Made by a program: the position numbers and the translations under genes
Notes under the pieces: generated by a model
The model's input: only the letters and a program-made list of their open reading frames with translations
Database searches by the model: none
What the model was told of the DNA's origin: nothing
Shown: piece by piece, positions 1 to 64,000 of the stretch
How positions within the stretch are numbered: the first letter of the stretch is position 1
Layout: the number at the start of each line of letters is the position of its first letter
Source of the DNA: Syntrophales bacterium
Lineage (GTDB): Bacteria > Desulfobacterota > Syntrophia > Syntrophales > UBA2210
DNA: 64,000 nucleotides
Assembly (NCBI GenBank): GCA_023230565.1
Contig: JALNXD010000016.1
Coordinates: forward strand, 973 to 64,972
Direction: 5' to 3'

Positions 1-1
1 A

Positions 2-2395
2 TATCTCTCGGTAATGGCGGAAGACCGGAGAATCACTGAACAGGATCGTACCATCTATTCCTTGTGCCGCCCTGAGCGTCTTCTTGAACTGGTGTATAAA
101 TTCATTCTTTTTGACAACGGCACAAAAAAGATTGCCCGCTACCAACAGTACTTTACAGTTCATGACATTATGAATCGCATTCTCAGCGCACCGCCGAACG
201 AACCGCGACAGGGCGGCGTCGTATGGCACACCCAGGGAAGCGGCAAATCACTTACCATGGTAATGCTTGCCAAATCGCTTGCACTGCATAAAAACATTTT
301 GAATCCCAAAGTTATTCTGGTAACGGACCGTATAGATCTTGACGATCAGCTCTGGGGGACCTTTCGGGCCTGCGGGCTGGAACCGGAGCAGGCAAATACG
401 GGGAAACATCTCGTGGATCTTCTCCTCGACCGCCGGACCCACATTGTCACCACGGTTATTCACAAGTTTGCCGCGGCAACGGCGAATCGCCGCCTGACAC
501 AGGCCGATCGCAATACCTTTGTCCTGGTCGATGAAGGGCACCGTGGCCAATATCAGGAACAACATGCCCGTATGCGGCTGGCGCTCAAGGGCGCCTGTTT
601 TATCGCCTTTAGCGGAACACCGCTGGCCAAATCAGCCAAGAGAAACACCTTTGTAAAATTCGGCGATCTCTTTCAACCGCCCTATACAATCGCCAGGGCC
701 GTGGAAGATAAGGCGGTAGTTCCGCTCCTCTATGAAGCAAGGCACGTGCCGCAGGATGTCGACAGAGAAGCAATTGACGGCTGGTTCGAGAAGCTGACCA
801 TGGGACTCACGAAAGAACAGAGAGCCGATCTCAAACGAAAATTTTCCACCGAACGCCAGCTCAACATGGCAAAGCACAAGGTACGTATGATTGCCTGGGA
901 TGTCAGCGTCCATTATTCCACTACATATCAGGGCACCGGTCTCAAAGGACAACTTGTGACGCCGCGCAAGGATACGGCCCTTCTATACAAGCAATTTATG
1001 GACGAATTCGGCCTTGTCGCAACAGAGGTGTTGATCTCCGCACCTTCTGTTCATGAAGGGGAGGACTACCATGGAAACGGCTCGTCTGAAACTGAAAAGG
1101 AATTCTGGCAAGCCATGATGGACCGCTTCGGCTCCGAGAATAACTACAACAAGCAGCTTATTAACGCCTTCAAGAATAGCGAAGAGCCTGAAATCATCAT
1201 CGTTGTGGACAAACTGCTTACCGGATTTGATGCGCCAAGAAATACCGTGCTGTACCTTGCCCGTAAGTTAAAGGAACACACCCTTCTCCAGGCGATTGCC
1301 CGGGTCAATCGTCTGCACGAAGGCAAAGAATACGGCTTGATTCTCGACTATAGCGGCGTTATCGAAGAACTCGACGAGGCCATCGATTTTTACAGCCGTC
1401 TTGCCGATTACGACCGTTCCGATCTGGCAGAAACCGTGACATACATTGCCGATAAGGTGAGAAAACTGCCGCAACTTCATTCGAACCTGTGGGAGCTTTT
1501 TCAGACTGTGCGCGGCTCGAAGGATCCCGAAGCGTATGAAACGCATCTTCGGGATGACGAACTGCGAAGTAAATTTTACGAACGATTCAGCATGTTTGCC
1601 CGCACGCTTTCTCTCGCATTATCATCGTCAAATTTCCTGGAAATAACATCGCCGAAAACAATCGATATGTACAAAGCAGATCTGAAATTTTTCCAGAATC
1701 TGCGAGCCGCTGTCACGCTTCGCTATCAGGAATCCATTGATTTTTCGGAGTATGAACCGAAGATCAAGAAGCTGATCGATACCCATGTAGGAGCAGGGGA
1801 GGTCGAGCAGCTCTGCGATCCCATAAATCTGTTGGACGCCAAGGCGCGCGATCAGATCCTCGAAGATCGGGGAAAAAGTGCGGGCGCAAAGGCGGACACG
1901 ATTGCATCAGCCACGAAACATGTCATCGAACATGAAATGGCGAAAGATCCGGCCTTCTATAAAAAGTTTTCGAAATTGCTTGAAGAGGTGATTGAAGCCT
2001 ATCATGCAGGCCGCCTACAGGCACTCGAAGCCCTTGAAAAAATCAAAGATATTTCCACGAAGGTTGTTACCCACACTGACGATGATGTTCCTGCGGAATT
2101 AATCGGAAACGACATGGCGCGCAGATATTTCGGCTGTGTCCGTGAACCCCTGGCCATCTATTCAGTGGAAAACGACAAACCGAAAACGGATATTGCGCTT
2201 CGAATCGTCGACCGCATCGGAAAACATAAAATTCGAGACTGGCGCACCAACCTGGATGCAATCAACCGCATGCGGGGCGAGATTGACGACATACTTTTCG
2301 AAGTCGCCGACCAATACGATCTTGCCATGCCCATTGAACAATTCGATGCAATTATCGACCGGTGCATAGAGGTTGCGATTGCAAATGAAGACTGA
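2..2395 (+). CDS. hsdR: Type I restriction enzyme R subunit (HsdR), 5-prime end cut off by the window edge
   Basis: The frame is open from nt 2, with no stop before the first ATG at 14. SF2 helicase motif I is GSGKSLTM and motif II is VLVDEGHR. The long C-terminal helical region is typical of HsdR. The N-terminal nuclease domain is not in the window. Confidence 0.85.
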   Translation, partial: YLSVMAEDRRITEQDRTIYSLCRPERLLELVYKFILFDNGTKKIARYQQYFTVHDIMNRILSAPPNEPRQGGVVWHTQGSGKSLTMVMLAKSLALHKNILNPKVILVTDRIDLDDQLWGTFRACGLEPEQANTGKHLVDLLLDRRTHIVTTVIHKFAAATANRRLTQADRNTFVLVDEGHRGQYQEQHARMRLALKGACFIAFSGTPLAKSAKRNTFVKFGDLFQPPYTIARAVEDKAVVPLLYEARHVPQDVDREAIDGWFEKLTMGLTKEQRADLKRKFSTERQLNMAKHKVRMIAWDVSVHYSTTYQGTGLKGQLVTPRKDTALLYKQFMDEFGLVATEVLISAPSVHEGEDYHGNGSSETEKEFWQAMMDRFGSENNYNKQLINAFKNSEEPEIIIVVDKLLTGFDAPRNTVLYLARKLKEHTLLQAIARVNRLHEGKEYGLILDYSGVIEELDEAIDFYSRLADYDRSDLAETVTYIADKVRKLPQLHSNLWELFQTVRGSKDPEAYETHLRDDELRSKFYERFSMFARTLSLALSSSNFLEITSPKTIDMYKADLKFFQNLRAAVTLRYQESIDFSEYEPKIKKLIDTHVGAGEVEQLCDPINLLDAKARDQILEDRGKSAGAKADTIASATKHVIEHEMAKDPAFYKKFSKLLEEVIEAYHAGRLQALEALEKIKDISTKVVTHTDDDVPAELIGNDMARRYFGCVREPLAIYSVENDKPKTDIALRIVDRIGKHKIRDWRTNLDAINRMRGEIDDILFEVADQYDLAMPIEQFDAIIDRCIEVAIANED

Positions 2396-3107
2396 GGGTG
2401 AATCGCGGACTCTTGTATATGGCAAAAGAGAAATTCCCTACCGGCTTTACAGGGCGAAACGAAAACGGCTGCGCATTGTCGTGTCTCCGGAACTTGAAGT
2501 CGATATATATGCACCGAATTCTGCAAGTGAAGAACATCTGTTACACGCCATTCAAAAGAAAGCGCCCTGGATAGCGCGAACGCTCGACAAACAGAAATCA
2601 TATCACCCCCTGCCCACACCCAAAAATTATGTGAGCGGAGAGACCTTTGTGTATCTGGGGCGGCAGTATCGGCTCAAGATAGAGCGTGGAAGCAACGATG
2701 CGGTTAAATTACGCGGCCCTTTTCTATGGGTTTGGGTTGATGACGAAAAAGATGTCGAACACATCAGAAAAGCTGTAAATTTGTGGTATCGGAAGCGTGC
2801 GCATGAGATTTTTAATCGCTACTCGAAAAGATGCTATGAGATTGCATCGCGTCATGGTGTACCCGAGCCATTGTTATTTATACGTGAAATGAGGAAGCGT
2901 TGGGGCAGTTGCAGTTCTGCTGGCCGCATTACGCTCAATGTCAACCTTGTGAAAGTGCCGGTACACTGCATAGAATATGTGATATTTCATGAACTTTGTC
3001 ATATGAAGCACCACAATCACTCAAAAGCATTCTACTCACTCCTGACGCGCTGTCTGCCGGATTGGAGAAAACGAAAAGAGACACTGGACAAGTTCAAAAT
3101 TTCATAA
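2373..3107 (+). CDS. DUF45/YgjP-like zinc metallopeptidase (M48 superfamily)
   Basis: Motif HELCHMKHHNHS followed by FYSLL..LPDW. The start overlaps the hsdR stop by 23 nt. This family is frequently linked to type I R-M loci. Confidence 0.8.
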   Translation: MRLQMKTEGESRTLVYGKREIPYRLYRAKRKRLRIVVSPELEVDIYAPNSASEEHLLHAIQKKAPWIARTLDKQKSYHPLPTPKNYVSGETFVYLGRQYRLKIERGSNDAVKLRGPFLWVWVDDEKDVEHIRKAVNLWYRKRAHEIFNRYSKRCYEIASRHGVPEPLLFIREMRKRWGSCSSAGRITLNVNLVKVPVHCIEYVIFHELCHMKHHNHSKAFYSLLTRCLPDWRKRKETLDKFKIS

Positions 3108-3266
3108 ACCTCCTCTGTTATTGAATCGCCAAGAGGAAAATTTGCCTTAATCTTGGCATATTCCTAAATTTCACAATCAATTTTGACTTACATCAAAGCC
3201 ATTTATACTGAAAGTGCGTATTCTAGGCTTGGCTCAAGGACATACAAGAGCGGAAAGGAAATCAAA

Positions 3267-4019
3267 ATGAAAATACTCCGAAAGATCGTCACTATAAATG
3301 AAGAAAAATGCGATGGTTGCGGTCTCTGCACCGAGGCCTGCGCCGAAGGCGCTATACGGATTATTAACGGGAAGGCAAAACTGATTGCCGATAAATACTG
3401 CGACGGCCTGGGGGCCTGTCTCGGAGAATGCCCCCAGGGCGCGATAGACATCACTGAGAGGGAGGCGGAGGCGTTCGACGAGACTGCCGTGGAGGCCCAT
3501 CTTCACAGAGCAGCGCCGTCCATTGCGGAGGATCTGAAGCCCCTGGCCTGCGGCTGTCCTTCGGCGCATATCGAGACCTTTTCAAAAATACCTTCACAGG
3601 GAATGGCCGAGAAGCCGGTTTTAGGAGAAAGTAGTCAATCTGAACTCACTCACTGGCCCGTTCAGATCCGGCTCGTGCCTCCTACGGCCCCTTTTCTCGA
3701 GGGCGCCGATCTGCTTGTGGCCGCTGACTGTACCCCGGTTACCTATGAAAGGTTTCATCAGGATTTTCTGAAAGGGCGGATCGTCCTTATGGGATGCCCG
3801 AAATTCGATGATCAGGAGGCCTATATCGACAAGTTCGCACAGATTTTTCAGAAGGCAGATGTGAAGGGCATAACGGTCCTCGTCATGGAGGTTCCCTGCT
3901 GTCAGGGTCTGCCGGCAATCCTGCAACGTGCAATGGAAAGGGCAGGCAAGGAGATTCCTCTTAAAAGAATGGTCATTACCACCCGCGGGACAATTGCCGG
4001 CACAATGGACATGCATTGA
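3267..4019 (+). CDS. 4Fe-4S ferredoxin-domain protein
   Basis: Motifs CDGCGLCTEAC and CDGLGACLGECP. I chose the ATG at 3267 (MKILRK) because GGAAAGGAA lies upstream. The track ORF begins at 3183. Confidence 0.7.
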   Translation: MKILRKIVTINEEKCDGCGLCTEACAEGAIRIINGKAKLIADKYCDGLGACLGECPQGAIDITEREAEAFDETAVEAHLHRAAPSIAEDLKPLACGCPSAHIETFSKIPSQGMAEKPVLGESSQSELTHWPVQIRLVPPTAPFLEGADLLVAADCTPVTYERFHQDFLKGRIVLMGCPKFDDQEAYIDKFAQIFQKADVKGITVLVMEVPCCQGLPAILQRAMERAGKEIPLKRMVITTRGTIAGTMDMH

Positions 4020-4265
4020 GGAAGAACTCGGCGATAATGAAGATGTTCTCGGACAAAGTCCGAAACTTGCGTATTAGATGGTTTCGTAAAAAGCTACTCA
4101 CACCGGAAGGCCGGTAATATGAGTGTAAGTTCGTAACGCTGACACAACGCTCATTAGCAGCTCTGTGCCGTTTAGAGAAGGGAATTTTTCAGGTCAGACC
4201 TGTGTTTCGATCGTGCGTCATTTTGCGAAGCAGTACGTGCACACTCGCACATAGCAAAAAATGCT

Positions 4266-5531
4266 TCACCCTTCCGGTTCGTTATCTTTGCAGGCGTCCG
4301 GAGCGTCCAGGGTGAGGCTTTCTATCTGCGGGAGCGACGCTCCTATGATCCCTTGCATATCTCCGTACATCCCGATAGTATTCTGTACGACACGTTCGAT
4401 CTGCTTTTCCCGTTTGGCCCAGATACGCGTCATGGCCCTTTTTTCCTGATCCAGATCCCCCTTCATGGAAATGAAAGTCTCGACAATGGCCTCGATCTTC
4501 TGCCTGAATTCAGGACCGGAGAGATAATTATAGAGCACTTCCATCTTTTCATTTTTTCCCACCGAAGCACGCTTGGTAAGGGCCACCTGGATCAGAGACA
4601 TCCGGAGGGCCGTCACCAAACCGACGACGGAGATATAATCGGTCACCCATATGCCATCAATATAGGCGAAATGCGGCACCTCCTTCGGCAACGCAACCGT
4701 AAAGAGGACGGCGATATCGGCCCGCATCTCCCTCTGATCGTCCTTGAGTTTGTCGATCCAGCCGTCGCTCCAGGCTTTGGTGCGCTTTGACTCCCACAAA
4801 ATGGCTCCGCACAAGTGCCCGGCGCCGTTATGCACCTTCTGAAAGACATCAGCGCCTCGGATGCCTTTCGGTACCGGTTCGATTTCGTCACAAGGGAAAT
4901 GTCCTCTCAGGATATCTTCCAGTTCCAGTTCAAGAACCTCGCCCTGCATCTGCTGCGAACCCTGTTCAGCCTTCCGCCGCATCTCCTCGATCTGTTTCTT
5001 TAAATCACCGATGAGCTTGTCTTTATCGAGATCCTTGAGTCGCTGCGCCTCCTGCATTTCGGCCACAGCAGCGTCCCTGATCCGCCGGCGTTCTTCATCA
5101 AGCTTCCGCGCCATCTCGAGTTCAAAGGCGCGTTTTGCCTCTTCCAGTTCCCTTCGCTCTTTTCTCAAGGCCAGCTCGAGCTCCTGAGCCTCATCCAGCC
5201 GCCGATTCTTTTCATCGATCTGGGTGCGAAGATCCTTAAGCTCAGCCTCTACGGCTTTGCTCATCCTGAGTTTTGTTTCCTTTTCGATCCTTTCCTGCTC
5301 AACTTTCAGACGTTCGGTAATAGTGGAATCGAAGGACTTTCTCTCCCGGACGAGCCGTTCTTCCTTTTCTTTTAATGCTGAAATCCTTTCCTGAAGCTCG
5401 AACTCTTTTTTTCGGGTCTCTTCTTCCTGTTCTTTTTTCAGTTCCTCTCTGATCCGGTGGGATATTGCCTCTGTAAGAGGGATTTCCCGTCTGCAGTTGG
5501 GACAGATAATTACGTTTTCCGGCATTCTCAT
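4266..5531 (-). CDS. DUF2130-family protein (CxxC zinc ribbon, long coiled coil, C-terminal nuclease-like domain)
   Basis: N-terminal ICPNCRREIPLTEA. About 200 aa of E/K/R-rich heptad-like sequence follows. The C-terminal globular part has GADVFQ...ILWESKRTKAWSDGWIDKLKDD. Confidence 0.65.
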   Translation of the reverse strand: MRMPENVIICPNCRREIPLTEAISHRIREELKKEQEEETRKKEFELQERISALKEKEERLVRERKSFDSTITERLKVEQERIEKETKLRMSKAVEAELKDLRTQIDEKNRRLDEAQELELALRKERRELEEAKRAFELEMARKLDEERRRIRDAAVAEMQEAQRLKDLDKDKLIGDLKKQIEEMRRKAEQGSQQMQGEVLELELEDILRGHFPCDEIEPVPKGIRGADVFQKVHNGAGHLCGAILWESKRTKAWSDGWIDKLKDDQREMRADIAVLFTVALPKEVPHFAYIDGIWVTDYISVVGLVTALRMSLIQVALTKRASVGKNEKMEVLYNYLSGPEFRQKIEAIVETFISMKGDLDQEKRAMTRIWAKREKQIERVVQNTIGMYGDMQGIIGASLPQIESLTLDAPDACKDNEPEG

Positions 5532-5596
5532 TTACTATATCCTCGCATGGGTGTTATTTGCTGTATGAATGGAATCCGGCAGAGTAAGCACAGCCT

Positions 5597-6076
5597 TCAT
5601 GAATCGATGCGGGCGCTCTTGATTTCTCTCATTGCCTTCGGGATGGTATCCCTGGGGCTTATTTTGTACCAGCTTCGCCGTATCCTTCCATTTTCTCCTA
5701 CAAGAAAAGAAGACCGGATAACGCCCATGAACTTTTTTCCATACATGTTTTTTTCGCCCCATACACAATATGCACGGGCAATTTGGCAGTCTTCGTCGGA
5801 AAGAAGCGGAAACCCGAGGGATTCTTTTTCATCGAATTTCTTCAACGCCGGAGCTGGATCGGGGCTGATGCCGACCACCGAAACATCCAGGGACGAGAGT
5901 TCTGCGCCGGCATTGCTGGCAGCCCGGGCCTGGGCAGTACATCCCGATGTTCCCGCCTTGGGGAAAAAATAGACGAGGAGCTTTCGTCCCTTGAAATCGG
6001 AAAGCCTGACCCTGCGTCCGTGCTGATCGGTAAGATCGAAGTCGGGTGCTTTGTCGCCCTGCTTGAGATTATCCAC
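5597..6076 (-). CDS. bcp: Thiol peroxidase Bcp (peroxiredoxin)
   Basis: Motif KLLVYFFPKAGTSGCTAQA. I prefer the GTG start at 6076 because AGGAGG lies 5 nt upstream and it removes the overlap with the upstream hydrolase gene. The track ORF extends to 6208. Confidence 0.85.
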   Translation of the reverse strand: MDNLKQGDKAPDFDLTDQHGRRVRLSDFKGRKLLVYFFPKAGTSGCTAQARAASNAGAELSSLDVSVVGISPDPAPALKKFDEKESLGFPLLSDEDCQIARAYCVWGEKNMYGKKFMGVIRSSFLVGENGRIRRSWYKISPRDTIPKAMREIKSARIDS

Positions 6077-6090
6077 TGTGTACCTCCTTT

Positions 6091-6720
6091 CTATATTGAT
6101 CCGTTTCCGCTGCCTCCGGCGGAAAGATACTCTTCCAGATGGGAACGGATTTCCTTTTCGTAACCGAAATAGAAATGGTCGGCGTCTTTTACAACGGATA
6201 GCCTGCACCCGATTCGAGCGGATTCCTGCCGCAATTTTTCAATTGGACAAAATTGATCCCTGCTGCCGCATATAACAAGTCCGCATTTCCCTTCAAGGGC
6301 AGCAAGGTCTAAATCAAGTAAATCAATAGGTGGTGAAATCATAATGAAATCTTGAAATATTTCTCCTCCCGCCAGCACCTTCGAGTTGACCCAGGCTCCG
6401 AAGGAATAGCCCGCCAGGATGGGATCGTTCACTTTCTGTTCTAAAAGAAACGTCCTGGCGGCCTTCACGTCCTCCTGCTCCCCTAGACCGTTATCGAAGC
6501 TGCCCTCGCTCATTCCGACGCTCCTGAAATTGAAGCGAAGTGTCGCGTATCCGCAATTCAAAAAGGCGGAAACCATCGTGCCGACCACGTTGTTATCCAT
6601 GCTTCCCCCCATTTGTGAATGGGGATGCGTAATGATGACACCGCCTGCGCCTTTTCCTTTGCCATGGAGCCCTTCCAGACGAAGCGATCCGCTTGTGAAC
6701 CATACCCTTTCTTCTTCCAT
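6091..6720 (-). CDS. Alpha/beta-fold hydrolase
   Basis: Nucleophile elbow GYSFG, HPHSQMGGSMDNNV, and a C-terminal DADHFY catalytic-His context. Confidence 0.7.
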   Translation of the reverse strand: MEEERVWFTSGSLRLEGLHGKGKGAGGVIITHPHSQMGGSMDNNVVGTMVSAFLNCGYATLRFNFRSVGMSEGSFDNGLGEQEDVKAARTFLLEQKVNDPILAGYSFGAWVNSKVLAGGEIFQDFIMISPPIDLLDLDLAALEGKCGLVICGSRDQFCPIEKLRQESARIGCRLSVVKDADHFYFGYEKEIRSHLEEYLSAGGSGNGSI

Positions 6721-6872
6721 TGCCGGCCATCTCCTGAGGGAGTGTCTAAACCTGTTGTTTTTCTATACAGTAACGCTTTTAAAGTCAATCTTGAAGGCAA
6801 AGGGGCCAACACTGAAAAACGATATCGAGACGCCGACCCGGTTCGCCCTCCATATGGGAAAAAAGGCTCTTT

Positions 6873-7451
6873 TTACTCTTCTTTCGCCCCTATCCTTTCA
6901 TACATTTCATCAAGCAATCTGTCCAGGCCATATTCCGATGGAAGCGGGTACATTATTGAAAACTGCATGGCCGGCGGACAGTTTTTCCAGATTCCGCTGT
7001 CAATGAAAGTCTGGTATGTCTTGTCACCCGGCATTAAATACCCTTCCAGACTATGCTGGCCAAGAAGATCGATGCATCGCACACTTCCGAATTGTGTTCT
7101 GAAATCTCTGATGAATCTCTGTGTATATTCTCCGATAAGCAGCCTCAAGACCGACGTATCCCTGAATGTGTTTGAAATATCGATTCCAAATACGATAATG
7201 GCTCCGGTAACTCCTCCACATACTTCTCCCATACCTGAAAATCCGGCGCCCAGCCCAATGGTGATATCATTGAGCCAATTCCATTCATTCCTTCGAATAT
7301 AAGGACAGAAAGGTTCCAATGCCTCCAATGATATTTCGGTGCATCTGTTATTGACGTACACCGGGTTGGCACCCATTTTCAGCGGACTTCTCGTTCTCAT
7401 GAGCTTCATTGCTCTTTCCGCTGCCCTTTCATGCATTTCCTTGTCATACAT
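6873..7451 (-). CDS. C_GCAxxG_C_C family redox protein
   Basis: GEVCGGVTGAIIVFG plus conserved Cys positions (RCTE, RCIDLL, NCPPA). Confidence 0.55.
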   Translation of the reverse strand: MYDKEMHERAAERAMKLMRTRSPLKMGANPVYVNNRCTEISLEALEPFCPYIRRNEWNWLNDITIGLGAGFSGMGEVCGGVTGAIIVFGIDISNTFRDTSVLRLLIGEYTQRFIRDFRTQFGSVRCIDLLGQHSLEGYLMPGDKTYQTFIDSGIWKNCPPAMQFSIMYPLPSEYGLDRLLDEMYERIGAKEE

Positions 7452-7753
7452 TTTGTCTCTCCTTTTTTGCTGATTTTGAATTTGAATAAAGCGGAATATT
7501 TTTCCCCGGCTGAATGCTCAAAAATATCAGATAGCAAGATCTGTTAAATTAGCATAGAAGAAAAATACCTGAGAAGAAAAAAAATAATTGATCTAAACTG
7601 AAGCAGTTGATATGGTCCAAAAGTAAGAAGGAGAGGTTCTAATTTGCCTGATATAACTCGATTCGAGCGATATTCGCAGATGTTCTTCAGGGCGGCTGTA
7701 AACGGGGAAGTCAGGCATAAGGAGAAACGAAAATTGAATACCAGGAGGGAAGG

Positions 7754-8947
7754 ATGAAGAAATCAGTTTTAGCAGTGTCATTGGCTTTGGTGTTTTGCTT
7801 CATGAGCATGAGTATTGTGGGGACTTCTGCTTATGCCGAGAAGGAAATACGTGTCGGGCATTTAACAGCGATAAGCGGTCCGGCTTCCGTATGGGGAATA
7901 GCGAATTCAAGGGCTATGTCGCTGGGTGCAGATAAGATCAATGAAAATGGGGGCTTCAAAGTCAAGGGAGAAACCTACAAGTGGAAAACAATTATCTATG
8001 ATCATAAATATATTCCTGCAGAGGCTGTGAAAGCTCTTAACAAGGCCATTTATGCCGATAAAGTCTCTCTTGTGACCATTATGGGCGGAAGTCCTACGTT
8101 AGCCTGTATCCCCCTTTTAAAACAAAATAACATGATATCGCTCAATGATGCGGCCGGCGGAAAAAGCGTGACGAATCCCGATAATCCTCTGGTATTCAGG
8201 CATAACCCCGGCATCGAGGCTTCTTATGCGGTAGAGTTGAAGTATCTCAAAGAGAAGTACGGGATCAAGACGATCGCATCGCTCAACCCGGACGATGAAA
8301 CGGGAAAGGCCAATGCGGAGGCTATCAAATATGTAAATGAAAAAGCACAATTCGGTTTTGATCTTTTCCCGAGCGAGTTTTTCGAAAGGGGAAGTAAAGA
8401 TTTTACGGCCGTGCTCACGAGAATTATCGCCAAAAAGCCGGACCTCATCGAAACAGGGATGACCGATCCTACCAGTCAGGCACTCGTACTGAAACAGGCC
8501 AGGGAGCTTGGGTATAAGGGGCACATGTTACTGATTTGGGGGCCGGACCCGGCGCAGGTTTTGAAAATCGCGGGACCTTTGGCCGAAGGCGCATTCCTGG
8601 GCATAGCGATTACCGAGCCCGGAACCGATGAGGCAAAGGATCTTTACGAGAGATATCTGAAAAAATATCCTGCCGACGAATGGAACGGAAATTATTACAC
8701 CCATAGCGCTTTGTATGATTGTCTGACACCGGCTATCGAAAAGGCCCAGACTTTCAATCCTCAGGTACTCGTCAAAGTTATTGAAGACATGAAGTGGAAA
8801 GGCGCCTGGGGGAATTACAGCTGGGGCGGAACAGACCTGTTCGGAATTAAACGCCAGTTGCTGATGCCTGTGACCCTGCAGACCGTGGAAAACGGAAAAG
8901 TAATTCCTCTTATTGTCACCGATGTTCCTCCGGGAGTGCTGGATTAA
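7754..8947 (+). CDS. ABC-transporter periplasmic substrate-binding protein (LivK/type 1 PBP family), copy 1
   Basis: Signal peptide ending AYA-EKE. The sequence has a type 1 PBP fold. It is a same-length paralog of 11535..12728. Confidence 0.85.
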   Translation: MKKSVLAVSLALVFCFMSMSIVGTSAYAEKEIRVGHLTAISGPASVWGIANSRAMSLGADKINENGGFKVKGETYKWKTIIYDHKYIPAEAVKALNKAIYADKVSLVTIMGGSPTLACIPLLKQNNMISLNDAAGGKSVTNPDNPLVFRHNPGIEASYAVELKYLKEKYGIKTIASLNPDDETGKANAEAIKYVNEKAQFGFDLFPSEFFERGSKDFTAVLTRIIAKKPDLIETGMTDPTSQALVLKQARELGYKGHMLLIWGPDPAQVLKIAGPLAEGAFLGIAITEPGTDEAKDLYERYLKKYPADEWNGNYYTHSALYDCLTPAIEKAQTFNPQVLVKVIEDMKWKGAWGNYSWGGTDLFGIKRQLLMPVTLQTVENGKVIPLIVTDVPPGVLD

Positions 8948-8984
8948 CTCTCTGAAAGAAAAACACTGTTATAGATGCGTATGT

Positions 8985-9014
8985 GAACTGTCTCCGGTCT
9001 GCCGGAGGCAGTTC
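8985..9014 (+). terminator. Strong hairpin downstream of binding-protein gene 1
   Basis: GAACTGTCTCCGG-tctg-CCGGAGGCAGTTC forms a 13-bp stem with one G-U pair. No clear T-run follows. Confidence 0.5.
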
Positions 9015-9626
9015 ATTACGTTTGAGCAACATTAAAAAATTCAAAAATGCTCTCTTAAAAAATTCGCGATACTTATGAGGCGATATCGCAAGAAGCTCCT
9101 TATTCCGGCCGCACCGGTATACTATTGAGAACAGGTGAAGCTGTCGCATTAATTGTGTGGTAGTTCTCAACTCCATTTAGCGGCGCGAGTTTTTGTCCGG
9201 GCGGACCTGTTTTTCGACCATCCGGCTTCCGCGAAACTATCCGGGGAATTAGCGCTTTGCGCTCAAACAAAGCCGGACGGGCATTCCGCATCGACGGGCA
9301 TGTACAGGAAAAAAGCTGATGTGCGGTCAGAACCTCATGCCCTTAAACGGGAGAATACACGAATACGAATCACTTATTCGGAGGCTTTAAGGCAAAGCGC
9401 GGATTCCGGTAAATGAGGCATACCCGGGGGCTGCGCCGCAATAACGAAAGATGAAACGGATTGAAGTAAACGGGCTTTTCGACAAAGCCCTCAAAAATAT
9501 AGTTTTATAAGGTCGATAAAGTTTTGCCCGTGAGCAAGAAAGAATGGCACTTTGCCTTTCGATACGGTAATATTTTTACTTCGGGTGTAATAAAGCAAGT
9601 TTTTTATCACGTATATGGAGGTTCCG

Positions 9627-11348
9627 ATGGATTTTAAGCAGATTGAAAAAGAATTCAAAGGCGAAGGAGAAATCGTCGTTTACAAACTGAAAGAATGGGC
9701 TGAGAAAAAGGGTGATTCCACCTTTATTTATTACGGAGAAGAAGATCAGAATTATTCTTTTGCGAAATTCAATCAACTTGCGAACAGTATTGCTCATGGA
9801 CTCCAGTCGCTGGGTGTCAAAAAAGGCGATCGGGTAAGTCTATTTTTGAAAAATTCATTTGTTTCGACTGTTTCCATGTTCGGCATCTGGAAGGCGGGTG
9901 CGGTATTTTGCCCGATCAATTACAATTTCAAAGGGAAGCTCCTTTCCTATCAGATAAAAGACGCGCAATCGAATATTTTAATTTCGGAAAGAGGCATGGT
10001 TCCCTTGCTGAACGAAGTCAAAGAAGACCTCCCGGATTTGAAGGTCATTCTTCACAGCCCGATAGAAGGCGAGCACGATTATAATGCAGATGCCTCTAAA
10101 TTTGCGCTGGATGCGTCCTTTGATGAAATGCCCTTTTCGGAATTCCTGAACGGTGATGTGAGTGATCCGGGCATTGAACTGCAATATTGGGATATGGCGA
10201 ACATCATATATACTTCAGGAACAACGGGGCTGCCAAAGGGTGTTGTTCATGCATACCGCTGGATGAACAATTACACTTTCAATTTAAGAAGACTGATCAC
10301 TCAGGATGACGTCATCTATAACGATTTACCGATGTATCATGTGGCCGGGGCTTTTGCACTGGTTGCAGGGGCGACATGGATCGGGTGCCCGATTGCGATG
10401 TGGGACCGTTTCAGCACAACTGATTTTTGGAAACGGATCAAAAAGAGCGGGGCAAGCTTTGCCGTTCTGATGGACGTGATGGTTCCATGGCTTACGAATG
10501 CGCCGGCAACCCCGGATGATAGGAACAACACATTGAATAAAGCCTATATGGCGCCATTGCCGGAGTATCATCAGAAAGTTGCCAGACGCTTCGGTTTTCA
10601 TTTTATAATGTCCGGTTTCGGGCAAACAGAAGCGGGAAACGGTGCGATATGCATCATGAAAGAACTGGAAGATGATGAAGGGACCCCGAAAGAACTGTAT
10701 AAAGGACATTCACCGAGCGAGATTCTTGCCATAGGAGAAAAATATGAAATGGGAATTCTGGACGGCCGAAAAGAAATGCCCAGGGGTTTTATGGGACGGC
10801 CCCCGTTTTTCTATGAGGCGAATATCCTGAACACGAAAGATGAAGAATGTGCACCCGGGGAACCAGGAGAACTTGTATTCCGCCCCAAGGTATCCCATCT
10901 TCTTTTCAGGGAATATTTCGAAAAACCCGAGGCGACGCTGAAGGCGTTTCGCAATCTGTGGTTTCACACCGGTGATGCCTGTTATAAGGATGAGAAGGGG
11001 AATTACTTCTTTATCGACAGGATGGGAGGTGTGATTCGTGTGAGGGGAGAATTTGTTTCTTCTTATCAGGTCGAAGATATAATAAACGGACATCCGAAAG
11101 TCGACGTTTCCGCCGCCCTGCCGATTCCTGCTGAAGTGGGCGATGAAAGCGACATAGCCGTTTTTATCGTACTTAAGCCCGGAATGGAATGCACTGAAGA
11201 AGAAATTCACGGATGGGCAAAAAAGCAGATGCCTAAATTCATGCTGCCCAAGTATGTCAGATTTATCGATGATCTTCCTAAAACTCCAACAAGCAAGATC
11301 GAAAAATACAAATTGCGTGAAATGGTGAAAGGAAATTCCGGAAAATAA
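9627..11348 (+). CDS. AMP-dependent acyl-CoA synthetase/ligase
   Basis: AMP-binding motif IIYTSGTTGLPKGV and a C-terminal PKTPTSKIEK. GGAGG lies 5 nt before the ATG at 9627. The track ORF starts at 9615. Confidence 0.85.
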   Translation: MDFKQIEKEFKGEGEIVVYKLKEWAEKKGDSTFIYYGEEDQNYSFAKFNQLANSIAHGLQSLGVKKGDRVSLFLKNSFVSTVSMFGIWKAGAVFCPINYNFKGKLLSYQIKDAQSNILISERGMVPLLNEVKEDLPDLKVILHSPIEGEHDYNADASKFALDASFDEMPFSEFLNGDVSDPGIELQYWDMANIIYTSGTTGLPKGVVHAYRWMNNYTFNLRRLITQDDVIYNDLPMYHVAGAFALVAGATWIGCPIAMWDRFSTTDFWKRIKKSGASFAVLMDVMVPWLTNAPATPDDRNNTLNKAYMAPLPEYHQKVARRFGFHFIMSGFGQTEAGNGAICIMKELEDDEGTPKELYKGHSPSEILAIGEKYEMGILDGRKEMPRGFMGRPPFFYEANILNTKDEECAPGEPGELVFRPKVSHLLFREYFEKPEATLKAFRNLWFHTGDACYKDEKGNYFFIDRMGGVIRVRGEFVSSYQVEDIINGHPKVDVSAALPIPAEVGDESDIAVFIVLKPGMECTEEEIHGWAKKQMPKFMLPKYVRFIDDLPKTPTSKIEKYKLREMVKGNSGK

Positions 11349-11534
11349 TTAATTGGCTTATTCCCCGGGAGAATTGGTTCCCGGAATTTATTGGCAATAA
11401 ATTTTTGAATTCGCAAGAGCAGTCAGTTTTTGATGATTCCGTTGAATCCTGATGGAATCCGGCTGACTTTCAGTGCGTGACTGAATAATGCTTTGTGAAT
11501 TCGGCAACCAGTCCGAAAAAAGAAGGAGGGGACG

Positions 11535-12728
11535 ATGAAGAAATTTGTTTTGGCGGTATCTGTAATTTCTGTAGTTTGCATTATTGGTTTGGCTCTTGGG
11601 GGTGGCGTCGCCTGCGCTGAAAAAGAGGTGCGCTTAGGGATTTTTACAGCCTTGACCGGTCCCGCATCGCCCTGGGGAGTCCCGATTTCTAGGACGCTCC
11701 TGCTCGATGCAGATAAGGTGAATGACGCAGGCGGATTCAAGGTCAACGGAGAAACTTACAAGTGGAAGGCATTTGTCTATGACCACAAATATATTCCTGC
11801 CGAAGCGGTCAAGGCTATGAACAAGGCAATCTATTCAGACAAGATTACCTTTTCAACCTCCACGGGCGGAAGCTGTGTGCTGGCCTGCCTTCCTCTCATA
11901 ACGAAAAACAACATAATATCCGTCCATCATGCGGCGGGGGGCAAAAAAGTAACGAATCCCGATCTACCCTATGTGTTCAGGTACAATCCCGGTATAGAAG
12001 CGTCATATGCGGTCGCCTTGAAGTACATGAAGGATACCTTCGGAATCAAGACAATCGCTTCGATTAATCCGGATGATGAAACAGGCAGGGCCAATGAGGA
12101 GGCGCTTAAGTATGTGAATGAAAAGGCTAAATTCAATTTTGATCTCCTGCCCAGCGAGTTTTTCGAGCGGGGTATAAAGGATTTTACACCGATACTGACA
12201 CGGCTTATCGCTAAAAATCCGGATCTGATTGAAACCGGGATGTGTGATCCCACGACCCAGGCGCTGGTATTGAAGCAGGCAAAGGAGCTTGGTTACAAGG
12301 GGAAGGTATACTGCATATGGTGGCCGAATGCGGAACAAGTGCTCAAGATAGCCGGTCCACTGGCTGAGGGAGCCATATTGGGAGTAATGCCGAACGAGCC
12401 GCAGACGCCGATCGCAAAAGACCTTTACGCCAGATATCTCAAAAAATATCCTGCCGATGAATGGCATGGCGGATATTATGTTCAGTACGGGCTTTTCCAG
12501 TGCATAACAAAGGCGCTGGAAGAAGCGCAGAGCTTCGAGCCGGCCAAGGTTGCAGACGCTCTTGAGGATGTAATATGGCAGGGTCCGCTGGGAGAACGGA
12601 GGTGGGGAGGAACAGAGCTTTTCGGAATCAAGCGCCAGATGCTGATGCCTGTTTCACTGCAGACAATTGAAAATGGGAAACTGGTTCATTTGTTGACGTC
12701 TCCCGTACCCCCGGGAATTCTGGACTAG
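11535..12728 (+). CDS. ABC-transporter periplasmic substrate-binding protein (LivK/type 1 PBP family), copy 2
   Basis: 397 aa and collinear without gaps with copy 1. GAAGGAGG RBS upstream. Confidence 0.85.
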   Translation: MKKFVLAVSVISVVCIIGLALGGGVACAEKEVRLGIFTALTGPASPWGVPISRTLLLDADKVNDAGGFKVNGETYKWKAFVYDHKYIPAEAVKAMNKAIYSDKITFSTSTGGSCVLACLPLITKNNIISVHHAAGGKKVTNPDLPYVFRYNPGIEASYAVALKYMKDTFGIKTIASINPDDETGRANEEALKYVNEKAKFNFDLLPSEFFERGIKDFTPILTRLIAKNPDLIETGMCDPTTQALVLKQAKELGYKGKVYCIWWPNAEQVLKIAGPLAEGAILGVMPNEPQTPIAKDLYARYLKKYPADEWHGGYYVQYGLFQCITKALEEAQSFEPAKVADALEDVIWQGPLGERRWGGTELFGIKRQMLMPVSLQTIENGKLVHLLTSPVPPGILD

Positions 12729-12768
12729 AAGTCGCCTGAAGAGAGTCTGGTCCATTGAACTGCTTGAC

Positions 12769-12802
12769 ACAGGCTGCCCCGTTTCAGGGCGGGGCAGCCT
12801 GT
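12769..12802. terminator. Bidirectional hairpin terminator between convergent genes
   Basis: ACAGGCTGCCCCG-tttcaggg-CGGGGCAGCCTGT forms a perfect 13-bp GC-rich stem. Confidence 0.7.
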
Positions 12803-12894
12803 CAAAAGGACCGCGGTTTTATGCTTCCTCACGGTGACCGTAATGTATTTAGTCAATAAAAGCCGCAATAAACTAAAAATTACCGGTCACATTT

Positions 12895-13344
12895 TCAAAT
12901 AAATGTCATAGTGAGTGCTTCGGCGATGCAGGCCGGTTTTTCCTGCCCCTCGATTTCTATCGTATGGGTATGAGTGAGGAGATAGCGCCCGTTTCCCTTG
13001 TCTTCGAAATTCGAAAGAACGATGCGGTCACGGATTCTTGATCCCGAAATGACGGGATTCAGAAAACGGACTTTATTAAGGCCGTAATTAACCGACATCT
13101 TTTCATTATCAAACTGCATCGGTATTTGGTACCCGAAAAAAGGGATATGGCACAGCGTCAAGAAACCGTGTGCAATAGTATTCCCAAAGGGACCTTTCTC
13201 CGATCTTTCCACATCCACATGAATCCACTGGTGATCCCCCGTACAGTCGGCGAACTGGTTTATTTTATCTTGCTTCACCTCCGTCCAGTCTGAAAGAAAT
13301 ACTTCTTTGCCGATCATTTTTTTCATTTCCTCAACTGATGCCAT
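12895..13344 (-). CDS. MaoC-like (R)-specific enoyl-CoA hydratase/dehydratase
   Basis: Hot-dog fold signature DHQWIHVDVERSEKGPFGNTIAHG. Confidence 0.8.
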   Translation of the reverse strand: MASVEEMKKMIGKEVFLSDWTEVKQDKINQFADCTGDHQWIHVDVERSEKGPFGNTIAHGFLTLCHIPFFGYQIPMQFDNEKMSVNYGLNKVRFLNPVISGSRIRDRIVLSNFEDKGNGRYLLTHTHTIEIEGQEKPACIAEALTMTFI

Positions 13345-13705
13345 TTCTTTTTCTCCTTTTCATAATCGATTCGATGTTGCCCAATATTTTCACTCAGAAT
13401 TTTACTCTATAGCCCTTTTGCCATGATATTGTGCTTGACATGACTGCAAATAGTGGTTTACATTTCCAACACTGCTAGCTCCTATACCATAACAAGTGGT
13501 TAAAAGACGAGCAGGATTTTTTTTTGGAATGCTGGTAACACGATTTAATAATAAGTAATATGATTTTGCAAAAAAATGAGGAAGATCTTTTACCAAGTTT
13601 CTCTTTAAATTAACCATATATAAGTCTGATTAGTAGTCTGCTTGAAAGAAGTACTGTTGCGCGCCGGTAGCACGAATAACTAAATCTTATTACGGAGGAT
13701 GTGCG

Positions 13706-15898
13706 ATGAAATGTTTCAATTTTGGGATTTGTGTTACGGCTTTATTGATTTATTCTTTCATTATGCCGGGCCTTGCTGAAGCAGTACAGGAAAAGCCTTC
13801 TGCGGTGCTCGAAGAGGTGGTGGTCACGGCGTCGAAGACGGTGCAGGTGTCCGATGAAGCACCGGGAAGTGTTGAGATTATCACTTCAAAAGAATTGGAA
13901 GCACGCAATATCAAAACAGTGGATCAGGCCCTGGCTGATGTAGCCGGCGCCTTCCAAAAGCGGAACAAGGGAATAATGGATTCAACAAGTTCCATCTACA
14001 TGCGCGGGTTTAACGGAGATCAATATACGCTGATCCTTCTCGACGGTCAGCCCCTCAACGATGCCTATACCGGCGGTCTTGAATGGGGGGCTCTGCCGGT
14101 AAGCAATATAGAGCGAATCGAAGTTGTGAAAGGTGCGGCATCGGCCCTTTACGGTGGTAATGCCATGGGAGGAGTCGTGAACATCATCACGAAAACGCCG
14201 GAAAAGCGTGAGGCACGCATAAGTGCCGGTTATGGATCCCACAATGCAAAACGGCTCCGCCTTCATGCGGGAGATCGTTTCAATGATGCCCTGAGCCTTC
14301 GTATCGGATACGAGGTCGAGTCGACGGACGGGTACGGAACGACGCCCGTCGTCAGGACGATCTCTGCCGGAGCAGGAACGATCGCGGGAGGATACGGTAT
14401 GGTGGATAAATACGGAAATGCAACAAAGTGGGTTGTCGGTGACAAGGGGAAAAACGGTGCCGAAAGAAGCAGTATCGACGCAAAGATGTCTTACGATTAC
14501 TCCGATTCAGGGAATCTCGCCTTTGGCTTTGTAAAGGGACGCCATGAGTATGACTACGAGCATCCTGATTCATACATGGGAACCTTCACGGGATCAGCTA
14601 TTGCCGGAACAAATCTTAAAGCCTCCTTCAGTCCCAACAATTTCATTGATTATACCGGTATCGGCCGCAATGATACGGAGGTATACACCCTTTCCTTCAA
14701 AGAGCTTTTCGGTGAGTGGCAGGTGGATGCACAAATCGGGATGGTGCTCACGGATGACCGTTATACCACCGAATCAGGGGGGGCTGCCGCCACCTACGAC
14801 GATTCGCCCGGCAGTCTGAAAATAACCGAAACAAGAACGTTATTTTCGGAAATTCGCACCTCCGTTCCCCTCGGACTGTTCCATATACTCACTCTCGGTG
14901 CATCCTTTCGCACCGACGAATCGGATACTGATGATTATAACGTTCCGTTTTATCGCAGTTTTGAGGGACGAAGCGGAAGCACCTTCTACTCCGGCGGCGA
15001 GGACCGGATCGGTGCCATATTTGTGCAGGACGAGTGGCACATTGCAGAACCGTTTACGGTGTTTTTGGGTGGGCGCTTCGATACCTGGGAGGTGACCGAT
15101 GGAGCGTCGGGAGTGCCCGGTGCCGAAACGCGATACGAAAGTACGGACGATTCCCATTTCAGTCCCAAAATTGCCGCAGTGTGGAAGGCTTTTGAGAATA
15201 CGACTGTACGTGCGTCGGTGGGGCATGCCTTCCGTCCTCCCACACTATATGAACTGTACCGTACGTGGACGTCCTGGGGAACGACCTATCAGAGTAATCC
15301 AGAGCTGAAACCGGAAAAAGTATGGGCCTATGAAATAGGGGTAACCCGGTATTTTTTTAACAGGAAAACCAGACTTGCGCTCACCGGATATCGTAACGAC
15401 ACGGAAGATTTAATATATTACCAGGTGAACGGCGCCACCAGGAAGAGAATGAACGCCGGAGAAGCGAGGACCTACGGCCTGGAATTCGAGGCATCCCAGA
15501 GGCTCACGGATATATTTACGATTTGGGGAAACTACACCTTTACGAATGCAAAGATAATAGAGAACCCTACTGATCCCGCAAGCGAAGGGAAGCGTGTGAC
15601 GGGAATACCCCGTACGACGGTGCGGATAGGTGTCGATGCGGCACACAAATGGTTCGAAGGGAGTCTGATCGGGCGGTATGCCGGCAAGGTATTCAACGAT
15701 TCGGATAACGGAGATACGGCGGAAGGGGTGTACAGTACCTATGAATCCTATGTGGCGGTGGACGGTAAGATTACGTTCAAACCTCTCAAATGGATGGATC
15801 TCTCCTTTTCGGTGGACAATATATTCGATGAGGAATACTACCTGTACTACAAAGGTGACGGCCGTACCTATTTTGTTGAGATGACGTTTAAATACTAA
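13706..15898 (+). CDS. TonB-dependent outer-membrane receptor
   Basis: Signal peptide, then a TonB-box/plug region (EEVVVTASK, RIEVVKGAASALYGGNAMGGVVNIIT). The C-terminal barrel ends in an aromatic residue (TFKY). Confidence 0.9.
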   Translation: MKCFNFGICVTALLIYSFIMPGLAEAVQEKPSAVLEEVVVTASKTVQVSDEAPGSVEIITSKELEARNIKTVDQALADVAGAFQKRNKGIMDSTSSIYMRGFNGDQYTLILLDGQPLNDAYTGGLEWGALPVSNIERIEVVKGAASALYGGNAMGGVVNIITKTPEKREARISAGYGSHNAKRLRLHAGDRFNDALSLRIGYEVESTDGYGTTPVVRTISAGAGTIAGGYGMVDKYGNATKWVVGDKGKNGAERSSIDAKMSYDYSDSGNLAFGFVKGRHEYDYEHPDSYMGTFTGSAIAGTNLKASFSPNNFIDYTGIGRNDTEVYTLSFKELFGEWQVDAQIGMVLTDDRYTTESGGAAATYDDSPGSLKITETRTLFSEIRTSVPLGLFHILTLGASFRTDESDTDDYNVPFYRSFEGRSGSTFYSGGEDRIGAIFVQDEWHIAEPFTVFLGGRFDTWEVTDGASGVPGAETRYESTDDSHFSPKIAAVWKAFENTTVRASVGHAFRPPTLYELYRTWTSWGTTYQSNPELKPEKVWAYEIGVTRYFFNRKTRLALTGYRNDTEDLIYYQVNGATRKRMNAGEARTYGLEFEASQRLTDIFTIWGNYTFTNAKIIENPTDPASEGKRVTGIPRTTVRIGVDAAHKWFEGSLIGRYAGKVFNDSDNGDTAEGVYSTYESYVAVDGKITFKPLKWMDLSFSVDNIFDEEYYLYYKGDGRTYFVEMTFKY

Positions 15899-15916
15899 TG
15901 ATCGCATGGAGATTTC

Positions 15917-16975
15917 ATGTATCGCAATGTAGGAAGGTTAATAGCGGTTTTACTTTTTCTGTTCTTCGCAGGAGGGGTTGCGCAGGATCTGTTGGCCAAT
16001 GATAATGTGCCGGCACACACCGTTGTCGTGACCGATGCCCGAGGAAGATCGGTGCACGTTCCCCTGCCGGTGGCGCGCCTTGTCCTTTTAAATTCCGATG
16101 CCCTGGAAGTAGTCAGTGCTTTGGGTGCCATGAACATGGTGGCAGGTGTGCCGCAAACAGTCGCTGAAGATCCGTTCTGGAAAAACAGGGTTGGAGAAAT
16201 GCAGGCCGTCGGCCGCTGGAATGAACCGAATTATGAGGTCATTGCCACCCTGAGTCCTTCGGCCGTGATTGCCTACGCTCATCAACCCGGAGACGAATTG
16301 GAACGGAAAATGGCCTCGTTCGGCATTACTGTGGTGAGGCTCGATTTCTATAGAATTAGCACCTTGAAAAGGGAAGTTGAGACACTGGGCCGTATTCTTG
16401 AGCGAGAAGAGGCAGCTTCCCGACTTGTTGAATGGTACCGGCGCGCGGAACTTTCAATTGTAGAGAGAGTGCGGGACTGCCCGGTGCGGCCCAGTGTCTA
16501 CATCGAAAGTTATTCTGATTATCATACGGCCGGACCGGGCTCAGGGGCACACGAAATGTGCATCCTCGCGGGCGGCCGTAATATTGCGGAAAATTTTACT
16601 ATCCCCTATTCCGAAATTACCGGCGAATGGGTTCTTTCGCAACAGCCGGATGTGATTGTCAAAGCGGCCAATATTATCGGAGGGAAACTGTCTGATACCT
16701 CCAGGCGGCTCAGTGAACTTCGGAACAGAATTACACAGCGACCTGCATGGGAGCGTCTTCGTGCCGTTCGCCAGGACCGTGTATATGTGATGGCAAACGA
16801 CATCTGGACGGGCCCCCGTGCAATTATCGGAGTCGCTCATATGGCGGCATGGATGTATCCTGAGCGTTTTCGGGGGAATGATCCTGAAGAGCTCCACCGG
16901 CGTTATTGCAAGGACTTTCAGGGCGTGATCTACGAAGGGTGCTGCGTCTATCCCATACCGGGAGGAGTGCGATAG
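15917..16975 (+). CDS. ABC-transporter periplasmic binding protein, BtuF/FecB (cluster A, class 8) family
   Basis: Signal peptide. Pattern VVVTDARGRSVHVP..RLV and the position directly before the FecCD permease. Confidence 0.8.
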   Translation: MYRNVGRLIAVLLFLFFAGGVAQDLLANDNVPAHTVVVTDARGRSVHVPLPVARLVLLNSDALEVVSALGAMNMVAGVPQTVAEDPFWKNRVGEMQAVGRWNEPNYEVIATLSPSAVIAYAHQPGDELERKMASFGITVVRLDFYRISTLKREVETLGRILEREEAASRLVEWYRRAELSIVERVRDCPVRPSVYIESYSDYHTAGPGSGAHEMCILAGGRNIAENFTIPYSEITGEWVLSQQPDVIVKAANIIGGKLSDTSRRLSELRNRITQRPAWERLRAVRQDRVYVMANDIWTGPRAIIGVAHMAAWMYPERFRGNDPEELHRRYCKDFQGVIYEGCCVYPIPGGVR

Positions 16976-18009
16976 TGGCTGGTGAAACAGGAACCCTTAT
17001 CCGTCGCTACAGGCGTCTGAATGCCCGAAAGCTTTTCGTCCTGGTGGCTCTTTTTGCAATAATGATCGGCTTTGCCCTTGTGGGGCTTACTCAGGGATCC
17101 GCCAATCTGGGGTGGAAAGGGGCAATTGAATCGCTGTGGCGTAACACCGGCGATGCCCATGCCATTATATGGAATCTGAGGCTTCCCCGGATTGCAATGG
17201 CTGTAGTGGCCGGGTGGGGACTGGCCTTGGCAGGAACAGTGTTTCAGGCGATCCTTCGGAATCCCCTGGCATCTCCTTATACACTTGGCATTGCGTCAAG
17301 CGCCGGATTCGGGGCCGTAGCGGCCATCGTAACCGGCACGGGATTCTATAATGAATACGTAATTGCTGGAAATGCATTTCTCTGTGCCCTTTTTTCATCT
17401 TTTTTGATTCTGGGAGTCGCCCGCATGAAAGGGTCCACCACGGAAACGCTCGTTCTTGCGGGAATTGCAATCATGTTTCTTTTTTCTTCACTCAGCTCTC
17501 TTTTCCAGTACATGGGGACGAAAGAGGAAGTGCATGCAATAGTGTTCTGGTTTTTCGGAAGTCTCTCCAAGGTGGGGTGGAAAGAAATCGGAATGGCATC
17601 GGCCATGGTGTTTGTGCCATGCCCGTTTATTTACAGGATGTCCCTTGACTTCAATCTTCTGGCCGTCGATGATGAATCTGCAGTGTCGATGGGGGTCAAT
17701 ATCGGGAAAACGCGGATTGTGGCGCTTGTGCTTGCGTCACTGATTACTGCGGGGGCCATTTGCTTTATTGGTGTAATCGGCTTTATCGGTCTCGTATCGC
17801 CTCATATTGCCAGGATGATCGTCGGGGGCGATCACCGATATCTGTTTCCGACAGCCGCGCTGCTTGGATCGTCACTGGTGCTGGCTGCCGATACAGTGGG
17901 AAGGACTCTATGGGCGCCTCAGGTGATTCCCATCGGTATTGTCACCTCCTTCATCGGAGTGCCTTTTTTGTTCTACCTGCTGATGAGACGCAGAAAGGAG
18001 TACTGGTAA
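16975..18009 (+). CDS. FecCD/BtuC-family ABC permease
   Basis: The sequence has multiple TM segments, IWNLRLPRI, and a C-terminal GIVTSFIGVPFFLYLL-type motif. The start is either GTG at 16975 (overlapping the upstream TAG, GGAGG 9 nt upstream) or ATG at 16906. Confidence 0.8.
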   Translation: MAGETGTLIRRYRRLNARKLFVLVALFAIMIGFALVGLTQGSANLGWKGAIESLWRNTGDAHAIIWNLRLPRIAMAVVAGWGLALAGTVFQAILRNPLASPYTLGIASSAGFGAVAAIVTGTGFYNEYVIAGNAFLCALFSSFLILGVARMKGSTTETLVLAGIAIMFLFSSLSSLFQYMGTKEEVHAIVFWFFGSLSKVGWKEIGMASAMVFVPCPFIYRMSLDFNLLAVDDESAVSMGVNIGKTRIVALVLASLITAGAICFIGVIGFIGLVSPHIARMIVGGDHRYLFPTAALLGSSLVLAADTVGRTLWAPQVIPIGIVTSFIGVPFLFYLLMRRRKEYW

Positions 18010-18797
18010 TGCTCGTAATTAGAAGCCTTGGCACCTTCTATCGCAAGAGGCGGATTTTGATCGACATCGACATGGATCTTAAGACAGGCGAGGTCTTGAG
18101 TCTTGTCGGGCCGAACGGTGCGGGGAAAACAACCCTGTTGAAATGTTGTGTCGGTATACTGACACCCGGGGAGGGGACAATATGTATAGATGATCAGGAT
18201 GTGACCTGCCTTAATGGAAATACCCGGGCACGCCGTATCGGATATATGCCTCAGAGTTCGCCCTCTCGATTTCCCATGACCGTATTCGACACCGTTCTGA
18301 TGGGACGGCGATCCCACATGGCATGGAATCCATCGCGGCACGATCTCGAAATAGTTGAAACACTCATTAATGCAATGAATATTAACCATATTGCTTTCAG
18401 GAATTTTGATCATCTCAGCGGAGGGGAACAACAGAAGGTGTTGCTGGCACGGGCCTTTGCACAGGAGGCTGCCTATATTCTTCTGGATGAGCCTACAAGC
18501 AATTTGGACCTGAAGCATCAATTTGAACTTATGGATATGGTTGCCCGTATGGCGGCCACTGAATCAAGGGGGGTTATGGTGGCGATGCACGATCTTAATC
18601 TGGCCTCGCGCTATTCCCACCGGATCGCTATGCTCAGCGGGGGCCGCATCTGTTTCGTCGGTACCCCCTTTGAGGTCTTAACGCCGGACATAATAAAAGA
18701 CGTATATGGCGTGACGGTCACTGTAACACGTGTCAACGGCCATCCATATATTATGCCTTCAACACATATAATTACGGATAGGCGGAGCAATACATGA
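18009..18797 (+). CDS. ABC-transporter ATPase (FecE/BtuD-like)
   Basis: Walker A GPNGAGKTT, signature LSGGEQQ, Walker B ILLDEPT. The ATG overlaps the permease stop (TAATG). The track ORF 17760.. is an out-of-gene N-terminal extension. Confidence 0.85.
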   Translation: MLVIRSLGTFYRKRRILIDIDMDLKTGEVLSLVGPNGAGKTTLLKCCVGILTPGEGTICIDDQDVTCLNGNTRARRIGYMPQSSPSRFPMTVFDTVLMGRRSHMAWNPSRHDLEIVETLINAMNINHIAFRNFDHLSGGEQQKVLLARAFAQEAAYILLDEPTSNLDLKHQFELMDMVARMAATESRGVMVAMHDLNLASRYSHRIAMLSGGRICFVGTPFEVLTPDIIKDVYGVTVTVTRVNGHPYIMPSTHIITDRRSNT

Positions 18798-21700
18798 AAG
18801 ACAGAGAACCGATAATAGAAGAATTTCCTTGGATCGGATTGTATCATAATAGCTCGGATCGGGTGTTCTGTGATATCGATGAATATCGGGCCTGGCATGA
18901 AGCGCACATATGCCGGAGAGGTGATTCCGGATACAAAGGTATTGTGGGCATTTTTTTCCCCCATTCCCTGCTGGTGAAGAAGGATCTGAAACTTATTGAC
19001 AGCCTCATCGGTGCACTGGAGGAGAGAATGATCCTCCCCGTTCCCCTCTTCGCAAAGCGGAAAGAATATGCAGGTCCCGATGTTCCCGATGCCGCCGAGG
19101 CGCTCGCAGGATTTCGCGGCGTCGATTTAATTATCAATTGTGAATCATCCTTCCTGTTGCAGAAAGACCCCGAAAAGGCAGCGAACGGCACTATTCTGGA
19201 GACGCTGAATGTTCCTGTCGTGCAGACCGTATACTCAAGCGGAAGGACCGAGGAAGAGTGGCGCAGCCATCCCCAGGGGATACAGGCGTCGGGGCAGATA
19301 TACTGGGTGGCGCAGCCTGAGTTCAACGGGGTGATCGAACCGGTGGTGACCAGCGCACGGGATACGGAACGCGACGATCCCTACGGGTTCCGCAAACCCA
19401 TTGCCGAACGGATCGAGTATCTTATGAAGCGCGTTGATGCATGGCTCAAATTGGGCAGATTGCCCGCTCGGCAAAGGAGAGTGACGTTTCTCCTCCACAA
19501 GAATCCCTGCGCCGGATCAGAGGCCGCCGTTGCCGGCGGCGCAGGACTGGATACGCTGGAAAGTGTGGTACGTATCATGCGCCGGATGAGAGAGGAGGGG
19601 TATGATGTCAGGGACTGTCCCGAAAACGGAGAGGCGCTTGTCCGTATGATCATGGAGCGCAAAGCTCTTTGCGAATTCCGCTGGACCACCGTTGATGAGA
19701 TTGTGACGAAAGGGGGCGCCGTCGATCTGATAGATCCGGACCGCTACCTTGGGTGGCTCGATGAGCTGCCGCCGGATGCCCGGAAAAAGGTCATAGATGC
19801 CTGGGGCGAACCGCCGGGCGAGGCGATGGTACACAAGGGCATGCTTGTCGTTACGGGGGTGAGGTTTGGAAAGATACATGTCCTTGTAGAGCCGAAACGC
19901 GGGTGCTACGGTGCCCGATGTGACGGAAAAGTGTGCAAGATTCTTCATGATCCGACGATTGCTCCCACGCACCATTGCCTTGCCACCTATGCCTGGGCGA
20001 GGGAAAATTCCGACGTGATGGTTTCGATGGGAACCCATGGATATATCGAATTCCTGCCGGGCAAGGGCGTTGGCCTTTCCGGATCCTGTTTTCCCGAAAT
20101 TATTGTGGGGGCCATACCGCATCTTTATCTCTATACGGTGAAAAACTGTTCCGAGGGGATCATCGCGAAACGAAGGGCCTACGCAACGCTTGTCGATCAT
20201 CTTGGCCCGACTGTGGAACCCTCGGGGCTCTCCGACGAAATGGAGGAACTGGACGACTTGTTGACACAGTGTGCACGGGCCGATGATTTCGATGAAGAAC
20301 ACAGAAAAGATGTACTTGTGGAAGAAATTCGCACCATCGCGGAACGGGCGAATCTTGTCGAGAAGGGGAGGGATATTTCTTCGGATGAGATGGTTTCAGT
20401 GCTCCATGAGAAACTGAATCTGTTCCGGGAGACACAGATCGGTGCAGGATTGCATGTGTTCGGGCAGGCACCCGATGAGGATCGGATCGCCCACATGCTC
20501 GTTTCGATAATGCGCTTCGATTCGGACAGGCCCTCCATACGAAGATTGATCCTGGAGATAATGGGATATCGGTACGATTACATCATCGATCATCAGGAAT
20601 CACTGATAGACGGTATGACCGGAGGCCAACATCTGGACCGTGCCACAGACTATGCGCTTGAACTGGTACCGCGGGTATTGAGAGAGGTGGAAAGGATTCG
20701 GGATCATATTGCCGATATCATTCCGGTGCGTAATCCAGGGCCCATCGATTCCCTGGTGGAATTACTTACATGGGCGATTCGGGATGTGGTGCCGAAACTT
20801 GCCATGACAGGCGGAGAAATTTCCCAGCTGCTTCGCGGCATGGATGCGCACTATATACAGCCGGGCGCCTCAGGTCTGATCACGAGGGGAAAAATCGATG
20901 TGCTGCCCACGGGCAGGAATTTCTACAGTGTCGATACCAGGGCGATTCCCACACGCGCCGCCTGGGCTGTGGGTATGAAAATGGCGCACAACCTCCTCCA
21001 TAGGTATCTCCATGAGGAGGGGCGATATCCGGAAAATCTCGGCATGGTGCTCTGGGCCGTCGATGCCTTCCGGGCCGACGGCGAGCAGATTGCACAGATA
21101 TTGTATCTTATGGGCGCAAGACCGGTGTGGTCCGAGGCGGGGCAGGTTATGGGAACCGAACCGATTCCGCTGAAGGAGCTGGGACGGCCCCGTATCGACG
21201 TAACGATTCGTACCAGCGGCATATTCAGAGACAATCTTTCCCATTTGATCGAACTGATCGATCGCGCTGTGAATGCCCTTGCCTCGCTGAATGAAAGGGA
21301 AGAATATAACTACATAAGAAAACATGTGAATGCCTACCGCGTCAGCAGAAAGGACGGGGAAAGCGAGGATGAGAAGACCCGGCGGGCCACATACCGTATA
21401 TTCTGCAGCCAGCCCGGGGCATACGGCGGAGGGGGTATAAACTACATGATAGCATCCAGCGCCTGGGAAACCACTGAAGATCTGGGAGAACACCACATCG
21501 AGCATGGCGGTTACGCCTATGGCGAAGGAACATGGGGGCGCATTTCACGGGGAGAATATGCCGATCGATTGAGCACCGTCGATGCAACGTACAATAAATT
21601 ATCCTCCGATGAATCCGACCCGCTCGACTGCTGCTGCTTCTATGATTTTCAAGGGGGAATGACCGCCGCGGTCAAGACAGTTGCCCATCGTGATCCCAAA

Positions 21701-22174
21701 GTGTACTGGGGAGATACCCGCGATCCTCACCGGCCGGAGACACGCCACATGAAAGACGAGATGGAAAGGGTTGCAAGAACGAAACTCCTGAACCCTCATT
21801 GGATTGAGCATATGAAAGGGCACGGGTACAGGGGGGCCGGTGACATTGCGAAAAGGGTCGGGCGCGTCTATGGATGGGATGCCTCGGCGGAAGTTGTATC
21901 GGACTGGATCTTTGACGACATTGCCAGGACCTTTGTGCTTGATAGGGAGAACAGAAAATTTTTTGAGGACCACAATCCCTGGGCGCTGGAGGAGATGACT
22001 CGGAGGCTGCTCGAAGCGGAATCCAGGGGTATGTGGAAGGCTGATACCGATGTGCTGGAAAAACTGAGAGACCGTTACCTTGAAATAGAGGGGTGGATGG
22101 AGGAGTCCATGGGAGATACGGATGGCGACTTCCAGGGCGGATCTGTCGACGTGATCACGAAACGGCATTTGTAA
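18794..22174 (+). CDS. cobN: CobN-like large subunit of a class I (ATP-dependent) metal chelatase
   Basis: 1,126 aa with the CobN/ChlH hallmark MGTHGYIEFLPGKG. The start overlaps the ATPase stop (ATGA). Confidence 0.85.
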   Translation: MKDREPIIEEFPWIGLYHNSSDRVFCDIDEYRAWHEAHICRRGDSGYKGIVGIFFPHSLLVKKDLKLIDSLIGALEERMILPVPLFAKRKEYAGPDVPDAAEALAGFRGVDLIINCESSFLLQKDPEKAANGTILETLNVPVVQTVYSSGRTEEEWRSHPQGIQASGQIYWVAQPEFNGVIEPVVTSARDTERDDPYGFRKPIAERIEYLMKRVDAWLKLGRLPARQRRVTFLLHKNPCAGSEAAVAGGAGLDTLESVVRIMRRMREEGYDVRDCPENGEALVRMIMERKALCEFRWTTVDEIVTKGGAVDLIDPDRYLGWLDELPPDARKKVIDAWGEPPGEAMVHKGMLVVTGVRFGKIHVLVEPKRGCYGARCDGKVCKILHDPTIAPTHHCLATYAWARENSDVMVSMGTHGYIEFLPGKGVGLSGSCFPEIIVGAIPHLYLYTVKNCSEGIIAKRRAYATLVDHLGPTVEPSGLSDEMEELDDLLTQCARADDFDEEHRKDVLVEEIRTIAERANLVEKGRDISSDEMVSVLHEKLNLFRETQIGAGLHVFGQAPDEDRIAHMLVSIMRFDSDRPSIRRLILEIMGYRYDYIIDHQESLIDGMTGGQHLDRATDYALELVPRVLREVERIRDHIADIIPVRNPGPIDSLVELLTWAIRDVVPKLAMTGGEISQLLRGMDAHYIQPGASGLITRGKIDVLPTGRNFYSVDTRAIPTRAAWAVGMKMAHNLLHRYLHEEGRYPENLGMVLWAVDAFRADGEQIAQILYLMGARPVWSEAGQVMGTEPIPLKELGRPRIDVTIRTSGIFRDNLSHLIELIDRAVNALASLNEREEYNYIRKHVNAYRVSRKDGESEDEKTRRATYRIFCSQPGAYGGGGINYMIASSAWETTEDLGEHHIEHGGYAYGEGTWGRISRGEYADRLSTVDATYNKLSSDESDPLDCCCFYDFQGGMTAAVKTVAHRDPKVYWGDTRDPHRPETRHMKDEMERVARTKLLNPHWIEHMKGHGYRGAGDIAKRVGRVYGWDASAEVVSDWIFDDIARTFVLDRENRKFFEDHNPWALEEMTRRLLEAESRGMWKADTDVLEKLRDRYLEIEGWMEESMGDTDGDFQGGSVDVITKRHL

Positions 22175-22192
22175 CGGCGCAATGGTGTATGT

Positions 22193-23185
22193 ATGAACGA
22201 ACTTGGGGCGGTGGGGAGCATCATTGTGCAGAGTATGGCGGACACGGGGAACGTGGCCTGTCCGGTCCTGATTGTTATGTTTCTGTCCCTGTACTGTTCT
22301 CAGGTATTGATTGAACTGGGACTGCTGAAGCGGTTTGAATTTCTCGGCAGGCCCTTTGTACGCTGTGCCCGCTTGCCCCATGAAGCTGCTGTTGCCTTTC
22401 TTGCCTCCTTCGGTACGGTACTTGCCGGTAATGCCGTTACGGCGAAGCTTTATCAGGAAAAAGTTCTCAGTCGCCGGGAGACTGTGCGGTCAGCGCTCCT
22501 GAACACCACACCTGTCTATCTGAAGGAGTCTCTGACCCATCAAATTCCCGTCATGATGCCGCTCTTGGGTCTGAAAGTGGGACTCCTCTATTTGGGGATG
22601 TTTCTTGCCACGGGGATCGTAAAAATCATGATCGTGATTTTATCAGGGACAGGGATGGGCGCAAGGCCGGATTCTCAGGCGGCACAACTGTGTGAAGAGC
22701 GAAAAGACGCCGGAGAGAGGATGAAGGTGCGGCTGCCTCGCATACTGAGGAATTCTTTTACGAAACAGGCTCGCATATTTTTACGAGTCGGAAGCATATT
22801 TATCGTTATGACATTTTGCGTATTTATGCTTGTCAACAGTGGATGTGTCGCGTCCATTTCGGGTTATGTAAGGCCTTTGACGGCATTTCTGAATCTTCCC
22901 TCGTCGGTAGTAATCCCGGTAGGAACCTATATGTTCAGTGCCGTTGCAGGAGCATCATCCATCGGTGCGATGCTCAGCGACGGTGTTCTGAATCCCCTGC
23001 AGGGATTCGCGGCATGCATTCTGGGAAGTTTTCTCATGCTTCCCCTTTTTGCACTGAGATACTCACTCCCGCGGTATGCATCCCTATTCGGATTTTCTTT
23101 GGGAACGAAGATACTGTTTATCTCCACAGGGATCGGTATGAGTACCCGGGTGATATTTTTGTTGGGAGTGATCCGGTTTCTCTAA
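22193..23185 (+). CDS. Polytopic membrane protein, possibly nucleoside-recognition (Gate/FeoB-C-like) domain
   Basis: About 8 hydrophobic segments. The N-terminal pattern resembles Gate domains. The function is not established from sequence alone. Confidence 0.5.
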   Translation: MNELGAVGSIIVQSMADTGNVACPVLIVMFLSLYCSQVLIELGLLKRFEFLGRPFVRCARLPHEAAVAFLASFGTVLAGNAVTAKLYQEKVLSRRETVRSALLNTTPVYLKESLTHQIPVMMPLLGLKVGLLYLGMFLATGIVKIMIVILSGTGMGARPDSQAAQLCEERKDAGERMKVRLPRILRNSFTKQARIFLRVGSIFIVMTFCVFMLVNSGCVASISGYVRPLTAFLNLPSSVVIPVGTYMFSAVAGASSIGAMLSDGVLNPLQGFAACILGSFLMLPLFALRYSLPRYASLFGFSLGTKILFISTGIGMSTRVIFLLGVIRFL

Positions 23186-23251
23186 AGGTACGGAATGCGT
23201 GCCGTCAAGGAGCCAGGATGATGAATCGCTTTTATTTGAAAATTATATTGG

Positions 23252-24349
23252 ATGAGGATTGTGCCTATGAACACACAACAACGTGCCTATCCCTTTACCG
23301 CGATCGTGGGACAGGACAGGATGAAGAAAGCCCTGATTTTGAATGCCATCAACCCTAAGCTGGGGGGAGTGCTTATCCGCGGTGAAAAGGGGACGGCCAA
23401 ATCGACGGCCGTGAGGTCGCTTGCGGTCCTGCTGCCCGGTCTCGATGCCATTGCCGAGTGTCCTTTCGGGTGTGATCCGGCAAGAGAAAAACGGATGTGT
23501 CAGGAATGTCTCGACCGGCTGGCGCGGGGAGAGGAATATAGTGTCCATACACGAAAAACGCGGCTTGTCGAATTGCCAGTGGGGGCCACGGAAGACCGGG
23601 TCATCGGCACTCTCGATCTGGAGCATGCCATAAAGAAGGGTGAGAAAAAGTTCGAACCGGGTCTTCTCGCCGCGGCCCATAGGGGGATTCTCTATGTGGA
23701 CGAAATTAATCTTCTTGACGATCATATTGTGGATGTGCTGCTTGACTCCGCCGCCATGGGGGTCAATTCCGTTGAACGGGAAGGGATGTCCTATGTCCAT
23801 CCTGCCGAGTTTATCCTGATTGGCACCATGAATCCGGAGGAGGGCGAACTTAGGCCGCAACTTCTCGATCGTTTCGGTCTCTGCGTACACATCGAGGGAA
23901 TCGCCGATTTGGAGAAGCGTGTGGAAGTTGTCCGAAGAAGAGCGGCCTACGAGCACGATCCAATGGAATTTTACCGCCTCTGGGAGGCGGAGGAGCGGGC
24001 ACTAAGAGAGCGGATAGTGTATGCGCGGGACATACTGGAGAAAGTGACGGTTTCAGATGAGATGCTGTACCTTATTGCCCAAATTGCCATAGACATGCAT
24101 GTCGACGGTCATCGGGCGGATATCGTAATGATGAAGGCAACCCAGACACTGGCGGCGCTGCACGGTCGCGGACAGGTCTGTGAGGACGATGTGCGTGAGG
24201 CTGCGGAAATGGCCCTTCATCACCGCATGCGGAGGAAACCGTTCCAGAAACCCGGCGCCGATGAAGAAAAAATTGCAGGGATTGTTTCGCACTCTCACTA
24301 TCACGCACATGAATACGTCAATGCACATGATCATCATCATAAATATTAA
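23252..24349 (+). CDS. ChlI/BchI-like AAA+ chelatase subunit with His-rich C-terminal tail
   Basis: [40 protein letters not shown], Walker [11 protein letters not shown]. The tail is [19 protein letters not shown]. The start could be the ATG at 23267, which has GAGGA upstream. Confidence 0.85.
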
Positions 24350-24415
24350 TCACCAAAATTATCTTCCTGTGAAAGGAGAGTGTCGGCAAAAAGATGAGGC
24401 AAAAAGAGTACAGTA

Positions 24416-26431
24416 ATGACGACGGCGACGTGGCATAAAAAGGATTTCTATCCCTTTACAGCAATCGTCGGCCAGGAGACGATGATAAAGGCGCTGATAC
24501 TGAGCGGAATTGCTCCTTCAATCGGCGGTCTTCTTATCCGTGGCGAAAAGGGAACGGCAAAATCGACGGCGGTACGGGCACTGGCGGCAGTTTTGCCGGA
24601 AATTGAAGTTGTCGCAGGGTGTGCCTTCAACTGCAATCCCGCCGCTCCCGAACATTTCTGCCCTGATTGTGCATTGAAAGCGAAAAGCGGCATCCCCCTC
24701 GATGTGGTCAAACGGCCAATTCCTTTTGTCACATTGCCTCTTGGCGCTACGGAAGACAGGGTGATAGGAAGTCTCGATATGACCAGAGCGGTGAGAGAAG
24801 GTGGGCGATGGTTCGAGCCGGGGCTTCTTGCGGCGGTGCATCGGGGGATTCTTTATGTGGATGAAGCGAATTTGCTGGATGATTCCCTGGTCGATATTAT
24901 CCTTGATTCGGCAGCTTCAGGAATAAATGTAGTGGAGCGGGAGGGTATTTCTTTCCGGCACCGGTGTGAATTCATCCTCGTCGGAACCATGAATCCGGAA
25001 GAGGGCGAACTCAGGCCCCAGTTGCTCGACCGGTTCGGCATGTGTGTTGCCGTTGAAGGCATAAGGGACCCTGACCTGCGCGTTCAGGTGATGATGCTGA
25101 AAGGAAGCTACGACAAGGACAGTCAAAACTTTGTCGCTGATTACCGGGACCGTCAGGCGGAACTTGCCGGACGGATGGATCATGCCCGGACAAGGCTCGG
25201 TCACGTTACAATCTCCGATGAAGCGGTGATGCGTTGTGCCGAACTTGCCGCCGAGGCATCCGTGGCCGGCCACCGGGCAGATGTGGCAATGGCGGAGACA
25301 GCCAGGAGTATTGCCGCCTATCGGGGTGCATCTGTTGCAACCGAAGACGATGTGAGGGAAGCTGCGGAATATGTACTTTTTCATCGTCGAAGAGAAGCGC
25401 CGCCGCATCAGGCTGAAGCGAATGATAGGGAACTGGACTGCAATGATCGATCCGATAAAAATGATAGACGGGCAAATGAACAAAGGAGTGAATCCCGCGA
25501 TCGAAACCCTTCAGGAGGGCATGGCATGCCGGATCCTGATCGCAGTGTGTTACCGGAATTCGGTTCTGAGACGAACAGCGGGGAGACAATTTTTGCAACA
25601 GGAGACCCTTTTCCCCTCTCTCTGATTCCACAAAAAAAAGATCGGATTCTCCGAAGAGGATCGGGCAGAAGGACGGTTACGCGCACCCCGTCGAAAGCGG
25701 GAAGATACGTGTTCAGCTCCATGGAGCGAAAGACTGATGATCTGGCCTTCGATGCAACCCTGCGAGCGGCGGCGCCCCATCAATCTGTGAGGGAAAAAAG
25801 GGATGTAGCCATTGCAGTCGAGGGGAGGGACATTAGGGAAAAGCGGCGGGAAAAACGCATAGGAAATTTTATTGTCTTCGTTGTGGATGCCAGCGGCTCC
25901 ATGGGGGCGGCCAAACGCATGATCGAAACAAAGAGTGCGATACTCTCACTGCTCCTTGATGCGTACCAGAAGCGTGACAAGGTGTCCATGATCGCCTTCA
26001 AGGGCAACCGTGCGGAGGTGCTGCTGCCACCTACTAACAGTGTTGAGCGTGCCCACAGACTTTTGGATGAACTTCCCACCGGTGGAAAGACGCCGCTTGC
26101 CGCCGGGATATTTTCCGGATGTCAACTTATTCGAACCCACCTGCGAAAAGATCCGCATGTCGTCCCGCTCCTGATCCTTATATCCGACGGAAAGGCAAAT
26201 GTTGGTATCGGAGGCGGAAATCCTCTTGCAGAGGCCATGGCTGCCGCTGAAGAAATAAAGGACGATGCGCGTATTCGATCCGTCGTTGTGGATGTGGAAA
26301 AAGCGGGACTCATTTCCTTAGGTCTTGCACGAAAACTCTCGCAGTGCATGGGTGCAGCCTATCTTAAAATCGAAGATCTAAAGGCGGATTACCTTTTTGA
26401 TTTTCTCAAGATATTCGTGAAGTCACAATAA
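24416..26431 (+). CDS. ChlD/BchD-like chelatase subunit (AAA+ N-domain, charged linker, C-terminal vWA)
   Basis: The N-terminal half parallels the ChlI-like protein. The linker is rich in D/R/N/E. The vWA MIDAS motif is VFVVDASGSM. Confidence 0.85.
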   Translation: MTTATWHKKDFYPFTAIVGQETMIKALILSGIAPSIGGLLIRGEKGTAKSTAVRALAAVLPEIEVVAGCAFNCNPAAPEHFCPDCALKAKSGIPLDVVKRPIPFVTLPLGATEDRVIGSLDMTRAVREGGRWFEPGLLAAVHRGILYVDEANLLDDSLVDIILDSAASGINVVEREGISFRHRCEFILVGTMNPEEGELRPQLLDRFGMCVAVEGIRDPDLRVQVMMLKGSYDKDSQNFVADYRDRQAELAGRMDHARTRLGHVTISDEAVMRCAELAAEASVAGHRADVAMAETARSIAAYRGASVATEDDVREAAEYVLFHRRREAPPHQAEANDRELDCNDRSDKNDRRANEQRSESRDRNPSGGHGMPDPDRSVLPEFGSETNSGETIFATGDPFPLSLIPQKKDRILRRGSGRRTVTRTPSKAGRYVFSSMERKTDDLAFDATLRAAAPHQSVREKRDVAIAVEGRDIREKRREKRIGNFIVFVVDASGSMGAAKRMIETKSAILSLLLDAYQKRDKVSMIAFKGNRAEVLLPPTNSVERAHRLLDELPTGGKTPLAAGIFSGCQLIRTHLRKDPHVVPLLILISDGKANVGIGGGNPLAEAMAAAEEIKDDARIRSVVVDVEKAGLISLGLARKLSQCMGAAYLKIEDLKADYLFDFLKIFVKSQ

Positions 26432-26634
26432 AGTCTTGATTATTCGTAACAAGCTTCTCATGTAGATGAGCCGGTATTATAATGGAAAGTAAAAGATGCT
26501 GTCGCATCGATTACTCAGAAAACAGGTTTTGTGCTCTTCGCAACATAAATTCGGCAATAGGCCCATAGAAGCAGATTTACTTGACTAAAACAGCGGCGTA
26601 TATTAACACACCAAGAAAAACATTGTGGTTACTT

Positions 26635-27051
26635 ATGTCGGAAATAGTTAGATTTGGAGTTTCTTTAGAGAAAACTCTCCTTGAGAAATTTGATAAACTT
26701 ATTCATAACAGAAAATATACCAATAGATCCGAGGCCCTGCGTGATCTGATAAGGCAGGAATTGTTTAAAAAAGAATGGATGAATGACAGAGAAGTTGCGG
26801 GAGCCGTTACTTTTGTTTACAACCATCACATAAGAGAACTGGCGAACAGAATTATGGATGTCCAGCATGATAATCAGAAAATGATTATTTCCACTCAACA
26901 TATCCATCTTGATCATGAAAATTGTCTCGAAATTGTTGCAGTCCGAGGAAAAGCAAAAGATGTGGAAAAAGTCGCCGATCTGTTGAAGTCAGTAAAAGGA
27001 GTCAAATACGGAACTTTAAGCATGACATGCATAAAAGAGGAAGGCGCGTAA
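26635..27051 (+). CDS. nikR: Nickel-responsive regulator NikR
   Basis: Ribbon-helix-helix N-terminus VRFGVSLEKTLLEKFDKLIHNRKYTNRSEALRDLIR. The C-terminal metal-binding domain has HHIRE...HIHLDHENCLEIV. The track ORF starts at a TTG at 26581. Confidence 0.85.
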   Translation: MSEIVRFGVSLEKTLLEKFDKLIHNRKYTNRSEALRDLIRQELFKKEWMNDREVAGAVTFVYNHHIRELANRIMDVQHDNQKMIISTQHIHLDHENCLEIVAVRGKAKDVEKVADLLKSVKGVKYGTLSMTCIKEEGA

Positions 27052-27195
27052 GCAAAACGAAATCGTTTACCTCAGAAGTATTCCAGCCTGAGAAAACCTT
27101 ATTTGATTGATCCGATTTAGTCAAAAGCAGTGCTGATTTCAGAGGAACGGTTCAGATTGAAGTCATTGATTTGTGTTTCCAATCATATTGCCGAT

Positions 27196-27960
27196 TCAGT
27201 GTACGAGAACAATGGCCATTCCTGCTGATACCCGTTTTGCAAACTGACTTTCGAGATTCAGTTGAAACCCTCTTCCAATGGGGATGTTGAAACCGGCAAA
27301 GCCGCCGATACGAGTCTCGTTTTTCAATGTAGATTCTGGGATATATGGTAATAACGATATTTTTGCTTCGGAATGGTAAAGGTATGCTCCCGTATACACT
27401 TTTATTCCCGATGTGACATGTGCCTGAAGAGCGATTCCTGCATTGACGTCCCACGGATTTTCAATGTAATATTCACTCGTGAATGCAACACCATTAAAGG
27501 TGCCTCTTACGTCGTCGCGATAATCACCGAAACTGTACGTTCCCTGAAGGAAGGCGCCGACCCCGAAGATTTCACTGAGAGGATAATACCCCTTTACACC
27601 CAAAGTTCCAGTAAATTGCCAGTTATCATTAAAATCTTCGCTGGTTTGCAGTTCATCTGATATGCGGGTGACATTTCCGACTTCAAGATCGGCAATTCCG
27701 AAGCGACCATATAATTCAAAATAGCGGGCAAATCCACGACCGAGTTCTGAATAAAATATATTTTGTGTGAAAATCCGTTCCACACCATTTTCGTAGCAAT
27801 CTTTTTTATACGTGTAGCCTATGGCTGTATGAATTCCCCCTTTGGCTTCCGTAAATGGTTCGGGGGGGCCGAAGGGTCCTGCTGCAGGCGCTGTTCCCGG
27901 ATACCGGCAGAGTGAAAGCAGGAGAAACATTGTCATCACTATGAATCGCTTCATGTTCAA
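27196..27960 (-). CDS. Outer-membrane beta-barrel protein (family not resolved)
   Basis: Signal peptide. Alternating aromatic/Gly-rich beta-strand pattern. It is the last gene of the mla operon, 21 nt after mlaA. Confidence 0.5.
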   Translation of the reverse strand: MNMKRFIVMTMFLLLSLCRYPGTAPAAGPFGPPEPFTEAKGGIHTAIGYTYKKDCYENGVERIFTQNIFYSELGRGFARYFELYGRFGIADLEVGNVTRISDELQTSEDFNDNWQFTGTLGVKGYYPLSEIFGVGAFLQGTYSFGDYRDDVRGTFNGVAFTSEYYIENPWDVNAGIALQAHVTSGIKVYTGAYLYHSEAKISLLPYIPESTLKNETRIGGFAGFNIPIGRGFQLNLESQFAKRVSAGMAIVLVH

Positions 27961-27981
27961 TACCCCTCCATTTTCATATGC

Positions 27982-28926
27982 CTAATTTATTCCGCCCGGC
28001 TTCGGCGGGTTTTTACGCTGCCGTATCATTTCTTCGCGGTATTGAATATAGGCGTGGCGAAGTGACACGTACGGATCAATCGCCGCCTCTTTGAGAATTT
28101 CATAATCGCCTATTCTGAGCGACGTGTCATTTACGATTTCGTAAGCCCGTGCTGCAATAGAAATATACCCGGGATCAACATACGAGACTGGATTGAGAAA
28201 GATATTAGTGCCGATTTCCAGCGTATCTCTGGCAGATGAAGGCCCGAAACCCGGCCAGACAATATAAAATCCGGGTCCAAAGCCGTACATTCCCAGGGTT
28301 TGACCGAAATCGGCATCATATTCGGGAATAGCCAATTCTTTCTTTGACGCCGGATCGAGGAATCCGCCGACTCCCCATAATGTATTTACAGTAAAGCGGC
28401 CCAATTCGGAACATGCTCCCTTGAAATTCGCCTGCAGCAAATTATTGACGAAGCGGATCGGGAATTTTAAATTATCAAAGAAATGGCTGATGCCGGATCG
28501 CGCGGGTTTGGGCACAACTTTACTGTAGCCTTGTGCTACCGGTTTCAATACCCGGAAGTAGAGCGTATCATTAAACTGAAACATGGCCCGGTTAAATGGT
28601 TCCAGAGGATCGGCAATCGTGAATTCTTCCTGCTCCCATTCTTCTTCCTCCCAGTCGTCATCATTAAAACCAGACTTCATTTCAACGGCTTGAGATATTT
28701 TATACGTTTCCCCCAAGTTTCTTTCAATAGTCGAAGAAGAGGCGAACATGACCGGCTGATTTTCTGAACTTTTGCCTGATACTTCTGAAGACGGCACTCG
28801 ATCCGTCGATTCGGCACTGCTATTGAGTTCTCGGGGGTCCATTGCCGCACGATCATTGTGATGAGCGCACCCCGATGCAGATATAATAACGGCAATTAAA
28901 ACCGCCTGCAATACGGCATATTTCAT
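27982..28926 (-). CDS. mlaA: MlaA/VacJ family lipoprotein
   Basis: Lipobox ISASGC and the VacJ signature DPLEPFNRAMFQFND...FFDNLKFPIRFVNNLLQ. Confidence 0.85.
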   Translation of the reverse strand: MKYAVLQAVLIAVIISASGCAHHNDRAAMDPRELNSSAESTDRVPSSEVSGKSSENQPVMFASSSTIERNLGETYKISQAVEMKSGFNDDDWEEEEWEQEEFTIADPLEPFNRAMFQFNDTLYFRVLKPVAQGYSKVVPKPARSGISHFFDNLKFPIRFVNNLLQANFKGACSELGRFTVNTLWGVGGFLDPASKKELAIPEYDADFGQTLGMYGFGPGFYIVWPGFGPSSARDTLEIGTNIFLNPVSYVDPGYISIAARAYEIVNDTSLRIGDYEILKEAAIDPYVSLRHAYIQYREEMIRQRKNPPKPGGIN

Positions 28927-28995
28927 TTTACGCCACCTGTGCGGGTATTTTAATGCACGCTTCAGCTTTCATCGGTCAACATCCGTTGCAGAGAA

Positions 28996-29586
28996 CTACT
29001 TCTCTTTCACTTTTTTTCTCAGAATTTCCAGTAACTCTTCCGGCGTATCCCTGGCCAGGATCGATCTGAACTGACTGCGGTAATTCCTGATCAAACTTAC
29101 GTTTTCAATGATTACATCGTATATCTGCCATTTATCGTCAATTTTAATCATCCGGTAATCAATGGGCACTCGTCCTGAAGATGTAACTACCCTCGTCTGG
29201 ACTTCGGACTGATCTTCGTTCAAATTTCTTGTGCCGGTAAATTCGATTTTTTCATCCGTATAGGAAAGAATTTTGTCTATATAGGCTTTTTCCAGGACCT
29301 GCCGGAAGAGATTGACAAATTCTTTCTGCTGCGAAGGATTTAATTTTTCCCATCCTCTTCCCAGGCTTCGTCTTGAAAGTTCCCGTTCTGCGAACATGGT
29401 CGGATAAAGCTGTTCCAGTCGTTCCTGTTTGGCTTCCTTTCCAAGCTCCTTGTTCCCGAGAACTTCCATCACTTTGTTTACATATTCCTCTGCCGCTTCG
29501 TGCGGCGTGGCTGCATACAAAGGTGCATTCAGAATAAGGATCGTCACAAAAAAATAAAGATACCATATCCGGAAAAAAGTTTTCAT
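28996..29586 (-). CDS. mlaC: MlaC (Ttg2D) periplasmic lipid-binding protein
   Basis: Motif WQIYDVIIENVSLIRNYRSQF. The ATG at 29586 (MKTFF, signal peptide) avoids overlap with mlaD. Confidence 0.8.
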   Translation of the reverse strand: MKTFFRIWYLYFFVTILILNAPLYAATPHEAAEEYVNKVMEVLGNKELGKEAKQERLEQLYPTMFAERELSRRSLGRGWEKLNPSQQKEFVNLFRQVLEKAYIDKILSYTDEKIEFTGTRNLNEDQSEVQTRVVTSSGRVPIDYRMIKIDDKWQIYDVIIENVSLIRNYRSQFRSILARDTPEELLEILRKKVKEK

Positions 29587-29596
29587 CAGTTTGCCT

Positions 29597-30076
29597 CTAG
29601 TTGTCTTGCGGTGCAAGACCGCTATTGTTGTTGATTTCGCCGAACGCATACTTGCCTATCAGATCCACAATATCGATGGCCCCCTGGGTTTCGATAATGA
29701 ACCCGCCTGCTTCCAGTGGGGATTCTGCCCCTCCCGGATCAATGCTGATATATTTATCGCCAATCAGTCCTTCCGTTTTTATGGAAGCAATGGCGTCTTC
29801 ATAAATTGTCACTCCCTTTGTAATTCTCAGTTCCACAATGGCCTGCTGGGTTTCCTGGTCAATTGAAAGCGCTTCAATTTTTCCTATTTCTATTCCGAAC
29901 ATATCGACAGACCCCCCGGACCTGAGTCCCGAAACATTCGAAAAACGGGCAAAAAGCGGATAGGCTTCTCTTCCGAAAAAAGAGACGTTTCCAAGAGTAA
30001 CCGCCATGTAGGCAATGAGACATATTCCGATTGCCACAAATATGCCGACTATTGTTTCAACTTGATATTTTTTCAT
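29597..30076 (-). CDS. mlaD: MlaD (MCE-domain) protein
   Basis: N-terminal TM helix followed by an MCE domain (FSNVSGLRSGGSVDMFGIEIGKI). Confidence 0.85.
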   Translation of the reverse strand: MKKYQVETIVGIFVAIGICLIAYMAVTLGNVSFFGREAYPLFARFSNVSGLRSGGSVDMFGIEIGKIEALSIDQETQQAIVELRITKGVTIYEDAIASIKTEGLIGDKYISIDPGGAESPLEAGGFIIETQGAIDIVDLIGKYAFGEINNNSGLAPQDN

Positions 30077-31325
30077 TTCCAGCCTCTGACTTTCCGAATC
30101 GGAGTCGTGCTATTTCCCTGATGTTATTTCGCGCCGAATTTACTACAGCATCTATTGTAGTATCCTGCTGCCCTTGTTCAAGTCCTGCCATAACGATAAG
30201 GGTAAAGCCGTCTTCGAACGAGGGTTGCTCCTGGGTCATTTCACAGATATCCCGAACTCCCCGATTCTGGATATCTTCTACGAAATTGTTCAAGATTTCT
30301 TCTGCTTCTGCCAGGTCGGAATAGGGTAGCATAGTGACAAACTCATTTGTTCCATACCTGTTTGAAAATCCTCCGGCAGATCCGAAATGGTCATCAATAT
30401 ACCGTCCCATGCATCGTATCATCACTTGAACTGTCTCATGACCGAAATGTTCGCTGAGCAGTTCCAGATCCAGTATCGAAAACACCGCAATGACATAAGG
30501 TTCCTGAAAAGGCTTTCGCTTCAGTTCATTATAATAGCGTATTTTAAACTGCCGTCGCGAATAAAGGCCTGTCAACTCCTCTTTTAAACCTTCAAGGCTG
30601 TGGATGACCTCTTCTTTGAATGGATGCTCGAAATCTTCCAATTCCTCCGGTGTTCCCTGAAACACGATCTTATGGTCGTAAAGCGCCAGGATTCGGTTGG
30701 AAATAAAATACACATCAGGAATTGCATGGCTGACCATAATGGCGGTAAAGCCGAATTTCCTCTGGTATTCGGCTATCATGCTCAATATTATGTTTTTTCT
30801 TACCGGATCCTGGCCGGTCGTCGGCTCGTCGAAGAGAACGATTTTCGGGTCCGTCACTAATGCCCTGGCCAGAGCAACCCGCTTCTGCATTCCACCCGAG
30901 AGTTCCGAAGGATATTTTTCCGCCGCGTCAATCAGTTCCGACTGCTCGATCCTGGCCATTACCCTCCTGTTAATTTCTTTTTTCTTGAGTCTTGTCTTTT
31001 CTACAAGGGGAAGCGCAATATTGTCATAGACGGTCATGGAATCGAAAAGAGCATTGCCCTGGAACATATAACTTATCTGGGCGTAATAATTTGACATTTC
31101 ACTTTTGTCCAGTTCGGACAACGCTTTGCCCTTATACAATATTTCTCCTTCGTCAGGCTTAAGAAGACCGATAATATGTTTCAGAAGCACACTTTTGCCC
31201 GATCCGCTGAGACCTATTATTGTTGTTGCCTCCGCCTCATAGATTTGAAGAGTAATGCGGTCGAGCACGGTCAGCGATCCGAATCGCTTACTCACGTTTC
31301 TGAATTCAATTAAGGGTGCCGTCAT
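30057..31325 (-). CDS. mlaF: MlaF-type ABC ATPase fused to a C-terminal degenerate GGDEF domain
   Basis: Walker A GLSGSGKS, signature LSGGMQKR, Walker B VLFDEPT. From about aa 255 the sequence reads LTGLYSRRQF...GH...RYGTNEF, with GTNEF in place of GGDEF. Confidence 0.85.
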   Translation of the reverse strand: MTAPLIEFRNVSKRFGSLTVLDRITLQIYEAEATTIIGLSGSGKSVLLKHIIGLLKPDEGEILYKGKALSELDKSEMSNYYAQISYMFQGNALFDSMTVYDNIALPLVEKTRLKKKEINRRVMARIEQSELIDAAEKYPSELSGGMQKRVALARALVTDPKIVLFDEPTTGQDPVRKNIILSMIAEYQRKFGFTAIMVSHAIPDVYFISNRILALYDHKIVFQGTPEELEDFEHPFKEEVIHSLEGLKEELTGLYSRRQFKIRYYNELKRKPFQEPYVIAVFSILDLELLSEHFGHETVQVMIRCMGRYIDDHFGSAGGFSNRYGTNEFVTMLPYSDLAEAEEILNNFVEDIQNRGVRDICEMTQEQPSFEDGFTLIVMAGLEQGQQDTTIDAVVNSARNNIREIARLRFGKSEAGNEKISS

Positions 31326-31388
31326 AGCTATAAAAATATAATTTCTGTTCCATCTGAATAAAAATCTTCATAAAAGATGCCGCAGTAT

Positions 31389-32234
31389 TTATAAAAGCAA
31401 TGAAGTGACAATGTAATCGGAAACCAAAACGAGCACGCTTGAGAGTACCACTGCAGAAGTCGTTGCGTATCCGACAGCTTTGGCTCCATGGCTTTCCTTG
31501 CGCATATGCGCAAAATAGCCCTGGAAACATGAGATCATTGAAACAATCACTGCAAATACAATGGCTTTTATAAAGCCATCTGTAATATCTTTCATTTCAA
31601 CACTTGACTGGACCCGGTAATAATATGTTCCTGCATTTACTCCTAGAAGTACGACACCGGAAAGATAACCTCCTAATATTCCTATCAGATCGAAGATAGC
31701 CGTCAAAAGAGGAAAACTGATAAGGGATGCCATTATTCTCGGACTTACAAGGAACCGTACAGGGTCGATCTGCATGGTATACAGCGCATCAATTTGTTCC
31801 GAGATCCTGAGAATCCCTATTTCCGCCGTAATTGCCGAGCCGGCTCTGGCCGTGATCATCAGTGCGGTCAATACCGGTCCCAGTTCACGAATCAGAGAAA
31901 GGGCGACGAGGGTCCCCAAAGCTCCCTCTGCTCCGAATTTGACAAGAGCATAGTACGACTGAAGGCCAAGAACCATGCCGGTGAAAAGGCCCACCAGAAT
32001 TACGATAGTAACGGAGCGGGCGCCTATGAAATACACTTGCTGAATGATCTTGGGTAACTGTTTGGGATGAAAAATTTTTATAAATGCCAGCAGAAGAAAA
32101 ACAGCCGCAGCTCCCAGATCATTTATTATATTGATAACACCTCTACCGAATGCTGCAAAAGGATTAGCCAACTTCAGCAACAGTGTTGTCTGGGCTTTCC
32201 CGGTGCGCTCCTTTTTTTCGGTAACAGAGGTCAT
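31389..32234 (-). CDS. mlaE: MlaE ABC permease
   Basis: LVALSLIRELGPVLTALMITARAGSAITAEIG matches the MlaE core. The start is uncertain: ATG at 32234 (GGAG 6 nt upstream), ATG at 32246, or the track TTG at 32300. Confidence 0.85.
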   Translation of the reverse strand: MTSVTEKKERTGKAQTTLLLKLANPFAAFGRGVINIINDLGAAAVFLLLAFIKIFHPKQLPKIIQQVYFIGARSVTIVILVGLFTGMVLGLQSYYALVKFGAEGALGTLVALSLIRELGPVLTALMITARAGSAITAEIGILRISEQIDALYTMQIDPVRFLVSPRIMASLISFPLLTAIFDLIGILGGYLSGVVLLGVNAGTYYYRVQSSVEMKDITDGFIKAIVFAVIVSMISCFQGYFAHMRKESHGAKAVGYATTSAVVLSSVLVLVSDYIVTSLLL

Positions 32235-32540
32235 AACAATCTCCATGAGTGCGTTCTTTTCTGCGGCCTGCAAATAGATACTGTAGGCGAGTAGTGGCAA
32301 GTGAGAAAATAAATAGATGTCTCACGTTCCGCAGGCATGCCAACTGATAACAGGATAATCGGTCATGTGCCCCGTACACTTTACTGCCGGTGCAGCGGTT
32401 AAATTAATTTCTCTAAATATCACAGCGTTTTATGGCGGTAAAGAAAAAACATATTCATGAAATCAGTTACACATATTCATTATACCAGTTCGATTTAATC
32501 TTACACATCGTTTTTTCTTTTCAGGGGGCATGTTCGAAGA

Positions 32541-32996
32541 CTATCCGGTTCTTCGACCTCCGCCTCCACCCATACCTCTTCCACCTCCTCTTCCTCCGCC
32601 CATACCTCTGCCTCCCCCCATTCCTTTTCCGCCGCCCATGCCGAAATGATCCTGAACATTTGGAGCTGAGGCGGCATTCAGTGTTCCGGCCTTATATGAC
32701 TCGACAGCGCTTCGCACCCGGCCGGCGACACCTGGAATGACCTGAATCCCGGCCGCACCGAAGGTCTTAAAAGCATTTGGGCCGCAATTACCGGTCAATA
32801 TTATTTTGACATCTTTTTCTGCCATCAGCGTGGCCGATTGAATCCCGGCTCCTCCGCCTGCTGCAATATTGGGATTTGGCACAGGTTCAAAATCCAAAGT
32901 ATCGGGATCGATAATTAAAAAATATGCGGACCGCCCGAAACGGGTCTCGACATTATCATCAAGTGTCGGTCCGGTGGATGTGACTGCTATTTTCAT
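32541..32996 (-). CDS. NifB/NifX-family (dinitrogenase FeMo-cofactor-binding-like) protein with Gly/Arg-rich tail
   Basis: MKIAVTS...ETRFGRSAYFLIID...GNCGPNAFKTFGAAGIQV. The tail is GGGKGMGGGRGMGGGRGGGRGMGGGGGRRTG. The ATG at 32996 has GAGG upstream. Confidence 0.75.
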   Translation of the reverse strand: MKIAVTSTGPTLDDNVETRFGRSAYFLIIDPDTLDFEPVPNPNIAAGGGAGIQSATLMAEKDVKIILTGNCGPNAFKTFGAAGIQVIPGVAGRVRSAVESYKAGTLNAASAPNVQDHFGMGGGKGMGGGRGMGGGRGGGRGMGGGGGRRTG

Positions 32997-33027
32997 AATC
33001 GATACCTCGTCTTTCATTTACGTTAAA

Positions 33028-34476
33028 TTATTTCTCGTGCCGGAGGTTCTCATGGTACCGGCATAAATTAGCTGCAGCCTTTATTGCCGCATCCAGCGCG
33101 GGATATACCGGGAAACCTGCAGCTGTGAAAGAATTTTTCAACATGAGATTGTAGCATCTGTCTTCATCATCTTCAAGGTAGGGGTCCAGAGAAATTACGA
33201 TCATAACCGGTTTGCCTTCCTTTTGACGAGCTTTTACACATCCCTCTATCATCAATGAAAGAAGGCGTTTCATATGGACCTCTACATCCTTTCCCAGTAT
33301 GCGCCTGAAATAGCGAAACTGGTCGAACTGGAAAACGACTGTGTGGATACTGCGGTCGGAAGCGACTGTTTGAATGATGTCGGAGATATTATTTTCCGGC
33401 CCCACGTTATAATATATAGGCCAGGCATCGAGCGGATTATGAATTCCGGTTCCCGCTTGTGGAACAAGCTTTCCAAGGGCTTCGGTAGTTTCCCGGGAAA
33501 AAGGCGGTATCTTGATCCCCGCTTTCATACACATATCTGTCTGAATAACGCTGAAGCCGCCGGAATTCGTTATGAGGGCTGTTGAGCGTCCGGAGGGAAG
33601 GGGCGAGGTAGAAAAAGCCATAAGGGTATTTGACATTTCGTCAAAATTATCGACCTGCAGAACCCCGCATTGAGTAAAGATGCCTCTCCAGATATCGGGA
33701 GAACCGGCCAGTGCCGCCGTATGAGAGGCGGCAGCTCTCATACCCTGGGAAGTCATGCCGCCTTTAATTGCGATAACGGGCTTTTTCCCCGCTGCTCGGG
33801 ACAGTGCCTTGATCAGGCGTGAGCCGTTTTTTGTGCCTTCTATATACACCGCAATAATATGAGTATCGGTATCATCTGCCAAAAATTCAAGGAAATCGGA
33901 ACCATCAAGGTCAGCGGCATTGCCGTAACTGATTATTTTACTGAATCTGAGATTTTTCGTCCTTGCAAAAAATGAAAAGGATTCAGCAATACTCCCGCTT
34001 TGGGCGACAACGCCGATGTGCCCCTCCTCGGCGGGCGATTCCGGCACTATGGCCAGACCCGATTTCGGGCAGTAGACGCCGAAACAGTTGGGGCCGATCA
34101 GCCTTATCTTTCCTGCGGCCATTTTCTTCAATTCCTCTTCCTGCTTTGCTCGTTCCGGGATGCCTGTCTCACTGAATCCAGCCGTAAAAATCTGTGCTGC
34201 CTTGACCTTTTTGCAAATGCATTCCTCCAGCACCTGAGGCAGAAGGGAAGCGGGCACGCTGATAATAACGTAATCTATTTCAACTTTTATATCGGAAATG
34301 CGCGGATAGCATTTGTGACCAAGGATCTCTTCATATTTGGGATTGACAAGATAAAGACGTTCGCGGATTTTCGTTTTTATTTGCGCCCGTGTCGCAAGAT
34401 CTGAAGGTGATGCCCCGATTATTGCTACGTTTCTCGGATTGAAGATGTAGTTGAACAACTTGTCGCCGGTTTCCAT
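33028..34476 (-). CDS. CoA-binding protein / ADP-forming acyl-CoA synthetase alpha-type subunit
   Basis: CoA-binding NPRNVAIIGAS...YPRISDI, and a succinyl-CoA-ligase-like flavodoxin domain with SHTAALAG. Confidence 0.75.
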   Translation of the reverse strand: METGDKLFNYIFNPRNVAIIGASPSDLATRAQIKTKIRERLYLVNPKYEEILGHKCYPRISDIKVEIDYVIISVPASLLPQVLEECICKKVKAAQIFTAGFSETGIPERAKQEEELKKMAAGKIRLIGPNCFGVYCPKSGLAIVPESPAEEGHIGVVAQSGSIAESFSFFARTKNLRFSKIISYGNAADLDGSDFLEFLADDTDTHIIAVYIEGTKNGSRLIKALSRAAGKKPVIAIKGGMTSQGMRAAASHTAALAGSPDIWRGIFTQCGVLQVDNFDEMSNTLMAFSTSPLPSGRSTALITNSGGFSVIQTDMCMKAGIKIPPFSRETTEALGKLVPQAGTGIHNPLDAWPIYYNVGPENNISDIIQTVASDRSIHTVVFQFDQFRYFRRILGKDVEVHMKRLLSLMIEGCVKARQKEGKPVMIVISLDPYLEDDEDRCYNLMLKNSFTAAGFPVYPALDAAIKAAANLCRYHENLRHEK

Positions 34477-34742
34477 AATGCCTCCTGATGATAAATGCGA
34501 ATCGTTTTATCACAATTCGATTTATTATATGAAGATAAAATATCTGAAAAGATCGGTACGTATGAATGACCATATAAAAGTATCATGGGTTCTGGCACGA
34601 ACCGGTGGACAGAATCCATCAGGTGGGGCCATATTGTCCGCGTTTACGCAAAGAATGGCTTCCCCCGGTTTCATGAAAAGAAAATTTGCTTGACAAATGA
34701 AGCGGCGAATCATACTGACACAGAGACATACCGGAAAGGAGG

Positions 34743-35906
34743 GTGCATATGTTTAATTTCAAATATCAAAATCCCACCAAGATCATATTTGGCAAGGGGT
34801 GCATTGAAAGTATCAGAAAGGAAATCCCCCCGGGATCGAAGGTCCTGATTACCTACGGCGGAGGCAGCATCAAAAAAAACGGTGTCTTTGACGAAGTGAA
34901 GGCCGCTCTCGAAGGATATGAAGTGCTAGAGTTCGGGGGGATAGAACCGAATCCGACCTATGAAACGCTGATGAAGTGCGTCGAACTTGTGCGCGCTACG
35001 AAGGCCGATTATCTTCTCGCTGTTGGTGGCGGGTCGGTGATTGACGGGACGAAATTCATTGCAGCGGCCGTGTATTACGAGGGGGAGCCCTGGGAGATTC
35101 TGGAAAAATTCGGTGCCGGGATCGCACGTGCAGTGCCTTTCGGAACAGTTCTGACTCTTCCCGCCACGGGTTCCGAGATGAACAACGGCGCGGTGATCAC
35201 CCGAAAATCGTTAAAGGCAAAGCTCCCCTTTGCCAGCCCCTTCGTTTTCCCCAAATTTTCAGTCCTTGATCCGACAAAGACCTACACACTGCCGCCAAGG
35301 CAAATCGGCAACGGTATCGTCGACACTTTTGTCCATATCATGGAGCAATATCTCACTTTTCCGGTGAACGCAAAGGTGCAGGACCGCTTTGCCGAGGGAT
35401 TGCTCATGACGCTGATCGAAGAGGGTCCCAAGGCGCTTCAGACGCCTGAGGATTACGATGTCAGGTCCAATCTGATGTGGTGCGCTACGCTGGGGCTCAA
35501 CGGACTCATCTCCGTGGGTGTGCCCCAGGATTGGGCAACCCACATGGTGGGTCATGAAATTACAGCCCTCTACGGTCTGGATCACGGACAAACCCTGGCC
35601 GTCGTTTTTCCGCCCATGTTGAAAGTGCGTAAAGAAGAGAAGCGGGAGAAGCTTTTGCAGTATGCGGAACGAGTCTGGGGACTTAAAGATGGGGATGAAG
35701 AAACACGGATCGATCAGGCCATCGAAAAAACGCGTGAATTATTCGAAAGTGTGCACGTGAAGACCCGCCTGTGCGAGTATGGAATCAACGACGACTGTAT
35801 CCCTCTGGTAGTGGAGCAATTGGAGAAACACGGTATGATCAAACTCGGCGAGCGGAGGGATGTGACTCCCGATAAAGTAAGGAACATCCTTGAATTGTGC
35901 CTGTAG
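34743..35906 (+). CDS. Iron-containing (group III) alcohol dehydrogenase, YqhD-like
   Basis: F.YQNPTKIIFGKG, GGGSVIDGTKFIA, and metal-ligand His residues (HMVGHEITALYGLDHG). Confidence 0.85.
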   Translation: MHMFNFKYQNPTKIIFGKGCIESIRKEIPPGSKVLITYGGGSIKKNGVFDEVKAALEGYEVLEFGGIEPNPTYETLMKCVELVRATKADYLLAVGGGSVIDGTKFIAAAVYYEGEPWEILEKFGAGIARAVPFGTVLTLPATGSEMNNGAVITRKSLKAKLPFASPFVFPKFSVLDPTKTYTLPPRQIGNGIVDTFVHIMEQYLTFPVNAKVQDRFAEGLLMTLIEEGPKALQTPEDYDVRSNLMWCATLGLNGLISVGVPQDWATHMVGHEITALYGLDHGQTLAVVFPPMLKVRKEEKREKLLQYAERVWGLKDGDEETRIDQAIEKTRELFESVHVKTRLCEYGINDDCIPLVVEQLEKHGMIKLGERRDVTPDKVRNILELCL

Positions 35907-35922
35907 AAGTAGTGAAAGCGAA

Positions 35923-36300
35923 TCATGAAACAGGGGAATCCTCGGGCTCTTTCTTGTACCTCCGGCCGCGATGATATTGCGGGCACAATTCCGACGTTCC
36001 CGGCTGATATTCCCGGCAGACAAGAGGCCTTGTTTCATATATGGAGCATCGCCAGTGCCCTCCCTCTCTTTCCAGGAAAGGACACGTCTGCGGGGACATG
36101 CCTGTTCTGGTTGATATCAGCCTGTCTCCCGCCCACAAAAGATGGCGATTCTCGATAATATGTAAAATATCCTGCCTGTGTTCGGATCGCCAGCGCTCAA
36201 AATCACTTTCCCGCGCGTAGGCGGTCAAGTCGACGAAGCAGCACTTGCCGCAACGCAGGCACGCAAGTGGTTCTTTCCTTTTTTCTATATCTGTTTTCAT
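35923..36300 (-). CDS. YkgJ-family cysteine-cluster (CxxCxxCC) protein
   Basis: CLRCGKCCF, CPFL, CSIYETRPLVCREY. Confidence 0.75.
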   Translation of the reverse strand: MKTDIEKRKEPLACLRCGKCCFVDLTAYARESDFERWRSEHRQDILHIIENRHLLWAGDRLISTRTGMSPQTCPFLEREGGHWRCSIYETRPLVCREYQPGTSELCPQYHRGRRYKKEPEDSPVS

Positions 36301-36527
36301 ATCTTGACACCTTGTTCACAATTTGCCATATTCATGCATATTTTTCACTTTCCTTTTAAGAGAAATTTTTCTTTCCTCTGAAGACATTTTCCTCCAACTG
36401 TCTTCAGTAAACTATATTCACACAATTAGAAAGGATAAATCCTGCCGGCTGGCTATTAAAAGGGTTGAACATCTGCTTCGTGCCCCTGAAATTGCTGTTT
36501 GAAGAAAAAAAGGAGAAATCTGCCAGT

Positions 36528-39500
36528 ATGAGAACTCACTTAAAAAGACTCAGCTTTTCCTATATTCTTTCTTCCCTTTTTTTATTTATACTTGCCGGTA
36601 CGGCGCTTCAGATTCCGGTCGAATCCATTGCCGCGGAGGCGGCCGAACTCAGGGGCATGATCACCGACCAGGCGACGAAGCTTCCCATAGACGCGGTCCA
36701 GGTTACGGTGCATACAACAGAGCGCTCCTACACCGCCAGAACCGACGGTTTCGGCATGTACGCCATCGAAGGAATAGAACCGGGAAGTTATACGATTGAA
36801 GCGAACCACCCGGGCTATCATTCGGCGAGCGACACTGATTTTTCTGTTGTTGCCGGCGGGCGCTATCAGTGGCACAAGGAACTGACCCTCAAGGAGCCCT
36901 TTTTCGACATCTTCGTGGAAGTCGCCTGTGTGACGACGGGAATGAAGCTTGCCAATGTGCCGGTCAGGATCACGGGCACTCCCTCGGGCAGCGGGACCGC
37001 CGTCGACAGATCGGGCAAGACGGACAGCCTCGGCTTCATCCAGTTCGCCGGACTCCCCCCGGGATTTTATAATTTTTCCATAAACGAGGGTCTTGAAAGT
37101 AAACCCGGCTGGGAATCCTATTCGGAGCAGATAAGCAAGGAACTGACCAGCCCCCACTGGGCCGACGTGCTGTTGAAGCCCGATACCAGCTATATCGTCG
37201 CTTCGGTCTACGGATTCAATCCGGTGACCGAGGAGGAGAATGTGCCCCTCGAAGGCATCATTGTCGAATGCGAAGGGGTTCATCCCGAAGACCCGGATAT
37301 CGTCCTCGTCCCCGCCCGGATCGGGGTAAGCGGCATTCGCAAGGAGAACGAGCCGTACTGGGATAACACCATGGCCGGCAAGGTCCGCTTCACCGGTCTG
37401 CCTCCCGTCCACTGGAATGTTCAGGGGAAACGCCTCGGCTACAACGTGAAGACGGCGCTGGTGACTGCCCTGCCGCAGGAGAACCTGCGCATCGATATGA
37501 CCCTCCAGAATACGGCGCTCACCGTGGTCGTGGACACACCGTACCACGATCCCGAAATGCTTGACGGACTCGAAGTGCGCCTGCAGGGTCTGAAGGACAG
37601 CAACACCGCGGGTATCGACCGCGTCCGTGCCGTGATCTATGAGGCGGACAATAACCGGGCCGTGGCGATCTTCGACAAGATCCTGCCGGGAAACTACCTC
37701 GCCACGGTCAATGACACCGTAGAGCGCCATGTGCCCATTCTGATCGAGGGGAACGACATCAACGCAGAAACCGCATATTCCTACAGCACATTTTCGGTCA
37801 CTCTCGCCGCCGCGGACTATCTGGACGCCGTTGCCGATGTAAACCGCGAAACGACCCTGTTCTGCACCCCCGAACCCGTGACGTTCACCGCAAGGCTTAT
37901 GCTGGCCGATGAGCTGGCAAGTCACGATTTCGATTTCTTCAGGGCCGCCCAGCCGGCGTACTACCCCGGCGCCAACAAGATTCTGGAGATCCGGGCTTCC
38001 GAGTATTACGCCCAGCATATGCCGGAAGAATATCGGCTGATCGAAGTGCAGACAAACGAAATCGGGGAATTCACCCTTTCTCTGGTCCCCGGCATGTACG
38101 GCATTACGGCGCCGGGTCTCGCCGATTACTGGGGCGACTGTTTTGTGGGGGAAGATCTTGATTCCGGCAGCTACATAAGCATGATGTGGCCTTATTACCA
38201 GGTCTGGCCCCACAGCCTGAAATCCGCCCAGTCTTTTCAAAAAGCCCAGATGATGGGGAGAATCACCAGCATCGGCGGCGTGGCCCTTTCTTCCGGTCGG
38301 CGCATCGCGGGCACCCTCTACGCCCTTAAAAACAGATGCGCCGTCGAAGCGGTGGTGGAACCGCCGCTGGTGTGGAAGAGTCCGACGGAGCACCAGGTGG
38401 TGGCCCTTGACCGCAGCCAGGCCGAATCGGAGGGAAGCGTCATGATGCCCGAGGTACGCTATGATACACTCTATGCGGAAATGGCCGACGGCGGCTCCAT
38501 CACCCTGTCCGGGCCGGTCACCCGGACCGAGGCCCTGGAAAACCGGAAAGGAATGGCGCGGCGGGTGATCGAAGGCCTCCCGGCGGGCGCCTACACCATG
38601 GCGCTCAGTCATCCCCGCTATGCCCATCTGGCTGCGGTATACGCCGCTGCCTATCCCTATGAATTCACCTTCGCCGATTTCCCCGCTCCCGGTCTTGTCC
38701 CCGAGGCGCCCTTCCCTGAGAATTACGACTACTGGAAGTCCGTCTTTCCCATGGGGGTGCTGAACCTGAAAGGGATCATGCAGGCGACCAATTACGGAAC
38801 GGCCAAAGTCGAGATCTACTCCTGGCAGCAGGTGGATCAAGATGTCTATGAGTATGTGTATTACAGTGAAGCTATACCCCAGTTCATCCGCCCGGACTAT
38901 GCGGGAGGCGGCATCTTCTATTACAGGCAAGACTGGCGGGCAGGAACGCCGAACACCCCCTACGAGATGTGGCTCTATGTAGACAACGGGTATTTCGATG
39001 ACAGCAACGAACACTGGTATCACTTCACCAGCAGCGGCGGCACTCTTGAAGCGAGAATCAATATCGGCGGGCCGGCCCCCACGCCGGGCGTCGATCCTCT
39101 CGCTGTTTCCCATGATATCCTGGTCGAGACCAGAGATGCGGTGGACGGCTCCGCAATCGACAACATCCAGGTATCCTGGTTCGATAAAGGCCCCTGGGAG
39201 GAAGACCGGACCCAGATCACCACCACCGGCGGCGCCTGGGTGACCGATCTGACCTCACCGCTGGAATTTTATGATATAGCCGCAGAGCATACAAACTGGC
39301 GCTACAACGGCTACCGGCTGGAAACTGTTGACATCACGGGCGGGAAGCTGAGATTCAAGATGGTTGTCAATATGATACGGGGCATCGCCCTCAGAGGCGC
39401 GGTAAAGAGCGCCGCCTCGGGGAATCCCGTCGAGGGGGCCGAAATCCGCCTCTGGAACCGCTACGGCCGTTTCTGTGAGCGGGGCGATCCCACCGGCGCC

Positions 39501-42500
39501 GATGGCGCCTTTGCATGGCCCTTCGAAATGGGCGATGTGGGGTGGTTTCTGGAGGTGACGACGCCCGGGTACGAACCGCTTCGAAAGCGGCTCGACCCCT
39601 CCATGGCCGTGTCCGATCCCGCCGATCCGAGGACCAATGCCTATCTTTTCGAAGGAGACAACGCCATCGCACTGACGCCGATCAAACAGCCGGTTATCGC
39701 CAAAGAAAGCCTTGCCATGAACCGCCGGGGCGCGTTTCTGCCGGGGGCGAAAAAGGCCGGCAATCAGACGGCGTTCACCGCCTTTGACGCCGAAGGTCCG
39801 CTGACCATGACCTGGAGCCTCGATGTGGGCCTGGAACAGAGGACATACAGCGTGACGCTGCCCGGCTTCGATAACGGCGACGGATCGGCGGGGACGAACC
39901 AGACCTTGACCCTTCAGGACGATATCCGGGAGGTCTGGCTCGTCGATATGAAGGCCTTTCCGAACAACCGTTACGACGATGCGCCTGTCGCCCTGAACCT
40001 GGCCGAAACAGCAGAACCGAGGGAGATTGCCGCGTTTCTGAACAACATCCGCGGCGGCGCCGAGGGCTACAAGAACGTTTATTACCAGCGCCTGACGAAT
40101 TTCACCGCCGCCGCCGATCAAAATACCGTGAAGGCCACCGGTCAGGTGAAGCTCTGGCAGCTTCCGCCGGACCTTTTCAAGCCCGCCTTCATCGTGGTCA
40201 CGAAGCTGGGGGCCGTCAACGTTTATAATTTTGAATACACCGGCACCTTCGAGGGAAAAGAACTCACCGGTGCGCGGCTTCCGCCATGGTTTGCCGGCAT
40301 GGCCGATATCATGGGATCGGTGGCCGGTTCTCAGGCCATGCTGGGAGAGGGGCTCCAGAATGCCCTGCCGAAGGGAAAGATCATCGCCCTGCCCACCTTC
40401 ACGGCCAATATCATTCTCCGGGCGACGAACGCCCTCGATTACGTCTACAGCATCGACACCCAGGTGAAGGAAGGCATGCAGAGCAAGATCGGCGGCATAT
40501 TGGGGCTGTCTCCCGGTTTCATGGGCCTCAGTCTCTACGGCGGCATCGAAGCCACCCTCAAGGGTGAAGATCGGGAATTCTATGTGCAGATGAAGGGCGG
40601 AATCGGGAAAAACACGGTCAATAAGAGCGAATACACTCCCGGTTTCCTGAAAAAATTCGGCGATGTCAAGGTGGGGTTGACGCCTCCGCCGGCGGGTGAA
40701 TTCTACCACATCGACAGCTACAAATTCGCCCCCGACAACAAGCCGGACGAGCTTGCCGTACTCTATGGAATGAGCGGCCAGGCGGGCGTCGAGGTTTCGG
40801 CGAGCATCTTTCCCGTGCTCAAGTACGTTCCCAAGATCGGCCCTGTGCTCCTCCTGCTCTACAAATCGGGCGCCATGGATGTCCGCGCCCTGACCAAGGG
40901 GCTCATCGGGGTGCGGTCCCTGAGCGGCTTCAAAACCGTCTTTCCCCGCCAGGAAGAGCATTATACGATCCAGGGCGCCGAGACGAAGCAGTGGCGGCGG
41001 CATTTCCTCGGGGGAAATGAAGTGGGAGACCCCGTCAATGCCAATGATCCGCAGAAAACAGAAAGCCTCGACATCGCCTTCGGCTTCGGCGTGGGCATGG
41101 ACGCCATGCTGGCCCGGGGAAGCGTGGGCGCCAAAGGGACGGTGGAACTTGCCGGAGACGACGCCTGGACAGGCGCGCCCGCCATGCTGATCGACGTGAA
41201 CCCCAACGGCGATTCTCCCATTTTCAGGCGCATCCGCGGCGATCTGCGGGCGGTCCTCAACGTCTATCTGAAAACATGGATCGCCCAGCTGCAGAAGAAA
41301 TGGCACTGGAAGGCCTGGCCCATCGATTACCAGTTCGGCACGGAATCGGTCATGTACCTCATCGAGATGGAGATCATAACCGCACGCCGGGATCTTGGAA
41401 CATTTGCCCCTGCCCAGTTTTTAGGTCAGGACCCGCTGGTCGTCGACGGATTCCCGCCGCTCGGCGTATTCGCCACCGACGGTACAAAGGGCGATATGCT
41501 TCTTTATACCGACACGACCGCCGAAGGAAATGCGGCGCTCAAAGCAAGCCTGCGGAGCGAATCCGGCGCCTGGGGAACGCCCGTCCAAATTGCCGTTGTG
41601 GAAGGAGCCGTCACCGATGTGGACGTACTCGCCCTTTCAGACGGGACATGGCTTGCCGCCTGGACTCAAATCGAAAGCGGACAGACAGACAACCCGTATC
41701 CGCCCTCACGCATCATGTATTCATTCGGGAATGCGGAGGGGACTCAATGGTCGGCGCCCGCCGAGGCGGCGGCGCTTCCCGATGTGGCGGCAAACCTCAA
41801 GCTGATTCCCCACGGAACGGCAGTTGCACTTATATACAGCCGGGCGGCCGACGGTGCAACCGGAGGATATCAGGGTATCTACGGCATGGTTTCGACAGGC
41901 GCCGCCTGGTCAGATCCGGTGGAGCTGGCATCGGCCGGGATCGCCCGTTTTGATGCCCTGGGAAGCGGTGATTTCGAGGTAAAGCCCAGTTTGATCACCT
42001 TTATAACCGATACCCGAGAACTTTATACAGTTTCATGGACCGAGACGCCCTCATCGCCTGCCATTTTGCAAGGACCGGTTGGGAACGCTCTTGCGATCGG
42101 CGGAGGGAACGATTTCGCCTATCTGGCCTGCAGCGGGCAGTACGGCGGGATAGGAATGTATGAATACGATAGGCAATCATCGGAATGGACAGACTTGGGG
42201 ATACTGTTTCCTGAAGCCGTCCCCCGCGAGCTTTCTCTCGCCCTCACCGAGGAAGGCGGCATCCAGATGGTCACTGTGGCCTGGACTCAGTCGGACGGAG
42301 GCTCAGCCGGTCTTTTTTATGGCGCGGTGGATGTACTGAATCATGAAGTCCTCTGTTCTTCAAAAGCGGTTGAAGTGGAAGGAGATTTTCGCACCCTTCT
42401 AATCTACAGGAGCGGTACCGGTGCTTTGCATGTGAGGAGCCTCTTCGAATCTCCCGACGGAGTCAATCAGATCCGTGATTATCCATTGACCGGTCTGATC

Positions 42501-42683
42501 GATTACGGCGATATAAACGCGGACGGGATTGTCGATCTCGCCGATTTCATCACCATCCTGAAAATTCTCGTGAATGACGGGCAGTTTTCAATTCCGGGGG
42601 TGGTAAAGGCCGATGCCAATCGTACAGGCAAAATCGACCTTGGAGATGCGATTCATGTCCTGAAAACGGTTGCGGCGCAATAG
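36528..42683 (+). CDS. Giant secreted protein (2,051 aa): CarboxypepD_reg-like Ig-fold repeats, BNR/sialidase-like C-region, terminal dockerin-like Ca-binding pair
   Basis: The signal peptide starts at MRTHLKRLSF. Several repeats look like G.I.D..T..PI..A.V.....Y.A.TD..G.Y...G..PG.Y. SxDGTW-like motifs include LSDGTWLAAW, GTQWSAP and WTQSDGG. The last 70 aa contain DINADGIVDLADF and DANRTGKIDLGDA. Confidence 0.8.
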   Translation: MRTHLKRLSFSYILSSLFLFILAGTALQIPVESIAAEAAELRGMITDQATKLPIDAVQVTVHTTERSYTARTDGFGMYAIEGIEPGSYTIEANHPGYHSASDTDFSVVAGGRYQWHKELTLKEPFFDIFVEVACVTTGMKLANVPVRITGTPSGSGTAVDRSGKTDSLGFIQFAGLPPGFYNFSINEGLESKPGWESYSEQISKELTSPHWADVLLKPDTSYIVASVYGFNPVTEEENVPLEGIIVECEGVHPEDPDIVLVPARIGVSGIRKENEPYWDNTMAGKVRFTGLPPVHWNVQGKRLGYNVKTALVTALPQENLRIDMTLQNTALTVVVDTPYHDPEMLDGLEVRLQGLKDSNTAGIDRVRAVIYEADNNRAVAIFDKILPGNYLATVNDTVERHVPILIEGNDINAETAYSYSTFSVTLAAADYLDAVADVNRETTLFCTPEPVTFTARLMLADELASHDFDFFRAAQPAYYPGANKILEIRASEYYAQHMPEEYRLIEVQTNEIGEFTLSLVPGMYGITAPGLADYWGDCFVGEDLDSGSYISMMWPYYQVWPHSLKSAQSFQKAQMMGRITSIGGVALSSGRRIAGTLYALKNRCAVEAVVEPPLVWKSPTEHQVVALDRSQAESEGSVMMPEVRYDTLYAEMADGGSITLSGPVTRTEALENRKGMARRVIEGLPAGAYTMALSHPRYAHLAAVYAAAYPYEFTFADFPAPGLVPEAPFPENYDYWKSVFPMGVLNLKGIMQATNYGTAKVEIYSWQQVDQDVYEYVYYSEAIPQFIRPDYAGGGIFYYRQDWRAGTPNTPYEMWLYVDNGYFDDSNEHWYHFTSSGGTLEARINIGGPAPTPGVDPLAVSHDILVETRDAVDGSAIDNIQVSWFDKGPWEEDRTQITTTGGAWVTDLTSPLEFYDIAAEHTNWRYNGYRLETVDITGGKLRFKMVVNMIRGIALRGAVKSAASGNPVEGAEIRLWNRYGRFCERGDPTGADGAFAWPFEMGDVGWFLEVTTPGYEPLRKRLDPSMAVSDPADPRTNAYLFEGDNAIALTPIKQPVIAKESLAMNRRGAFLPGAKKAGNQTAFTAFDAEGPLTMTWSLDVGLEQRTYSVTLPGFDNGDGSAGTNQTLTLQDDIREVWLVDMKAFPNNRYDDAPVALNLAETAEPREIAAFLNNIRGGAEGYKNVYYQRLTNFTAAADQNTVKATGQVKLWQLPPDLFKPAFIVVTKLGAVNVYNFEYTGTFEGKELTGARLPPWFAGMADIMGSVAGSQAMLGEGLQNALPKGKIIALPTFTANIILRATNALDYVYSIDTQVKEGMQSKIGGILGLSPGFMGLSLYGGIEATLKGEDREFYVQMKGGIGKNTVNKSEYTPGFLKKFGDVKVGLTPPPAGEFYHIDSYKFAPDNKPDELAVLYGMSGQAGVEVSASIFPVLKYVPKIGPVLLLLYKSGAMDVRALTKGLIGVRSLSGFKTVFPRQEEHYTIQGAETKQWRRHFLGGNEVGDPVNANDPQKTESLDIAFGFGVGMDAMLARGSVGAKGTVELAGDDAWTGAPAMLIDVNPNGDSPIFRRIRGDLRAVLNVYLKTWIAQLQKKWHWKAWPIDYQFGTESVMYLIEMEIITARRDLGTFAPAQFLGQDPLVVDGFPPLGVFATDGTKGDMLLYTDTTAEGNAALKASLRSESGAWGTPVQIAVVEGAVTDVDVLALSDGTWLAAWTQIESGQTDNPYPPSRIMYSFGNAEGTQWSAPAEAAALPDVAANLKLIPHGTAVALIYSRAADGATGGYQGIYGMVSTGAAWSDPVELASAGIARFDALGSGDFEVKPSLITFITDTRELYTVSWTETPSSPAILQGPVGNALAIGGGNDFAYLACSGQYGGIGMYEYDRQSSEWTDLGILFPEAVPRELSLALTEEGGIQMVTVAWTQSDGGSAGLFYGAVDVLNHEVLCSSKAVEVEGDFRTLLIYRSGTGALHVRSLFESPDGVNQIRDYPLTGLIDYGDINADGIVDLADFITILKILVNDGQFSIPGVVKADANRTGKIDLGDAIHVLKTVAAQ

Positions 42684-42689
42684 CAGCCA

Positions 42690-42836
42690 TAAGGCGGGCA
42701 GGCCGGAAAGATCAAGCGCTTCGATGCGGTTGAGGCGTTTGCAGACCTGCCCCCGGACCTTGCGGAAACCGGGCCAGCGGAATAGCAGTTTCGGCAGATA
42801 TTCCTTCAGAAAGGCCGTGCATTCGATATCTTTCAT
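42690..42836 (-). pseudogene. 5-prime remnant of a CheR-type SAM methyltransferase-like gene, cut at the end of the giant gene
   Basis: MKDIECTAFLKEYLPKLLFRWPGFRKVRGQVCKRLNRIEALDLSGL resembles, from memory, the N-termini of CheR-family proteins (W.GFRKVR.QV.KR). The reading frame then runs into the 3-prime end of the giant gene. Confidence 0.35.
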
Positions 42837-42899
42837 GATCGCTTCCGAATAGTGAAATTCCGGGTGATGGCCGCTATAGTAGGGGCAGCCTGTTCTCCT

Positions 42900-43577
42900 C
42901 TATTTCCGTCCCACCGGGATGAGATAGAGCGGCGCTTCCTCCCGTGAAAATCCCGCGACAGCCTTGACTTCCTCGTCACGAAAGGCGCCGATCACCACGG
43001 ACCCGAGTCCCAGCGACTGGGCCTGAAGAAGAACATTCTGCGCCGCATGGCCTGCCTCCATATGCACATAGCGAATGCCCCTTTCGCCGTATTTGACCGT
43101 TGTCCGGTCGTACACGGCGGCGAGCACGATTACCGCTGCGGCGTTTTTGACCGGCCGCTGACCCAGGGCGGCCTCGCCCAGCGGAATTCTCCTGTCGCCC
43201 GATTCGATCCGGACGAGTTCATGATTGCGGGGATTATAGGCATACACTCCGGCGGAAAGGCCGGTCACGTTTCCGATGACGGCATGCATTTCGAGCGGAT
43301 AGAGCGCCCCGGCCGAAGGCGCCGTCCGCCTTCCGGACCCGGAAATGCCCTGGGCCGCCCAGAGCAGCTGCGAAATGTCCGAAAGCGTGATCGGCTGCTT
43401 TTGATATTCCCGGACGGAACGGCGCCCCTGCAGGGCCTCTTCCACCGACATTTTTCCCGTCTGCGCCGGCTGGGGCAGCGTGATCGTCTCGGGCGCCGGA
43501 CCGGCCCCGAATCCGGAATCGGCGGCACACAAAAAAGCCAGAAGGGAAGAAAAAAGGAAGCAATGGGCGAATTTCAT
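42900..43577 (-). CDS. SagB/nitroreductase-family flavoprotein with N-terminal signal peptide
   Basis: RRSVREYQKQPITLSDISQLLWAAQGISG...APSAGALYP. The N-terminus MKFAHCFLFSSLLAFLCAADSG is hydrophobic. GGAGG lies before the ATG at 43577. Confidence 0.75.
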   Translation of the reverse strand: MKFAHCFLFSSLLAFLCAADSGFGAGPAPETITLPQPAQTGKMSVEEALQGRRSVREYQKQPITLSDISQLLWAAQGISGSGRRTAPSAGALYPLEMHAVIGNVTGLSAGVYAYNPRNHELVRIESGDRRIPLGEAALGQRPVKNAAAVIVLAAVYDRTTVKYGERGIRYVHMEAGHAAQNVLLQAQSLGLGSVVIGAFRDEEVKAVAGFSREEAPLYLIPVGRK

Positions 43578-43831
43578 ACAATCACCTCCGGTTGGTAAAG
43601 TTGCATTAAAAAAGAAAGAACTGCCACACAATTTTTCATCAATTGTTTGACTATATTACATCTAATTTGTAAAACTCAAAATTGAGTTTATGGCGTAACG
43701 AATTTATTTTTTGATTTTATCATTGCGTGAATAAAAAGCAGGGTCTATTTATAAAAATGAATAATTTAAATTATTTAACGCAATGTTCTTGCATGCTGGA
43801 GCGGTCAAGCAGATATAGGAGAGGTAAAGAA

Positions 43832-44128
43832 ATGAAAAAGAATGCAATTGAAAATGTGGTAAAGAAGATTGCCGAAATGAGGCGGGAGCTGAATGAACAG
43901 TTTACAGTAACGCGAATTGGTGTTTTCGGTTCTTACGCCAGGGGCGATGAAAATTCCGAAAGCGACATAGATATCATCGTCGAATTGGCCGAACCTACCT
44001 TCGATCATTACATGGACCTCAAATTCAAGCTAGAAGAGGTTTTTCAAAGGCCTGTGGATTTAGTAATGGCGGATACAGTAAAACCTCGCATCAAGCCGAT
44101 TATCGAAAAAGAGGTAGTCTATGCCTAG
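43832..44128 (+). CDS. mntA: MNT-type nucleotidyltransferase antitoxin (type VII TA)
   Basis: GVFGSYARGDENSESDIDIIVE. AGGAGAGG RBS upstream. The gene overlaps the hepT start by 8 nt. Confidence 0.85.
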   Translation: MKKNAIENVVKKIAEMRRELNEQFTVTRIGVFGSYARGDENSESDIDIIVELAEPTFDHYMDLKFKLEEVFQRPVDLVMADTVKPRIKPIIEKEVVYA

Positions 44129-44474
44129 AGACCCTCGCTTATATCTGGACGACATTCTTGAAGCAATCATCCAAATCCGGGAATACACAGCGTCTATAGA
44201 TTTTGAATCGTTCGTTCGGGATCGGAAGACCCAGGACGCCGTGGTTCGAAATCTTGAAATTATCGGGGAAGCGGCCGGAAGGTTGCCGGAGTTTTTGAAG
44301 TCCCGTGCGTTGCACATTGAATGGCATAAAATCGCGGGGCTGCGCAACATACTGATTCATGAATATTTCGGAATCAACCTTCCTATTGTTTGGGACATCG
44401 TACTCAATAAGCTGGATTCGCTTGAAATCGCCTGTCGGGAATTATTGGAAACTGATAATTATTCGAAGATGTGA
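44121..44474 (+). CDS. hepT: HepT-like (DUF86) RNase toxin
   Basis: Rx4HxY motif RNILIHEYFGI. Confidence 0.85.
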   Translation: MPRDPRLYLDDILEAIIQIREYTASIDFESFVRDRKTQDAVVRNLEIIGEAAGRLPEFLKSRALHIEWHKIAGLRNILIHEYFGINLPIVWDIVLNKLDSLEIACRELLETDNYSKM

Positions 44475-44475
44475 A

Positions 44476-44514
44476 TAAAAAACAGGGACCCAGAAAATAC
44501 ATCCTAAGTCCCTG
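44476..44514 (-). terminator. Hairpin plus T-run downstream (minus strand) of tRNA-Glu fragment 1
   Basis: Minus strand reads CAGGGAC-N18-GTCCCTG followed by TTTTTTATT. Confidence 0.45.
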
Positions 44515-44525
44515 CTATTATTATC

Positions 44526-44570
44526 TGGCGTCCCCACGGAGAGTCGAACCCCGGTCGCCGGCGTGAAAGG
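44526..44570 (-). repeat. Direct repeat 1: 3-prime 45 nt of tRNA-Glu(UUC), not an intact tRNA (att-like)
   Basis: The reverse complement is CCTTTCACGCCGGCGACCGGGGTTCGACTCTCCGTGGGGACGCCA. That covers the anticodon loop CUUUCAC, the T-arm and the acceptor 3-prime strand plus CCA. No D-arm or 5-prime acceptor strand lies upstream. Confidence 0.8.
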
Positions 44571-44736
44571 GCTTCCATGCCACCCTGATTTTATTGGCTA
44601 TTTCCTTGCAAAAGAGTCATCAGAGGCATCATAATACACCACGTTGTGTGTCCAAGAATGTGTCCAGAGTTAGATTTGCAACAAGGCGACATAACTAATA
44701 CATACTACAAAAATAAATGTTCAGAGAATGCCACCG

Positions 44737-44798
44737 AAATGCATTATATGAAATGCATTATATGCTTGACAAATAATAATGCATCACATATGATGCAT
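44737..44798 (+). promoter_or_regulatory. Sigma-70-type promoter with operator-like ATGCAT repeats; predicts a leaderless hipB-like mRNA
   Basis: TTGACA (44766-71), 17-nt spacer, TATGAT (44789-94); the ATG at 44801 lies 7 nt after the -10. Tandem AAATGCATTATATG x2 (44737-64). Imperfect palindrome ATGCATCACATATGATGCAT (44779-98). Confidence 0.55.
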
Positions 44799-44800
44799 TC

Positions 44801-45046
44801 ATGCTTTTGACGATAGGACAAAAAATTCGCCAGGTGCGGAAGAGCCGCAATATCTCGCAGGCGGAGTTGGCTCACGCAATGGGCATGAGCCGGACGACGA
44901 TCGGGCAGATCGAGAACGGTACCGTTCAGGAAATCGGTGTGCGCAAACTAATCCGGCTGCTCGAATTCCTGGAACTGGAACTACGCGTCCGGCCTGCAGG
45001 CAGTCCGCCAACCTTGGAAGAACTCCGTGAAGAGGAGGAATTTTGA
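44801..45046 (+). CDS. hipB: XRE-family HTH antitoxin (HipB-like)
   Basis: IRQVRKSRNISQAELAHAMGMSRTTIGQIENG. ATGA overlap with the hipA-like gene. Confidence 0.8.
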   Translation: MLLTIGQKIRQVRKSRNISQAELAHAMGMSRTTIGQIENGTVQEIGVRKLIRLLEFLELELRVRPAGSPPTLEELREEEEF

Positions 45047-46245
45047 TGCCGGGTGTTTCTTCACTGGCTGTGTGGGTCGCATCCAGGCGTTCCGGCCTTC
45101 TTGCCCGCCAGCCAGGCCGGAATTATGTATTCGCCTACGACTCGGGTGTCGACACCGATGCGCAGGTATCTCTGACCATGCCGGTGCGCCTGGAAAGCTG
45201 GATAAGCCGTGAGCTTCACCCTATTTTCCAAATGAACCTTCCCGAGGGTGCACTGCTGGAGGCGATACGACGGGCCATTGCCAAGGTGATCGGGGAAGAT
45301 GATCTTTCAATATTGCGGGTGACCGGCGGCAATCAGGTGGGCAGAAACCGGTTTGCGCTTCTTGGCGACGATTCCCCACAGATTTCAGAAACGCCCGAAT
45401 CCCTGGAAGAGCTGCTTGCCTATCCAGACACCACAGAACTGTTTCATGAACTGGTGGCTAGATATGCCCTGCGTTCAGGGGTATCAGGCGTTCAGCCAAA
45501 GGTCCTGCTCGATGCGTCGGATCGGGGCACTCTGACTTCGGCAGGCTATATCGTCAAATCCTGGGGCAGTGATTACCCGTGCCTGGCAGCCAACGAGTAT
45601 TTCTGCATGACCGCGGTAAAGCGCGCCGGACTGCCGACACCGGAAATTTTTCTTTCGGATAACGGGGGCCTTTTTATTATGCGCAGATTTGACATCACCC
45701 CTGACGGTGCAGGAATCGGCTTCGAGGATATGTGCAGTCTCCAGGCGCTCGGAACGGCACAGAAGTATTCCAGCAGCTACGAGCGCATCGCAAAAAGTAT
45801 CAGCAACTTTGTATCTGGAAACCGGCTGATGGCGGCCAGGGAGCAGTTCTTCTCCACACTGGTGTTATCGGTCATGCTGCGAAACGGCGATGCGCATCTG
45901 AAGAACTTCGGTGTCCTGTATAACGCCCCCCTGGAGATTGTTGAGTTCGCACCAGTGTACGATGTGGTAAATACGACGGCATATATCGCCAAAGATGTAC
46001 CGGCACTCACCCTTGCGGGGACAAAGAAGTGGTGGCCGCGTAAGATGCTGGAACAGTTTGCCGTTGCGCATCTCTCGCTGCCGAAAGGAGCAGTCGCCAC
46101 TACTTTCAGCCGGATGGCGGAAGCAGTCATAGAAACGCGAGATTTGATCCCTGGGTACATGGATGATCATCCAGAATTCCGTGTAATCGGTGAACGAATG
46201 ATGGCAGCGTGGGATGAAGGGGTAAAGGGACTTCTTGGCCGTTAA
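45043..46245 (+). CDS. hipA: HipA-family serine/threonine kinase toxin
   Basis: Catalytic-loop motif NGDAHLKNFGVLY, GVQPKVLL, and an N-terminal coupling domain. Confidence 0.85.
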   Translation: MMPGVSSLAVWVASRRSGLLARQPGRNYVFAYDSGVDTDAQVSLTMPVRLESWISRELHPIFQMNLPEGALLEAIRRAIAKVIGEDDLSILRVTGGNQVGRNRFALLGDDSPQISETPESLEELLAYPDTTELFHELVARYALRSGVSGVQPKVLLDASDRGTLTSAGYIVKSWGSDYPCLAANEYFCMTAVKRAGLPTPEIFLSDNGGLFIMRRFDITPDGAGIGFEDMCSLQALGTAQKYSSSYERIAKSISNFVSGNRLMAAREQFFSTLVLSVMLRNGDAHLKNFGVLYNAPLEIVEFAPVYDVVNTTAYIAKDVPALTLAGTKKWWPRKMLEQFAVAHLSLPKGAVATTFSRMAEAVIETRDLIPGYMDDHPEFRVIGERMMAAWDEGVKGLLGR

Positions 46246-46492
46246 CATGGCACACAGGTTATCAGCAATAGTTTGACTGTTGAAACCCTTCTTACTGGAG
46301 CTGCCCTTAAGTGATGTTAGCGGCGGGAAATACTTACTCTCATTAAGAGCGGAATGTCGGCATCCAGCTTACCGGCCTGTTACGCCGATGTCCTAAAGAA
46401 TTTTGCATTAATAATATCAAATTCTTATGATGTGTGAATTTCGAAAAATAACCGGAGAAAGGACTTATGGTGTGTCCACAAGTGTGTCCGCC

Positions 46493-46528
46493 AAAAATAA
46501 GAAAAGGCGGCCACATACGTAACCGCCT
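46493..46528 (-). terminator. Hairpin plus T-rich run downstream (minus strand) of tRNA-Glu fragment 2
   Basis: Minus strand reads AGGCGG-N12-CCGCCT followed by TTTTCTTATTTTT. Confidence 0.45.
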
Positions 46529-46536
46529 GAATTATT

Positions 46537-46585
46537 TGGCGTCCCCACGGGGAGTCGAACCCCGGTCGCCGGCGTGAAAGGCCGG
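46537..46585 (-). repeat. Direct repeat 2: 3-prime 49 nt of tRNA-Glu(UUC), not an intact tRNA (att-like)
   Basis: The reverse complement is CCGGCCTTTCACGCCGGCGACCGGGGTTCGACTCCCCGTGGGGACGCCA. That is the full anticodon stem-loop through CCA. The sequence beyond it is not a D-arm. Confidence 0.8.
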
Positions 46586-46745
46586 TAATGTACTTATACC
46601 CACCCTTACTTATGTATACTATTACTCTATTATTATTAATAAAAGAAGCATTATGATATATTCATAGATACTTATTTTTATGTTGATTTATATCTTCTTT
46701 GCGGGGTATAGTACGGGGTAAAATAAGCCTGAAGGAGCTCTTAAT

Positions 46746-47915
46746 ATGCCAATAAATACAAGGTATTATACGAAATACCCAGGCGTGTATTACATCATAG
46801 GAACGGCAATATCTACCGGTAAGCCAGAAAAAATTTATTACATCCGTTACCGTAAAGATGGAAAGGAGATTGAAGAAAAAGCTGGACGACAGTTTGAGGA
46901 TGATATGACTCCGGCACGTGCGGCGCAACGTCGTACTAAACGTATTGAAGGAGAATTATCAAATAAAGAAAGACGTGAGGCAATTGAGGCAGAGAAGCAA
47001 GCACAAGAAAACAAGTGGACAATAGATCGACTATGGGATCTTTACAAAACCACTCTCACAAATGACAAAAGCCGTAAAGTGGATGATAGTAGGTATAAAA
47101 AATACATTAAAGATCGATTCGGAGTTAAGGAACCTCATGAATTAATATTACTTGACGTCGATCGATTGAGATTAAGACTATCTAAAAAATTATCTCTACA
47201 AACCGTCAAACATATTCTGACGCTCCTTGACAGGATCATCAATTTCGGAGTAAAGCGCAATCTCTGTCAGCCACTTTCATTCCACATCAAAAAGCCACAA
47301 GTAAATAATATTAAAACCGAGGATCTGTCGCCTGAACAGCTCAAAAAGCTCTTGGAGGCTATTGAGAAGGATGATAACGTAAATGCAAAAGGCATGATGA
47401 AAATGGCTCTCTATACAGGCATGCGTCGAGGAGAAATGTTCAAACTTAAATGGAACGACATCGACTTTGAACGTGGATTCATTGCGATTAAAGATTCGAA
47501 AGGCGGAGTTGACCAGAAGATTCCCCTCAATGATGCTTCGCGAAAGATGCTTCAGTCACACCCGAAAACAAGAAGCTCTTTTGTATTTCCTGGTCGTGAT
47601 GGAGTACAGAGAGTCAAAATAGATCATGCTGTCGGCCGGATCAAGAAGAATGCTGACTTACCAAAAGAATTCCGACCACTCCACGGCTTGCGACACGTCT
47701 ATGCATCAATGCTGGCGTCAAGTGGCAAAGTCGATATGTATACGCTTCAGCGTCTTCTTACACACAAAAGCTCTGTTATGACTCAGAGATATGCACATCT
47801 TCGTGATGAGGCACTTCGTGGCGCAGCTGATCTTGCTGGATCAATTATTGAAGATGTGGAGAAGAAAAAGATTAATAACCAGAAGGTTGTAAACATCGAA
47901 GACCATAAAAATTAG
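46746..47915 (+). CDS. int: Tyrosine recombinase / phage-type integrase
   Basis: Catalytic residues in TGMRRGE, HGLRHVYAS and LLTHKSSVMTQRYAHL. Confidence 0.9.
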   Translation: MPINTRYYTKYPGVYYIIGTAISTGKPEKIYYIRYRKDGKEIEEKAGRQFEDDMTPARAAQRRTKRIEGELSNKERREAIEAEKQAQENKWTIDRLWDLYKTTLTNDKSRKVDDSRYKKYIKDRFGVKEPHELILLDVDRLRLRLSKKLSLQTVKHILTLLDRIINFGVKRNLCQPLSFHIKKPQVNNIKTEDLSPEQLKKLLEAIEKDDNVNAKGMMKMALYTGMRRGEMFKLKWNDIDFERGFIAIKDSKGGVDQKIPLNDASRKMLQSHPKTRSSFVFPGRDGVQRVKIDHAVGRIKKNADLPKEFRPLHGLRHVYASMLASSGKVDMYTLQRLLTHKSSVMTQRYAHLRDEALRGAADLAGSIIEDVEKKKINNQKVVNIEDHKN

Positions 47916-47982
47916 AGGTCCTATTGACATTTGGGCGGTGTTGTATTACTTTTACAACAGGAAAGAAAAAGGAGGTGAAAAT

Positions 47983-48363
47983 ATGGCCGCCCCCGAGACA
48001 TTTGGCGAATATTTTAAACAAAAAAGGATCGAAAATAATATAACTCTAAGAGAATTTTGTCGGGTGAACGGCTTTGATCCCGGAAATATAAGCAAAATTG
48101 AGAGAGGGCTCTTCCCACCTCCGCAATTGAAGGAAACACTTGAAAAATATGCAAGAGCACTCAACATTCAAGAGGGGACAGATGATTGGTATGAATTCTG
48201 TGATTTAGCCGCAACAAGCGCCGGCAAAATACCCCCCGACATGGTTTCAAATGAAGAATTGATGAAGGCGTTGCCAGTGTTATTCAGAAAAGTGAGAGAT
48301 AAAGATTTTGATAATGAGGATTTGGATAAGCTTATAGGCGCGATTAAAAAGGAACTGCGCTAA
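47983..48363 (+). CDS. XRE-family HTH regulator
   Basis: FGEYFKQKRIENNITLREFCRVNGFDPGNISKIERG. GGAGGTG lies 5 nt before the ATG at 47983. Confidence 0.8.
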   Translation: MAAPETFGEYFKQKRIENNITLREFCRVNGFDPGNISKIERGLFPPPQLKETLEKYARALNIQEGTDDWYEFCDLAATSAGKIPPDMVSNEELMKALPVLFRKVRDKDFDNEDLDKLIGAIKKELR

Positions 48364-48968
48364 TGGTTGAAGCACCGTATCTGAAATACGTTGATGTCAC
48401 GCAGGAAGTTGAATCATTTTTACAAATATATCATCCATCTCGGACTATTCCTATTCCGGTTGAAGAAATAATTGACCTACAGTTGAAAATCAATATTTAT
48501 CCCTTTCCAAGGCTCTATAAAGATTTTGGCCTTAACGGATTCCTCAGCTGCGATCGGTCAACGATCTATGTAGATGAATACCAGTACGAGCAATTTTATG
48601 AAAAATACCGGTATACGCTTGCTCATGAGCTTGGGCATTTTGTGCTTCATAAGAATCTTTATGAAAATTTTAATTTTGAGAATGCAATTCAATATGTGGA
48701 ATGGAGAGAATCAATGTCACCAAATGATATCGACTGGTTTGAAAAGCATGCCGATTGGTTCGCAGAACAACTTTTAGTGCCAGCGAATGCTTTGACGGAT
48801 GCCTGCCAGAACATAATCAATATATATCAGCATGTATATCAAAAATACAAAGATTCTCCCGATGATTTTTGGTCTTATGCTTCCAGTGAAATTGCACGAT
48901 CATTTGATGTAAACCAGCCAGTTGTCGAAGTTAGGATCAAACGAGAAAAGTTGAATTATTCGTATTGA
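48363..48968 (+). CDS. ImmA/IrrE-family (DUF955) metallopeptidase
   Basis: HEXXH motif in YTLAHELGHFVLH. The start overlaps the XRE stop (TAATG). Confidence 0.85.
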   Translation: MVEAPYLKYVDVTQEVESFLQIYHPSRTIPIPVEEIIDLQLKINIYPFPRLYKDFGLNGFLSCDRSTIYVDEYQYEQFYEKYRYTLAHELGHFVLHKNLYENFNFENAIQYVEWRESMSPNDIDWFEKHADWFAEQLLVPANALTDACQNIINIYQHVYQKYKDSPDDFWSYASSEIARSFDVNQPVVEVRIKREKLNYSY

Positions 48969-49027
48969 AGGCTTTTCCCCTTATGTGAGCGTAATTAAGC
49001 CTGTCGTTAGATTTTACTTACAACTAT

Positions 49028-50149
49028 TTGAACGATGTGAAAATGAAGGATCTTGAAAAGACTGAGAAGGTAATTCAGGAATTAATTTTTGACATTACCC
49101 GTGAGAATTTTCTCTCTGATATATCTTCGTATGATAATCGTGACCTTTTAAAACTTGACGGGATACTCTTTTTTGCCTGTGCTGATGCTGTTATAAGACT
49201 TCTTGGGATTAACCCCGAGATTTCCGACATGTGGATTGTACTGGATGAAGCCGCTCTATTTGCAAAGGAATTGACACCGGAAAGAATCGCAAAATTATAT
49301 TTACAAACCGGCGATGAAATCGCCGTTGTTGAACTGATTTACCATCGGGTGAATAGGCATCGGACTCAAGAGGAAGTATTGCGTAGAGTAACTCATCTAA
49401 AATATGGAGGAAATAGACTGTTTAATTTTATAGCTCTTACTAATCAAGACAATCTTGACAAGCTTCTTCGAGAGTACGGGTCGTGTGTAAAAGCTTTTCG
49501 ACATAATTGTGGCATAGGTAGCTCCAGTTTGGATAATGCTCTAAGAGGCAAATATTTTAAAGGAGCAGACGATATTAAAGGAAAGGCTCTTGTTGCGCTG
49601 TATGAGTCTCTTAATGAGTTGAAAGAAAATGTTAAGGTTTCAGAAATAGAAGAACTTGAACCCATCCCACTTTCGCGCTCAGTGAATCAACTTAAATGGG
49701 AAGCGGCTAAAACAGGAATCATGCGTGTGAAACTTGCAGCAACAATTCAAACATACTTGCCGATACTTGAAGGTACGGCAGAAAAGATCCCATTAAAAAT
49801 GCATGATAGGTTTAAGAGTCAGCGAGTAAAAGAGGGAAGAGAAATTCTAGAAAGCGGGGATGTATCTTCTCACGATATTGACAAAATTCTTATAGACGAT
49901 CCCCCCAGACGTTTTAAACGTTCTGGATCGAAGAAAAAGCGGGAAGGTGTTGTTGCGGCGATTGCACTGCAGGAAACCTGCCGAATACTCATTTCTCGAG
50001 CGCGTGATCCGGAAGTAGCAAAGAAGGCAATCACCATGATTGTAAGAGGATATTCAACTGCTGAGATTAGAGCGGAGACAAGGATGAGCGAAAGACAGAT
50101 TCGAGAATATAAAAAACAGCTTAAGGACGTTTCCAGCCTTGATCTGTAA
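49028..50149 (+). CDS. Hypothetical protein with C-terminal HTH-like segment
   Basis: Long ORF with coherent composition. The C-terminus MIVRGYSTAEIRAETRMSERQIREYKKQL looks like a sigma-r4/LuxR-type HTH. The start is uncertain (TTG 49028 or ATG 49043). Confidence 0.5.
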   Translation: MNDVKMKDLEKTEKVIQELIFDITRENFLSDISSYDNRDLLKLDGILFFACADAVIRLLGINPEISDMWIVLDEAALFAKELTPERIAKLYLQTGDEIAVVELIYHRVNRHRTQEEVLRRVTHLKYGGNRLFNFIALTNQDNLDKLLREYGSCVKAFRHNCGIGSSSLDNALRGKYFKGADDIKGKALVALYESLNELKENVKVSEIEELEPIPLSRSVNQLKWEAAKTGIMRVKLAATIQTYLPILEGTAEKIPLKMHDRFKSQRVKEGREILESGDVSSHDIDKILIDDPPRRFKRSGSKKKREGVVAAIALQETCRILISRARDPEVAKKAITMIVRGYSTAEIRAETRMSERQIREYKKQLKDVSSLDL

Positions 50150-51746
50150 AAAACTTGCAGCCTTGTGCAAGTTTGAAGGTGATCTCCATACCGTTCGGGT
50201 TTTCAAAGGTTGTCCAGTTCTTTGCTTTGATGATCCGAGCCTTTCCGGGTTCCATTGTAAGATATAGGCGCGCTTTCTCAAGCCCTCGACCGCCACCCAG
50301 GCCATAATCAGCGCCTTTGTTTTTTTGTATGGCAATTACAGCAATTCCTTTTTTCAGCTTGTCGTAGATTTCTTTAATGAGACCGCCAATTTTGTAAAAC
50401 TCATCATACACTTCCAGAAAATCTATAATATTGATTGCATCGGGCTTTATTACGTCGGCAAAGTTTGAAGCTCTTTCTTTTGGATGGAATTTCCAGTCTT
50501 CAAGTGGAGCATCAAATTTTTTCAGTCTTTTACGCAATTCGAGTGCGCCCATTTCGGATGAAAAATAGTATATCTCGTACCGGGCCATGTTTTTCTGAAC
50601 AAGATTCAGAAGAAAAGCTGTTTTCCCTGAATTCGGCTCGCCTGCAACGACGATGATATTACCCGGCATGATCTGCACATGGTCTTCGATTCGGAAGGGC
50701 CATCTGATATCCATTGCAGTATCGGTCGCACTAATAAAATCAATATCCTCGCACTGTGTGTTAACAGTGCGATATACTCCGTTTTTGTTTCCATGTTTTT
50801 CAATAATTCCAGCTTTATGGAGCCGGTGTACAGCAGCTCGAACAGCATTTTTTTCTTCTTTTGTAACACTTTGTAACGCTTGGTAACACTCTGTAATACT
50901 CCAGTAACCATTTGTAACGCTTACCCAGTCCTCGGCATCCTTGTGAATATTGCGTTCCTTGCGCCTCGCTCTCTCCAAAACGGAGTCAATCTTAACTTGC
51001 GCCTCTTTTGGCGAAAAAAGGGGATTACAATTATTTGCAAGTATATCAAGGATATGCCTTGCATCACTTTCAGACATGCCGCCTTTGATGAGGCAATGTG
51101 CAGTGTGAAAAAGTGAATCATCCCGTTTACCCTGTTCAAAACTTACTGTAACATCTGTAACGTCTTGTAACGGTTGGTAATGATCTGTAACGCTGTTATA
51201 ACTTCCTCTTACATTCCTAATGCTAGAATTTATATTATTTATATAGGCACGCGGCAATGGGCCGGGCTGAATGTCATCAATGCTTAAACCTTCTACCCAC
51301 TGATACCCCTTACCAGTTCCATTTCTAGACGGTGGTGCAACGACATATCCGCCTCTGCCCCTGAAATCGATTCCAGGCAAAGCGCGTGCATTGATTGTCA
51401 GGTTCAAGTCCTCAGGATATTTAAAATATAGATGCGTACCCCCGCGCGGCGTTTGAACTGTGGGGGTTACTATTCCTTCGGGAAAATACTCAAGCTCTAT
51501 GTCTTCACTATAGTCCTGGGCATAGCGGTCAATATCAACAACACAGATTTCGCTTATCGGACCTGTAACGACTCCGATCATCGCCTTGGGGTATTGATTC
51601 CACCATTCCCGAATTTCATCTTCTGTGGGTAACCGGTCTTGAAATTCTTTCCATGCGATGAGAGGTTTCTTGTTTTTCCCAACAGGTATTATTGAATATC
51701 CATTTCTCAGATATTGGATTGCCGCCTTCAGATAAATTTTTTCCAT
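50121..51746 (-). CDS. Bifunctional primase-polymerase (PrimPol) fused to a P-loop helicase-like replicase
   Basis: N-domain: GYSIIPVGKNKKPLIAWKEFQ, VVDIDRY, TPRGGTHLYF, GYVVAPPS. C-domain: Walker A GEPNSGKT. The ATG at 51746 has GGAGGTG upstream. The track ORF extends to 51899. Confidence 0.8.
   Translation of the reverse strand: MEKIYLKAAIQYLRNGYSIIPVGKNKKPLIAWKEFQDRLPTEDEIREWWNQYPKAMIGVVTGPISEICVVDIDRYAQDYSEDIELEYFPEGIVTPTVQTPRGGTHLYFKYPEDLNLTINARALPGIDFRGRGGYVVAPPSRNGTGKGYQWVEGLSIDDIQPGPLPRAYINNINSSIRNVRGSYNSVTDHYQPLQDVTDVTVSFEQGKRDDSLFHTAHCLIKGGMSESDARHILDILANNCNPLFSPKEAQVKIDSVLERARRKERNIHKDAEDWVSVTNGYWSITECYQALQSVTKEEKNAVRAAVHRLHKAGIIEKHGNKNGVYRTVNTQCEDIDFISATDTAMDIRWPFRIEDHVQIMPGNIIVVAGEPNSGKTAFLLNLVQKNMARYEIYYFSSEMGALELRKRLKKFDAPLEDWKFHPKERASNFADVIKPDAINIIDFLEVYDEFYKIGGLIKEIYDKLKKGIAVIAIQKNKGADYGLGGGRGLEKARLYLTMEPGKARIIKAKNWTTFENPNGMEITFKLAQGCKFFTDQGWKRP
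50861..50920. repeat. Iteron cluster A: six GTAAC/GTAAT cores at 10-11 bp spacing
   Basis: TTGTAACACT TTGTAACGCT TGGTAACACT CTGTAATACT CCAGTAACCA TTTGTAACGC. The cluster lies inside the replicase gene. Confidence 0.6.
51146..51193. repeat. Iteron cluster B: five GTAAC/GTAAT cores at 9-10 bp spacing
   Basis: CTGTAACAT CTGTAACGT CTTGTAACGG TTGGTAATGA TCTGTAACGC. It has the same orientation as cluster A and lies 285 bp from it. Confidence 0.6.
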
Positions 51747-51922
51747 TTCGCACCTCCATAAATAATGCCTGGTACCCCCTATACGGGCTGAAACTTGAAG
51801 AAACGGCGGTGACAAAAAAATCCATGGCAAAAGATTAACAAACCGAAAAAAACCACCGCCGTTTTTCAGAAGAACTGACCGTATATAGGGCGTAAGCAAA
51901 AATTTAGTAATGGAGGTGACCC

Positions 51923-52102
51923 ATGAAGCTTATCGCTGAAATTAGCCAAAGCGGTGTTGACAGAGTTTCGATTCAGTCAACTACCGATCGAGAGGAACGT
52001 CTGGGTGAAGTTTTACTTCATCTCATTCGGCCTCACTTGAAAAACATCAACGCTGATTTGAAGGTTTTTGGAGAACATCTCTATGATTTGAAGAAAAAGT
52101 AA
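51923..52102 (+). CDS. Small hypothetical protein (59 aa)
   Basis: ATG preceded by GGAGGTG. It is below the ORF-track size cut-off. Translation: MKLIAEISQSGVDRVSIQSTTDREERLGEVLLHLIRPHLKNINADLKVFGEHLYDLKKK. Confidence 0.4.
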   Translation: MKLIAEISQSGVDRVSIQSTTDREERLGEVLLHLIRPHLKNINADLKVFGEHLYDLKKK

Positions 52103-52113
52103 GGGGATTACTG

Positions 52114-52298
52114 ATGATTTTGCTGAGAAGGATGCAGCAGACAGACTCGGATTGGCTGTCCAAACCCTTCGCAACTGGCGATGTAAGGGGAGAGGACCAC
52201 GGTACATAAAATTTTCCAGTCGGAGCATCAGATATGCGGTTGAAGATCTTAAGGAGTTTTGTGCCTTACATTCAATTACACCTGATCGACATACATAA
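52114..52298 (+). pseudogene. Excisionase/AlpA-like HTH gene with an apparent 1-nt frame break just after its start codon
   Basis: The frame 52116-52298 encodes DFAEKDAADRLGLAVQTLRNWRCKGRGPRYIKFSSRSIRYAVEDLKEF... That frame has no ATG/GTG. The well-placed ATG at 52114 (AAGGGG 7 nt upstream) is in the +1 neighbouring frame. Confidence 0.5.
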
Positions 52299-52346
52299 TG
52301 ATCCGGTATTTAAAGCAAACGTAAATACTTTAGATAGGGTTTAGAC

Positions 52347-52922
52347 ATGCCGCCATCAAGAATCGATAAAATTAAATTATCACGAATGCTTAGAGAGGGT
52401 AAAACGCAGAAGCACTGTGCTAAAGTCTTTGGTGTTACCGAGGGGGCTATCAGCCAAGCGAAGAAAGAGCTGAATTTAAGCGTTGTCAAGAACGTAGCCC
52501 TGGAAAACGCTCATCGTGTCGTAGATAAGAATATCGATGCGATCAGTCAGCTTCAGAAGATAAATGGCTACGCGAACGAGCTTCTTGACCTGCTCATGCG
52601 CTGGAATCGAGGCGATGGCGAAGCTTTGCAGATTCTCGAAACTCAAGTGAGGAAAGTTCGTGTAAAGGGATCGGAAGAAGAACTCTTTGAATACAAATTC
52701 AAGGACCCTCGCGAGTTGGCGTTAAGAGCGATGGCGGAGATTCGGGGGCAACTGAACCTTCAACTTGAAATATTTAGGATCCTTTACGATATGAGGGCAA
52801 TCGAGGAATTTCAACAGGAAGTGCTCGATGCGATCGGCGAGGTTCAACTGGAAGTGAGGGAGAGGATCATTTGGCGCCTGAAGGAACGGCGCGCCTTACG
52901 AGGAACCTTAGATGTTCGATAA
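52347..52922 (+). CDS. HTH-domain protein of unknown function (possibly small-terminase-like or a regulator)
   Basis: N-terminal GKTQKHCAKVFGVTEGAISQAKKEL. The rest is predicted helical. Confidence 0.55.
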   Translation: MPPSRIDKIKLSRMLREGKTQKHCAKVFGVTEGAISQAKKELNLSVVKNVALENAHRVVDKNIDAISQLQKINGYANELLDLLMRWNRGDGEALQILETQVRKVRVKGSEEELFEYKFKDPRELALRAMAEIRGQLNLQLEIFRILYDMRAIEEFQQEVLDAIGEVQLEVRERIIWRLKERRALRGTLDVR

Positions 52923-52961
52923 CTAAAATTTGAAACACCGAATATTGGAAGGTACTTATGA

Positions 52962-53324
52962 ATGATTGACAAAGATACCCTCTACAATAATTTGCTGACG
53001 TATATCGGAAATAGATATACCAATTGTTCAATTCCTCTTTTTCCCAGCGAGAAAAAGATTGCAGGATGTAAGAAAGCCTGCGAGGCATTTTGTCGCACCT
53101 TCCCCACCGAAATTCCGGGAAGCTATCAACCTCCAGAAAAAGAACCAGACGGCAACCTTACTGCGCGTTATACATTCTGGGTGAAAAACTTCACGGTAAT
53201 ATTTACAGTGTTTATCGTGAGGCCTGAACTCTGTGACAGGGCGAAAGGAGCTCCTGAATTGAACCCTTTTCTTAGGCAATTGGAACAATTTTGGTCAAGA
53301 AAAGAAAGGTTGAAAACTACATAA
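52962..53324 (+). CDS. Hypothetical protein
   Basis: ORF only; no recognisable motif. Confidence 0.3.
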   Translation: MIDKDTLYNNLLTYIGNRYTNCSIPLFPSEKKIAGCKKACEAFCRTFPTEIPGSYQPPEKEPDGNLTARYTFWVKNFTVIFTVFIVRPELCDRAKGAPELNPFLRQLEQFWSRKERLKTT

Positions 53325-53402
53325 CCATAGGCCGGCGCAGACCCATATGCAAAAGGTCCTGACTCACCCCATGAAGACGATCCTGATTGCTATGAAAGTG
53401 CG

Positions 53403-53942
53403 TTGGAGCTCGCAGCAATTTATGGTCATATCGATGTGTTTGAACTTAAACAAATAAAACTTGATCCCACGCATAAAAGAGCAAGTGATATCCTCAGATG
53501 CTGCTGTTTTAGAGATAATAGCAAACTTCTGAAAATTCTTCTTGAAAAAGGATTTAATCCCAAGCAGATGGAAAACAAGGGATCGTCACTTATACAATCG
53601 ATAATTTCCTCAATGGACAGGGAATATAACCCTTACACATACAGAAAAGAAAAAAAAGATATCGATACGTGGAGTGCACGCGAAAAAATTAAGATGATAC
53701 ATATGCTTGTAAGATACGGTGCCAAATGGTTACCCAAAGATGATAGAGATATAAATTACATTCGACGATCATTACTAAAAATGAAGGATGATTATGTCAT
53801 GGAATTTGTCTGGATAATGTCAGAGTATCAGACCTGTACCCGTGCAAGTATCGAAATGCTTTTGAAGACGCCAAAAATACGCTCATTAGTTTCTCAACAC
53901 GCTGGTAGACTGAATGAACTGATGGCGGCGTTTAATTCATAA
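53403..53942 (+). CDS. Ankyrin-repeat-like protein, apparently N-terminally truncated
   Basis: The frame is open from 53331 and reads AGADPYAKG...SALELAAIYGHIDVFE...LKILLEKGFNP (ANK-like). It has no ATG, and the first possible start is the TTG at 53403. Confidence 0.45.
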   Translation: MELAAIYGHIDVFELKQIKLDPTHKRASDILRCCCFRDNSKLLKILLEKGFNPKQMENKGSSLIQSIISSMDREYNPYTYRKEKKDIDTWSAREKIKMIHMLVRYGAKWLPKDDRDINYIRRSLLKMKDDYVMEFVWIMSEYQTCTRASIEMLLKTPKIRSLVSQHAGRLNELMAAFNS

Positions 53943-54062
53943 ATACCTTGACAAAGAACAGTAATAGAGTTAGTGATTTCCTTGTTTTTACCGAATTATT
54001 TCTTATGCTCTAGCATACCTCAAGCGACTGTACCCAAAGGAGGATTATGGTCTTATTACGAT

Positions 54063-54093
54063 AACCCTGTTTGACAAGAAACAGGGTTTTTTT
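54063..54093 (+). terminator. Rho-independent terminator
   Basis: AACCCTGTT-tgacaaga-AACAGGGTT followed by TTTTTT. Confidence 0.7.
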
Positions 54094-54185
54094 GTTTGTA
54101 ATAAGTCAAAATATATTTTTACAAAATTCAGTATTTTTGTGCCCTCAAAATTAAAGAAATTGGCGATAAATCTTAAGCGGCAGGG

Positions 54186-56459
54186 GTGGACATGAATACC
54201 GAAGTACATCAATCACAAGCAATTAATCTATTTACGTTTATACGTGAATTCGCACAGCTTAATCAAAAGCCTGTTGAAACACTTGACTCATATATCAAAA
54301 CCTTTTGGTTGGATCAGATACCGCATGAACCGGAGTGCAGCTGTGCGGCATGGGATGGCCAAGATGAGCATGACAATGAGATGACAATAGAGAATTGGCT
54401 TTCTATAGAGCGTCCTGAACGTCCTGATTTACCAAATGCACCAGAAACAACAGAACCTTGGATAAACAAAATTCAATGGGAAGACTCTTCAGTTGAATAT
54501 CCAGAGCTATATTCAAAAATTTTAAATCCGCAATGGGATATAAAAAGTTCTGAAGATGTACCTAAATTTTTGGAGCTGCAAGATTATCCTCACGTCAAAG
54601 AGACATGGGACAATTATATTGAGGACGCGTGGTGGCCGTGGGCGGAGAAAGATCGTGTCAAAGTACATGTGCAAGAATGTTATGATGCGCTATTCAGTTT
54701 GCACCGGACACAGCTTACAATGGGTGAGCAGTATGAGTTTTTGCTTGCCTCTGGATGTCTCCACTGGACTACGCCATCTGGAAGAAAAATAAAGCGACAT
54801 CTGTTGACGTTGCCGATTACCATTGAATTCGACTCTGTTAATGCAATCGTGTCAGTAAAATCGGCCGAAAGTACTGCAGAAGTCCAACTCGAAAGTGACA
54901 TGCTCGGGATAAATGAGCAACCAGGCATAGACATAGCAAATGATTCAGAAATAAGACGTGCGATGCTTGGGGGTAACCTGTTCCATCCAGATGCAAAGAC
55001 ATTATTAACGGCCTGGGTACAGGGACTAAGTTCAGAGGGAACGTTTAAAGATATCTTTTCCGAGGTGCAGGGTACATCGTCATCAAAGCCAGAAGTCTGG
55101 TTTGCGCCTGCACTGATCGTGCGTCGAAGGACCCAAAGAAACCTCATAGCGGCATGCGATGCAATCATCAAGAATCTTCAGACTAATGGTGCTGATATTC
55201 CCCAAGGAATTCGAAAGATCATTGGCGAACTCGGAGTGGATACCAATTCATTTTCTGATTATGACGATAACGAAGGTAATGAACGAAGTTATGTCGATGT
55301 GGGTGATGGGGAGATTTATTTTCCCCTCGATTACAACGATGATCAGAAGAGGATTTTACAAACGCTCAACAACCAGGCCGGTGTGCTCGTGCAAGGCCCC
55401 CCAGGTACAGGCAAGTCTCAGACCATCGCTAACCTTATCTGCCACCTATTGGCAACAGGTAAACGCATCCTGGTGACAAGCCAAAAAGCCCCAGCATTAC
55501 GTGTTTTAAAAAATAAGCTCGGGGAATATGCCCCCGATGTTGCAAACATGTGCGTTATGGTACTTGGAGAAGGCAATGATGAACAGCAGGAGTTGCGGCG
55601 TTCGGTTACGGAGATTGTAAACCGCTATTCGAATTGGTCGGATCGGCATTCACAAAAGAAGATCCAGGAATTTCGAACAACACTTCGAAAAGCACGAGAG
55701 TCGGAGGCCAAAGCCATCGAGAATCTATGTGCACTTCGTCAGAAAGAAACAGAAAATTTCCCCTTCGGCAACTACACAGGAACTCTGGAGCAAATTGCTC
55801 GTCAAATCCGCGACGAAGAAAGTCGTTTTACATGGTTCCGTGATCGGCTTCCCGGGGACTGCTCGCTGCTTGATGCACCTTTACCGCCCTTACCGATAGT
55901 GGATGAGTGGCTTACAAAAATCCTCTCCTTTTTGAGGGAAATCTCTACAGACGAAGAAGAGCGCTGTAGCAAACATCTGCTGAATCTCGATCAGGTGGTT
56001 GATCCCGTTGAGTTCTCCCGTATTGTTAAAGAAGAAAAAGTGGCGCTTGATGCTGTTGAAACACAACGGGAGTTTTTATCGGACCAGTGGCAAAAGGGGG
56101 TGGATCAGGCAGACGACAAAATTCTGATATCAATGTTAGGTGAACTTGATGAATATTTAGGGTGCCTCCGTTCATTTTTGAACAATGGAACCAGTTGGTT
56201 AAAACTGGCGGCGCAGGATGTGCTGAGTGGTAATGCGGCTCGATGGCAGGCACTGCATCACAGGAGCCAAGACCTCTTAAATGAAATAAGAGAAAAAACC
56301 ACCGTGTCGGAGATCTCGAAATTTCAGGTATTGAAGTTCGGTCCCAACGAGCAGTCCTGCAGGATGCGCGTGACCTTCGGGCTCATATTGCTCAGCAAGG
56401 TCGCCTTGGATTCTGGATTTTACGCCCTGCCTGTGTCAAACAGGCACTATATCTGCTAA
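54186..56459 (+). CDS. SF1 (Upf1/DNA2-like, DUF4011-type) helicase-nuclease, N-terminal segment up to a frame break
   Basis: Walker A VLVQGPPGTGKSQTIANLI with a DUF4011-like N-region. The last ~45 codons before the stop look non-native. Confidence 0.8.
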   Translation: MDMNTEVHQSQAINLFTFIREFAQLNQKPVETLDSYIKTFWLDQIPHEPECSCAAWDGQDEHDNEMTIENWLSIERPERPDLPNAPETTEPWINKIQWEDSSVEYPELYSKILNPQWDIKSSEDVPKFLELQDYPHVKETWDNYIEDAWWPWAEKDRVKVHVQECYDALFSLHRTQLTMGEQYEFLLASGCLHWTTPSGRKIKRHLLTLPITIEFDSVNAIVSVKSAESTAEVQLESDMLGINEQPGIDIANDSEIRRAMLGGNLFHPDAKTLLTAWVQGLSSEGTFKDIFSEVQGTSSSKPEVWFAPALIVRRRTQRNLIAACDAIIKNLQTNGADIPQGIRKIIGELGVDTNSFSDYDDNEGNERSYVDVGDGEIYFPLDYNDDQKRILQTLNNQAGVLVQGPPGTGKSQTIANLICHLLATGKRILVTSQKAPALRVLKNKLGEYAPDVANMCVMVLGEGNDEQQELRRSVTEIVNRYSNWSDRHSQKKIQEFRTTLRKARESEAKAIENLCALRQKETENFPFGNYTGTLEQIARQIRDEESRFTWFRDRLPGDCSLLDAPLPPLPIVDEWLTKILSFLREISTDEEERCSKHLLNLDQVVDPVEFSRIVKEEKVALDAVETQREFLSDQWQKGVDQADDKILISMLGELDEYLGCLRSFLNNGTSWLKLAAQDVLSGNAARWQALHHRSQDLLNEIREKTTVSEISKFQVLKFGPNEQSCRMRVTFGLILLSKVALDSGFYALPVSNRHYIC

Positions 56460-56509
56460 ACAGTGTAACTGTTGACGGTCGTAAGTGCGATAAGCAGGAG
56501 ACACTGGAG

Positions 56510-59200
56510 ATGCTGATCGATTGGCTGGAGCTTTCGCAGGCAATTAGGCAACTTGATGAACAGTGGGCAGCGGTGATGAATCCAAAACAGGACAATATTC
56601 CCCTCAATCAGCAGATCAGCGGCTACAAACATGCTCATTTAAAGCTGGATGCCGTCTTTGAACTTCGAACATTGTCCCACCGCCTTGATGAAAGCCTCAA
56701 ACCCTTGGGTCGTAGTGTTTCGCCTGCATGGCATGAGCAAGGGGAGGTTGAGAAACTTCGAAACATTTTAGAGGCCCAGATTGCACAGAGGCAGCTAAGA
56801 AAAGCGTCACTAATAATTGATAACTTGGAGGATTCCGTTAGATCATCCTGCCTTCATCCTGATGCGGCGCCTGAGAATCATGCTCTCCGCAACGCAATTA
56901 AGGGTCGATTTATTGATGAGTATACAAGGTCCCATTCAGAATTAAAAGGGCTGTGGAACTTGCGGAGGTCGGTTGAAGAGCGTGATCGATGGTATGCGGA
57001 GCTAATGAACAAACTTCCATGCCTGGCTGTGGATCTGAGAGAATCGTACACTGACCCTGAGTGGGATTCACGTCTGGCCGAAGTGACGGATGCCTGGAAT
57101 TGGGTATGTGCCGATGCATGGCTCCATCAGATAACCGATCCTGAAGCAGAAAAACTATTGGATCGCCGAATAAAGCAATGCAGGAAAGAAAGCTCTTTGG
57201 CTCTGTCATCGCTGGCAGCTGAGCTGGCCTGGAAGCATTGCATGAACAGCATGACAGAGGGTCACTTCCAAGGCCTTATGGCATGGCGGAAGGCTATGGA
57301 AAAATTAGGGAAGGGAACAGGCAAATACGTAGAACGCAACAGAAGCATTGCACGTGAACGATTGGAGGAGTGCCGTGGTGCAATCCCTGCCTGGATCATG
57401 CCACTATATAAGGTCTTGGATACGGTTGCTATTGGAAAGGGTATTTTCGATGTAGCAATTATTGATGAGGCAAGTCAGTCGGGAGCAGATGCGTTGTTTC
57501 TAACTTTCCTGGCGAAAAAAATAGTGATTGTCGGGGACGATCAGCAGATCCGGCCGGCAAACGTCGGAATTGACTATAATGACGTTCACCAGCTTCAAAG
57601 TCGTTTCCTGCGTGACATCCCCAAATGGGACATCTTCGATCCAACTGGTAGCCTCTTTAGCATTGCTGAAGTTCGTTTTGGAAACCCCATACGCCTGCGA
57701 GAACATTTCCGCTGCATGCCGGAGATTATCGCATTTTCTAATCGTCTCTGCTATCAGGATCAGCCGCTTATACCATTGCGTCAGTTCGGTAATGATAGAC
57801 TCAAACCGGTTTTATGCACCCATTATATTGAAGGGGGTTATCAGGAGGGACGTAAAACAAACCCCAGAGAAGCAGAGGCGATTTGTGAAGCAATCGTGCG
57901 CTGCTGCGAAGATTCCCTTTACGAGGGCAAGAGTTTTGGTGTGATCAGCTTGCTCCACTCATCTGAACAGGACCGTTTGATCGAACAACTCCTGTTCAAG
58001 CGCCTCGACGCTGAGGAAATAGTAAATCGAAACATAGTATGCGGCGACGCCTATGATTTTCAGGGTGATGAAAGGGATGTCATATTTTTAAGCATGGTAT
58101 CTGCACGAAGTAATAACGGCCGAATTGGTACGATGGCTGATGAAAAAGCAAAACGTCGCTTCAATGTTGCCGTCAGTCGTGCGCGTGATCAAGTCTTTCT
58201 CTTTCACTCGGTTCAAGAGAATGAGTTGGGGCAGAACTGTTACCGTCGCCGATTGCTCGCTCATATGAAACAGCCAGAGCCGGATGTTTCTGTATTGCCT
58301 CCTGAGGTTGATTCTATAACAGATCTTCGACGTATTGCTGAAACTGCTAAAAGAAACTTCGATTCTCCCCCACACCCCTTCGATAGCTGGTTTGAAGTGG
58401 ATGTCTATCTCATTATCGCGGAGCAGGGGTACATGGTAATCCCCCAATATAAAATACATGGGTACCGCATTGACTTGGTTGTTGAGGGTGAACATAGGAA
58501 GCTTGCTGTCGAGTGCGACGGTGACAGATGGCACGGTCTTGAGCGACATGAGGAGGATCTTCGTCGTCAACGGGAATTGGAACGCTGTGGTTGGGAGTTC
58601 TTTCGTGTGCGTGGCAGCAGTTTTTATCGTGATCCCGCAAAAGCCATGCTTCCTCTCTGGGAGATCCTGAGTAGTTCGGAATTCAGTTCCAGGGATGTTG
58701 ATAGTAAGGACCATGAAGAACCCCGGCGGCAGAGAAGTGATGGAGAAGGCTACCCCGAAGAAAGAAAAGAAGAAGCCGTCAATGATGACGCAAAGACAGA
58801 CAGCACAAGTAAAACAGGCACTTCTTCAGAATTTTCTTCGGGCGATGCCAACGAAAGGGATGAAGAAACAACAAAAGGCAGCTCTCTGGAAGCAGGCGAA
58901 CGATCCTATGGGCAACACACAATCGATGATGTTTTGTCAATGTCGAGCAGGCAACTTGGCAGAATCATATGCGATATCTTGGAAAAATGCCCGAATTACT
59001 CCTCAAAAAAAGATGATCTAACCAAGCGGGTCTGTGGTTATTTTGGTGTCCTGACGAGGGGACGGCCACGGCAAAAGCTCGAAAAGAAAATTGGGTGGGC
59101 CATTTCTCATCTCAAGAAGGTCGAAAAAATAGAGGTTTACAGGGCAAAAAATATGCGGGTACGGCTTTTATCTCCACCGAGTCAAGAGAAGTTGTTTTAA
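56510..59200 (+). CDS. Same helicase-nuclease, C-terminal segment: helicase motifs II-VI plus a DUF559/Vsr-like endonuclease domain
   Basis: VAIIDEASQ, VIVGDDQQIRP, GDAYDFQGDERDVIFLSMV, FNVAVSRARDQVFLFHS. The nuclease region is YRIDLVVEGEHRKLAVECDGDRWH...GWEFFRV. This frame is open from 56285. Confidence 0.85.
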   Translation: MLIDWLELSQAIRQLDEQWAAVMNPKQDNIPLNQQISGYKHAHLKLDAVFELRTLSHRLDESLKPLGRSVSPAWHEQGEVEKLRNILEAQIAQRQLRKASLIIDNLEDSVRSSCLHPDAAPENHALRNAIKGRFIDEYTRSHSELKGLWNLRRSVEERDRWYAELMNKLPCLAVDLRESYTDPEWDSRLAEVTDAWNWVCADAWLHQITDPEAEKLLDRRIKQCRKESSLALSSLAAELAWKHCMNSMTEGHFQGLMAWRKAMEKLGKGTGKYVERNRSIARERLEECRGAIPAWIMPLYKVLDTVAIGKGIFDVAIIDEASQSGADALFLTFLAKKIVIVGDDQQIRPANVGIDYNDVHQLQSRFLRDIPKWDIFDPTGSLFSIAEVRFGNPIRLREHFRCMPEIIAFSNRLCYQDQPLIPLRQFGNDRLKPVLCTHYIEGGYQEGRKTNPREAEAICEAIVRCCEDSLYEGKSFGVISLLHSSEQDRLIEQLLFKRLDAEEIVNRNIVCGDAYDFQGDERDVIFLSMVSARSNNGRIGTMADEKAKRRFNVAVSRARDQVFLFHSVQENELGQNCYRRRLLAHMKQPEPDVSVLPPEVDSITDLRRIAETAKRNFDSPPHPFDSWFEVDVYLIIAEQGYMVIPQYKIHGYRIDLVVEGEHRKLAVECDGDRWHGLERHEEDLRRQRELERCGWEFFRVRGSSFYRDPAKAMLPLWEILSSSEFSSRDVDSKDHEEPRRQRSDGEGYPEERKEEAVNDDAKTDSTSKTGTSSEFSSGDANERDEETTKGSSLEAGERSYGQHTIDDVLSMSSRQLGRIICDILEKCPNYSSKKDDLTKRVCGYFGVLTRGRPRQKLEKKIGWAISHLKKVEKIEVYRAKNMRVRLLSPPSQEKLF

Positions 59201-59428
59201 TAAACGAATTCAAGAATATACTTCTGCCAGGTGCTGATTGATGGTCGTAAGGTTTTTAATAGTGAAGAGGCTAAGAAAGCTTTTGGATCAACGCTTAAGA
59301 TTGTCCATGCCTTATATGCTGCACACGGTTTTTGAAATCAAGGCCCAATTCATAGTGCGACGCCGCCTGTTTTTTTATGATATAAGATTCGAACCGCTTT
59401 TTTATGTGATTAAGGAAGAATAGACATA

Positions 59429-60982
59429 ATGAAAAACAACAACGGGAAATCTCTGGAAAACTGGATATGGGATGCTGCATGCAGCATTCGGGGGGCTCAG
59501 GACGCCCCCAAGTATAAGGATTTTATCCTGCCGCTGGTCTTTACCAAGCGGCTCTGTGATGTGTTTGACGACGAGCTGAACCGGATTGCCGAAAAGGTCG
59601 GATCCCGGGCCAAGGCCTTCAAACTGGTGACGCGTGATCAGAAACTGGTCCGCTTTTACCTGCCTCTCGAGCCGAAAAAACCGGACGGTCCGGTCTGGTC
59701 GATCATTCGCACGTTATCCGATGCCATCGGGGAAGGCCTTACCACTTACCTACGGGCCATCGCCAAGGCCAACCCCATGCTGGAAGGAATTATCGATCGG
59801 GTGGATTTCAATGCCACCACGCACGGCCAGCGCGATATCGACGATGACCGCCTGTCCAATCTGATCGAGAAGATCTCCGAAAAACGTCTGGGGTTGAAGG
59901 ATGTGGAGCCGGACATCATAGGCCGCAGCTACGAATACCTCATCCGCAAGTTTGCCGAGGGCGGGGGGCAGTCCGCGGGCGAGTTCTACACGCCCAAAGA
60001 GGTGGGCATGGTCATGGCGAAGATTATGGACCCGGAGCCGGGCATGGCCATCTACGATCCCTGTTGCGGGTCGGCGGGTCTGCTTATCAAGTGCGAACTG
60101 GCGCTTGAAGAGAAAATGGCGCTTCGCAGCAAGGACAAATACGCGCCCCTGCAGCTCTATGGCCAGGAATATATCGGCAATACCTGGGCCATGGCCAACA
60201 TGAATATGATCATCCACGACATGGAAGGTGAAATCGAGATCGGCGACGCCTTTCGCAACCCCAAATTCCGACAGGGCGGGCAGCTTCGGACCTTTGACCG
60301 CGTGACGGCCAATCCCATGTGGAATCAGAACTGGTTCACCGACAAGGATTACGACAACGATGAACTGGGCCGCTTTCCACAGGGCGCAGGGTTCCCCGGC
60401 AAGCAGTCCGCCGACTGGGGGTGGGTCCAGCACATAGCCGCCTCGCTCAACGGGAGCGGCCGGGCGGCGATCGTCCTCGATACCGGCGCCGCCTCGCGCG
60501 GTTCGGGAAATGCCGGCAAGAACAAAGAGAAGGAAGTCCGCAAGTGGTTTGTGGAAAACGACCTTATAGAGGGCGTTGTCTATCTGCCGGAGAACCTCTT
60601 CTACAACACCTCGGCCCCGGGCATCCTGCTCTTTCTCAACCGGAATAAACCCGAAGGGCGGCAGGGGAAGCTCTTCCTGATCAATGCGAGCAGGGTTTTC
60701 GCCAAGGGCGATCCCAAAAACTACCTGCCCGACGACGGGATTGAACGAATCGCTTCGGTTTTTTTGGACTGGAAGGAAGAGGAGAAGTTTAGCCGCATCG
60801 TGGACAAGGCGGAAATTGGCAAGAACGACTATAACATCTCTCCGTCGCGCTATATTCATACAAATGATGCCGAGGAATACCGGCCGATAGCCGAGATAGT
60901 GGCGGAACTGGATGCCCTGGAAACTGATGTGGCGGAAACGAATGCTGCCCTGCGAGCGGTGCTGGATAAGTTGGGGGTGTGA
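59429..60982 (+). CDS. hsdM: Type I R-M N6-adenine DNA methyltransferase (HsdM)
   Basis: HsdM N-domain (LWDAACSIRG-type), motif I DPCCGSAGLL, motif IV ANPMWN. Confidence 0.9.
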   Translation: MKNNNGKSLENWIWDAACSIRGAQDAPKYKDFILPLVFTKRLCDVFDDELNRIAEKVGSRAKAFKLVTRDQKLVRFYLPLEPKKPDGPVWSIIRTLSDAIGEGLTTYLRAIAKANPMLEGIIDRVDFNATTHGQRDIDDDRLSNLIEKISEKRLGLKDVEPDIIGRSYEYLIRKFAEGGGQSAGEFYTPKEVGMVMAKIMDPEPGMAIYDPCCGSAGLLIKCELALEEKMALRSKDKYAPLQLYGQEYIGNTWAMANMNMIIHDMEGEIEIGDAFRNPKFRQGGQLRTFDRVTANPMWNQNWFTDKDYDNDELGRFPQGAGFPGKQSADWGWVQHIAASLNGSGRAAIVLDTGAASRGSGNAGKNKEKEVRKWFVENDLIEGVVYLPENLFYNTSAPGILLFLNRNKPEGRQGKLFLINASRVFAKGDPKNYLPDDGIERIASVFLDWKEEEKFSRIVDKAEIGKNDYNISPSRYIHTNDAEEYRPIAEIVAELDALETDVAETNAALRAVLDKLGV

Positions 60983-60985
60983 TAA

Positions 60986-62308
60986 ATGACGGAATGTAAA
61001 AGTTCACCTGAACTCGCAATGCTGCCATCTGATTGGCCCTGTTTTCAAGTTGATGATATTTTCCATATTCAACAAGGCAAACAGGTGTCCCAAAAAAACC
61101 GACTTGGTGACAATCAAAAGCCATTTTTGAGAACAAAAAATGTGTTGTGGAGGCGACTTGATCTATCTGAGTTGGACCAGATGCATTTCACTGATAATGA
61201 TGAAGAACGGCTCGCTCTCCATAATGGAGACCTTCTTCTCTGTGAAGGCGGGTGGGTTGGTCGAACCGCTATTTGGCGTGACGAAATAGAAAGCTGTTAT
61301 TACCAGAACCATTTGCACCGCCTTCGCGTATCCAATGAAACAGCTGATCCAATGTTTGCCCTTTTTTGGTTCTGGTATGCATTTGAATTTGGGAACATTT
61401 ACTTCGGTCATAAGAATGTAACAACAATCCCTAATATGTCGAAATCGCGATTAGGTGGGCTTCCTATGCCACTTCCACCTCTCTCCGAACAACGCCGCAT
61501 TGCAGCGGTATTGTCGCTGGTACAGAAAGCGATTGAGGAGCAGGAACGGCTGATCGCGTTGACTACCGAACTGAAGAAGACCCTGATGTACAAGCTCTTC
61601 ACCGAGGGCACCCGCGGCGAATCCCAGAAGCAGACCGAAATCGGCCCTATACCGGAGAGTTGGAAGTTGCAGCGTTTACAAAATTTGTGTGACCTTATCG
61701 TAGACTGTCCACACACAACTCCGAGATTTGTTGACTTTGGTGTACGTATTGTTCGCAATTTCAACTTCCGAGATGGGAAATTTATTGCAGAACCTTCTTT
61801 TTACACGACGGAACAAGAATATAAAAATAGAACTAAAAGAGCTATACCAACATCTGGAGATGTTTTATTTAGTAGAGAGGCTCCAATTGGTGAGGCTTGC
61901 GTTATTCCTTCTGACGTGCGCATGAGTTTAGGGCAGCGTACTATGCTTCTGCGACCTAAATGCGACAAACTAGATTCACATTTCCTTGTTTATAGTTTTT
62001 ATTCCAATAATGTTAAAAAATGGATGGTTACTACTGCAGGAGGAATGACTGTCCCTCATTTGAATGTAGCGGATGTTAGACAAATGTTTGTCCCTGTTGC
62101 TCCGCTTGAAGAACAATTTATTATATCAAAATACCTGCTTAGTATTGAGATTAAACTTGAATTATGTGTGAGCATTAAAAATAAATTAAATGATCTATTT
62201 CGAACACTCCTGCACCAACTCATGACAGCTCAAATCCGCGTCAACGACCTCGACCTCGCCGAATTGGGTATTGAGTTGAGCGAAGGACAACAGGAGGTAG
62301 TTTCATAA
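60986..62308 (+). CDS. hsdS: Type I R-M specificity subunit (HsdS), two target-recognition domains
   Basis: Central and C-terminal conserved helices (LPPLSEQRRIAAVL...; LEEQFIISKYL...LLHQLMTAQIRV) flank two low-GC variable domains. Confidence 0.9.
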   Translation: MTECKSSPELAMLPSDWPCFQVDDIFHIQQGKQVSQKNRLGDNQKPFLRTKNVLWRRLDLSELDQMHFTDNDEERLALHNGDLLLCEGGWVGRTAIWRDEIESCYYQNHLHRLRVSNETADPMFALFWFWYAFEFGNIYFGHKNVTTIPNMSKSRLGGLPMPLPPLSEQRRIAAVLSLVQKAIEEQERLIALTTELKKTLMYKLFTEGTRGESQKQTEIGPIPESWKLQRLQNLCDLIVDCPHTTPRFVDFGVRIVRNFNFRDGKFIAEPSFYTTEQEYKNRTKRAIPTSGDVLFSREAPIGEACVIPSDVRMSLGQRTMLLRPKCDKLDSHFLVYSFYSNNVKKWMVTTAGGMTVPHLNVADVRQMFVPVAPLEEQFIISKYLLSIEIKLELCVSIKNKLNDLFRTLLHQLMTAQIRVNDLDLAELGIELSEGQQEVVS

Positions 62309-62332
62309 TCATATCATTGGGGGAGAGATATA

Positions 62333-62782
62333 ATGGAAGCACGTAACAGGGACATGCAAGACTGGTATGGCAAGATAAAGCGTGGAGAGATAAAACTGCC
62401 TAGATTCCAGCGATTCGAGGAGTGGGACAGGCACCGTATTTGCAGTCTTTTGGAAGCAGTGATTCATAACCTTCCCTTGGGAATAACACTGGTGTTGGAA
62501 GTCGGAGATCAGGAGAAGTTTATCTCCCGGTTTCTGGAAACGGCCCCTCAAAACGGCGGACGTGTCTATGAGCAACTGCTTGACGGTCAGCAGCGACTGC
62601 ACTTTGGCGGGCGTTTTACAACAATTACGACTGGGAAACCTACTTCATCTATATCAAGGCGTTCGATAACTACGACAAAGATGAAGACCGCGAAGACATG
62701 TCGGTCTTTTTCCGGGGACGGTATATTAAAAAGAACGGAGAAAAGTATCCGATTTGGTGTGATGATCCGGCGCAATGTTTGA
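62333..62782 (+). CDS. GmrSD-like DUF262 domain, N-terminal segment; native sequence ends at about 62596
   Basis: KLPRFQRFEEW and DGQQR motifs. Everything after DGQQRL looks out of frame. Confidence 0.75.
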   Translation: MEARNRDMQDWYGKIKRGEIKLPRFQRFEEWDRHRICSLLEAVIHNLPLGITLVLEVGDQEKFISRFLETAPQNGGRVYEQLLDGQQRLHFGGRFTTITTGKPTSSISRRSITTTKMKTAKTCRSFSGDGILKRTEKSIRFGVMIRRNV

Positions 62783-63981
62783 AAAGGGGGTTTATCCCCA
62801 CTCATTTACTGAAACCGGAAGATATGCAGAACGAGATCGATGCATGGATCGAAAAAGAAACCACGGCTCTGGAGCCGGAGGACGGCAAGGATGAATTAAA
62901 GGTATTCTACGATTTTAAAAAACGCGTGAGCGACAAGATAAAAGATCTGCGGTCGATTGTTGCCAACTATAACCTTCCGTACCTGTCGCTATCCCCGCAT
63001 ACGGAAAAGAGTGTGGCACTAAGTGTGTTTATCAACATGAACACCAACAGCAAGCCTCTCTCTACCTATGACATCATCGTCGCGGAAGTAGAAAACGTGA
63101 TGGGGCGATCACTACATGACCTGCAGGATGAACTGGATGAGAAAGATCCAAACATCGGAAGATATTCCGAGCTCTCAGACATGATTCTCACTACTTCGGC
63201 ACTCCTGCAGAATGCCCTGCCGAACCAACGAGGCGCCTGGGATATGGATAAACGGATCATGGTGGAAAACTGGGAGGTTATGGAACGTGGCCTAAGCCGG
63301 ATGGCAGAGTTTCTGAAAAATGAGGGAATCTTTGATCGGCAGCGTCTTCCCACCAATGCTGTGCTGGATGTTATTGCCGCTCTTTACGCGGAGATACCGG
63401 AATATGGAGACAAAAGAGGGCAGGATGAGCTTTTATTGAAAAAATACCTTTGGCATTCTTTTTTCACAGATCGCTATGAGAATGCCGCTGCTACTCATGC
63501 CTGCTCGGATTTTGTCGCGCTGAAAAAGGTGATTCGTGCGGAAACCAAGGATAGCGGGGACAGCTACAGCATCGGTGAAGTTCCCATCTTCAAGGAGCAC
63601 GCGCTGGTTGAAAAAGAGGAACTGCTGACCGCCGAATGGCCTAAACGGGCCACTATTCGTGGTCGGGCGATTCTTGCGGTAGCATGCCGTTTGGGAGCGC
63701 AGGACTTCTCAACCGGAGAACGTTTGGATGTCAACAATATTGACCAGCGTCACTACCATCATGTGTACCCCGACGCGTTACTAAAGGAAGCAGAAATCAA
63801 CAGTTTCCTGGCACTGAATTGCGCACTGATCTCGGACAAGACCAATATTTCCATTGGTCGCAAAGATCCATTGGAATACATGAAGGATAGGTACAAATGG
63901 ACATCAGAAGAGATAGTGAGTGAACGGCTTCAATCTCATTTGATACCGATTCACGAGTTGGCTAATGGAGGATTGACGTAA
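62698..63981 (+). CDS. Remainder of the GmrSD-like protein (rest of DUF262 plus the DUF1524 His-Me nuclease domain)
   Basis: From 62596 this frame reads TALWRAFYNNYDWETYF..., continuing the DGQQR motif. The C-terminus HYHHVYPDALL...NCALISDKTNISIG is the DUF1524 signature. Confidence 0.8.
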   Translation: MSVFFRGRYIKKNGEKYPIWCDDPAQCLKRGFIPTHLLKPEDMQNEIDAWIEKETTALEPEDGKDELKVFYDFKKRVSDKIKDLRSIVANYNLPYLSLSPHTEKSVALSVFINMNTNSKPLSTYDIIVAEVENVMGRSLHDLQDELDEKDPNIGRYSELSDMILTTSALLQNALPNQRGAWDMDKRIMVENWEVMERGLSRMAEFLKNEGIFDRQRLPTNAVLDVIAALYAEIPEYGDKRGQDELLLKKYLWHSFFTDRYENAAATHACSDFVALKKVIRAETKDSGDSYSIGEVPIFKEHALVEKEELLTAEWPKRATIRGRAILAVACRLGAQDFSTGERLDVNNIDQRHYHHVYPDALLKEAEINSFLALNCALISDKTNISIGRKDPLEYMKDRYKWTSEEIVSERLQSHLIPIHELANGGLT

Positions 63982-64000
63982 GATGCTTTGAATGGACACC

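Follow-up and report, generated by a model that had tools for sequence, protein, structure and literature searches.

The genes for a TonB-dependent uptake system and a class I chelatase-like machine lie together in one operon of a Syntrophales bacterium, and the same genes recur in the same order in more than 20 independent loci of five phyla. Our favoured, though tentative, reading is that this operon is a nickel-starvation module, through which a nickel chelate is imported and then processed in the cytoplasm, most likely by ATP-driven demetallation.

An importer and a chelatase in one conserved module

Gene coordinates and profile matches in the window (the whole 64,000-nt stretch of DNA analysed) bore out the eight co-directional genes at 13706–26431 described by the first-pass annotation, with nikR following 203 nt downstream (chlD stop at 26431, nikR ATG at 26635), as it had also stated:

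13706..15898, +, TonB-dependent outer-membrane receptor, 730 aa (Pfam Plug and TonB_dep_Rec_b-barrel)
15917..16975, +, class III periplasmic binding protein (Peripla_BP_2), 352 aa (Pfam)
16975..18009, +, FecCD-family ABC permease, GTG start (Pfam FecCD, 295 bits)
18009..18797, +, ABC ATPase, 262 aa (Pfam and NCBIfam profiles)
18794..22174, +, CobN-like catalytic subunit, 1,126 aa (PF02514, 1136 bits)
22193..23185, +, Gate-family polytopic membrane protein, transporter-like, 330 aa (two Pfam Gate matches)
23252..24349, +, ChlI-like AAA+ ATPase with His-rich C-terminal tail, 365 aa (Pfam and NCBIfam profiles)
24416..26431, +, ChlD-like AAA+ plus vWA subunit, 671 aa (TIGR02442, 774 bits; cutoff 779)
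26635..27051, +, nikR, nickel-responsive ribbon-helix-helix repressor, 138 aa (Pfam RHH_1 and NikR_C; NCBIfam NF003381, 184 bits, cutoff 105)

Three consecutive junctions overlap, in agreement with the earlier description. The binding-protein stop and the permease start share one nucleotide at 16975 (TAG/GTG, preceded by GGGAGGAG), the permease and ATPase genes meet in TAATG at 18009, and the ATPase and CobN-like genes overlap in ATGA at 18794–18797. The short GTG start of the permease is supported by the gene call in a relative (L001). The remaining intergenic gaps in the operon are 18, 18, 66 and 66 nt. Overlap coupling is limited to the genes from the binding protein through the CobN-like subunit; the others are just closely spaced.

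The module is carried by Desulfobacterota, Elusimicrobiota, Hydrogenedentota, Desantisbacteria and Caldiserica. The receptor gene heads the cluster in relatives too, and ExbB/ExbD/TonB are the only consistent extra neighbours. Such recurrence makes the gene arrangement more than chance and supports the view that the importer and chelatase genes are one conserved functional module across phyla, in partial support of the earlier idea of a dedicated uptake-plus-(de)metallation system. The receptor scored below the cutoffs of every specific NCBIfam receptor model, and the best solved relatives of the binding protein are siderophore, haem and B12 binders, the match to the nickel-binding H. pylori CeuE/NiuB being weak; neither protein gave a specific ligand signal.

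Biosynthetic signals were sought in the window and its relatives. Across the whole window, Rfam returned no family at gathering score, and even at E <= 10 the 361-nt receptor leader gave no cobalamin riboswitch hit, in line with the failure of the first-pass annotation to find a B12-box; 13 related loci had none either. Pfam scans of the window's other large ORFs likewise agreed that no further cobalamin, haem or chlorophyll biosynthesis genes are present, and Fur boxes were not above chance in 18 leaders. On this evidence the genes do not form an ordinary biosynthetic cluster for B12, haem or chlorophyll.

NikR sites point to nickel

When scored against the delta-proteobacterial NikR consensus (PMC545781), NikR-like sites were strongly enriched in the 18 leaders, which held 4 sites with two or fewer mismatches (0.055 expected, P = 4e-7) and 14 with three or fewer (0.43 expected). 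In a Caldiserica locus (L026), a perfect GTGTTAC-N13-GTAACAC box lies 40 nt ahead of the receptor gene; by an estimate under a uniform-base model, about 0.01 such sites would be expected in the 651 kb scanned. An 88%-identical relative (L001/L108) carries a one-mismatch box at -101, and GTATTAT-N14-GTAACAC is common to L013 and the Elusimicrobiota locus L109, in which nikR lies directly upstream of the operon. The window has two candidate sites in its 361-nt leader (dinucleotide-shuffle P(>=2) = 0.0007) and a possible third ahead of nikR:

13535..13561, +, candidate NikR half-site pair 1, GTAACAC-N13-GTAATAT, three mismatches to the same consensus, weak alone
13667..13693, +, candidate NikR half-site pair 2, GTAGCAC-N13-TTATTAC, three mismatches, 39 nt upstream of the receptor start
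26603..26632, +, speculative candidate site for NikR autoregulation, TTAACAC-N16-TGGTTAC, immediately before nikR, with a spacing that departs from the consensus

Pair 1 overlaps promoter-like hexamers at 13524–13564, and a promoter-like site lies ahead of nikR at 26576–26604. In L001 the GTAGCACGA half-site is likewise placed at -40, and the L014 leader contains it as well. In Desulfobacterales relatives, a conserved RNA-like leader takes the place of NikR boxes, a point against the nickel reading.

The NikR translation contains the H-x-H-x5-C nickel-site pattern. Adjacency of nikR, which the first-pass annotation had pointed out, proved rare: the surveyed relatives kept the module, but nikR adjoins it in just two of some 35 loci, the window and one Elusimicrobiota locus. 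The nickel link rests mainly on the operator sites, which are weak in the window itself. The G+C content of nikR is also much lower than that of the operon (0.375 versus 0.526), and the gene could therefore lie here by accident.

NikR represses nickel uptake in H. pylori through FrpB4/NiuBDE, a TonB-dependent receptor with a FecCD-type ABC importer. The window operon shares with this system the receptor, class III binding protein, FecCD permease, ATPase and NikR control; by contrast, the H. pylori system has no chelatase-like genes, and its binding protein is only marginally similar in sequence. In Methanothermobacter marburgensis, a CobN homologue (CobN1), NikR1 and putative transporters are highly produced only under nickel limitation (Nature 2025, PMC12350162). 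This combination in an anaerobe at nickel scarcity resembles the window, although the organism is archaeal and has no outer-membrane receptor. Together, NikR operators or an adjacent nikR across several phyla, the thiolate-rich motifs of the CobN-like subunit, the His-rich ChlI tail and the methanogen induction make nickel the best candidate metal. The suggestion of nickel or cobalt rather than magnesium is narrowed towards nickel, with the caveat of the window's own weak operators.

A divergent CobN-like subunit

The CobN-like protein, which contains GTHGYIEFLPGKG, is closest in sequence and fold to CobN of CobNST and of archaeal-type CobN + ChlID systems (PDB 7c6o, 9uk9). Its best NCBIfam match is NF004646 (1267 bits), its best PDB match is 7c6o (521 bits), and 7c6o is also the nearest fold to its AF2 model (pLDDT 88; TM 0.84). 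It nevertheless scored below the curated NCBIfam cutoffs for CobN, BchH and ChlH, and it lacks the head domain and, compared with CobN, the N-terminal domain. The superfamily-invariant active-site His lies in the motif GTHGYIEF (20030–20053), and H415, E419 and E454 are retained. A Cys-x4-Cys-x4-Cys-x3-His insertion (RGC-YGAR-C-DGKV-C-KIL-H, 19898–19954) was invariant in 70 homologues, and the canonical CobN ligand motif EHD...DSDD is replaced by ESD...DCCC (loop in DESDPLDCCCFYD, 21608–21646); this loop supplies His1209 in HmuS, His1174 in ChlH and DSDD in CobN. With its missing head domain, its CCCH insertion and three cysteines in place of His/Asp ligands, the subunit is not a canonical CobN, ChlH or HmuS. 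In place of the substrate metal, the Cys motifs could coordinate an Fe-S cluster or a structural zinc ion.

As in CobN systems, the predicted machine is three-component and ATP-driven and includes one AAA+ and one AAA+/vWA subunit, but its operon has no B12 riboswitch or cob/cbi neighbours, is joined to a receptor and importer, and carries NikR operators. ChlI- and ChlD-type partners are shared with the Mg-chelatases (ChlH/BchH–ChlI–ChlD), and the residues aligned to ChlH E660 and E625 are conserved (E419, E454). By contrast, Cys stands in place of ChlH His1174, no chlorophyll genes are present in this non-phototroph's cluster, and the thiolate-rich site is unsuited to Mg2+.

The first-pass annotation knew of no biochemical proof for CobN-like salvage enzymes. 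This is outdated, as the CobN/ChlH homologue HmuS was shown in 2025 to be a haem dechelatase (EMBO J 2025, PMC12583661), a precedent for metal removal from an imported macrocycle by the PF02514 fold. HmuS/BtuS (Bacteroidota hmuYRSTUV; PDB 9d26) and the window protein share PF02514, the body fold (TM 0.81), the active-site His (GTHG) and an uptake operon with an adjoining TonB-dependent receptor gene. However, HmuS is a periplasmic, membrane-anchored, NADH-dependent protein of 1,469 aa that works without a ChlI/ChlD motor, and it alone has the head/neck haem site (Met79/His254), the Met-rich insertion and LSLDHxxEFMGG. The window protein lacks these defining features; it is cytoplasmic and head-less, with DCCC, the CCCH insertion and both ChlI and ChlD, and its operon includes an inner-membrane ABC importer ahead of it and a nickel-regulated rather than haem/iron context.

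Proposed mechanism and alternatives

In the proposed mechanism, low nickel would cause NikR to release the operon, and the receptor, class III binding protein and FecCD-type importer would carry a bulky metal chelate, probably macrocyclic and tetrapyrrole-like, into the cytoplasm. There it would be received by a class I chelatase-like machine, the head-less, Cys-rich CobN-like subunit with its ChlI/ChlD AAA+ motor. This machine would act on the metal of the chelate and most likely extract nickel, as HmuS extracts iron from haem; the metal may then pass through the His-rich ChlI tail to nickel enzymes, and the Gate-family protein may serve to discard or recycle the ligand left behind. We know of no AAA+-motor class I chelatase shown to run in reverse, and NikR repression when nickel is plentiful would also be compatible with a high-affinity enzyme that inserts nickel. 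Of the earlier proposal of uptake plus (de)metallation of an exogenous tetrapyrrole or metallophore, the conserved module stands and nickel is favoured, with a tetrapyrrole-like macrocycle and metal removal as tentative choices for substrate and direction. If demetallation is correct, it would give the "CobN" look-alikes of anaerobes a testable role.

An ATP-driven chelatase might instead load nickel (or cobalt) with high affinity into an imported (metal-free or differently metallated) or endogenous macrocycle, with the Gate protein supplying the ion. All characterised class I enzymes driven by ChlI/ChlD or CobS/CobT insert metal (PMC12583661), methanogen CobN homologues were put forward as nickel chelatases in 2011 (PMC3087415), and the M. 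marburgensis homologue is induced at low nickel (PMC12350162). The retained catalytic His and Glu, a His-rich tail suited to metal delivery and the occurrence of Gate domains in the metal permease FeoB are also consistent with insertion. Yet nickel tetrapyrrole synthesis is not known from the bacterial hosts (Syntrophales, Desulfobacterales, Elusimicrobiota), the module has no accompanying tetrapyrrole biosynthesis genes, and inserting an ion needs no tight coupling to a bulky-chelate receptor and importer. Repression by nickel-bound NikR would also be unusual for a nickel-consuming biosynthetic step, and we consider insertion credible but unlikely. Somewhat less likely, in our view, is import of nickel on a nicotianamine/opine-type or histidine-complex metallophore, from which the chelatase-like complex would release or hand over the metal. 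In Eth-SRB2 (L002), the neighbours of the module are two nicotianamine-synthase-like genes and genes for a PLP enzyme and an ABC ATPase, and upstream lies the gene of the nickel chaperone CooT. The plug of the receptor bears a weak resemblance to the pseudopaline receptor CntO, and the H. pylori route and the weak CeuE/NiuB match also fit. However, the synthase genes are adjacent only in L002/L020, small metallophores usually give up nickel without a 250-kDa ATP-driven machine, and the CobN fold encloses a tetrapyrrole-suited cavity (PMC12583661).

Database annotation makes the complex an ordinary cobaltochelatase, inserting cobalt in B12 synthesis or corrinoid salvage, with the importer taking up cobalt chelates or corrinoids. 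The best matches are to CobN, the ChlD-like subunit nearly reaches the cutoff of TIGR02442 ('putative cobaltochelatase'), and archaea probably pair CobN with ChlID; the Desulfobacterales leader motif also precedes a receptor–DUF4198–tetrapyrrole methylase cluster. Against this stand the scores below all CobN cutoffs, the replaced ligand motif and leaders with NikR operators instead of cobalamin riboswitches. No cob/cbi genes lie nearby, and strict anaerobes such as these hosts would not be expected to contain the CobN substrate, which belongs to the oxygen-dependent route. We regard this reading as improbable. More improbable still is a cytoplasmic counterpart of HmuS that removes iron from imported haem and leaves protoporphyrin IX. 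HmuS activity itself, the best NCBIfam match of the ATPase (haem ABC ATPase; 233.7 bits, cutoff 261), the weak resemblance of the binding protein to ShuT and IsdE, and the inability of anaerobic hosts to use haem oxygenase argue for it; the missing HmuS head domain, Met-rich insertion, motif and membrane anchor, and leaders bearing NikR operators with Fur boxes only at chance level, argue against it.

Accessory features

The first-pass suggestion that the membrane protein tethers the chelatase to the importer was not supported: the protein is a transporter-like Gate-family member, and its gene precedes or follows the CobN-like gene in some relatives and is missing from others. Its family comprises only 66 clusters, every one named hypothetical; it had no PDB sequence match, and its fold similarity to CNT/TRAP elevator transporters was weak. 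The His-rich ChlI tail spans 20 residues (24287–24346) and is conserved in 10 related loci. A MIDAS-type DASGS motif is present in the ChlD-like translation.

Gene organization of the module

Nine genes, all in one direction, occupy positions 13706–27051 of the window, as determined by reading of open reading frames and by Pfam and NCBIfam searches. The first-pass annotation had proposed eight genes followed by nikR, in this order and over this span, and the family assignments agree with it:

13706–15898, + strand, TonB-dependent receptor (TBDT), Plug and barrel domains
15917–16975, + strand, binding protein, Peripla_BP_2
16975–18009, + strand, permease, FecCD
18009–18797, + strand, ABC ATPase
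18794–22174, + strand, CobN-like protein, PF02514, 1,126 aa
22193–23185, + strand, membrane protein with two Gate stretches
23252–24349, + strand, ChlI-like protein, AAA+
24416–26431, + strand, ChlD-like protein, AAA+ plus vWA
26635–27051, + strand, NikR, NF003381, above cutoff

All four parts of a type II (BtuCD/FecCD-type) ABC importer with a TonB-dependent receptor are present by Pfam (Peripla_BP_2, FecCD, ABC ATPase, and Plug and barrel). The three overlapping junctions and the 203-nt interval between the chlD stop and the nikR start, both noted previously, were confirmed. The permease start lies in a TAG/GTG overlap at 16975 with the ribosome site GGGAGGAG, and the other overlaps are TAATG at 18009 and ATGA at 18794–18797; the remaining junctions in the operon are gaps of 18, 18, 66 and 66 nt. 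The 361-nt leader upstream of the receptor gene is A+T-rich (G+C 0.349).

The module is arranged as a hybrid, one half of which resembles NikR-controlled nickel uptake of the TonB/FecCD type, known from FrpB4/NiuBDE of H. pylori, and the other half a class-I chelatase or dechelatase. The other large open reading frames of the window encode branched-chain-type binding proteins, an acyl-CoA ligase and MaoC, and further ones encode an Mla system, an alcohol dehydrogenase, restriction-modification genes and an integrase/primase island. Pfam scans of these large frames found no tetrapyrrole gene, in agreement with the earlier observation that the window holds no other cobalamin, haem or chlorophyll genes.

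A Cys-rich subfamily of CobN-like proteins

By sequence, the CobN-like protein is a member of the PF02514 superfamily (1136 bits, residues 9–1086), with a complete body fold (domains III–VI). An AF2 model (pTM 0.90) aligned with CobN, HmuS (the Bacteroidota haem dechelatase) and ChlH at TM 0.81–0.84, and the protein was nearest to CobN both in sequence and in fold.

Likeness of the CobN-like protein to characterised superfamily members
CobN, M. tuberculosis (7c6o): phmmer 521 bits; TM 0.84
ChlH: phmmer 434 bits; TM 0.81
HmuS: phmmer 386 bits; TM 0.81

To place the protein within the superfamily, we compared its scores against curated models and PDB entries and examined the motif columns of 151 family representatives. 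The superfamily-invariant His of the HFG(T/A)HG motif (as defined in PMC12583661) is found here in GTHGYIEF, and this residue, H415, is invariant in 70 homologues. The acidic residues E419 and E454 are also kept, aligning with ChlH E660 and E625. Beyond this common core, the window protein fails all of the defining features of canonical CobN, ChlH and HmuS that we tested. It falls below the curated CobN cutoffs (NF004646, 1267 versus 1468; TIGR02257, 788 versus 822) and the BchH/ChlH cutoff (TIGR02025, 729 versus 829). Head domain I is absent: the match to NF004646 begins only at position 137 of the 1277 in the model, that to 7c6o begins near residue 200, and long-form relatives hold about 135 extra N-terminal residues (the head domain) that are missing here. 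The HmuS head/neck haem site (Met79, His254) and Met-rich insertion are absent together with the head domain, as is the HmuS motif LSLDHxxEFMGG (Asp1208, His1209, Glu1212).

The domain V loop, which provides the second metal-facing residue and varies from family to family, reads ESD...DCCCFYD in place of the EHD...DSDD(Y) of canonical CobN. At the columns of DCCCFYD, canonical CobN representatives have H..DSDDQ and HmuS-type representatives have YDLDHE, where the window protein reads PLDCCCFYDFQGG; alignment to ChlH DVSHYFD, which holds the His1174/Asp1177 dyad, replaces His with Cys and keeps the Asp. A second feature, a Cys-x4-Cys-x4-Cys-x3-His insertion at residues 371–385 (C371, C376, C381, H385), has no counterpart in ChlH, CobN or HmuS and lies in a loop of low pLDDT (about 58). 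Both the CCCH insertion and the Cys loop are invariant in the 70 homologues, including forms of 1,270–1,330 aa from Firmicutes and Methanothrix, and the 151 representatives split by motif columns into a CCCH/CC(C) group, canonical CobN (H..DSDDQ) and the HmuS type (YDLDHE). Thiolate ligands speak for a soft metal, be it Ni, Co, Zn or Fe, and against Mg. The Cys motifs could conceivably hold an Fe–S or structural zinc site, rather than the substrate metal. HmuS has an N-terminal membrane anchor and is periplasmic; here the N terminus, MKDREPIIEEFPWIG, contains no hydrophobic segment, and the reading frame overlaps with the one for the cytoplasmic ATPase.

Around the long-form relatives, we found no cbi genes but genes for class-III binding proteins, FecCD permeases and ABC-2 exporters, and MotA/ExbB-like ones. 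We considered whether these relatives are secreted and rejected this, as they have no signal peptide. Loci of the Gram-positive anaerobes Thermoanaerobacter kivui (L105:9156–23882) and Ammonifex degensii (L107:10001–23882) carry a long-form Cys-rich CobN with binding proteins fused to Cu_amine_oxidN1, a short CobN C-terminal paralogue of 385–446 aa, MotA_ExbB plus DUF2149, and ABC-2 exporter genes; the T. kivui locus also has ChlI and a stand-alone vWA protein. T. kivui is, as far as is known, genetically tractable.

Motor subunits, importer and Gate protein

The ChlI-like and ChlD-like proteins matched TIGR02030 and TIGR02442, respectively, and VWA_2 and AAA_lid_2 were recognised; all of the ChlI/ChlD model scores are just below the equivalog cutoffs. 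GEKGTAKST is present in both proteins and the MIDAS-type sequence DASGS in the ChlD vWA domain. The C-terminal tail of the ChlI-like protein is His-rich, and comparable HxH-rich tails are found in ten related loci; we know of no such tail in canonical ChlI.

In PDB and NCBIfam comparisons, the binding protein and receptor showed similar degrees of likeness to siderophore, haem, B12 and metallophore systems, with matches to nickel binders as well and none decisive. The best PDB entries were 9hrj/9ht5, and no specific substrate model in NCBIfam reached its cutoff for either protein. Together, the two indicate that a bulky chelate is imported, without indicating which.

The Gate protein has two Gate domains and belongs to a family of 66 clusters, all unnamed. 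It had no PDB match by sequence or profile, and Foldseek gave only a weak likeness to elevator-type transporters. The earlier suggestion that this membrane protein tethers the chelatase to the importer found no support; a transporter is more plausible than a tether, and some loci dispense with the protein.

Conservation and mobility

To our knowledge, CobN homologues of strict anaerobes and methanogens have been without an assigned function since 2003. The CobN-like protein of the window is 100% identical to a Syntrophales MAG protein annotated as cobaltochelatase subunit CobN. In an 88%-identical relative (L001 and L108), all eight genes recur in unchanged order without nikR, and Desulfobacteraceae Eth-SRB2 (67% identity) has the full set of eight as well. 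A profile built from the short clade, run against a single genome for each species, gave 33 loci, onto which the window proteins were then mapped. A core of receptor, binding protein, permease, ATPase, CobN-like protein and ChlD recurred across these loci, with ChlI and Gate in most; the Gate gene or a separate ChlI is absent from some, and in a group at 49–58% identity the Gate gene precedes the CobN-like gene. The carriers belong to Desulfobacterota, Elusimicrobiota, Hydrogenedentota, Desantisbacteria and Caldiserica. The importer and chelatase genes, which had been read as one unit from their coupling in the window, recur as a conserved module in five phyla.

The module looks self-contained and mobile. 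Transposase genes lie beside the cluster in several of the relatives' loci, the G+C content of the operon is 0.526 as against 0.45–0.47 in the neighbouring genes and 0.375 in nikR, and all-against-all clustering of flanking open reading frames gave no further recurrent family but ExbB and ExbD. In L109 (Elusimicrobiota), for example, the cluster is followed by ExbB, ExbD and TonB. The G+C differences and the transposases suggest that the module moves horizontally and that nikR may here be resident, not co-transferred.

Several loci carry further genes. An expanded version of the module, on a 2.86-Mb contig (L037:1–23402), has the order receptor, ChlD, ChlI, second receptor, binding protein, permease, ATPase, short CobN-like protein and ABC-2 exporter pair, and additionally Peripla_BP_2 proteins of 1,012 and 341 aa and another CobN paralogue, of the long type. 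In a Desantisbacteria locus (L013:15853–17713), the ChlD-like gene is directly followed by a group II intron (Rfam RF02003 and RF00029). In Eth-SRB2, the stretch after the module (L002:17697–21698) encodes, on the opposite strand, a PLP enzyme (Ala_racemase_N/D-ser_dehydrat), two nicotianamine-synthase-like proteins and an ABC ATPase, and a CooT nickel-chaperone gene lies upstream of the module (L002:1–176). The genes for the PLP enzyme, the nicotianamine-synthase-like proteins and the ABC ATPase could form a metallophore biosynthesis set; among the loci surveyed, this arrangement is found only in Eth-SRB2.

Nickel as the probable signal

The window NikR has RHH and NikR_C domains and scores 184 bits against the NF003381 cutoff of 105. 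Its VQH and QHIHLDHENC segments match H76/H87/H89/C95, which we take to be the nickel-site pattern of E. coli NikR. Adjacency of nikR to the module proved rare and, in the narrow sense, is not conserved: a tblastn search of L001–L035 found NikR in the window only, and the single other case is L109, an independent one in another phylum and another position, where nikR immediately precedes the receptor gene and is read in the same direction. The nickel link survives nonetheless, because NikR-like operators occur in several phyla.

We searched for the delta-proteobacterial NikR signal GTGTTAC-N13/14-GTAACAC (Rodionov et al. 2004, PMC545781) and its reversed form. In L026 (Caldiserica), the receptor gene is preceded by a site without mismatches at a distance of 40 nt; about 0.01 such sites would be expected by chance in the 651 kb scanned under a uniform-base model. 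L001 and L108 have a one-mismatch site at −101, and the Desantisbacteria locus L013 and the Elusimicrobiota locus L109 both have GTATTAT-N14-GTAACAC (two mismatches). The long-form CobN cluster of T. kivui is preceded, at 100 nt, by the NikR-like palindrome GTGTTAT-N13-ATAACAT. In the window leader we found two candidate sites with three mismatches each, at 13535 and 13667 (dinucleotide-shuffle P(≥2) = 0.0007). The first overlaps promoter-like hexamers; the second matches L001 in position and in the half-site GTAGCACGA, which is also present in the L014 leader. Such sites were enriched in the leaders as a group.

Enrichment of NikR-like sites in 18 leaders (6.3 kb) versus the rest of the locus sequence (691 kb); the A+T-richness of the leaders makes the P values somewhat optimistic
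≤2 mismatches: 4 sites; 0.055 expected; Poisson P 4e-7
≤3 mismatches: 14 sites; 0.43 expected; Poisson P 5e-17

Signals for B12 and iron were sought as well. No Rfam family reached its gathering score anywhere in the 64-kb window. Cobalamin riboswitches were absent at gathering score from the window and 13 related loci and, in E-value mode, from three leaders; the window leader gave none even at E ≤ 10, consistent with the lack of a B12 signal noted at first. No cob/cbi genes were found in the window, and none recurred in the related loci. The best matches to the classical Fur consensus in 18 leaders were no better than those in shuffled sequences. Taken together, the putative operators point to NikR as regulator of the module, and to nickel, rather than B12 or iron, as its signal.

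An experimental parallel is offered by published proteomics of the archaeon Methanothermobacter marburgensis, in which a CobN homologue, NikR1 and putative transporters were at a high level only under nickel limitation (2025, PMC12350162). A role as nickel chelatases had already been suggested, speculatively, for the CobN-related proteins of methanogens in a previous paper from these authors' group (PMC3087415).

Mechanism and significance

The best-supported reading is that this is a nickel-starvation module, in which a nickel chelate would enter through the receptor and ABC importer and would then be processed in the cytoplasm by the CobN-like/ChlI/ChlD machine. As to direction, we favour metal removal. 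The operon is acquisition-like and appears to be repressed by a nickel sensor; its hosts are not known for nickel tetrapyrrole synthesis, and the module has no biosynthetic genes; and HmuS, with the same fold, runs in reverse (2025, PMC12583661). We infer that the machine would demetallate a macrocyclic substrate, in which case the His-rich tail would accept the nickel and the Gate protein would export the ligand. Nickel macrocycles are kinetically very inert, and this would account for a motor powered by ATP.

Insertion is the main rival to removal: the machine would be a high-affinity class-I nickel or cobalt chelatase. In its favour, every characterised motor-driven class-I enzyme inserts metal; the lack of biosynthetic genes tells against it. 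Less likely is a non-tetrapyrrole nickelophore as substrate, for which the nicotianamine-synthase-like genes beside the module would speak in Eth-SRB2 only. An ordinary cobaltochelatase would suit the closeness of the protein to CobN, and is made less likely by its scores below the CobN cutoffs and by the regulatory sites, which point away from B12. Cytoplasmic extraction of iron from haem is likewise less likely; the haem-site residues of HmuS are missing, and the signal appears not to be iron.

Within metal removal, a particular scenario, which we regard as unlikely in this specific form, is an ATP-driven nickel dechelatase that pirates nickel from released F430 or other nickel tetrapyrroles, such as seep or tar porphyrins. 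The hosts would live alongside methanogens or methane/alkane-oxidising archaea; the macrocycle would enter through the receptor and importer; the ChlI/ChlD motor would distort it in the Cys-lined cavity of the CobN-like protein; nickel would pass to the His-rich tail; and the Gate protein would expel the empty ring. Judging by record titles, many carriers come from such habitats, for instance Syntrophales, Eth-SRB2 (which lives with ethane oxidisers), Desulfobacterales of seeps and of Guaymas, and a tar biofilm; in our view, these settings would fit nickel piracy.

If nickel is stripped from an imported chelate, the module would represent the first ATP-driven dechelatase and a new route of nickel acquisition. 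Possibly it would also allow the piracy of cofactors in communities of methanogens and of methane seeps, in which hydrogenases, CO dehydrogenase and methyl-coenzyme M reductase are limited by nickel. Should nickel be inserted, the module would be the first class-I nickel chelatase. In either direction, the blanket annotation of the subfamily as 'cobaltochelatase subunit CobN' is probably wrong. The idea of a third CobN type (BtuS) in metalloporphyrin salvage dates from 2003, as cited in PMC6460266, and most superfamily clusters were unassignable in the 2025 HmuS paper (PMC12583661). Our full-text search, of an incomplete collection, found no description of the Cys-rich subfamily, the His-tailed motor or the NikR-controlled importer operon. 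The module offers a testable setting, combining the CCCH/Cys-Cys-Cys subfamily with a dedicated importer, a His-tailed motor and a nickel regulator.

A conserved leader in Desulfobacterales

Desulfobacterales relatives have, in place of NikR boxes, a G+C-rich conserved leader of about 125 nt that reads GGGAAGGCAGC...GCTGCCTTCCCGGTGAAGCCCCC...ATACCAC...GTCAA. Copies lie at L002:4552–4680, L003:4227–4352, L010:4735–4860, L019:2347–2480, L053:1108–1240 and L064:186–320, the last with the module carried up to ChlD at the sequence end, and a metagenome scan gave about 27 true copies. Some are upstream of the CobN-type operon and others upstream of unrelated TonB-dependent receptors. In L086 (2813–7876, minus strand), the leader precedes a cluster of an 800-aa receptor, a DUF4198 protein and a divergent tetrapyrrole methylase split by a frameshift, and L076 has the same arrangement; DUF4198 is presumably the periplasmic Co/Ni-transport component COG5266. 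Beyond the cluster, on the other strand, both loci have a PLP-enzyme gene, and L086 also has a nicotianamine-synthase-like gene resembling the two of Eth-SRB2.

The leader had no Rfam match, even in sensitive mode, and RNAalifold on 22 sequences gave a single supported hairpin with little covariation. Ahead of it, several loci share a conserved hairpin that has a T-run, together with the palindrome GCGCAAT..ATTGCG. The leader may be an undescribed riboswitch or attenuator, and our impression is of rearranged cobalamin-riboswitch elements; its ligand would bear directly on the question of the substrate.

Other features of the window

A low-G+C island at about 45–64 kb encodes a Prim-Pol/DnaB-like protein, HipA, a phage-type integrase, an IrrE-like peptidase, helicase/nuclease proteins and type I restriction-modification. 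Within the Prim-Pol/DnaB-like gene (50121–51899, minus strand) are iteron-like direct repeats GTAAC(A/G)C with a period of about 10 nt (50861–50920 and 51165–51193), and we rejected the NikR-box matches at these positions as false. A 254-aa protein (27196–27960, minus strand), convergent with nikR at the end of the Mla gene set, matched nothing in Pfam or NCBIfam but seems to begin with a signal peptide, and may reside in the outer membrane. Finally, a 2,072-aa open reading frame (36465–42683) has a G+C content of about 0.60, as against about 0.45 nearby, an N-terminal CarboxypepD_reg as its sole recognised domain, and long antisense frames across it (36582–39113 and 39255–41306); either a giant surface protein or DNA of foreign origin may be involved.

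Follow-up and report, generated by a model that had tools for sequence, protein, structure and literature searches.

A probable satellite-like integrative island with defense cargo, in apparent decay at a tRNA-Glu gene of a Syntrophales bacterium

Most of what is known about defense-carrying satellites comes from a small number of well-studied hosts. The described elements closest to the locus reported here are the PICIs, which include the SaPIs and a Gram-negative type with the order int-alpA-pri/rep-terS, some of which carry anti-phage cargo. Such elements combine a site-specific integrase at an att site with a repressor-type switch, an excisionase, their own primase or replicase with an adjacent or embedded iteron origin, and a small-terminase-like gene; they lack capsid, tail, and lysis genes and hold accessory defense genes at one end. 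The cfPICIs and the marine virion-encapsidated integrative mobile elements (VEIMEs, PMC9618062) are likewise small integrative elements with a primase/helicase, AlpA or excisionase, terS homologues, and sometimes restriction-modification (RM) or Abi genes. Two narrower parallels are lambda O, in which phased iterons for the initiator lie inside its own coding region between two domains, and type I RM operons with embedded defense genes (hsdM-hsdS-insert-hsdR, the insert being, for example, PrrC/RloC or DUF262).

We analyzed a window of 64 kb, the whole stretch of DNA under study, whose last 17.4 kb is the assembled part of a probable integrative island in tRNA-Glu with a satellite-like core and defense cargo, the present copy of which is apparently decaying. 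The island shares the PICI features listed above, its small terminase as a candidate and its lack of capsid, tail, and lysis genes as seen in the assembled part. In contrast to PICIs, its replicase is a PrimPol-helicase with the candidate origin inside the gene, its XRE/ImmA pair is transcribed in the same direction as int, no known PICI TerS matches its TerS-like protein in sequence, and sister islands carry their own gpA-type large terminase (TerL). The cargo also exceeds that of PICIs, at ~10 kb or more; the host is an anaerobe, and the island has no known helper phage. As among cfPICIs and VEIMEs, some relatives carry a capsid gene, whereas this copy lacks capsid, portal, and protease genes, and encapsidation in this family is putative. 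Including cargo and insertion sequences (IS), the island totals at least ~21 kb, larger than typical satellites (~7–20 kb).

Island ends and core module

The left end, attL (46531..46586, minus strand), consists of the 3′-terminal 47 nt of a tRNA-Glu(UUC) gene plus 6 nt downstream; ARAGORN detected no whole tRNA in the window. The 53 nt at 46531-46583 are identical to an intact tRNA-Glu locus on a second contig, C54 (C54:18335-18387), and this direct repeat bounds both island ends, with the integrase gene adjoining attL. A candidate arm-type site for the integrase, the 20-nt motif GCGGGGTATAGTACGGGGTA (46701..46720, plus strand), occurs only twice in the 3.46-Mb assembly, in the same orientation: once 115 nt inward from attL and once, on C54, 62 nt inward from the tRNA-Glu. 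There the island closes with a short YgjP-like gene, then the end motif, then the intact tRNA. In operons with an hsdM 72–87% identical to that of the island, the last gene shares 52–72% identity with this YgjP-like fragment, which is only ~30–40% identical to the other YgjP of the same genome. The preliminary description, made from sequence alone, had noted the att-like repeat, expected the element to run past the window, and made its discreteness depend on a second att site. That site exists on C54, which holds the right end; we infer, rather than read from the assembly, the join between C54 and the window's contig (C16). The comparison with related genomes that it proposed agrees, as a same-genus genome in which the flanking gene order is retained lacks all island genes at the corresponding tRNA.

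A further copy of the tRNA-Glu 3′ part, older and diverged, was found by matching 14-nt words and then aligned; it lies at 44526..44570 (minus strand) with two mismatches and its own terminator hairpin. It marks the outer edge of a small hipBA islet that sits in tandem beside the island. Situated between both tRNA fragments, this islet (hipB, 44801-45046, Pfam HTH_3; hipA, 45043-46245, HipA_C and Couple_hipA; both plus strand) has no integrase and is outside the island proper.

Recombination by a tyrosine integrase would have brought the island into the 3′ half of tRNA-Glu(UUC), and its core, from 46.6 to 54.1 kb, appears to follow a satellite layout of phage type. The integrase (46746..47915, plus strand; Pfam Phage_integrase 5.2e-32, phrog_1) has 56–62% identical counterparts in IMG/VR, on two contigs where the 191-aa protein discussed below is encoded as well. 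Next come overlapping plus-strand genes for an XRE-type HTH regulator (47938-48363; HTH_3 24.7 bits) and an M78/ImmA-type metallopeptidase (48363-48968; Peptidase_M78 36.5 bits). This pair (47938..48968), which matches phrog_87, resembles an ImmR/ImmA-like switch, in which repression may be lifted on damage or a phage signal. The following 373-aa protein (49028..50149, plus strand) has no family match and belongs to a rare family, with 34 representatives among 1.8 billion proteins; profile matches are confined to about residues 340–386, a C-terminal GerE/sigma-70-region-4-like HTH, and its single-sequence structure model reaches a pLDDT of 39.9.

On the opposite strand, as initially described, lies the replicase (50121..51746, minus strand), a fusion of PrimPol and a DnaB-like P-loop helicase domain (Prim-Pol 2.9e-35, DnaB_C 30.5 bits) from a family of more than 1000 members. 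Its ORF spans 50121-51899, and the true product is probably the called 541-aa protein starting at 51746. Two phased clusters of GTAAC/GTAAT iterons (50863-50918 and 51148-51191, within 50863..51191, plus strand) sit inside this gene with a phasing of ~10 bp, GTAAC occurring nine times on one strand in 330 bp versus 68 times in 64 kb. Replicase homologues have phased repeats of different motifs at the same position. The clusters are a candidate origin, which the PrimPol-helicase would fire from within its own gene as lambda O does at ori-lambda; unlike in lambda, the initiator is not an O-type protein, and iteron binding is predicted. The replicase and the conserved position of its candidate origin are consistent with the proposal that the island is replication-competent.

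The remaining core genes also appear in the order first reported: a 59-aa ORF (51923-52102, called as an ORF), an excisionase/AlpA-type HTH_17 gene (52114..52298, plus strand), the 191-aa HTH protein, and two plus-strand ORFs of 120 and 179 aa (52962-53324 and 53403-53942), already regarded as poorly supported and here lacking any family match. The module ends in a terminator-like hairpin (54063-54088). The xis-like ORF was correctly recognized, since its read-through scores 33.2 bits for HTH_17 against a cutoff of 27, but the gene is frameshifted, three-frame translation placing a one-base break at the T run 52118-52121.

Defense cargo and its probable decay

From 54.2 kb to the right end, the cargo appears to comprise a stand-alone helicase-nuclease of PDC-S37 type and a type I RM operon. 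The former, an SF1 helicase (AAA_11/AAA_12) fused to an MTES_1575/DUF559 nuclease (54186..59200, plus strand), had been described as a single protein of ~1,670 aa. It is present, and intact homologues of 1640–1690 aa span the split junction at 45–50% identity, but it is broken at an A6 run (56293-56298) into an ORF at 54186-56459 and another, in a different frame, at 56285/56510-59200. Both halves score best against the PADLOC model PDC-S37 (3.5e-19 and 1.4e-50), a candidate system defined as one ~1550–1700-aa protein that combines an SF1 helicase with an MTES_1575 nuclease; we found no paper naming it. The homologues stand alone in variable neighborhoods.

The genes hsdM (59429-60982; N6_Mtase 2.9e-91, PADLOC MTase_I 1e-167) and hsdS (60986-62308; Methylase_S, PADLOC Specificity_I 4.5e-82), both on the plus strand, are intact. 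The defense annotation suggested at the outset returned MTase_I, Specificity_I, and PDC-S37 matches. Embedded behind them in the operon is a GmrSD-like (DUF262-type) gene (62333..63973, plus strand), which a frame break at 62596 divides into two ORFs (62333-62782 and 62584-63981). An IS also truncates the gene on its 3′ side, where an IS3-family end from 63974 supplies the last two codons and the stop. The GmrSD-like nuclease of the preliminary description therefore stands as a gene, with a GmrSD_N (DUF262) domain that is complete only on read-through (66.9 bits), and falls as an intact one. Pfam gave no match to the C-terminal nuclease domain (DUF1524). With the frameshift, the IS cut, and the missing DUF1524 match, the gene as assembled does not encode a complete GmrSD-type type IV restriction enzyme (DUF262 plus DUF1524).

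An hsdR had been expected beyond the window. The assembly contains no cognate copy; its only two hsdR genes belong to a complete system on contig C48 and to the left end of C16, the latter with a different YgjP. The assembly keeps no contig shorter than 4367 bp, so a short hsdR piece between two IS copies (less than ~4.4 kb) could have been dropped. Relatives at 72–87% identity have inserts of 0–6 kb among hsdM, hsdS, and hsdR and end in a short YgjP-like gene. The operon may accordingly be read as a widely traveled hsdM-hsdS-[insert]-hsdR-short YgjP unit with the GmrSD-like nuclease as its insert. It shares this order with type I RM operons that embed defense genes and differs from them in that the embedded gene is broken and cut short and the assembly offers no hsdR.

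The IS3-family left end (TGACGTAAGATGC..., 63974..64000, plus strand) has identical ends on 10 other contig ends, and the element, present in at least 11 copies, makes 3-bp target duplications. C16 ends 94 bp past the window, inside this element, which is the cause of the break. The initial statement that no transposase is visible thus holds only within the window. An IS21-like element lies on the other side of the expected hsdR place and truncates the YgjP-like gene on C54; the two elements would have inserted on either side of that place.

Because of these two IS insertions and the frame breaks in the excisionase, helicase-nuclease, and GmrSD-like genes, the island is probably stuck in place, and at most the methyltransferase half of the RM system would still work. 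The multilayered defense payload proposed earlier is present as genes and largely broken in this copy. It seems unlikely to us that the island is intact and active, with an hsdR on a dropped short contig between the IS copies and with frame breaks that a draft or metagenome-type assembly introduced as consensus errors where the region is variable and maybe low in coverage. Each of the three breaks is one missing base, two fall in homopolymer runs (A6 and T4), and, besides the absence of short contigs, four IS3 right-end junctions are missing from the assembly, including the partner of the 63974 end, all of which would suit this reading. However, the third break lies outside any run, the overlapping ORF pairs that a script flagged elsewhere in the window (46 kb) include no broken gene, and the IS junctions cutting the GmrSD-like and YgjP-like genes are real, being common to other IS copies. 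Decay of the island would illustrate death in place: frame breaks in the excisionase and nucleases and IS hits would leave the methyltransferase an orphan, at a tRNA hot spot marked by tandem remnants. Counts of defense systems on this genome would then overstate the functional ones.

A candidate small terminase

The 191-aa protein (52347..52922, plus strand), with an N-terminal HTH and long helices, is probably a Nu1-like small terminase subunit, since many of its relatives sit directly upstream of a lambda-gpA-type large terminase. This arrangement, with a gpA-type (GpA_ATPase) TerL, was found in 8 of 13 related genomes and 17 of 34 IMG/VR contigs; the stop of the 191-aa gene and the TerL start overlap in the coupled loci, and 900 phage records contain large terminases that the neighboring TerL matches. 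The assignment draws on gene position and architecture. The protein has 1843 relatives at 68–77% identity but no Pfam domain, the best PHROG terS match is weak (1.5e-3), and no homologue appears among 50,697 phage records. The structure model has a pLDDT of 65, and a fold search with it gave no significant match. As a Nu1-like small terminase, the protein would steer the large terminase of a helper phage to package island DNA; we infer this function, together with helper dependence and the induction route. Since the assembly has no gpA-type TerL, it offers no candidate for a helper of this kind.

Searches of the assembled part with Pfam, PHROG, and PADLOC gave no capsid, tail, conjugation, or relaxase family, and none of its ORFs matched a relaxase or oriT-associated family, type IV secretion, or a coupling protein. 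The assembled 17.4 kb and the C54 end likewise contain no virion structural or lysis genes. These results agree with the earlier view of a non-conjugative island without visible capsid, tail, or conjugation genes, which had left a satellite and a mobilizable element as alternatives. It is improbable, in our assessment, that the island is a non-satellite element, such as a plasmid-like replicon or mobilizable island that excises, replicates from the PrimPol origin, and moves by conjugative mobilization or transformation, with the 191-aa protein as a transcription regulator. Such an element would fit the lack of any recognizable packaging or structural gene in this copy, a 191-aa protein whose matches are all weak and of HTH type and whose fold search was not significant, and the absence of TerL from some relatives too. 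Against it stand the missing mobilization families, the repeated coupling of the 191-aa family to TerL, and the TerL or capsid genes of sister islands, which together favor a satellite. It is very improbable that the island is what is left of an ordinary prophage or ICE whose genes for structure or transfer were deleted or lie in the stretch between the two IS elements that is absent from the assembly, as the C54 end carries the last hsd operon gene followed by the end motif and tRNA, leaving only the hsdR place open, and intact relatives of 7–12 kb have no tail or lysis genes.

Related islands

The satellite reading of this island suggests that satellites of the defense-carrying kind also occur in sulfate-reducing or syntrophic anaerobes. 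We tentatively propose a large satellite family in Desulfobacterota-type anaerobes, for which we found no published description, with a PrimPol-helicase or Toprim-DnaB primase bearing in-gene iterons, a 191-aa Nu1-like terS, and an optional TerL or HK97 capsid. Such a family would be marked by iterons inside the replicase gene, their motif changing together with the replicase, and by an unusually conserved small terminase (68–77% identity across families and orders). The buried origin and the very conserved candidate small terminase, often with its own large terminase, are directly testable features, and these elements would shuttle whole defense operons between tRNA sites. The related PrimPol islands, of 7–12 kb, carry an integrase and a TerL or HK97-type capsid gene. 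In one relative genome (G036), an 11.8-kb island occupies tRNA-Glu between 36-nt repeats in the order int-TerL-TerS-like-PrimPol. A second island in the genome studied here combines a tRNA fragment, an integrase, and a 75%-identical PrimPol with type III RM cargo.

Boundaries and gene content of the island

On its left side the island is bounded by an att-like repeat, which is the 3′ part of a tRNA-Glu(UUC) gene on the minus strand. This 3′ sequence is present in three copies in the assembly, each followed by its own terminator hairpin: a diverged copy at 44526–44570, the left attachment site attL at 46531–46586, and an intact tRNA-Glu on a second contig of the draft (C54:18303–18378). No whole tRNA was found in the window, and Rfam gave no match in 43–64 kb. 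The preliminary description had made a discrete element depend on a second att site, and C54 supplies both the matching tRNA-Glu sequence and an end motif. Only two copies of the 20-nt motif GCGGGGTATAGT(A/G)CGGGGTA exist in the entire assembly. They have matching orientations, and one lies 115 nt inward of attL, the other 62 nt inward of the tRNA on C54. In the suggested comparison with related genomes, a same-genus genome, G001, has the flanking gene, the tRNA-Glu, and the giant gene arranged as here and no island gene at this tRNA-Glu. We conclude with high confidence that the locus is a discrete integrative defence island. Between the two tRNA-Glu 3′ fragments (44526–46586) is a hipB–hipA islet that has no integrase, an older remnant in tandem at this att site. 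Just outside it, at 43727–44474, is an MNT/HepT toxin–antitoxin pair. Farther left, a block of 0.59–0.61 G+C, well above the neighbouring DNA, encodes a 2072-aa CarboxypepD_reg-domain protein (36465–42683).

Annotation with Pfam, PHROGs, and PADLOC bore out the gene list and order reported earlier. The core comprises an integrase (46746–47915), an XRE protein (47938–48363), an M78/ImmA protein (48363–48968), a 373-aa protein without a family match, a PrimPol plus DnaB-like P-loop protein (the replicase, on the minus strand), a 59-aa ORF, an HTH_17 excisionase-like ORF, a 191-aa HTH protein (52347–52922), and two ORFs without family assignment. The 373-aa protein represents a rare family in which the C-terminal HTH alone is recognisable, and its single-sequence structure model was uninformative. 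A terminator-like hairpin (54063–54088) divides the core from the cargo, and G+C rises from 0.38–0.44 in the former to 0.47–0.57 in the latter. The cargo consists of an SF1 helicase with an MTES_1575 nuclease, hsdM, hsdS, and a GmrSD_N (DUF262) protein. The best PADLOC match of the helicase-nuclease is the candidate system PDC-S37, for which we found no published description using that name; its homologues are solitary genes among variable, defence-like neighbours.

An interrupted hsd operon and a probably decaying copy

An hsdR gene had been expected beyond the window, and the cognate gene proved absent from the assembly. The window covers bases 973–64972 of the contig (C16, 65,066 bp; one of 90 in the 3.46-Mb draft), which extends just 94 bp farther. 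An IS3-family element starting at 63974 supplies, with its left end, the final two codons and the stop of the GmrSD-like gene. The same left end is found on 10 other contig ends. As this element makes 3-bp target duplications, the partner junction should start with GAT, and none of the 7 assembled right ends, out of about 11, does so. Only two canonical hsdR genes were assembled, one within a complete system on C48 and one at the left end of C16. The latter was rejected as the missing partner, because it comes with a YgjP of a different type and hsdMS on C10 is the likelier match. With one assembled hsdR gene belonging to another system, the other probably doing so, and the partner junction missing, the cognate hsdR has either been lost or lies on a dropped piece of ~3–4 kb between this IS3-family element and an IS21-like element on C54. 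No contig in the draft is under 4,367 bp; shorter sequences were apparently discarded, which would hide any gene on a short stretch between IS copies. The contig ends of this genome carry several repeat families besides a single IS3-family element with at least 11 copies and an IS21-like element with at least 4. The left-end genes of C16 (C16:137–4079, window 1–3107) encode a type I HsdR and a full-length YgjP-like peptidase and are preceded by a repeat common to the ends of C6 and C7; the likely partner hsdMS is at C10:84941–88726.

The far end of the operon appears to be on C54, where a short YgjP-like gene, its 5′ end cut by an IS21-like element, is situated between the end motif and the contig end. 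The hsd operon family spans many phyla at 72–87% identity, with frequent inserts between genes. Across 80 loci with hsdM relatives in this identity range, the order is hsdM, hsdS, hsdR, short YgjP, with inserts of 0–6 kb. Their YgjP proteins are 52–72% identical to the C54 fragment and only ~30–40% identical to the other YgjP of this genome. Judged from this gene order and these identities, C54 probably holds the far end of the operon begun on C16. The relatives (L068–L147) come from Desulfobacteraceae, Nitrospirota, Verrucomicrobiota, Gammaproteobacteria, cyanobacteria, and others; the last gene is always a short (~105-aa) YgjP-like one, and the inserts of up to 6 kb fall between hsdM, hsdS, and hsdR.

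The helicase-nuclease, previously taken as a single ORF, instead occupies two frames that switch at an A6 run (56293–56298), a junction across which homologues of 1640–1690 aa (45–50% identical) are continuous. Reading through a frame change at 62596 in the GmrSD-like gene restores the full domain (66.9 bits). The excisionase-like ORF has a start only with one extra T in the run at 52118–52121, and this read-through matches HTH_17 with 33.2 bits. Elsewhere in the window (46 kb), each overlapping ORF pair flagged by our script turned out to be two separate complete genes, and the breaks within the window are thus confined to the island. The genome-wide tally of 379 overlapping pairs is a crude count that is uninformative on frameshifts. 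From its reading frames, this copy of the island reads as decaying, with three genes interrupted.

The replicase and its candidate origin

A first scan of genome contigs with PrimPol returned no related loci. The replicase family numbers more than 1000 proteins (E < 1e-30), whose genes sit in small integrase islands. Among these, one carries xis, PrimPol, and an HK97 capsid gene; in another, which adjoins BREX genes, PrimPol is accompanied by an integrase, a GpA_ATPase large terminase (TerL), and a relative of the 191-aa protein with 65% identity; a third, of 7.5 kb, is without a recognised structural gene. In genome G036, a complete relative of 11.8 kb is flanked by 36-nt repeats that match the tRNA-Glu 3′ end; its genes are ordered int, 247-aa protein, TerL, TerS-like protein, 196-aa protein, PrimPol, resolvase, and SocA-type antitoxin. 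The present genome contains a second island of the same type, which makes up the whole of contig C70 (10,570 bp). It encodes an integrase, a 227-aa ORF, a PrimPol 75% identical to that of the window, a small HTH protein, and type III RM res and mod, the mod gene being cut by the same IS3-family element. We read its minus-strand tRNA 3′ fragment as tRNA-Arg(UCU).

Within the replicase gene, 9 GTAAC and 2 GTAAT cores lie on one strand with ~10-bp phasing, in clusters at 50863–50918 and 51148–51191. Phased repeats recur at the corresponding position in homologues, where the motif is GTTAC on C70, ACTACG at two loci, and CGTGACA at one. The pattern fits a candidate embedded origin whose specificity would change together with the replicase. 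In lambda, O and ori-lambda offer a precedent for an embedded origin with specificity tied to the initiator; the island similarly has its candidate origin inside the initiator's own gene.

The 191-aa protein and the kind of element

For the 191-aa protein, 1843 relatives were found, 68–77% identical and without a Pfam domain; the family is far more conserved than the replicase. Among the loci compared (L045, L047–L063, L148–L181), this identity holds across families and orders, with adjoining replicases at 40–55%; the TerL following the 191-aa gene is also 70–76% conserved. In 8 of 13 genomes from the same taxonomic order and 17 of 34 IMG/VR loci, the 191-aa gene runs into the beginning of a gpA-type TerL gene, so that the two overlap; this TerL matches large terminases in 900 phage records. 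AlphaFold models the protein (pLDDT 65) as an N-terminal HTH with long helices, and 13 of 28 family members have weak terS PHROG matches. Together with its size, these features fit a Nu1-like small terminase. The protein itself gave no significant match in Pfam or PHROGs, no match to a PDB sequence profile or by tblastn against the phage collection, and nothing at E < 0.001 with Foldseek against BFVD and PDB, where the G20c and P74-26 small terminases were listed only at E > 1. Since neither fold nor sequence matches were significant, it is from gene position that we infer a small terminase. No TerL remnant follows the 191-aa gene, and no gpA-type TerL was found anywhere in this assembly. On large IMG/VR contigs with the 191-aa protein, which may or may not be whole phages, ORFs downstream of TerL had no Pfam match.

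The island had been proposed to be either a satellite or a mobilisable element. Its standing as a discrete integrative element was upheld, and the TerL coupling in relatives favours, with moderate confidence, a satellite over a mobilisable element. Satellites combining an integrase, a primase-helicase, AlpA or an excisionase, a terS homologue, and RM or Abi cargo have already been described (PMC9618062), and the island reads as a new family-level variety of that kind. Two IMG/VR loci (L149 and L168) encode integrases 56–62% identical to that of the window together with the 191-aa protein; there, 532- and 550-aa ORFs without a Pfam match overlap the 191-aa gene in the TerL position.

Follow-up and report, generated by a model that had tools for sequence, protein, structure and literature searches.

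A replicase gene of 541 codons lies in an integrase-bearing island within the window, by which we mean the whole 64-kb stretch of DNA that was analysed. An att-like direct repeat, its two copies 96% identical, lies at the left edge of the island, where GC content drops from about 55% to about 40%. After the integrase gene come genes for an XRE HTH protein and an ImmA/IrrE peptidase. Frame breaks were flagged elsewhere in the island on first reading, and the copy in the window may therefore no longer be active.

46531 to 46581, no strand: att-like direct repeat at the left island edge (other copy at 44520-44570)
46746 to 47915, plus strand: tyrosine integrase (Pfam PF00589, E 5e-32)
47938 to 48363: XRE HTH gene after the integrase (Pfam HTH_3)
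48363 to 48968: ImmA/IrrE peptidase gene (Pfam Peptidase_M78)
50121 to 51746, minus strand: replicase gene, 541 aa, ATG at 51746 (from the open reading frame and its translation)

The replicase comprises, in order, a Prim-Pol domain, a helix encoded by AT-rich DNA, a disordered linker, a PriCT helical bundle, a winged helix and a DnaB/RecA-like helicase. The domain match (PF09250, E 2.5e-35, profile positions 1-156 of 158) and the catalytic acidic and histidine motifs (D72, D74, H106 and D128, invariant or nearly so across the alignment) place the N-terminal part in the Prim-Pol archaeo-eukaryotic primase family, and the protein resembles pRN1 ORF904 both in a PDB search (E 5e-08) and in Foldseek (3m1m, E 6e-10). 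PriCT_1 (PF08708) is annotated on many of its homologues. The helicase part is predicted to be a DnaB/RecA-like (SF4-type) domain: it matches DnaB_C (PF03796, E 2.5e-07, 30.8 bits, cut-off 27), its Walker A motif GEPNSGKT is conserved in the homologue alignment, and its top Foldseek and HMM matches are DnaB structures. We found no match to O-type initiators in Pfam or the PDB and none to Rep_3 or related families in Pfam. The AlphaFold2 model (mean pLDDT 90.6; its own residue numbers run one above Met1 numbering) contains a confidently modelled winged helix, at about aa 262-335, whose helix 3 is the predicted recognition helix, with specificity positions N300, R303 (codon 50838-50840), A304 and H307 in Met1 numbering.

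Two phased repeat arrays within the replicase gene

The gene contains two clusters of short, regularly spaced repeats, at nucleotides 556-600 and 829-885 of the coding sequence. These and the features around them are listed here in window coordinates.

50814 to 50861, minus strand: codons of the predicted recognition helix, aa 296-311, KEEKNAVRAAVHRLHK (helix 297-312 in model numbering)
50863 to 50918, minus strand: iteron cluster A, six units in gene-strand register 0, 10, 21, 31, 41, 51
50921 to 51145, minus strand: spacer between the clusters, encoding the PriCT-like helical bundle, 56% AT (gene mean 57%)
51148 to 51191, minus strand: iteron cluster B, five units with gene-strand spacing of 10, 10, 10 and 9 bp
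51207 to 51246, no strand: AT-rich tract, 80% AT, on the promoter-proximal side of cluster B at a distance of 15 bp

Together the clusters hold nine GTAAC and two GTAAT cores, all on one strand and about 10 bp apart, and Tandem Repeats Finder reports a period of 10 for both. On the plus strand, cluster A has GTAAC at 50863, 50873, 50883, 50904 and 50914 and GTAAT at 50893 (spacing 10, 10, 10, 11, 10), while cluster B has GTAAC at 51148, 51157, 51167 and 51187 and GTAAT at 51177 (spacing 9, 10, 10, 10); 285 bp separate the first core of cluster A from that of cluster B. This agrees with an earlier note on the same DNA as to the six cores of cluster A, the spacings and the 285 bp, and amends its cluster B to four exact GTAAC cores plus one GTAAT. 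In gene-strand order, the units read GTTACA, GTTACT, ATTACA, GTTACC, GTTACA, GTTACA in cluster A and GTTACA, ATTACC, GTTACA, GTTACA, GTTACA in cluster B. The earlier note had also placed both clusters in the linker between primase and helicase. That holds for cluster B, which encodes aa 186-200 (VTDHYQPLQDVTDVT), mostly in the disordered linker after the primase domain (pLDDT below 50 at model residues 181-198), but cluster A encodes aa 277-295 (VTNGYWSITECYQALQSVT), the end of H1, beta-1 and H2, and thus the first half of the winged-helix domain. The folded PriCT domain is encoded between the two. A degenerate inverted copy near 51024 (ATTACA, plus strand, in the middle of the spacer) is a single hexamer with one mismatch and is indistinguishable from chance.

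The AT-rich tract encodes part of an N/I/S-rich helix and is the most AT-rich 40-bp window of the replicase gene; only 0.9% of the 40-bp windows in the island reach 80% AT. Its homologous position has an AT excess of +0.13 across the family. We regard the tract as a candidate DNA-unwinding element.

GTAAC occurs 68 times on both strands of the window where 59 copies are expected, yet 9 of the 41 plus-strand copies fall inside the 333-bp array stretch (0.17 expected, Poisson P = 2e-13), so that the enrichment is local, and nowhere else in the 64-kb window do at least 3 copies lie within 60 nt. On the gene strand, GTTAC is read in three codon phases, as V-T (GTT ACA), as G-Y (GGT TAC) and as A-L-Q (GCG TTA CAA). 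When the gene was shuffled with protein sequence and codon usage held constant, the two array regions contained 3.1 copies of GTTAC on average and 7 at most (9 observed; 0 of 5000 shuffles), and the phased-array score averaged 2.0 with a maximum of 6.0 (9.0 observed; 0 of 300 shuffles).

An alignment-based genome scan yielded relatives; a genome scan with the single protein gave none. The family consists of widespread phage and island replicases, found chiefly in metagenome-assembled genomes of Desulfobacterota and in viral contigs that reach 76 kb. Some 125 distinct homologues, taken from genomes and from viral contigs, retain both positions as well as the phasing, and the word is lineage-specific, with more than 20 words in a fixed register (GTTACA, TCTACA, TCGTCA, TCCACA, ACCACA, ACTTCA, CTTACA, ACTACG, GTGACA, GCGACA, GGGACA, GCAACA and others). 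The encoded peptide follows the word: conserved Gly280 is followed by Y, V, F, H, N or D, depending on the word alone. Lineage-specific words occupy the cluster A register in 40 of 63 full-length homologues of a first set and 18 of 31 of a second, at a false-positive rate of about 0.2% for the array criterion away from the two array sites; clear in-gene arrays are absent from about a third of full-length homologues. In 54 non-redundant homologues, self-identity at a lag of 10 peaks only at aa 179-203 (0.51) and aa 281-296 (0.47) over a background of 0.25. The content of cluster B can be predicted from the word of cluster A alone (2.85 cognate copies versus 0.08 non-cognate copies), and a paralogue in the same genome (75% amino-acid identity) has the identical word at identical places.

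These data bear on an alternative in which the arrays reflect a repeat at the peptide level, a recent duplication or mere chance. The two encoded peptides are indeed alike (SVTDHYQPLQDVT and SITECYQALQSVT). A 10-bp period, however, cannot be a peptide period, the codon choice goes beyond what the peptide needs (no shuffle reached the observed count), and the homologues conserve the DNA periodicity and not the peptide. We consider this explanation effectively refuted. The earlier note had taken the reading of one DNA word in three codon phases as a sign of selection at the DNA level, and the shuffles and the homologues bear this out; it had also suggested testing for an excess of GTAAC, which proves to be local rather than window-wide, and had reasoned that the idea would fail if homologues kept the peptide and lost the 10-bp periodicity. 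The opposite was found: periodicity is kept at both places, and peptide and word vary.

Covariation of the repeat word with the predicted recognition helix

Outside the residues encoded by the iterons themselves, alignment columns 303, 304 and 307 have the strongest association with the word in the whole protein. In the window these columns hold R303, A304 and H307, all on the predicted recognition helix. Pairs of homologues that share a word are 70-93% identical at these columns at any backbone identity from 25 to 95%, and pairs with different words are about 10% identical. The difference between same-word and different-word pairs is 0.665, as against 0.015 +/- 0.037 (maximum 0.118) for control column triples, and the helix-word trend recurs in a set of 120 homologues available as protein only. 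Covariation with the word is absent at helix positions 297-299, 306 and 308. The code from helix to word is degenerate: position 303 can be H, D, Y or M in lineages with CTTACA.

Physical linkage was considered as a cause of this covariation and ruled out. Linkage alone does not explain the pattern because the PriCT domain, encoded between the clusters, does not covary; neither do the neighbouring helix positions, and the association holds where the iterons are extragenic. Relatives without in-gene arrays (L007, L013, L091 and L010) carry arrays directly after the stop codon. In L010, five copies of TGTAA[TC], a 75% AT tract and six inverted copies follow the gene in the layout of SaPI/PICI origins, and its helix (N-R-V-H) is of the same class as that of the window. 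L091 combines TGGACA iterons (reverse complement TGTCCA) with an S-E helix, like the in-gene TGTCCA lineages. The association between helix and word thus also holds in these two relatives, whose repeats sit outside the gene.

A second reading takes the repeats as single-stranded template-recognition or priming sites of the PrimPol/PriCT module, in the way that pRN1 ORF904 needs a GTG motif. The resemblance of the N-terminal half, helix bundle included, to ORF904 and the presence of GT within many words speak for it. Yet the word associates with winged-helix columns 303, 304 and 307, and PriCT and PrimPol columns show no excess association (mean difference about 0.07); words such as ACCACA and ACTTCA have no GTG, and helical phasing at 10 bp is a property of duplex binding. 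We judge the priming-site reading improbable. Less probable still is that the repeats serve some other protein, encoded by the element or by a helper phage, such as a small terminase (pac), an AlpA/Xis-like HTH protein or a partition protein. Phased short repeats do occur in pac and centromere sites, and HTH_17 genes adjoin the replicase gene in many relatives, but the word covaries with the replicase helix even at 25-40% backbone identity, and the part of the island visible in the window has no terminase or par genes.

We therefore favour the reading in which the arrays are iterons bound by the winged helix of the replicase itself. Such binding is predicted from sequence with high confidence. 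That the repeats are bound by the element's own replicase had been proposed in the earlier note, and the covariation of the word with three predicted recognition-helix residues, including in two relatives with extragenic iterons, lends this support. The covariation argues for binding, not for initiation.

Comparison with known origins and a proposed mechanism

The closest parallel is the Rep (PriRep)-ori system of SaPIs and PICIs (SaPIbov1, SaPI5 PriRep5, EcCICFT073). Like the window, these islands encode a primase-helicase with a winged helix and have penta- or hexanucleotide iterons, binding being a prediction in the window, and their island context of integrase, repressor module and replicase is similar. 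PICI/SaPI origins consist of two sets of 5-6-nt iterons, which a self-loading Rep recognises through its winged helix; as in the window, the two sets span about 300 bp and each island lineage has its own word (PMC6092414; bioRxiv 10.64898/2026.10.17.759575). The window has the corresponding two sets (6 + 5 units), a modelled winged helix and the covariation that goes with predicted binding. It differs in several respects. The SaPI/PICI origin lies immediately 3' of rep, as do the arrays of L007, L013, L091 and L010, whereas the window arrays are inside the reading frame; the SaPI/PICI sets are oppositely oriented, whereas both window sets are on one strand; and the winged helix is at the C-terminus of SaPI/PICI Rep but between primase and helicase in the window protein, whose helicase is DnaB/RecA-like (SF4) and not SF3 or MCM. 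In SaPIs and PICIs the melting region is AT-rich and lies between the sets. Such a region between the clusters was ruled out for the window, where the spacer is not AT-rich, encodes folded PriCT, and leaves the roughly 40-bp tract outside the pair.

In phage lambda, the iterons are about 19 bp each, internally symmetric and bound by dimers of O, which has neither primase nor helicase and recruits host DnaB via P. The window protein has no Pfam or PDB match to initiators of the lambda O type and, in place of a separate helicase loader, carries its own primase and helicase. Ori-lambda sits in the middle of gene O, with four iterons (six in Stx phages) and an adjacent AT-rich tract, and extra iterons add residues to the protein (PMC7466680). 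The window shares this in-gene arrangement, with both arrays and the 80% AT tract within the coding sequence. It differs in that its sites are direct repeats of 6 nt, spaced at 10 bp and grouped in two clusters, and in that one cluster codes for part of the very domain predicted to read them. P4 alpha is a single primase, helicase and winged-helix protein that binds short repeats in two separated clusters, ori and crr. Those clusters lie outside the alpha gene and kilobases apart, in contrast to the in-gene clusters of the window, and P4 alpha differs in its primase fold and in having an SF3 helicase. The Pfam and PDB searches, whose matches were Prim-Pol/pRN1 and DnaB, detected no sequence relationship to it; PMC6092414 mentions P4 alpha together with its cognate site.

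The replicase is like pRN1 ORF904 (AEP superfamily, PrimPol-PV1 supergroup) in its Prim-Pol domain and helix bundle, by sequence and by fold, and unlike it in its helicase, which is SF3 in ORF904. Fusions of AEP, PriCT, winged helix and helicase are known from mobile elements, and the winged helix has been proposed to act in origin recognition (PMC5862659). The pRN1 minimal replicon needs 166 bp downstream of the replication operon (PMC4234260), and the literature we found describes no in-gene iterons in ORF904-type replicases. Iteron plasmids (Rep_3/RepA) have tandem WH1-WH2 domains and iterons of 17-22 bp, unlike the 6-7-nt units at 10-bp spacing in the window; the iteron sequence of pWTY27 is adjacent to the repAB genes and not inside a gene (PMC3583192). 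Lambda O is already a known case of an origin within an initiator gene, and SaPI/PICI and P4 are known cases of iteron origins with two sets; the window case is a variant of these. Our literature search turned up nothing direct on in-gene iterons in PrimPol-DnaB-like replicases or N15 repA, and no bench study of these replicase elements.

The earlier note had called this stretch the origin of the element. By analogy with lambda O, SaPI/PICI and P4, and with those relatives in which a canonical PICI-type origin directly follows the gene on its 3' side, we infer that the arrays form the replication origin, which we consider likely. The main competitor accepts binding by the winged helix but makes the arrays control sites, an autoregulatory roadblock or a means of copy-number 'handcuffing', with the true origin elsewhere. 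Plasmid iterons serve initiation and control alike, covariation indicates binding only, and the inter-cluster spacer lacks AT-richness. On the other hand, the 64-kb window has no other phased array of the word, sites 550-880 nt into the gene are badly placed to control a promoter, and in relatives arrays of this kind lie just 3' of the gene, arranged with an AT-rich core as in a canonical origin. A purely regulatory role therefore seems unlikely to us.

As an origin, the stretch might work as follows. The iterons would be helically phased double-strand sites. The replicase, whose gene is this same DNA, would read each of them with its recognition helix (aa 296-311). Upon derepression of the island, for which the XRE/ImmA module points to DNA damage as a trigger, the PrimPol/winged-helix/DnaB-like protein would be made and would assemble on the six sites of cluster A and the five of cluster B, with a putative stoichiometry of, for example, six sites for a hexamer. 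It would then melt nearby DNA, most plausibly the AT-rich tract adjoining cluster B, load its own helicase ring and prime with its PrimPol domain. Assembly, melting, loading and priming of this kind would make the 330-bp stretch an origin inside the reading frame of its own initiator.

The predicted recognition helix comes within the next 15 codons after cluster A, which itself codes for the first half of the winged helix. Origin and reading domain could thus be one overlapping, co-inherited 'specificity cassette' that allows switching among the more than 20 words while the protein stays functional, a proposal that we make tentatively and hold slightly less probable than its converse. A cis-acting DNA signal here dictates amino acids in a folded domain, an instance of overlapping codes. 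For annotation, such arrays can be used to predict origins within genes, a place that origin finders usually pass over, and the natural pairs of word and helix suggest helix swaps to retarget binding and to build orthogonal replicons. The analysis provides a predicted origin and specificity rule for uncultured elements with a replicase family that is uncharacterised. If the cassette reading is true, word versus residues 300, 303, 304 and 307 would be a natural recognition code for a winged-helix initiator, and it could decide which replicons are incompatible, or which resist hijacking, when phages and satellites reside in the same host.

Phased repeats inside the replicase gene

A pattern search confirmed both repeat arrays inside the replicase gene, and the period-10 arrays were also called by Tandem Repeats Finder. 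The core spacings, 10, 10, 10, 11 and 10 bp in cluster A and 9, 10, 10 and 10 bp in cluster B, are those read in the earlier note. Its count of five cores in cluster B stands for the sites, but only four are exact GTAAC and the fifth is GTAAT.

Replicase gene and its repeats
50121-51746, minus strand: replicase open reading frame, 541 aa from ATG, holding both arrays
50863-50918, plus strand, cluster A: GTAAC at 50863, 50873, 50883, 50904 and 50914; GTAAT at 50893
51148-51191, plus strand, cluster B: GTAAC at 51148, 51157, 51167 and 51187; GTAAT at 51177
51207-51246: AT-rich tract (80% AT), the gene's most AT-rich 40 bp, beginning 15 bp past cluster B

GTAAC is not enriched over the whole window (68 copies versus 59 expected). 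The excess is local: nine of the 41 plus-strand copies fall inside these 333 bp, against an expectation of 0.17 (P = 2e-13), and nowhere else in the window do at least three copies occur within 60 nt. On the gene strand, GTTAC is read in three codon phases, GTT ACA (V-T), GGT TAC (G-Y) and GCG TTA CAA (A-L-Q), as had been described. In synonymous shuffles that kept protein and codon usage constant, the two array regions held a mean of 3.1 GTTAC copies (maximum 7) versus 9 observed (0/5000), and the phased-array score averaged 2.0 (maximum 6.0) versus 9.0 observed (0/300). Together with the shifting peptide of the homologues described below, these shuffles bear out the claim that selection on the arrays acts on the DNA and not on the peptide.

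Pfam places a Prim-Pol domain at the N-terminus of the replicase (E 2.5e-35) and DnaB_C at its C-terminus; in the PDB, the N-terminal half matches pRN1 ORF904 and the C-terminal half DnaB/RadA. Mean pLDDT is 90.6 in an AlphaFold2 model for which 120 homologues were used.

Domains of the AlphaFold2 model (model numbering is Met1 numbering plus 1)
1-166: PrimPol
167-181: helix
181-198: disordered stretch
209-277: PriCT-like bundle of four helices
268-328: canonical winged helix (helices 268-277, 285-292 and 297-312, beta strand 282-284, hairpin 316-328)
onward to the C-terminus: RecA-fold helicase

The earlier note had placed both clusters in the linker between primase and helicase. This holds for most of cluster B (CDS nt 556-600, aa 186-200), which lies mainly in disordered linker, but not for cluster A (CDS nt 829-885, aa 277-295), which codes for the end of helix 1, the beta strand and helix 2 of the winged helix; the long helix 3 comes directly after it.

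Conservation of the arrays among homologues

We collected about 125 distinct homologous loci from related genomes (15 loci), exact look-ups (8), IMG/VR (80) and species-representative genomes (79; Desulfobacterota MAGs for the most part, plus some of Planctomycetota, Acidobacteriota and other groups). In most full-length members an unbiased search found phased 6-mers at the homologous positions, with a word that differs by lineage: GTTACA, CTTACA, (G)TCTACA, (T)GTCGTCA, TCCACA, TCAACA, ACCACA, ACTTCA, ACTACG/A, GTGACA, GTAACA, GTCACA, GCGACA, GGGACA, GCAACA, ACAACA and TCGACA. In the average over 54 sequences, each below 90% identity, self-identity at lag 10 peaks at two places only, aa 179-203 (0.51) and aa 281-296 (0.47), over a background of 0.25, and other lags are flat. 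A family-wide lag-9 bump with an AT excess of +0.16 marks the conserved INIIDFLE helicase motif (window 50420-50460, aa ~437-449) and probably reflects AT-rich codons conserved at the protein level rather than a DNA signal.

The register of cluster A is constant, with units at offsets 0, 10, 21, 31, 41 and 51 relative to the aa 277 codon, each consisting of three variable bases followed by (A/T)CA(A/G). By the consensus criterion used, an array is present at the register in 40/63 and 18/31 full-length homologues (two sets) and, away from the two array sites, at about 0.2% of positions. The residue after a conserved glycine tracks the word: (G/C)TTAC and ACTAC give Y, TCGTC gives V, ACTTC gives F, ACCAC and TCCAC give H, TCAAC and GTAAC give N, and G(C/G/T)GAC gives D. 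The peptide thus follows the DNA. The earlier note had raised the prospect of homologues that keep the peptide and lose the periodicity; the reverse is seen, the 10-bp periodicity being kept while the peptide changes with the word.

Words derived from cluster A alone recur in cluster B at 2.85 cognate versus 0.08 non-cognate copies, with at least three in 27 of 40 loci. In five loci (L019, L023, L024, L051 and L061) cluster B lacks a direct cognate copy and carries two reverse-complement copies, so the orientation of the second set varies among lineages. Some distant homologues have longer single arrays of 9-12 copies (GTGGAC, CGTAAG, CGTCAG or GTCACA). In L014, L016 (CDS nt ~800-925), L059 and L073 the long array maps between PriCT and winged helix and looks inserted when compared with the window protein; in the short-form L070 it lies near the gene start. 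Given this mapping, additional iterons would add linker residues; extra iterons add residues in the O proteins of Stx phages (PMC7466680).

A paralogue with 75% amino acid identity lies on another contig of the same genome (gene 3495-5123) and has GTTACA arrays at the same two sites and the helix T-R-V-H. It belongs to a second integrative element, ordered integrase, 227-aa unknown protein, PrimPol-helicase and type III restriction-modification pair. As replicons of one genome that share a predicted iteron specificity, the two might show cross-activation or incompatibility. Some close homologues lie on contigs binned to archaeal MAGs (Methanomethylophilaceae, Nanoarchaeota, Methanoperedens and others; L109, L127, L139, L152, L154 and L166); with several of these contigs short, they may represent mis-binning or real archaeal viruses.

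Covariation of repeat word and predicted recognition helix

We sorted 36 non-redundant full-length homologues into word groups and ranked the protein columns by association. Iteron-coded residues aside, columns 303, 304 and 307 rank highest in the whole protein; next come 300, 305, 301 and, in the wing, 322. In the model, positions 300, 303/304 and 307 lie together on one face of helix 3, and helix 3 is the usual recognition helix in winged helices. Same-word pairs are 70-93% identical at 303/304/307 at backbone identities of 25-95%, whereas different-word pairs are about 10% identical there at backbone identities of up to 60-95%. The difference between same- and different-word identity is 0.665, versus 0.015 +/- 0.037 (maximum 0.118) when 300 triples of equally variable columns serve as controls. 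The association also appears in a protein-only set of 120 homologues. Physical linkage does not account for the association, since neither helix positions 297-299, 306 and 308 nor the whole PriCT domain between the clusters covaries with the word.

Helix residues (303-304-x-x-307) and their words
R-(V/A)-x-x-H: GT(T/A)ACA
S-I-I-L-(K/R): TCTACA
S-E-x-L-R: TCCACA
S-T-V-L-R: TCGTCA
N-M-x-x-L: ACCACA
(V/S)-(L/Q)-x-L-L: ACTTCA

For certain words, CTTACA among them, the code is degenerate. Several relatives without in-gene arrays have a phased array directly 3' of the stop codon.

Arrays after the stop codon
L007 and L013: TTTACT x5-6
L091: TGGACA x6
L010: five TGTAA(T/C), a ~70-bp tract of 75% AT and six inverted copies

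L010 shares its word with the window and has N-R-V-H at 300/303/304/307, where the window has N-R-A-H; the L091 word (reverse complement TGTCCA) is paired with an S-E helix, which the lineages with in-gene TGTCCA also have. The helix-word link is therefore independent of the repeats being coding. This covariation makes it very likely that the arrays are bound by the winged helix of the replicase itself, as had been suggested.

The element and its candidate origin

GC content drops from ~55% to ~40% at about 46.3-46.6 kb.

Direct repeat adjoining the GC drop
44520-44570 and 46531-46581: 51-bp direct repeat, 96% identical

It flanks a 2-kb segment with a HipA-like kinase gene just left of the integrase, and a second repeat of 20 bp (GTGTGTCCA..GTGTCC) lies beside each copy (44646-44665 and 46470-46489); the pattern looks like tandem insertions at a single att site. 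The repeat is followed downstream by genes for a tyrosine integrase, XRE regulator, ImmA/IrrE peptidase and an unknown protein of 373 aa, and by the replicase gene on the opposite strand. Defence cargo comprises a helicase-nuclease, type I hsdM and hsdS and a GmrSD-like gene. The cargo helicase (AAA_11/AAA_12) and MTES_1575/DUF559 nuclease are split over ORFs 54186-56459 and 56510-59200, in agreement with a frame break noted earlier; either an assembly error or decaying island cargo may account for it. No capsid or terminase gene was seen in the 17 kb of island inside the window. Elsewhere, homologous replicase genes occur in the order integrase, HTH_17, replicase, HK97-capsid, and on IMG/VR viral contigs of up to 76 kb. 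The locus is an integrative island carrying a replicon of its own.

Between the clusters, AT content equals the gene mean (56%). The 80% AT of the tract past cluster B is reached by just 0.9% of the island's 40-bp windows, and an AT excess of +0.13 is seen across the family at the homologous position, where the coded peptide is rich in N/I/K/Y/F. By analogy with ori-lambda, whose iterons have an AT-rich region on one side (PMC7466680), we propose 51207-51246 as a candidate melting site. Derepression of the island would lead to expression of the replicase, whose winged-helix domains would bind the phased sites in both clusters; the protein-DNA complex would distort and open neighbouring DNA, the DnaB-like ring would load itself and the PrimPol/PriCT module would prime.

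The two-cluster segment is probably the replication origin of the element, and the earlier note's interpretation is supported. The L010 arrangement is that of SaPI/PICI origins (PMC6092414; bioRxiv 10.64898/2026.10.17.759575), which indicates that the replicase family also employs such repeats in a recognised origin architecture. The replicase and its arrays resemble the SaPI/PICI Rep-ori systems: a presumably self-loading primase-helicase, a probable winged-helix reader and iterons of 5-6 nt in two sets that span ~300 bp. They depart from that layout in three ways, as the SaPI/PICI origin lies 3' of rep, its sets are opposed and its AT-rich core separates them; the helicase class also differs. 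Like lambda O, the system has its probable origin inside the gene, although initiator and repeat type are unrelated; like P4 ori/crr, it has two separated clusters and a multifunctional alpha-like protein, without detectable homology. Mobile elements with fusions of AEP, PriCT, winged helix and helicase are described, and origin recognition has been proposed as the role of the winged helix (PMC5862659); we found no description of in-gene iterons in this PrimPol/DnaB-like replicase family.

An origin inside the gene would mean that the site is surely transcribed whenever the initiator is made, and that word and reader are inherited as one, the recognition helix being coded at most 15 codons from cluster A. 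The main value of the family lies in its natural series of word-helix pairs and in a cis-signal that overlaps the codons of its own reader.

Follow-up and report, generated by a model that had tools for sequence, protein, structure and literature searches.

A probable, recently inactivated copy of a stand-alone 1,669-residue helicase-nuclease gene in a Syntrophales bacterium

Described relatives of the helicase-nuclease locus

ProA of the Prometheus system (NF058533) is a single-protein defence whose validation in Pseudomonas aeruginosa is cited in PMC13700489. Hhe (NF042953, PDLC02194) is a single-gene system that combines DUF4011, an SF1 helicase and a Vsr/DUF559-type nuclease in one chain. 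Its first description reportedly came from a defence-island screen of 2020 (it is listed as 'Gao_Hhe') and not from the work on P2/P4 hotspots to which the original prediction had traced it. PADLOC additionally holds PDC-S37, which is itself a candidate. In Mokosh (MkoA/MkoC), the helicase is paired with a PLD-type nuclease and not with a Vsr-like one. The sole solved structures found by sequence were those of Upf1, Sen1, DNA2 and IGHMBP2 (E 1e-17 to 1e-14).

We analysed a window of 64,000 nucleotides from a Syntrophales bacterium (contig JALNXD010000016.1 of assembly GCA_023230565.1), in which a helicase fused to a Vsr-like endonuclease had been predicted as a gene of about 1,670 codons that is split by one frame break. 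Both open reading frames were located at the positions given in that prediction. All features lie on the forward (+) strand, and the layout of the locus is as follows.

54063..54088, +, terminator-like hairpin and T-run 3' of the upstream ORF (consensus scan only)
54186-56459, +, ORF1, led by GTG
54192..56297, +, frame-0 segment that forms the native 5' part of the gene (residues 3-704 when numbered from GTG 54186; homologue alignment)
56293..56298, +, A6 run, the same in three assemblies
56298..56459, +, ORF1 tail read out of frame, 53 codons and a stop, unmatched in the homologues
56297..59200, +, frame-2 segment that forms the native 3' part of the gene; this frame is open from 56285 and has its earliest start codon at ATG 56510
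56510-59200, +, ORF2
57824..57825, +, site where the gene in its JGI variant meets the end of a multi-copy insertion sequence (IS); the window itself is intact at this site

The start codon is likely ATG 54192, so that the uninterrupted product would comprise 1,669 aa; three gene calls gave 755 aa for the ORF1 product. The terminator-like hairpin at 54063..54088 suggests that the gene forms its own transcription unit.

Like ProA, the protein described here is one giant chain with a DNA2/Upf1-like helicase that contains a large insertion and is followed by a nuclease and a small C-terminal domain. ProA was also the top NCBIfam match and covered ORF2 residues 22-923. However, the scores (66.3 bits for ORF1 and 155.8 bits for ORF2) lie far below the 1,500 bits set as equivalog cut-off, the first 370 aa of our protein were unmatched, DUF4011 is absent here and DUF3320 was undetected in this copy. 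With Hhe the protein has in common the SF1 helicase and the Vsr/DUF559-type nuclease in one chain and the single-gene organization. It lacks DUF4011 and carries instead a different N-terminal domain that matches no solved fold, and with 45.7 and 103.3 bits against an equivalog cut-off of 2,000 it is, by the NCBIfam cut-off, not classed as a member of Hhe. The top PADLOC match in a search without cut-off was PDC-S37 (66 and 169 bits; profile positions 292-388 and 936-1449 of 1,550), which covered the Walker A region, motifs II-VI, the nuclease and the tail but neither the N-terminus nor the insertion. MkoC matched with 120 bits in the Upf1-like helicase region only. Upf1, Sen1, DNA2 and IGHMBP2 have the helicase core motifs in common with our protein but not the fused Vsr-like nuclease, the N-terminal domain or the 545-aa insertion. 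The HMM and defence-system searches proposed with the original prediction thus revealed kinship to ProA, Hhe, PDC-S37 and MkoC, although at scores far below the Hhe and ProA cut-offs. The family has no name of its own; it is widespread and stands as a sister to ProA, Hhe and PDC-S37.

Domain architecture of the intact protein

When the two frames are joined, the intact protein consists of a family-specific N-terminal domain, an Upf1/DNA2-like SF1B helicase in whose first RecA domain about 545 aa are inserted, a Vsr-like nuclease, an acidic linker and a C-terminal winged helix.

54192..55250, +, N-terminal domain of about 350 aa, conserved in the family, with several invariant Trp
55332..55808, +, first part of SF1B helicase domain 1A with motifs I and Ia (Pfam AAA_11, residues 383-541; PDB profiles Upf1, DNA2, IGHMBP2)
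55395-55418, +, Walker A GPPGTGKS (motif I), in ORF1
55809..57439, +, about 545 aa inserted between motifs Ia and II; the frame break falls within this stretch
57443..57556, +, helicase motifs II (DEASQ, 57464-57478) and III (VGDDQQ), AAA_11 profile positions 213-252, in invariant columns
57680..58201, +, helicase domain 2A with motifs IV-VI, including FQGDERD and VAVSRARD (Pfam AAA_12, 63 bits; PDB Upf1, Sen1)
58391..58666, +, Vsr-like PD-(D/E)xK nuclease (REase_MTES_1575, PF18741; Pfam score 104.9 bits, cut-off 38.2)
58670..58921, +, acidic linker of low complexity for which disorder is predicted (model residues 121-190, most with a pLDDT of about 50 or less)
58922..59188, +, C-terminal winged-helix domain (pLDDT >95; folds: forkhead, LmrR, Z-alpha, F93)

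The N-terminal domain was modelled confidently by AF2 (pLDDT 89.7, pTM 0.82) and occurs N-terminally in 1,266 cluster representatives, but Foldseek gave no match to a solved fold (best E 0.27 in the PDB; 8e-3 with a TM of 0.26 in BFVD). Likewise, no Pfam family matched residues 1-380, even at E<=5. This includes DUF4011 (PF13195), to which the N-region had been likened. The profile was also absent from the whole genome at E<=1, whereas it was found in four control genomes, and it is annotated in none of the 120 homologues listed. The resemblance to DUF4011 is therefore dropped.

The helicase motifs named in the original prediction, Walker A in ORF1 and IIDEASQ, VGDDQQIRP, FQGDERDVIF and VAVSRARD in ORF2, can be read directly in the translations. 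Motifs I, Ia, II, III, V and VI of an Upf1-like SF1B helicase are all present in invariant columns, and AAA_11 is matched in two parts, residues 383-541 and approximately 1,091-1,128, followed by AAA_12. The insertion between these two parts was scanned with Pfam in two pieces (55701-56297 and 56297-57499) and matched no family.

The predicted Vsr/DUF559-type nuclease core in ORF2 was borne out by the REase_MTES_1575 match and by a weak match to DUF559 (23 bits). Its D...E-C-D-G-D-x-W-H core is intact, and the AF2 model of the nuclease resembles the catalytic domain of I-Bth0305I (3r3p; TMt 0.77, rmsd 2.6). The winged helix aligns with the DUF3320 segment of two more distant relatives (P0045 and P0096), but neither DUF3320 (PF11784) nor any other Pfam family matched it at E<=5.

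Position, reality and age of the frame break

The relatives each consist of one open frame (1,480-2,100 aa), as seen in more than 120 protein-database matches and in 10 genomes of the same order. The 120 matches listed reach 58% identity and 100% coverage, with P0005 and P0003 as intact examples at 57-58%. An ORF of more than 1,400 aa was present at 19 of the 24 loci checked in named genomes, and 10 of 150 same-order genomes carry a homologue, which was uninterrupted in every case (1,524-2,100 aa). Since homologues are single ORFs, the fusion is the native state, and not two separate genes.

To this family the locus aligns as one gene in two frames. In tblastn with 22 full-length homologues, the switch from frame 0 to frame 2 fell at 56288-56315 with continuous homologue numbering, and the read-through joined at the A6 run aligned to all 22 without a gap. 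Frame 2 is open upstream to 56285 and there reads as protein-like sequence, and the read-through carries in this frame the family motif DLEVxGLGxRSxRAVLxDA...GFWxFRPxVVKQxLYL. The end of ORF1 past approximately 56298, suspected from the start to be non-native, has no counterpart among the homologues. The alignments thus uphold the predicted -1 change in a region that includes the A6 run: ORF1 and ORF2 together make up a single gene of about 1,670 codons, with A6 at 56293-98 as the most likely site of the lost base. A single base has been lost in or beside this run, within the helicase insertion. Because of this loss, translation stops after 53 wrong codons and the half with Walker A is cut off from motifs II-VI and the nuclease. 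Across the junction, an uninterrupted product would read ...NEIREK-NHRVGDLE....

The original prediction had left open whether the gene is inactivated or mis-assembled. A base dropped from the consensus by sequencing or assembly, with the gene intact in the organism, would fit the homopolymer at the break site and the draft state of the genome (90 contigs). However, the identical A6 break was present in two products of different assemblers, the ENA MEGAHIT contig and the Logan assembly of SRR6484323 (100% over 10,691 nt), and the independent JGI contig of sample 3300044603 has the same A6 with 2 SNPs relative to the window and an extra IS in the gene. Moreover, the other 46 kb of the contig contain long unbroken ORFs, one of 2,072 aa, and no intact near-identical allele was found among 5.8 billion protein clusters, where the best match was 58% identical. 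An artefact is thus almost certainly the wrong explanation: the break is real, as observed in three assemblies, and of the two options inactivation stands while mis-assembly is rejected.

The break is common only to near-identical copies (99.96% identity). An exact-pattern scan of JGI metagenome contigs, a set from which near-identical records may be missing, gave no match for an allele with a longer or shorter A-run. As the JGI copy is interrupted by an IS, the frame is not being preserved in that population. All catalytic motifs are retained in the read-through, which differs from the family at just 2 of 229 near-invariant positions, equal to the median of intact homologues; this small number of changes points to a recent inactivation.

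Genetic element, alternative readings and putative function

The gene resides on an integrase/PrimPol island beside hsdM-hsdS and GmrSD. Genes of this island encode an integrase, XRE/ImmA, a PrimPol-DnaB-like helicase, hsdM, hsdS, GmrSD, MNT/HepT and HipA. An att repeat matching at 44 of 45 positions was found, and the gene is cargo of an integrative element of the integrase/PrimPol type at a tRNA-Glu att site; the intact tRNA-Glu probably lies on C54. hsdR is located at the start of the contig and hsdM-hsdS-GmrSD at its end; a terminal overlap indicative of a circular contig was not found, and the two ends adjoin different repeats.

Three genes of the element, those for the AlpA-like protein, the helicase-nuclease and GmrSD, are each short of one base, whereas no such loss was found in the 46 kb of flanking contig. 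Instead of random decay, this might reflect a deletion-prone replication specific to the element, a mode suggested by its own PrimPol-helicase, or rapid selection that silences nuclease cargo which proved autotoxic once acquired; we regard this idea as a long shot. Under the silencing reading, the methylase and specificity genes were kept intact.

We also considered that ribosomes or RNA polymerase might slip on A6 (-1 recoding, whether leaky or programmed), or that the DNA tract might gain and lose a base (phase variation), either of which would make this a switchable OFF/ON defence gene. The break indeed falls on an A-run read as lysine codons, further decay is absent from the read-through, and a -1 correction is needed in two more genes of the element. 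Six A's are, however, short for efficient transcriptional slippage or tract instability. The zero-frame codons at the break are GAA AAA ACC, which contain no slippery heptamer of the type X XXY YYZ, and no stimulatory RNA structure was found 3' of it (MFE -23.9, shuffle mean -24.5, z = 0.18). The break is absent from all homologues, that in GmrSD lies outside any homopolymer, and the same gene is IS-interrupted in the sister population. Regulated switching is therefore very unlikely, although low-rate slippage at the lysine A-run may yield a trace of full-length protein.

Alternatively, ORF1 (N-terminal domain and Walker A) and ORF2 from ATG 56510 might form a working two-chain enzyme. A Shine-Dalgarno-like AGGAG 9 nt 5' of this ATG makes a separate translation of ORF2 possible, no motif is lost from either half, and a two-gene Prometheus variant is reported from a Lokiarchaeon (PMC13700489). 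The cut, however, lies within the first RecA domain and leaves 53 junk residues on ORF1, and ORF2 from 56510 lacks about 70 conserved residues, among them the GFWxFRPxVVKQxLYL block. Furthermore, no examined homologue is split here with clean gene ends, the broken ones being IS-disrupted or fragmented, and the IS of the JGI variant lies inside ORF2. A split enzyme is thus extremely unlikely. We favour, with a probability of roughly 0.7, a pseudogene, recently inactivated, of a helicase-nuclease gene that stands alone and encodes 1,669 aa; that the gene stands alone follows from the lack of any conserved neighbour across 24 homologue loci.

The gene itself is accessory: its DNA had no match in 40 relatives, and homologues occur in ten of 150 genomes of the order. 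The E. coli genomes gave no match. The intact protein is probably a single-protein anti-phage system, by analogy with ProA and Hhe. The N-terminal and winged-helix modules may sense or bind a nucleic-acid state linked to infection, upon which the helicase would translocate 5'->3' and the nuclease would cut DNA. The predicted defence-type role draws support from the homology to ProA, Hhe, PDC-S37 and MkoC and from the island context.

It could also be argued that the family is not immune in function and serves as a helper in DNA repair or replication, or as a selfish nuclease of mobile elements. The defence role is putative in every member, and the nuclease fold is common to homing endonucleases and retrotransposon endonucleases. 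Among 120 neighbours of homologues we found GmrSD and ResIII (twice each), BrxA, BrxB, SMODS and SNF2 but also many housekeeping genes, so that these neighbourhoods are only modestly enriched in defence genes. On the other hand, each of the nearest named relatives is an anti-phage protein or a candidate for one, and the gene here lies in a defence island that also carries type I RM, GmrSD and toxin-antitoxin genes. In addition, the patchy distribution points to horizontal transfer, and copies are often disrupted, as expected for costly nucleases; the copy in a Kuenenia genome, for instance, is split by an IS. A non-immune role is thus rather doubtful.

The locus is, in our assessment, an ordinary, recently dead defence gene, neither an assembly error nor a new system. 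This settles the annotation, as the 'AAA ATPase' and 'DUF559' ORFs represent one dead gene and not two genes or an assembly error. It also provides a dated example of early decay in a defence island, where one population has the frameshift alone and its sister has an IS in addition. The architecture parallels those of Prometheus and Hhe, and the N-terminal domain, confidently modelled yet without a match among solved structures, is a candidate for a new infection sensor. The more useful lead is the family, whose members number in the thousands across many phyla and, where examined, are mostly intact.

The frame break and its inheritance

Translation of the window yielded both reading frames where the original prediction had placed them, ORF1 at 54186-56459 (757 aa, frame 0) and ORF2 at 56510-59200 (896 aa, frame 2), and frame 2 was indeed open upstream of ORF2 as far as 56285. 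When 22 homologues were compared with the window DNA by tblastn, the alignments passed from frame 0 to frame 2 within 56288-56315, and the residue numbering of the homologues ran on without interruption. This bears out the -1 change proposed for 56290-56330, a stretch that includes a run of six A residues (A6, 56293-98). The read-through protein, in which both ORFs are rejoined at A6, aligned with its homologues without gaps, and the conserved family block DLEVxGLG...GFWxFRPxVVKQxLYL is located in frame 2. The frame switch, the gapless alignment and the position of this block show the absence of exactly one base relative to the family, A6 being the obvious site of the loss.

Comparison with relatives supports the view that the gene is natively one ORF. 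The read-through joined at A6 (1,671 aa), used as query, returned over 1,900 homologues; the top matches share 57-58% identity with it across 100% of the length, and those with full coverage are single proteins of approximately 1,640-1,790 aa. Of the 24 homologous loci examined in named genomes, 19 had a single ORF exceeding 1,400 aa. Within the same order, 10 of 150 genomes carry a homologue, all uninterrupted (frames of 1,524-2,100 aa). In Candidatus Kuenenia (GCA_900232175.1, locus L096, 5001-10556), a DDE transposase gene divides a family homologue into parts of 770 and 617 aa, another disruption, independent of that in the window.

Independent assemblies settle most of the question of whether the break is real or an artefact. 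The exact ORF2 product was also found on an ENA MEGAHIT contig and in the Logan assembly of run SRR6484323; both contigs are 100% identical to the window across 10,691 nt, A6 included. A cluster look-up gave an ORF1 variant, C53F, from JGI, and the corresponding contig (sample 3300044603) differs from window 53343-57824 by two SNPs and zero gaps, with an identical A6. At 57824/57825 the JGI contig (locus L095, 4590-4715) enters the end of a multi-copy IS, whose orfA begins MERIPNAVYTKELREEAVK. The same IS is found at at least 10 contig ends of this genome, including that of C16, the contig carrying the window, right after the GmrSD-like gene. Since all three assemblies share A6 and the JGI contig runs into an IS, the frameshift is inherited and the gene was hit twice, the second disruption being that in the sister population sampled by JGI. 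Of the two options originally offered, inactivation or mis-assembly, only the former is supported.

No slippery heptamer of the form X XXY YYZ was found at A6, where the zero-frame codons are GAA AAA ACC, and no stimulatory structure was detected downstream, as the 92 nt 3' of the break folded no better than shuffled sequences (z = 0.18). It is conceivable that ORF2 is translated separately from the ATG at 56510, which is preceded by an AGGAG 9 nt upstream, but such a product would be devoid of approximately 70 conserved residues, and the cut between the ORFs falls within the first RecA domain. As for the inactivation itself, the read-through departs from 39 homologues at only 2 of 229 near-invariant positions (both L to M), which is the median count of intact homologues, and all its helicase and nuclease motifs are intact. 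So few departures and the intact motifs indicate that the inactivation is recent.

Domain architecture and kinship to defence proteins

Pfam assigned AAA_11, including the Walker A motif, to ORF1, and the remainder of AAA_11, followed by AAA_12 and REase_MTES_1575 (104.9 bits, cut-off 38.2), to ORF2, in which DUF559 matched only weakly. This agrees with the predicted distribution of Walker A in ORF1 and the remaining helicase motifs plus a Vsr/DUF559-type nuclease in ORF2. The "DUF4011-like N-region" had to be abandoned: no Pfam family matched residues 1-380, even at E<=5, and a search of the complete genome at E<=1 gave no DUF4011 (PF13195), while the same profile matched in four control genomes.

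Predicted domains of the read-through protein
Domain 1: N-terminal domain, ~350 aa; AF2 model with pLDDT 89.7 and pTM 0.82
Domain 2: SF1B helicase, with an insertion of ~545 aa between motifs Ia and II
Domain 3: Vsr-like PD-(D/E)xK nuclease; model matches the I-Bth0305I catalytic domain (TMt 0.77)
Domain 4: acidic disordered linker, between nuclease and winged helix
Domain 5: winged helix, pLDDT >95, at the position of DUF3320 in more distant relatives

The N-terminal domain, which occupies the same terminal position in 1,266 cluster representatives, is the only part of the family that looks new; its model had no significant match in the PDB (best E 0.27) or BFVD. By sequence, the only solved relatives of the helicase domain are Upf1, Sen1, DNA2 and IGHMBP2, and the nuclease model additionally matched the folds of Bax1, R2 endonuclease and Hjc.

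In the HMM and defence-system searches proposed with the original prediction, the top PADLOC matches were PDC-S37 (66 + 169 bits), then MkoC and Hhe, all helicase(-nuclease) defence proteins or candidates. The top NCBIfam matches were anti-phage ProA (66 + 156 bits, cut-off 1,500) and Hhe (46 + 103 bits, cut-off 2,000), scores that speak for kinship and, being far under the cut-offs, against membership. ProA is the single-protein system Prometheus, described with the order DUF4011, DNA2-like helicase with insertion, nuclease and DUF3320, every domain being needed (PMC13700489). Hhe is a single-gene helicase-nuclease system triggered by phage DNA-metabolism genes (bioRxiv 10.1101/2024.10.10.617714). 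The family has the helicase with insertion and the nuclease in common with ProA, but the window protein is without DUF4011; like Hhe it is a single-gene helicase-nuclease, but scores under the Hhe cut-off. On paper, the family would resemble both in its working, but it is a member of neither.

The surrounding element

The helicase-nuclease gene is accessory, as indicated by the lack of a DNA match in 40 relatives, its single copy in this genome and the patchy spread of the family across many phyla. It is located among the following genes.

Genes of the element and its surroundings (window coordinates)
43727-44474: MNT/HepT
45043-46245: HipA
46746-47915: integrase
47938-48363: XRE
48363-48968: ImmA
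50121-51899, minus strand: PrimPol-DnaB-like helicase
52347-53942: three small ORFs, function not assigned
54186-59200: broken helicase-nuclease gene
59429-60982: hsdM
60986-62308: hsdS
62333-63981: GmrSD-like gene

Across the 24 homologous loci no neighbour gene recurred, which marks this as a stand-alone gene; elsewhere, defence and housekeeping genes are mixed around its homologues. Searches of Pfam, PADLOC and PHROG gave no significant match for four of the element's ORFs (373, 191, 120 and 179 aa; 49028-50149 and 52347-53942); the one hit of the 373-aa ORF was weak and to a PHROG whose function is unknown.

The HipA segment lies between two direct repeats of the 3' half of a tRNA (44526-44570 and 46537-46581), which agree at 44 of 45 positions, and contig C54 holds a third copy near 579. 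The arrangement is consistent with tandem integration at a single tRNA att site, the far end of the element lying on a different contig.

The GmrSD-like (DUF262) gene after hsdS has also lost one base, at ~62596 (DGQQR | TALWRAF), in surroundings that are not homopolymeric; the ENA and Logan assemblies show the identical break. The stop codon of this gene falls within the IS end at the contig end, so the gene may in addition have a 3' truncation. At 52083-52300, a small AlpA/excisionase-like HTH frame (...DFAEKDAADRLGLAVQTLRNWRCKGRGPRYIKF...) has no start codon that could be used; the frame of an ATG ahead of a T4 run (52117-52120) is off by one base, consistent with a third single-base loss within the same element. 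C16 bases 1-3400 (window 14-2395) hold a full hsdR at the contig start (ATG at C16:146), and the other end (C16:64944-65066) has hsdM-hsdS-GmrSD and the IS end. These ends might be linked, either as one split RM locus or in a circular molecule; the first 123 nt of C16 are a different repeat, common to the ends of contigs C6 and C7.

The helicase-nuclease locus is an ordinary pseudogene, cleanly documented. Its family comprises widespread helicase-nucleases that, judged by their sequences, are related to known single-protein defence systems and are candidates for a role in defence.
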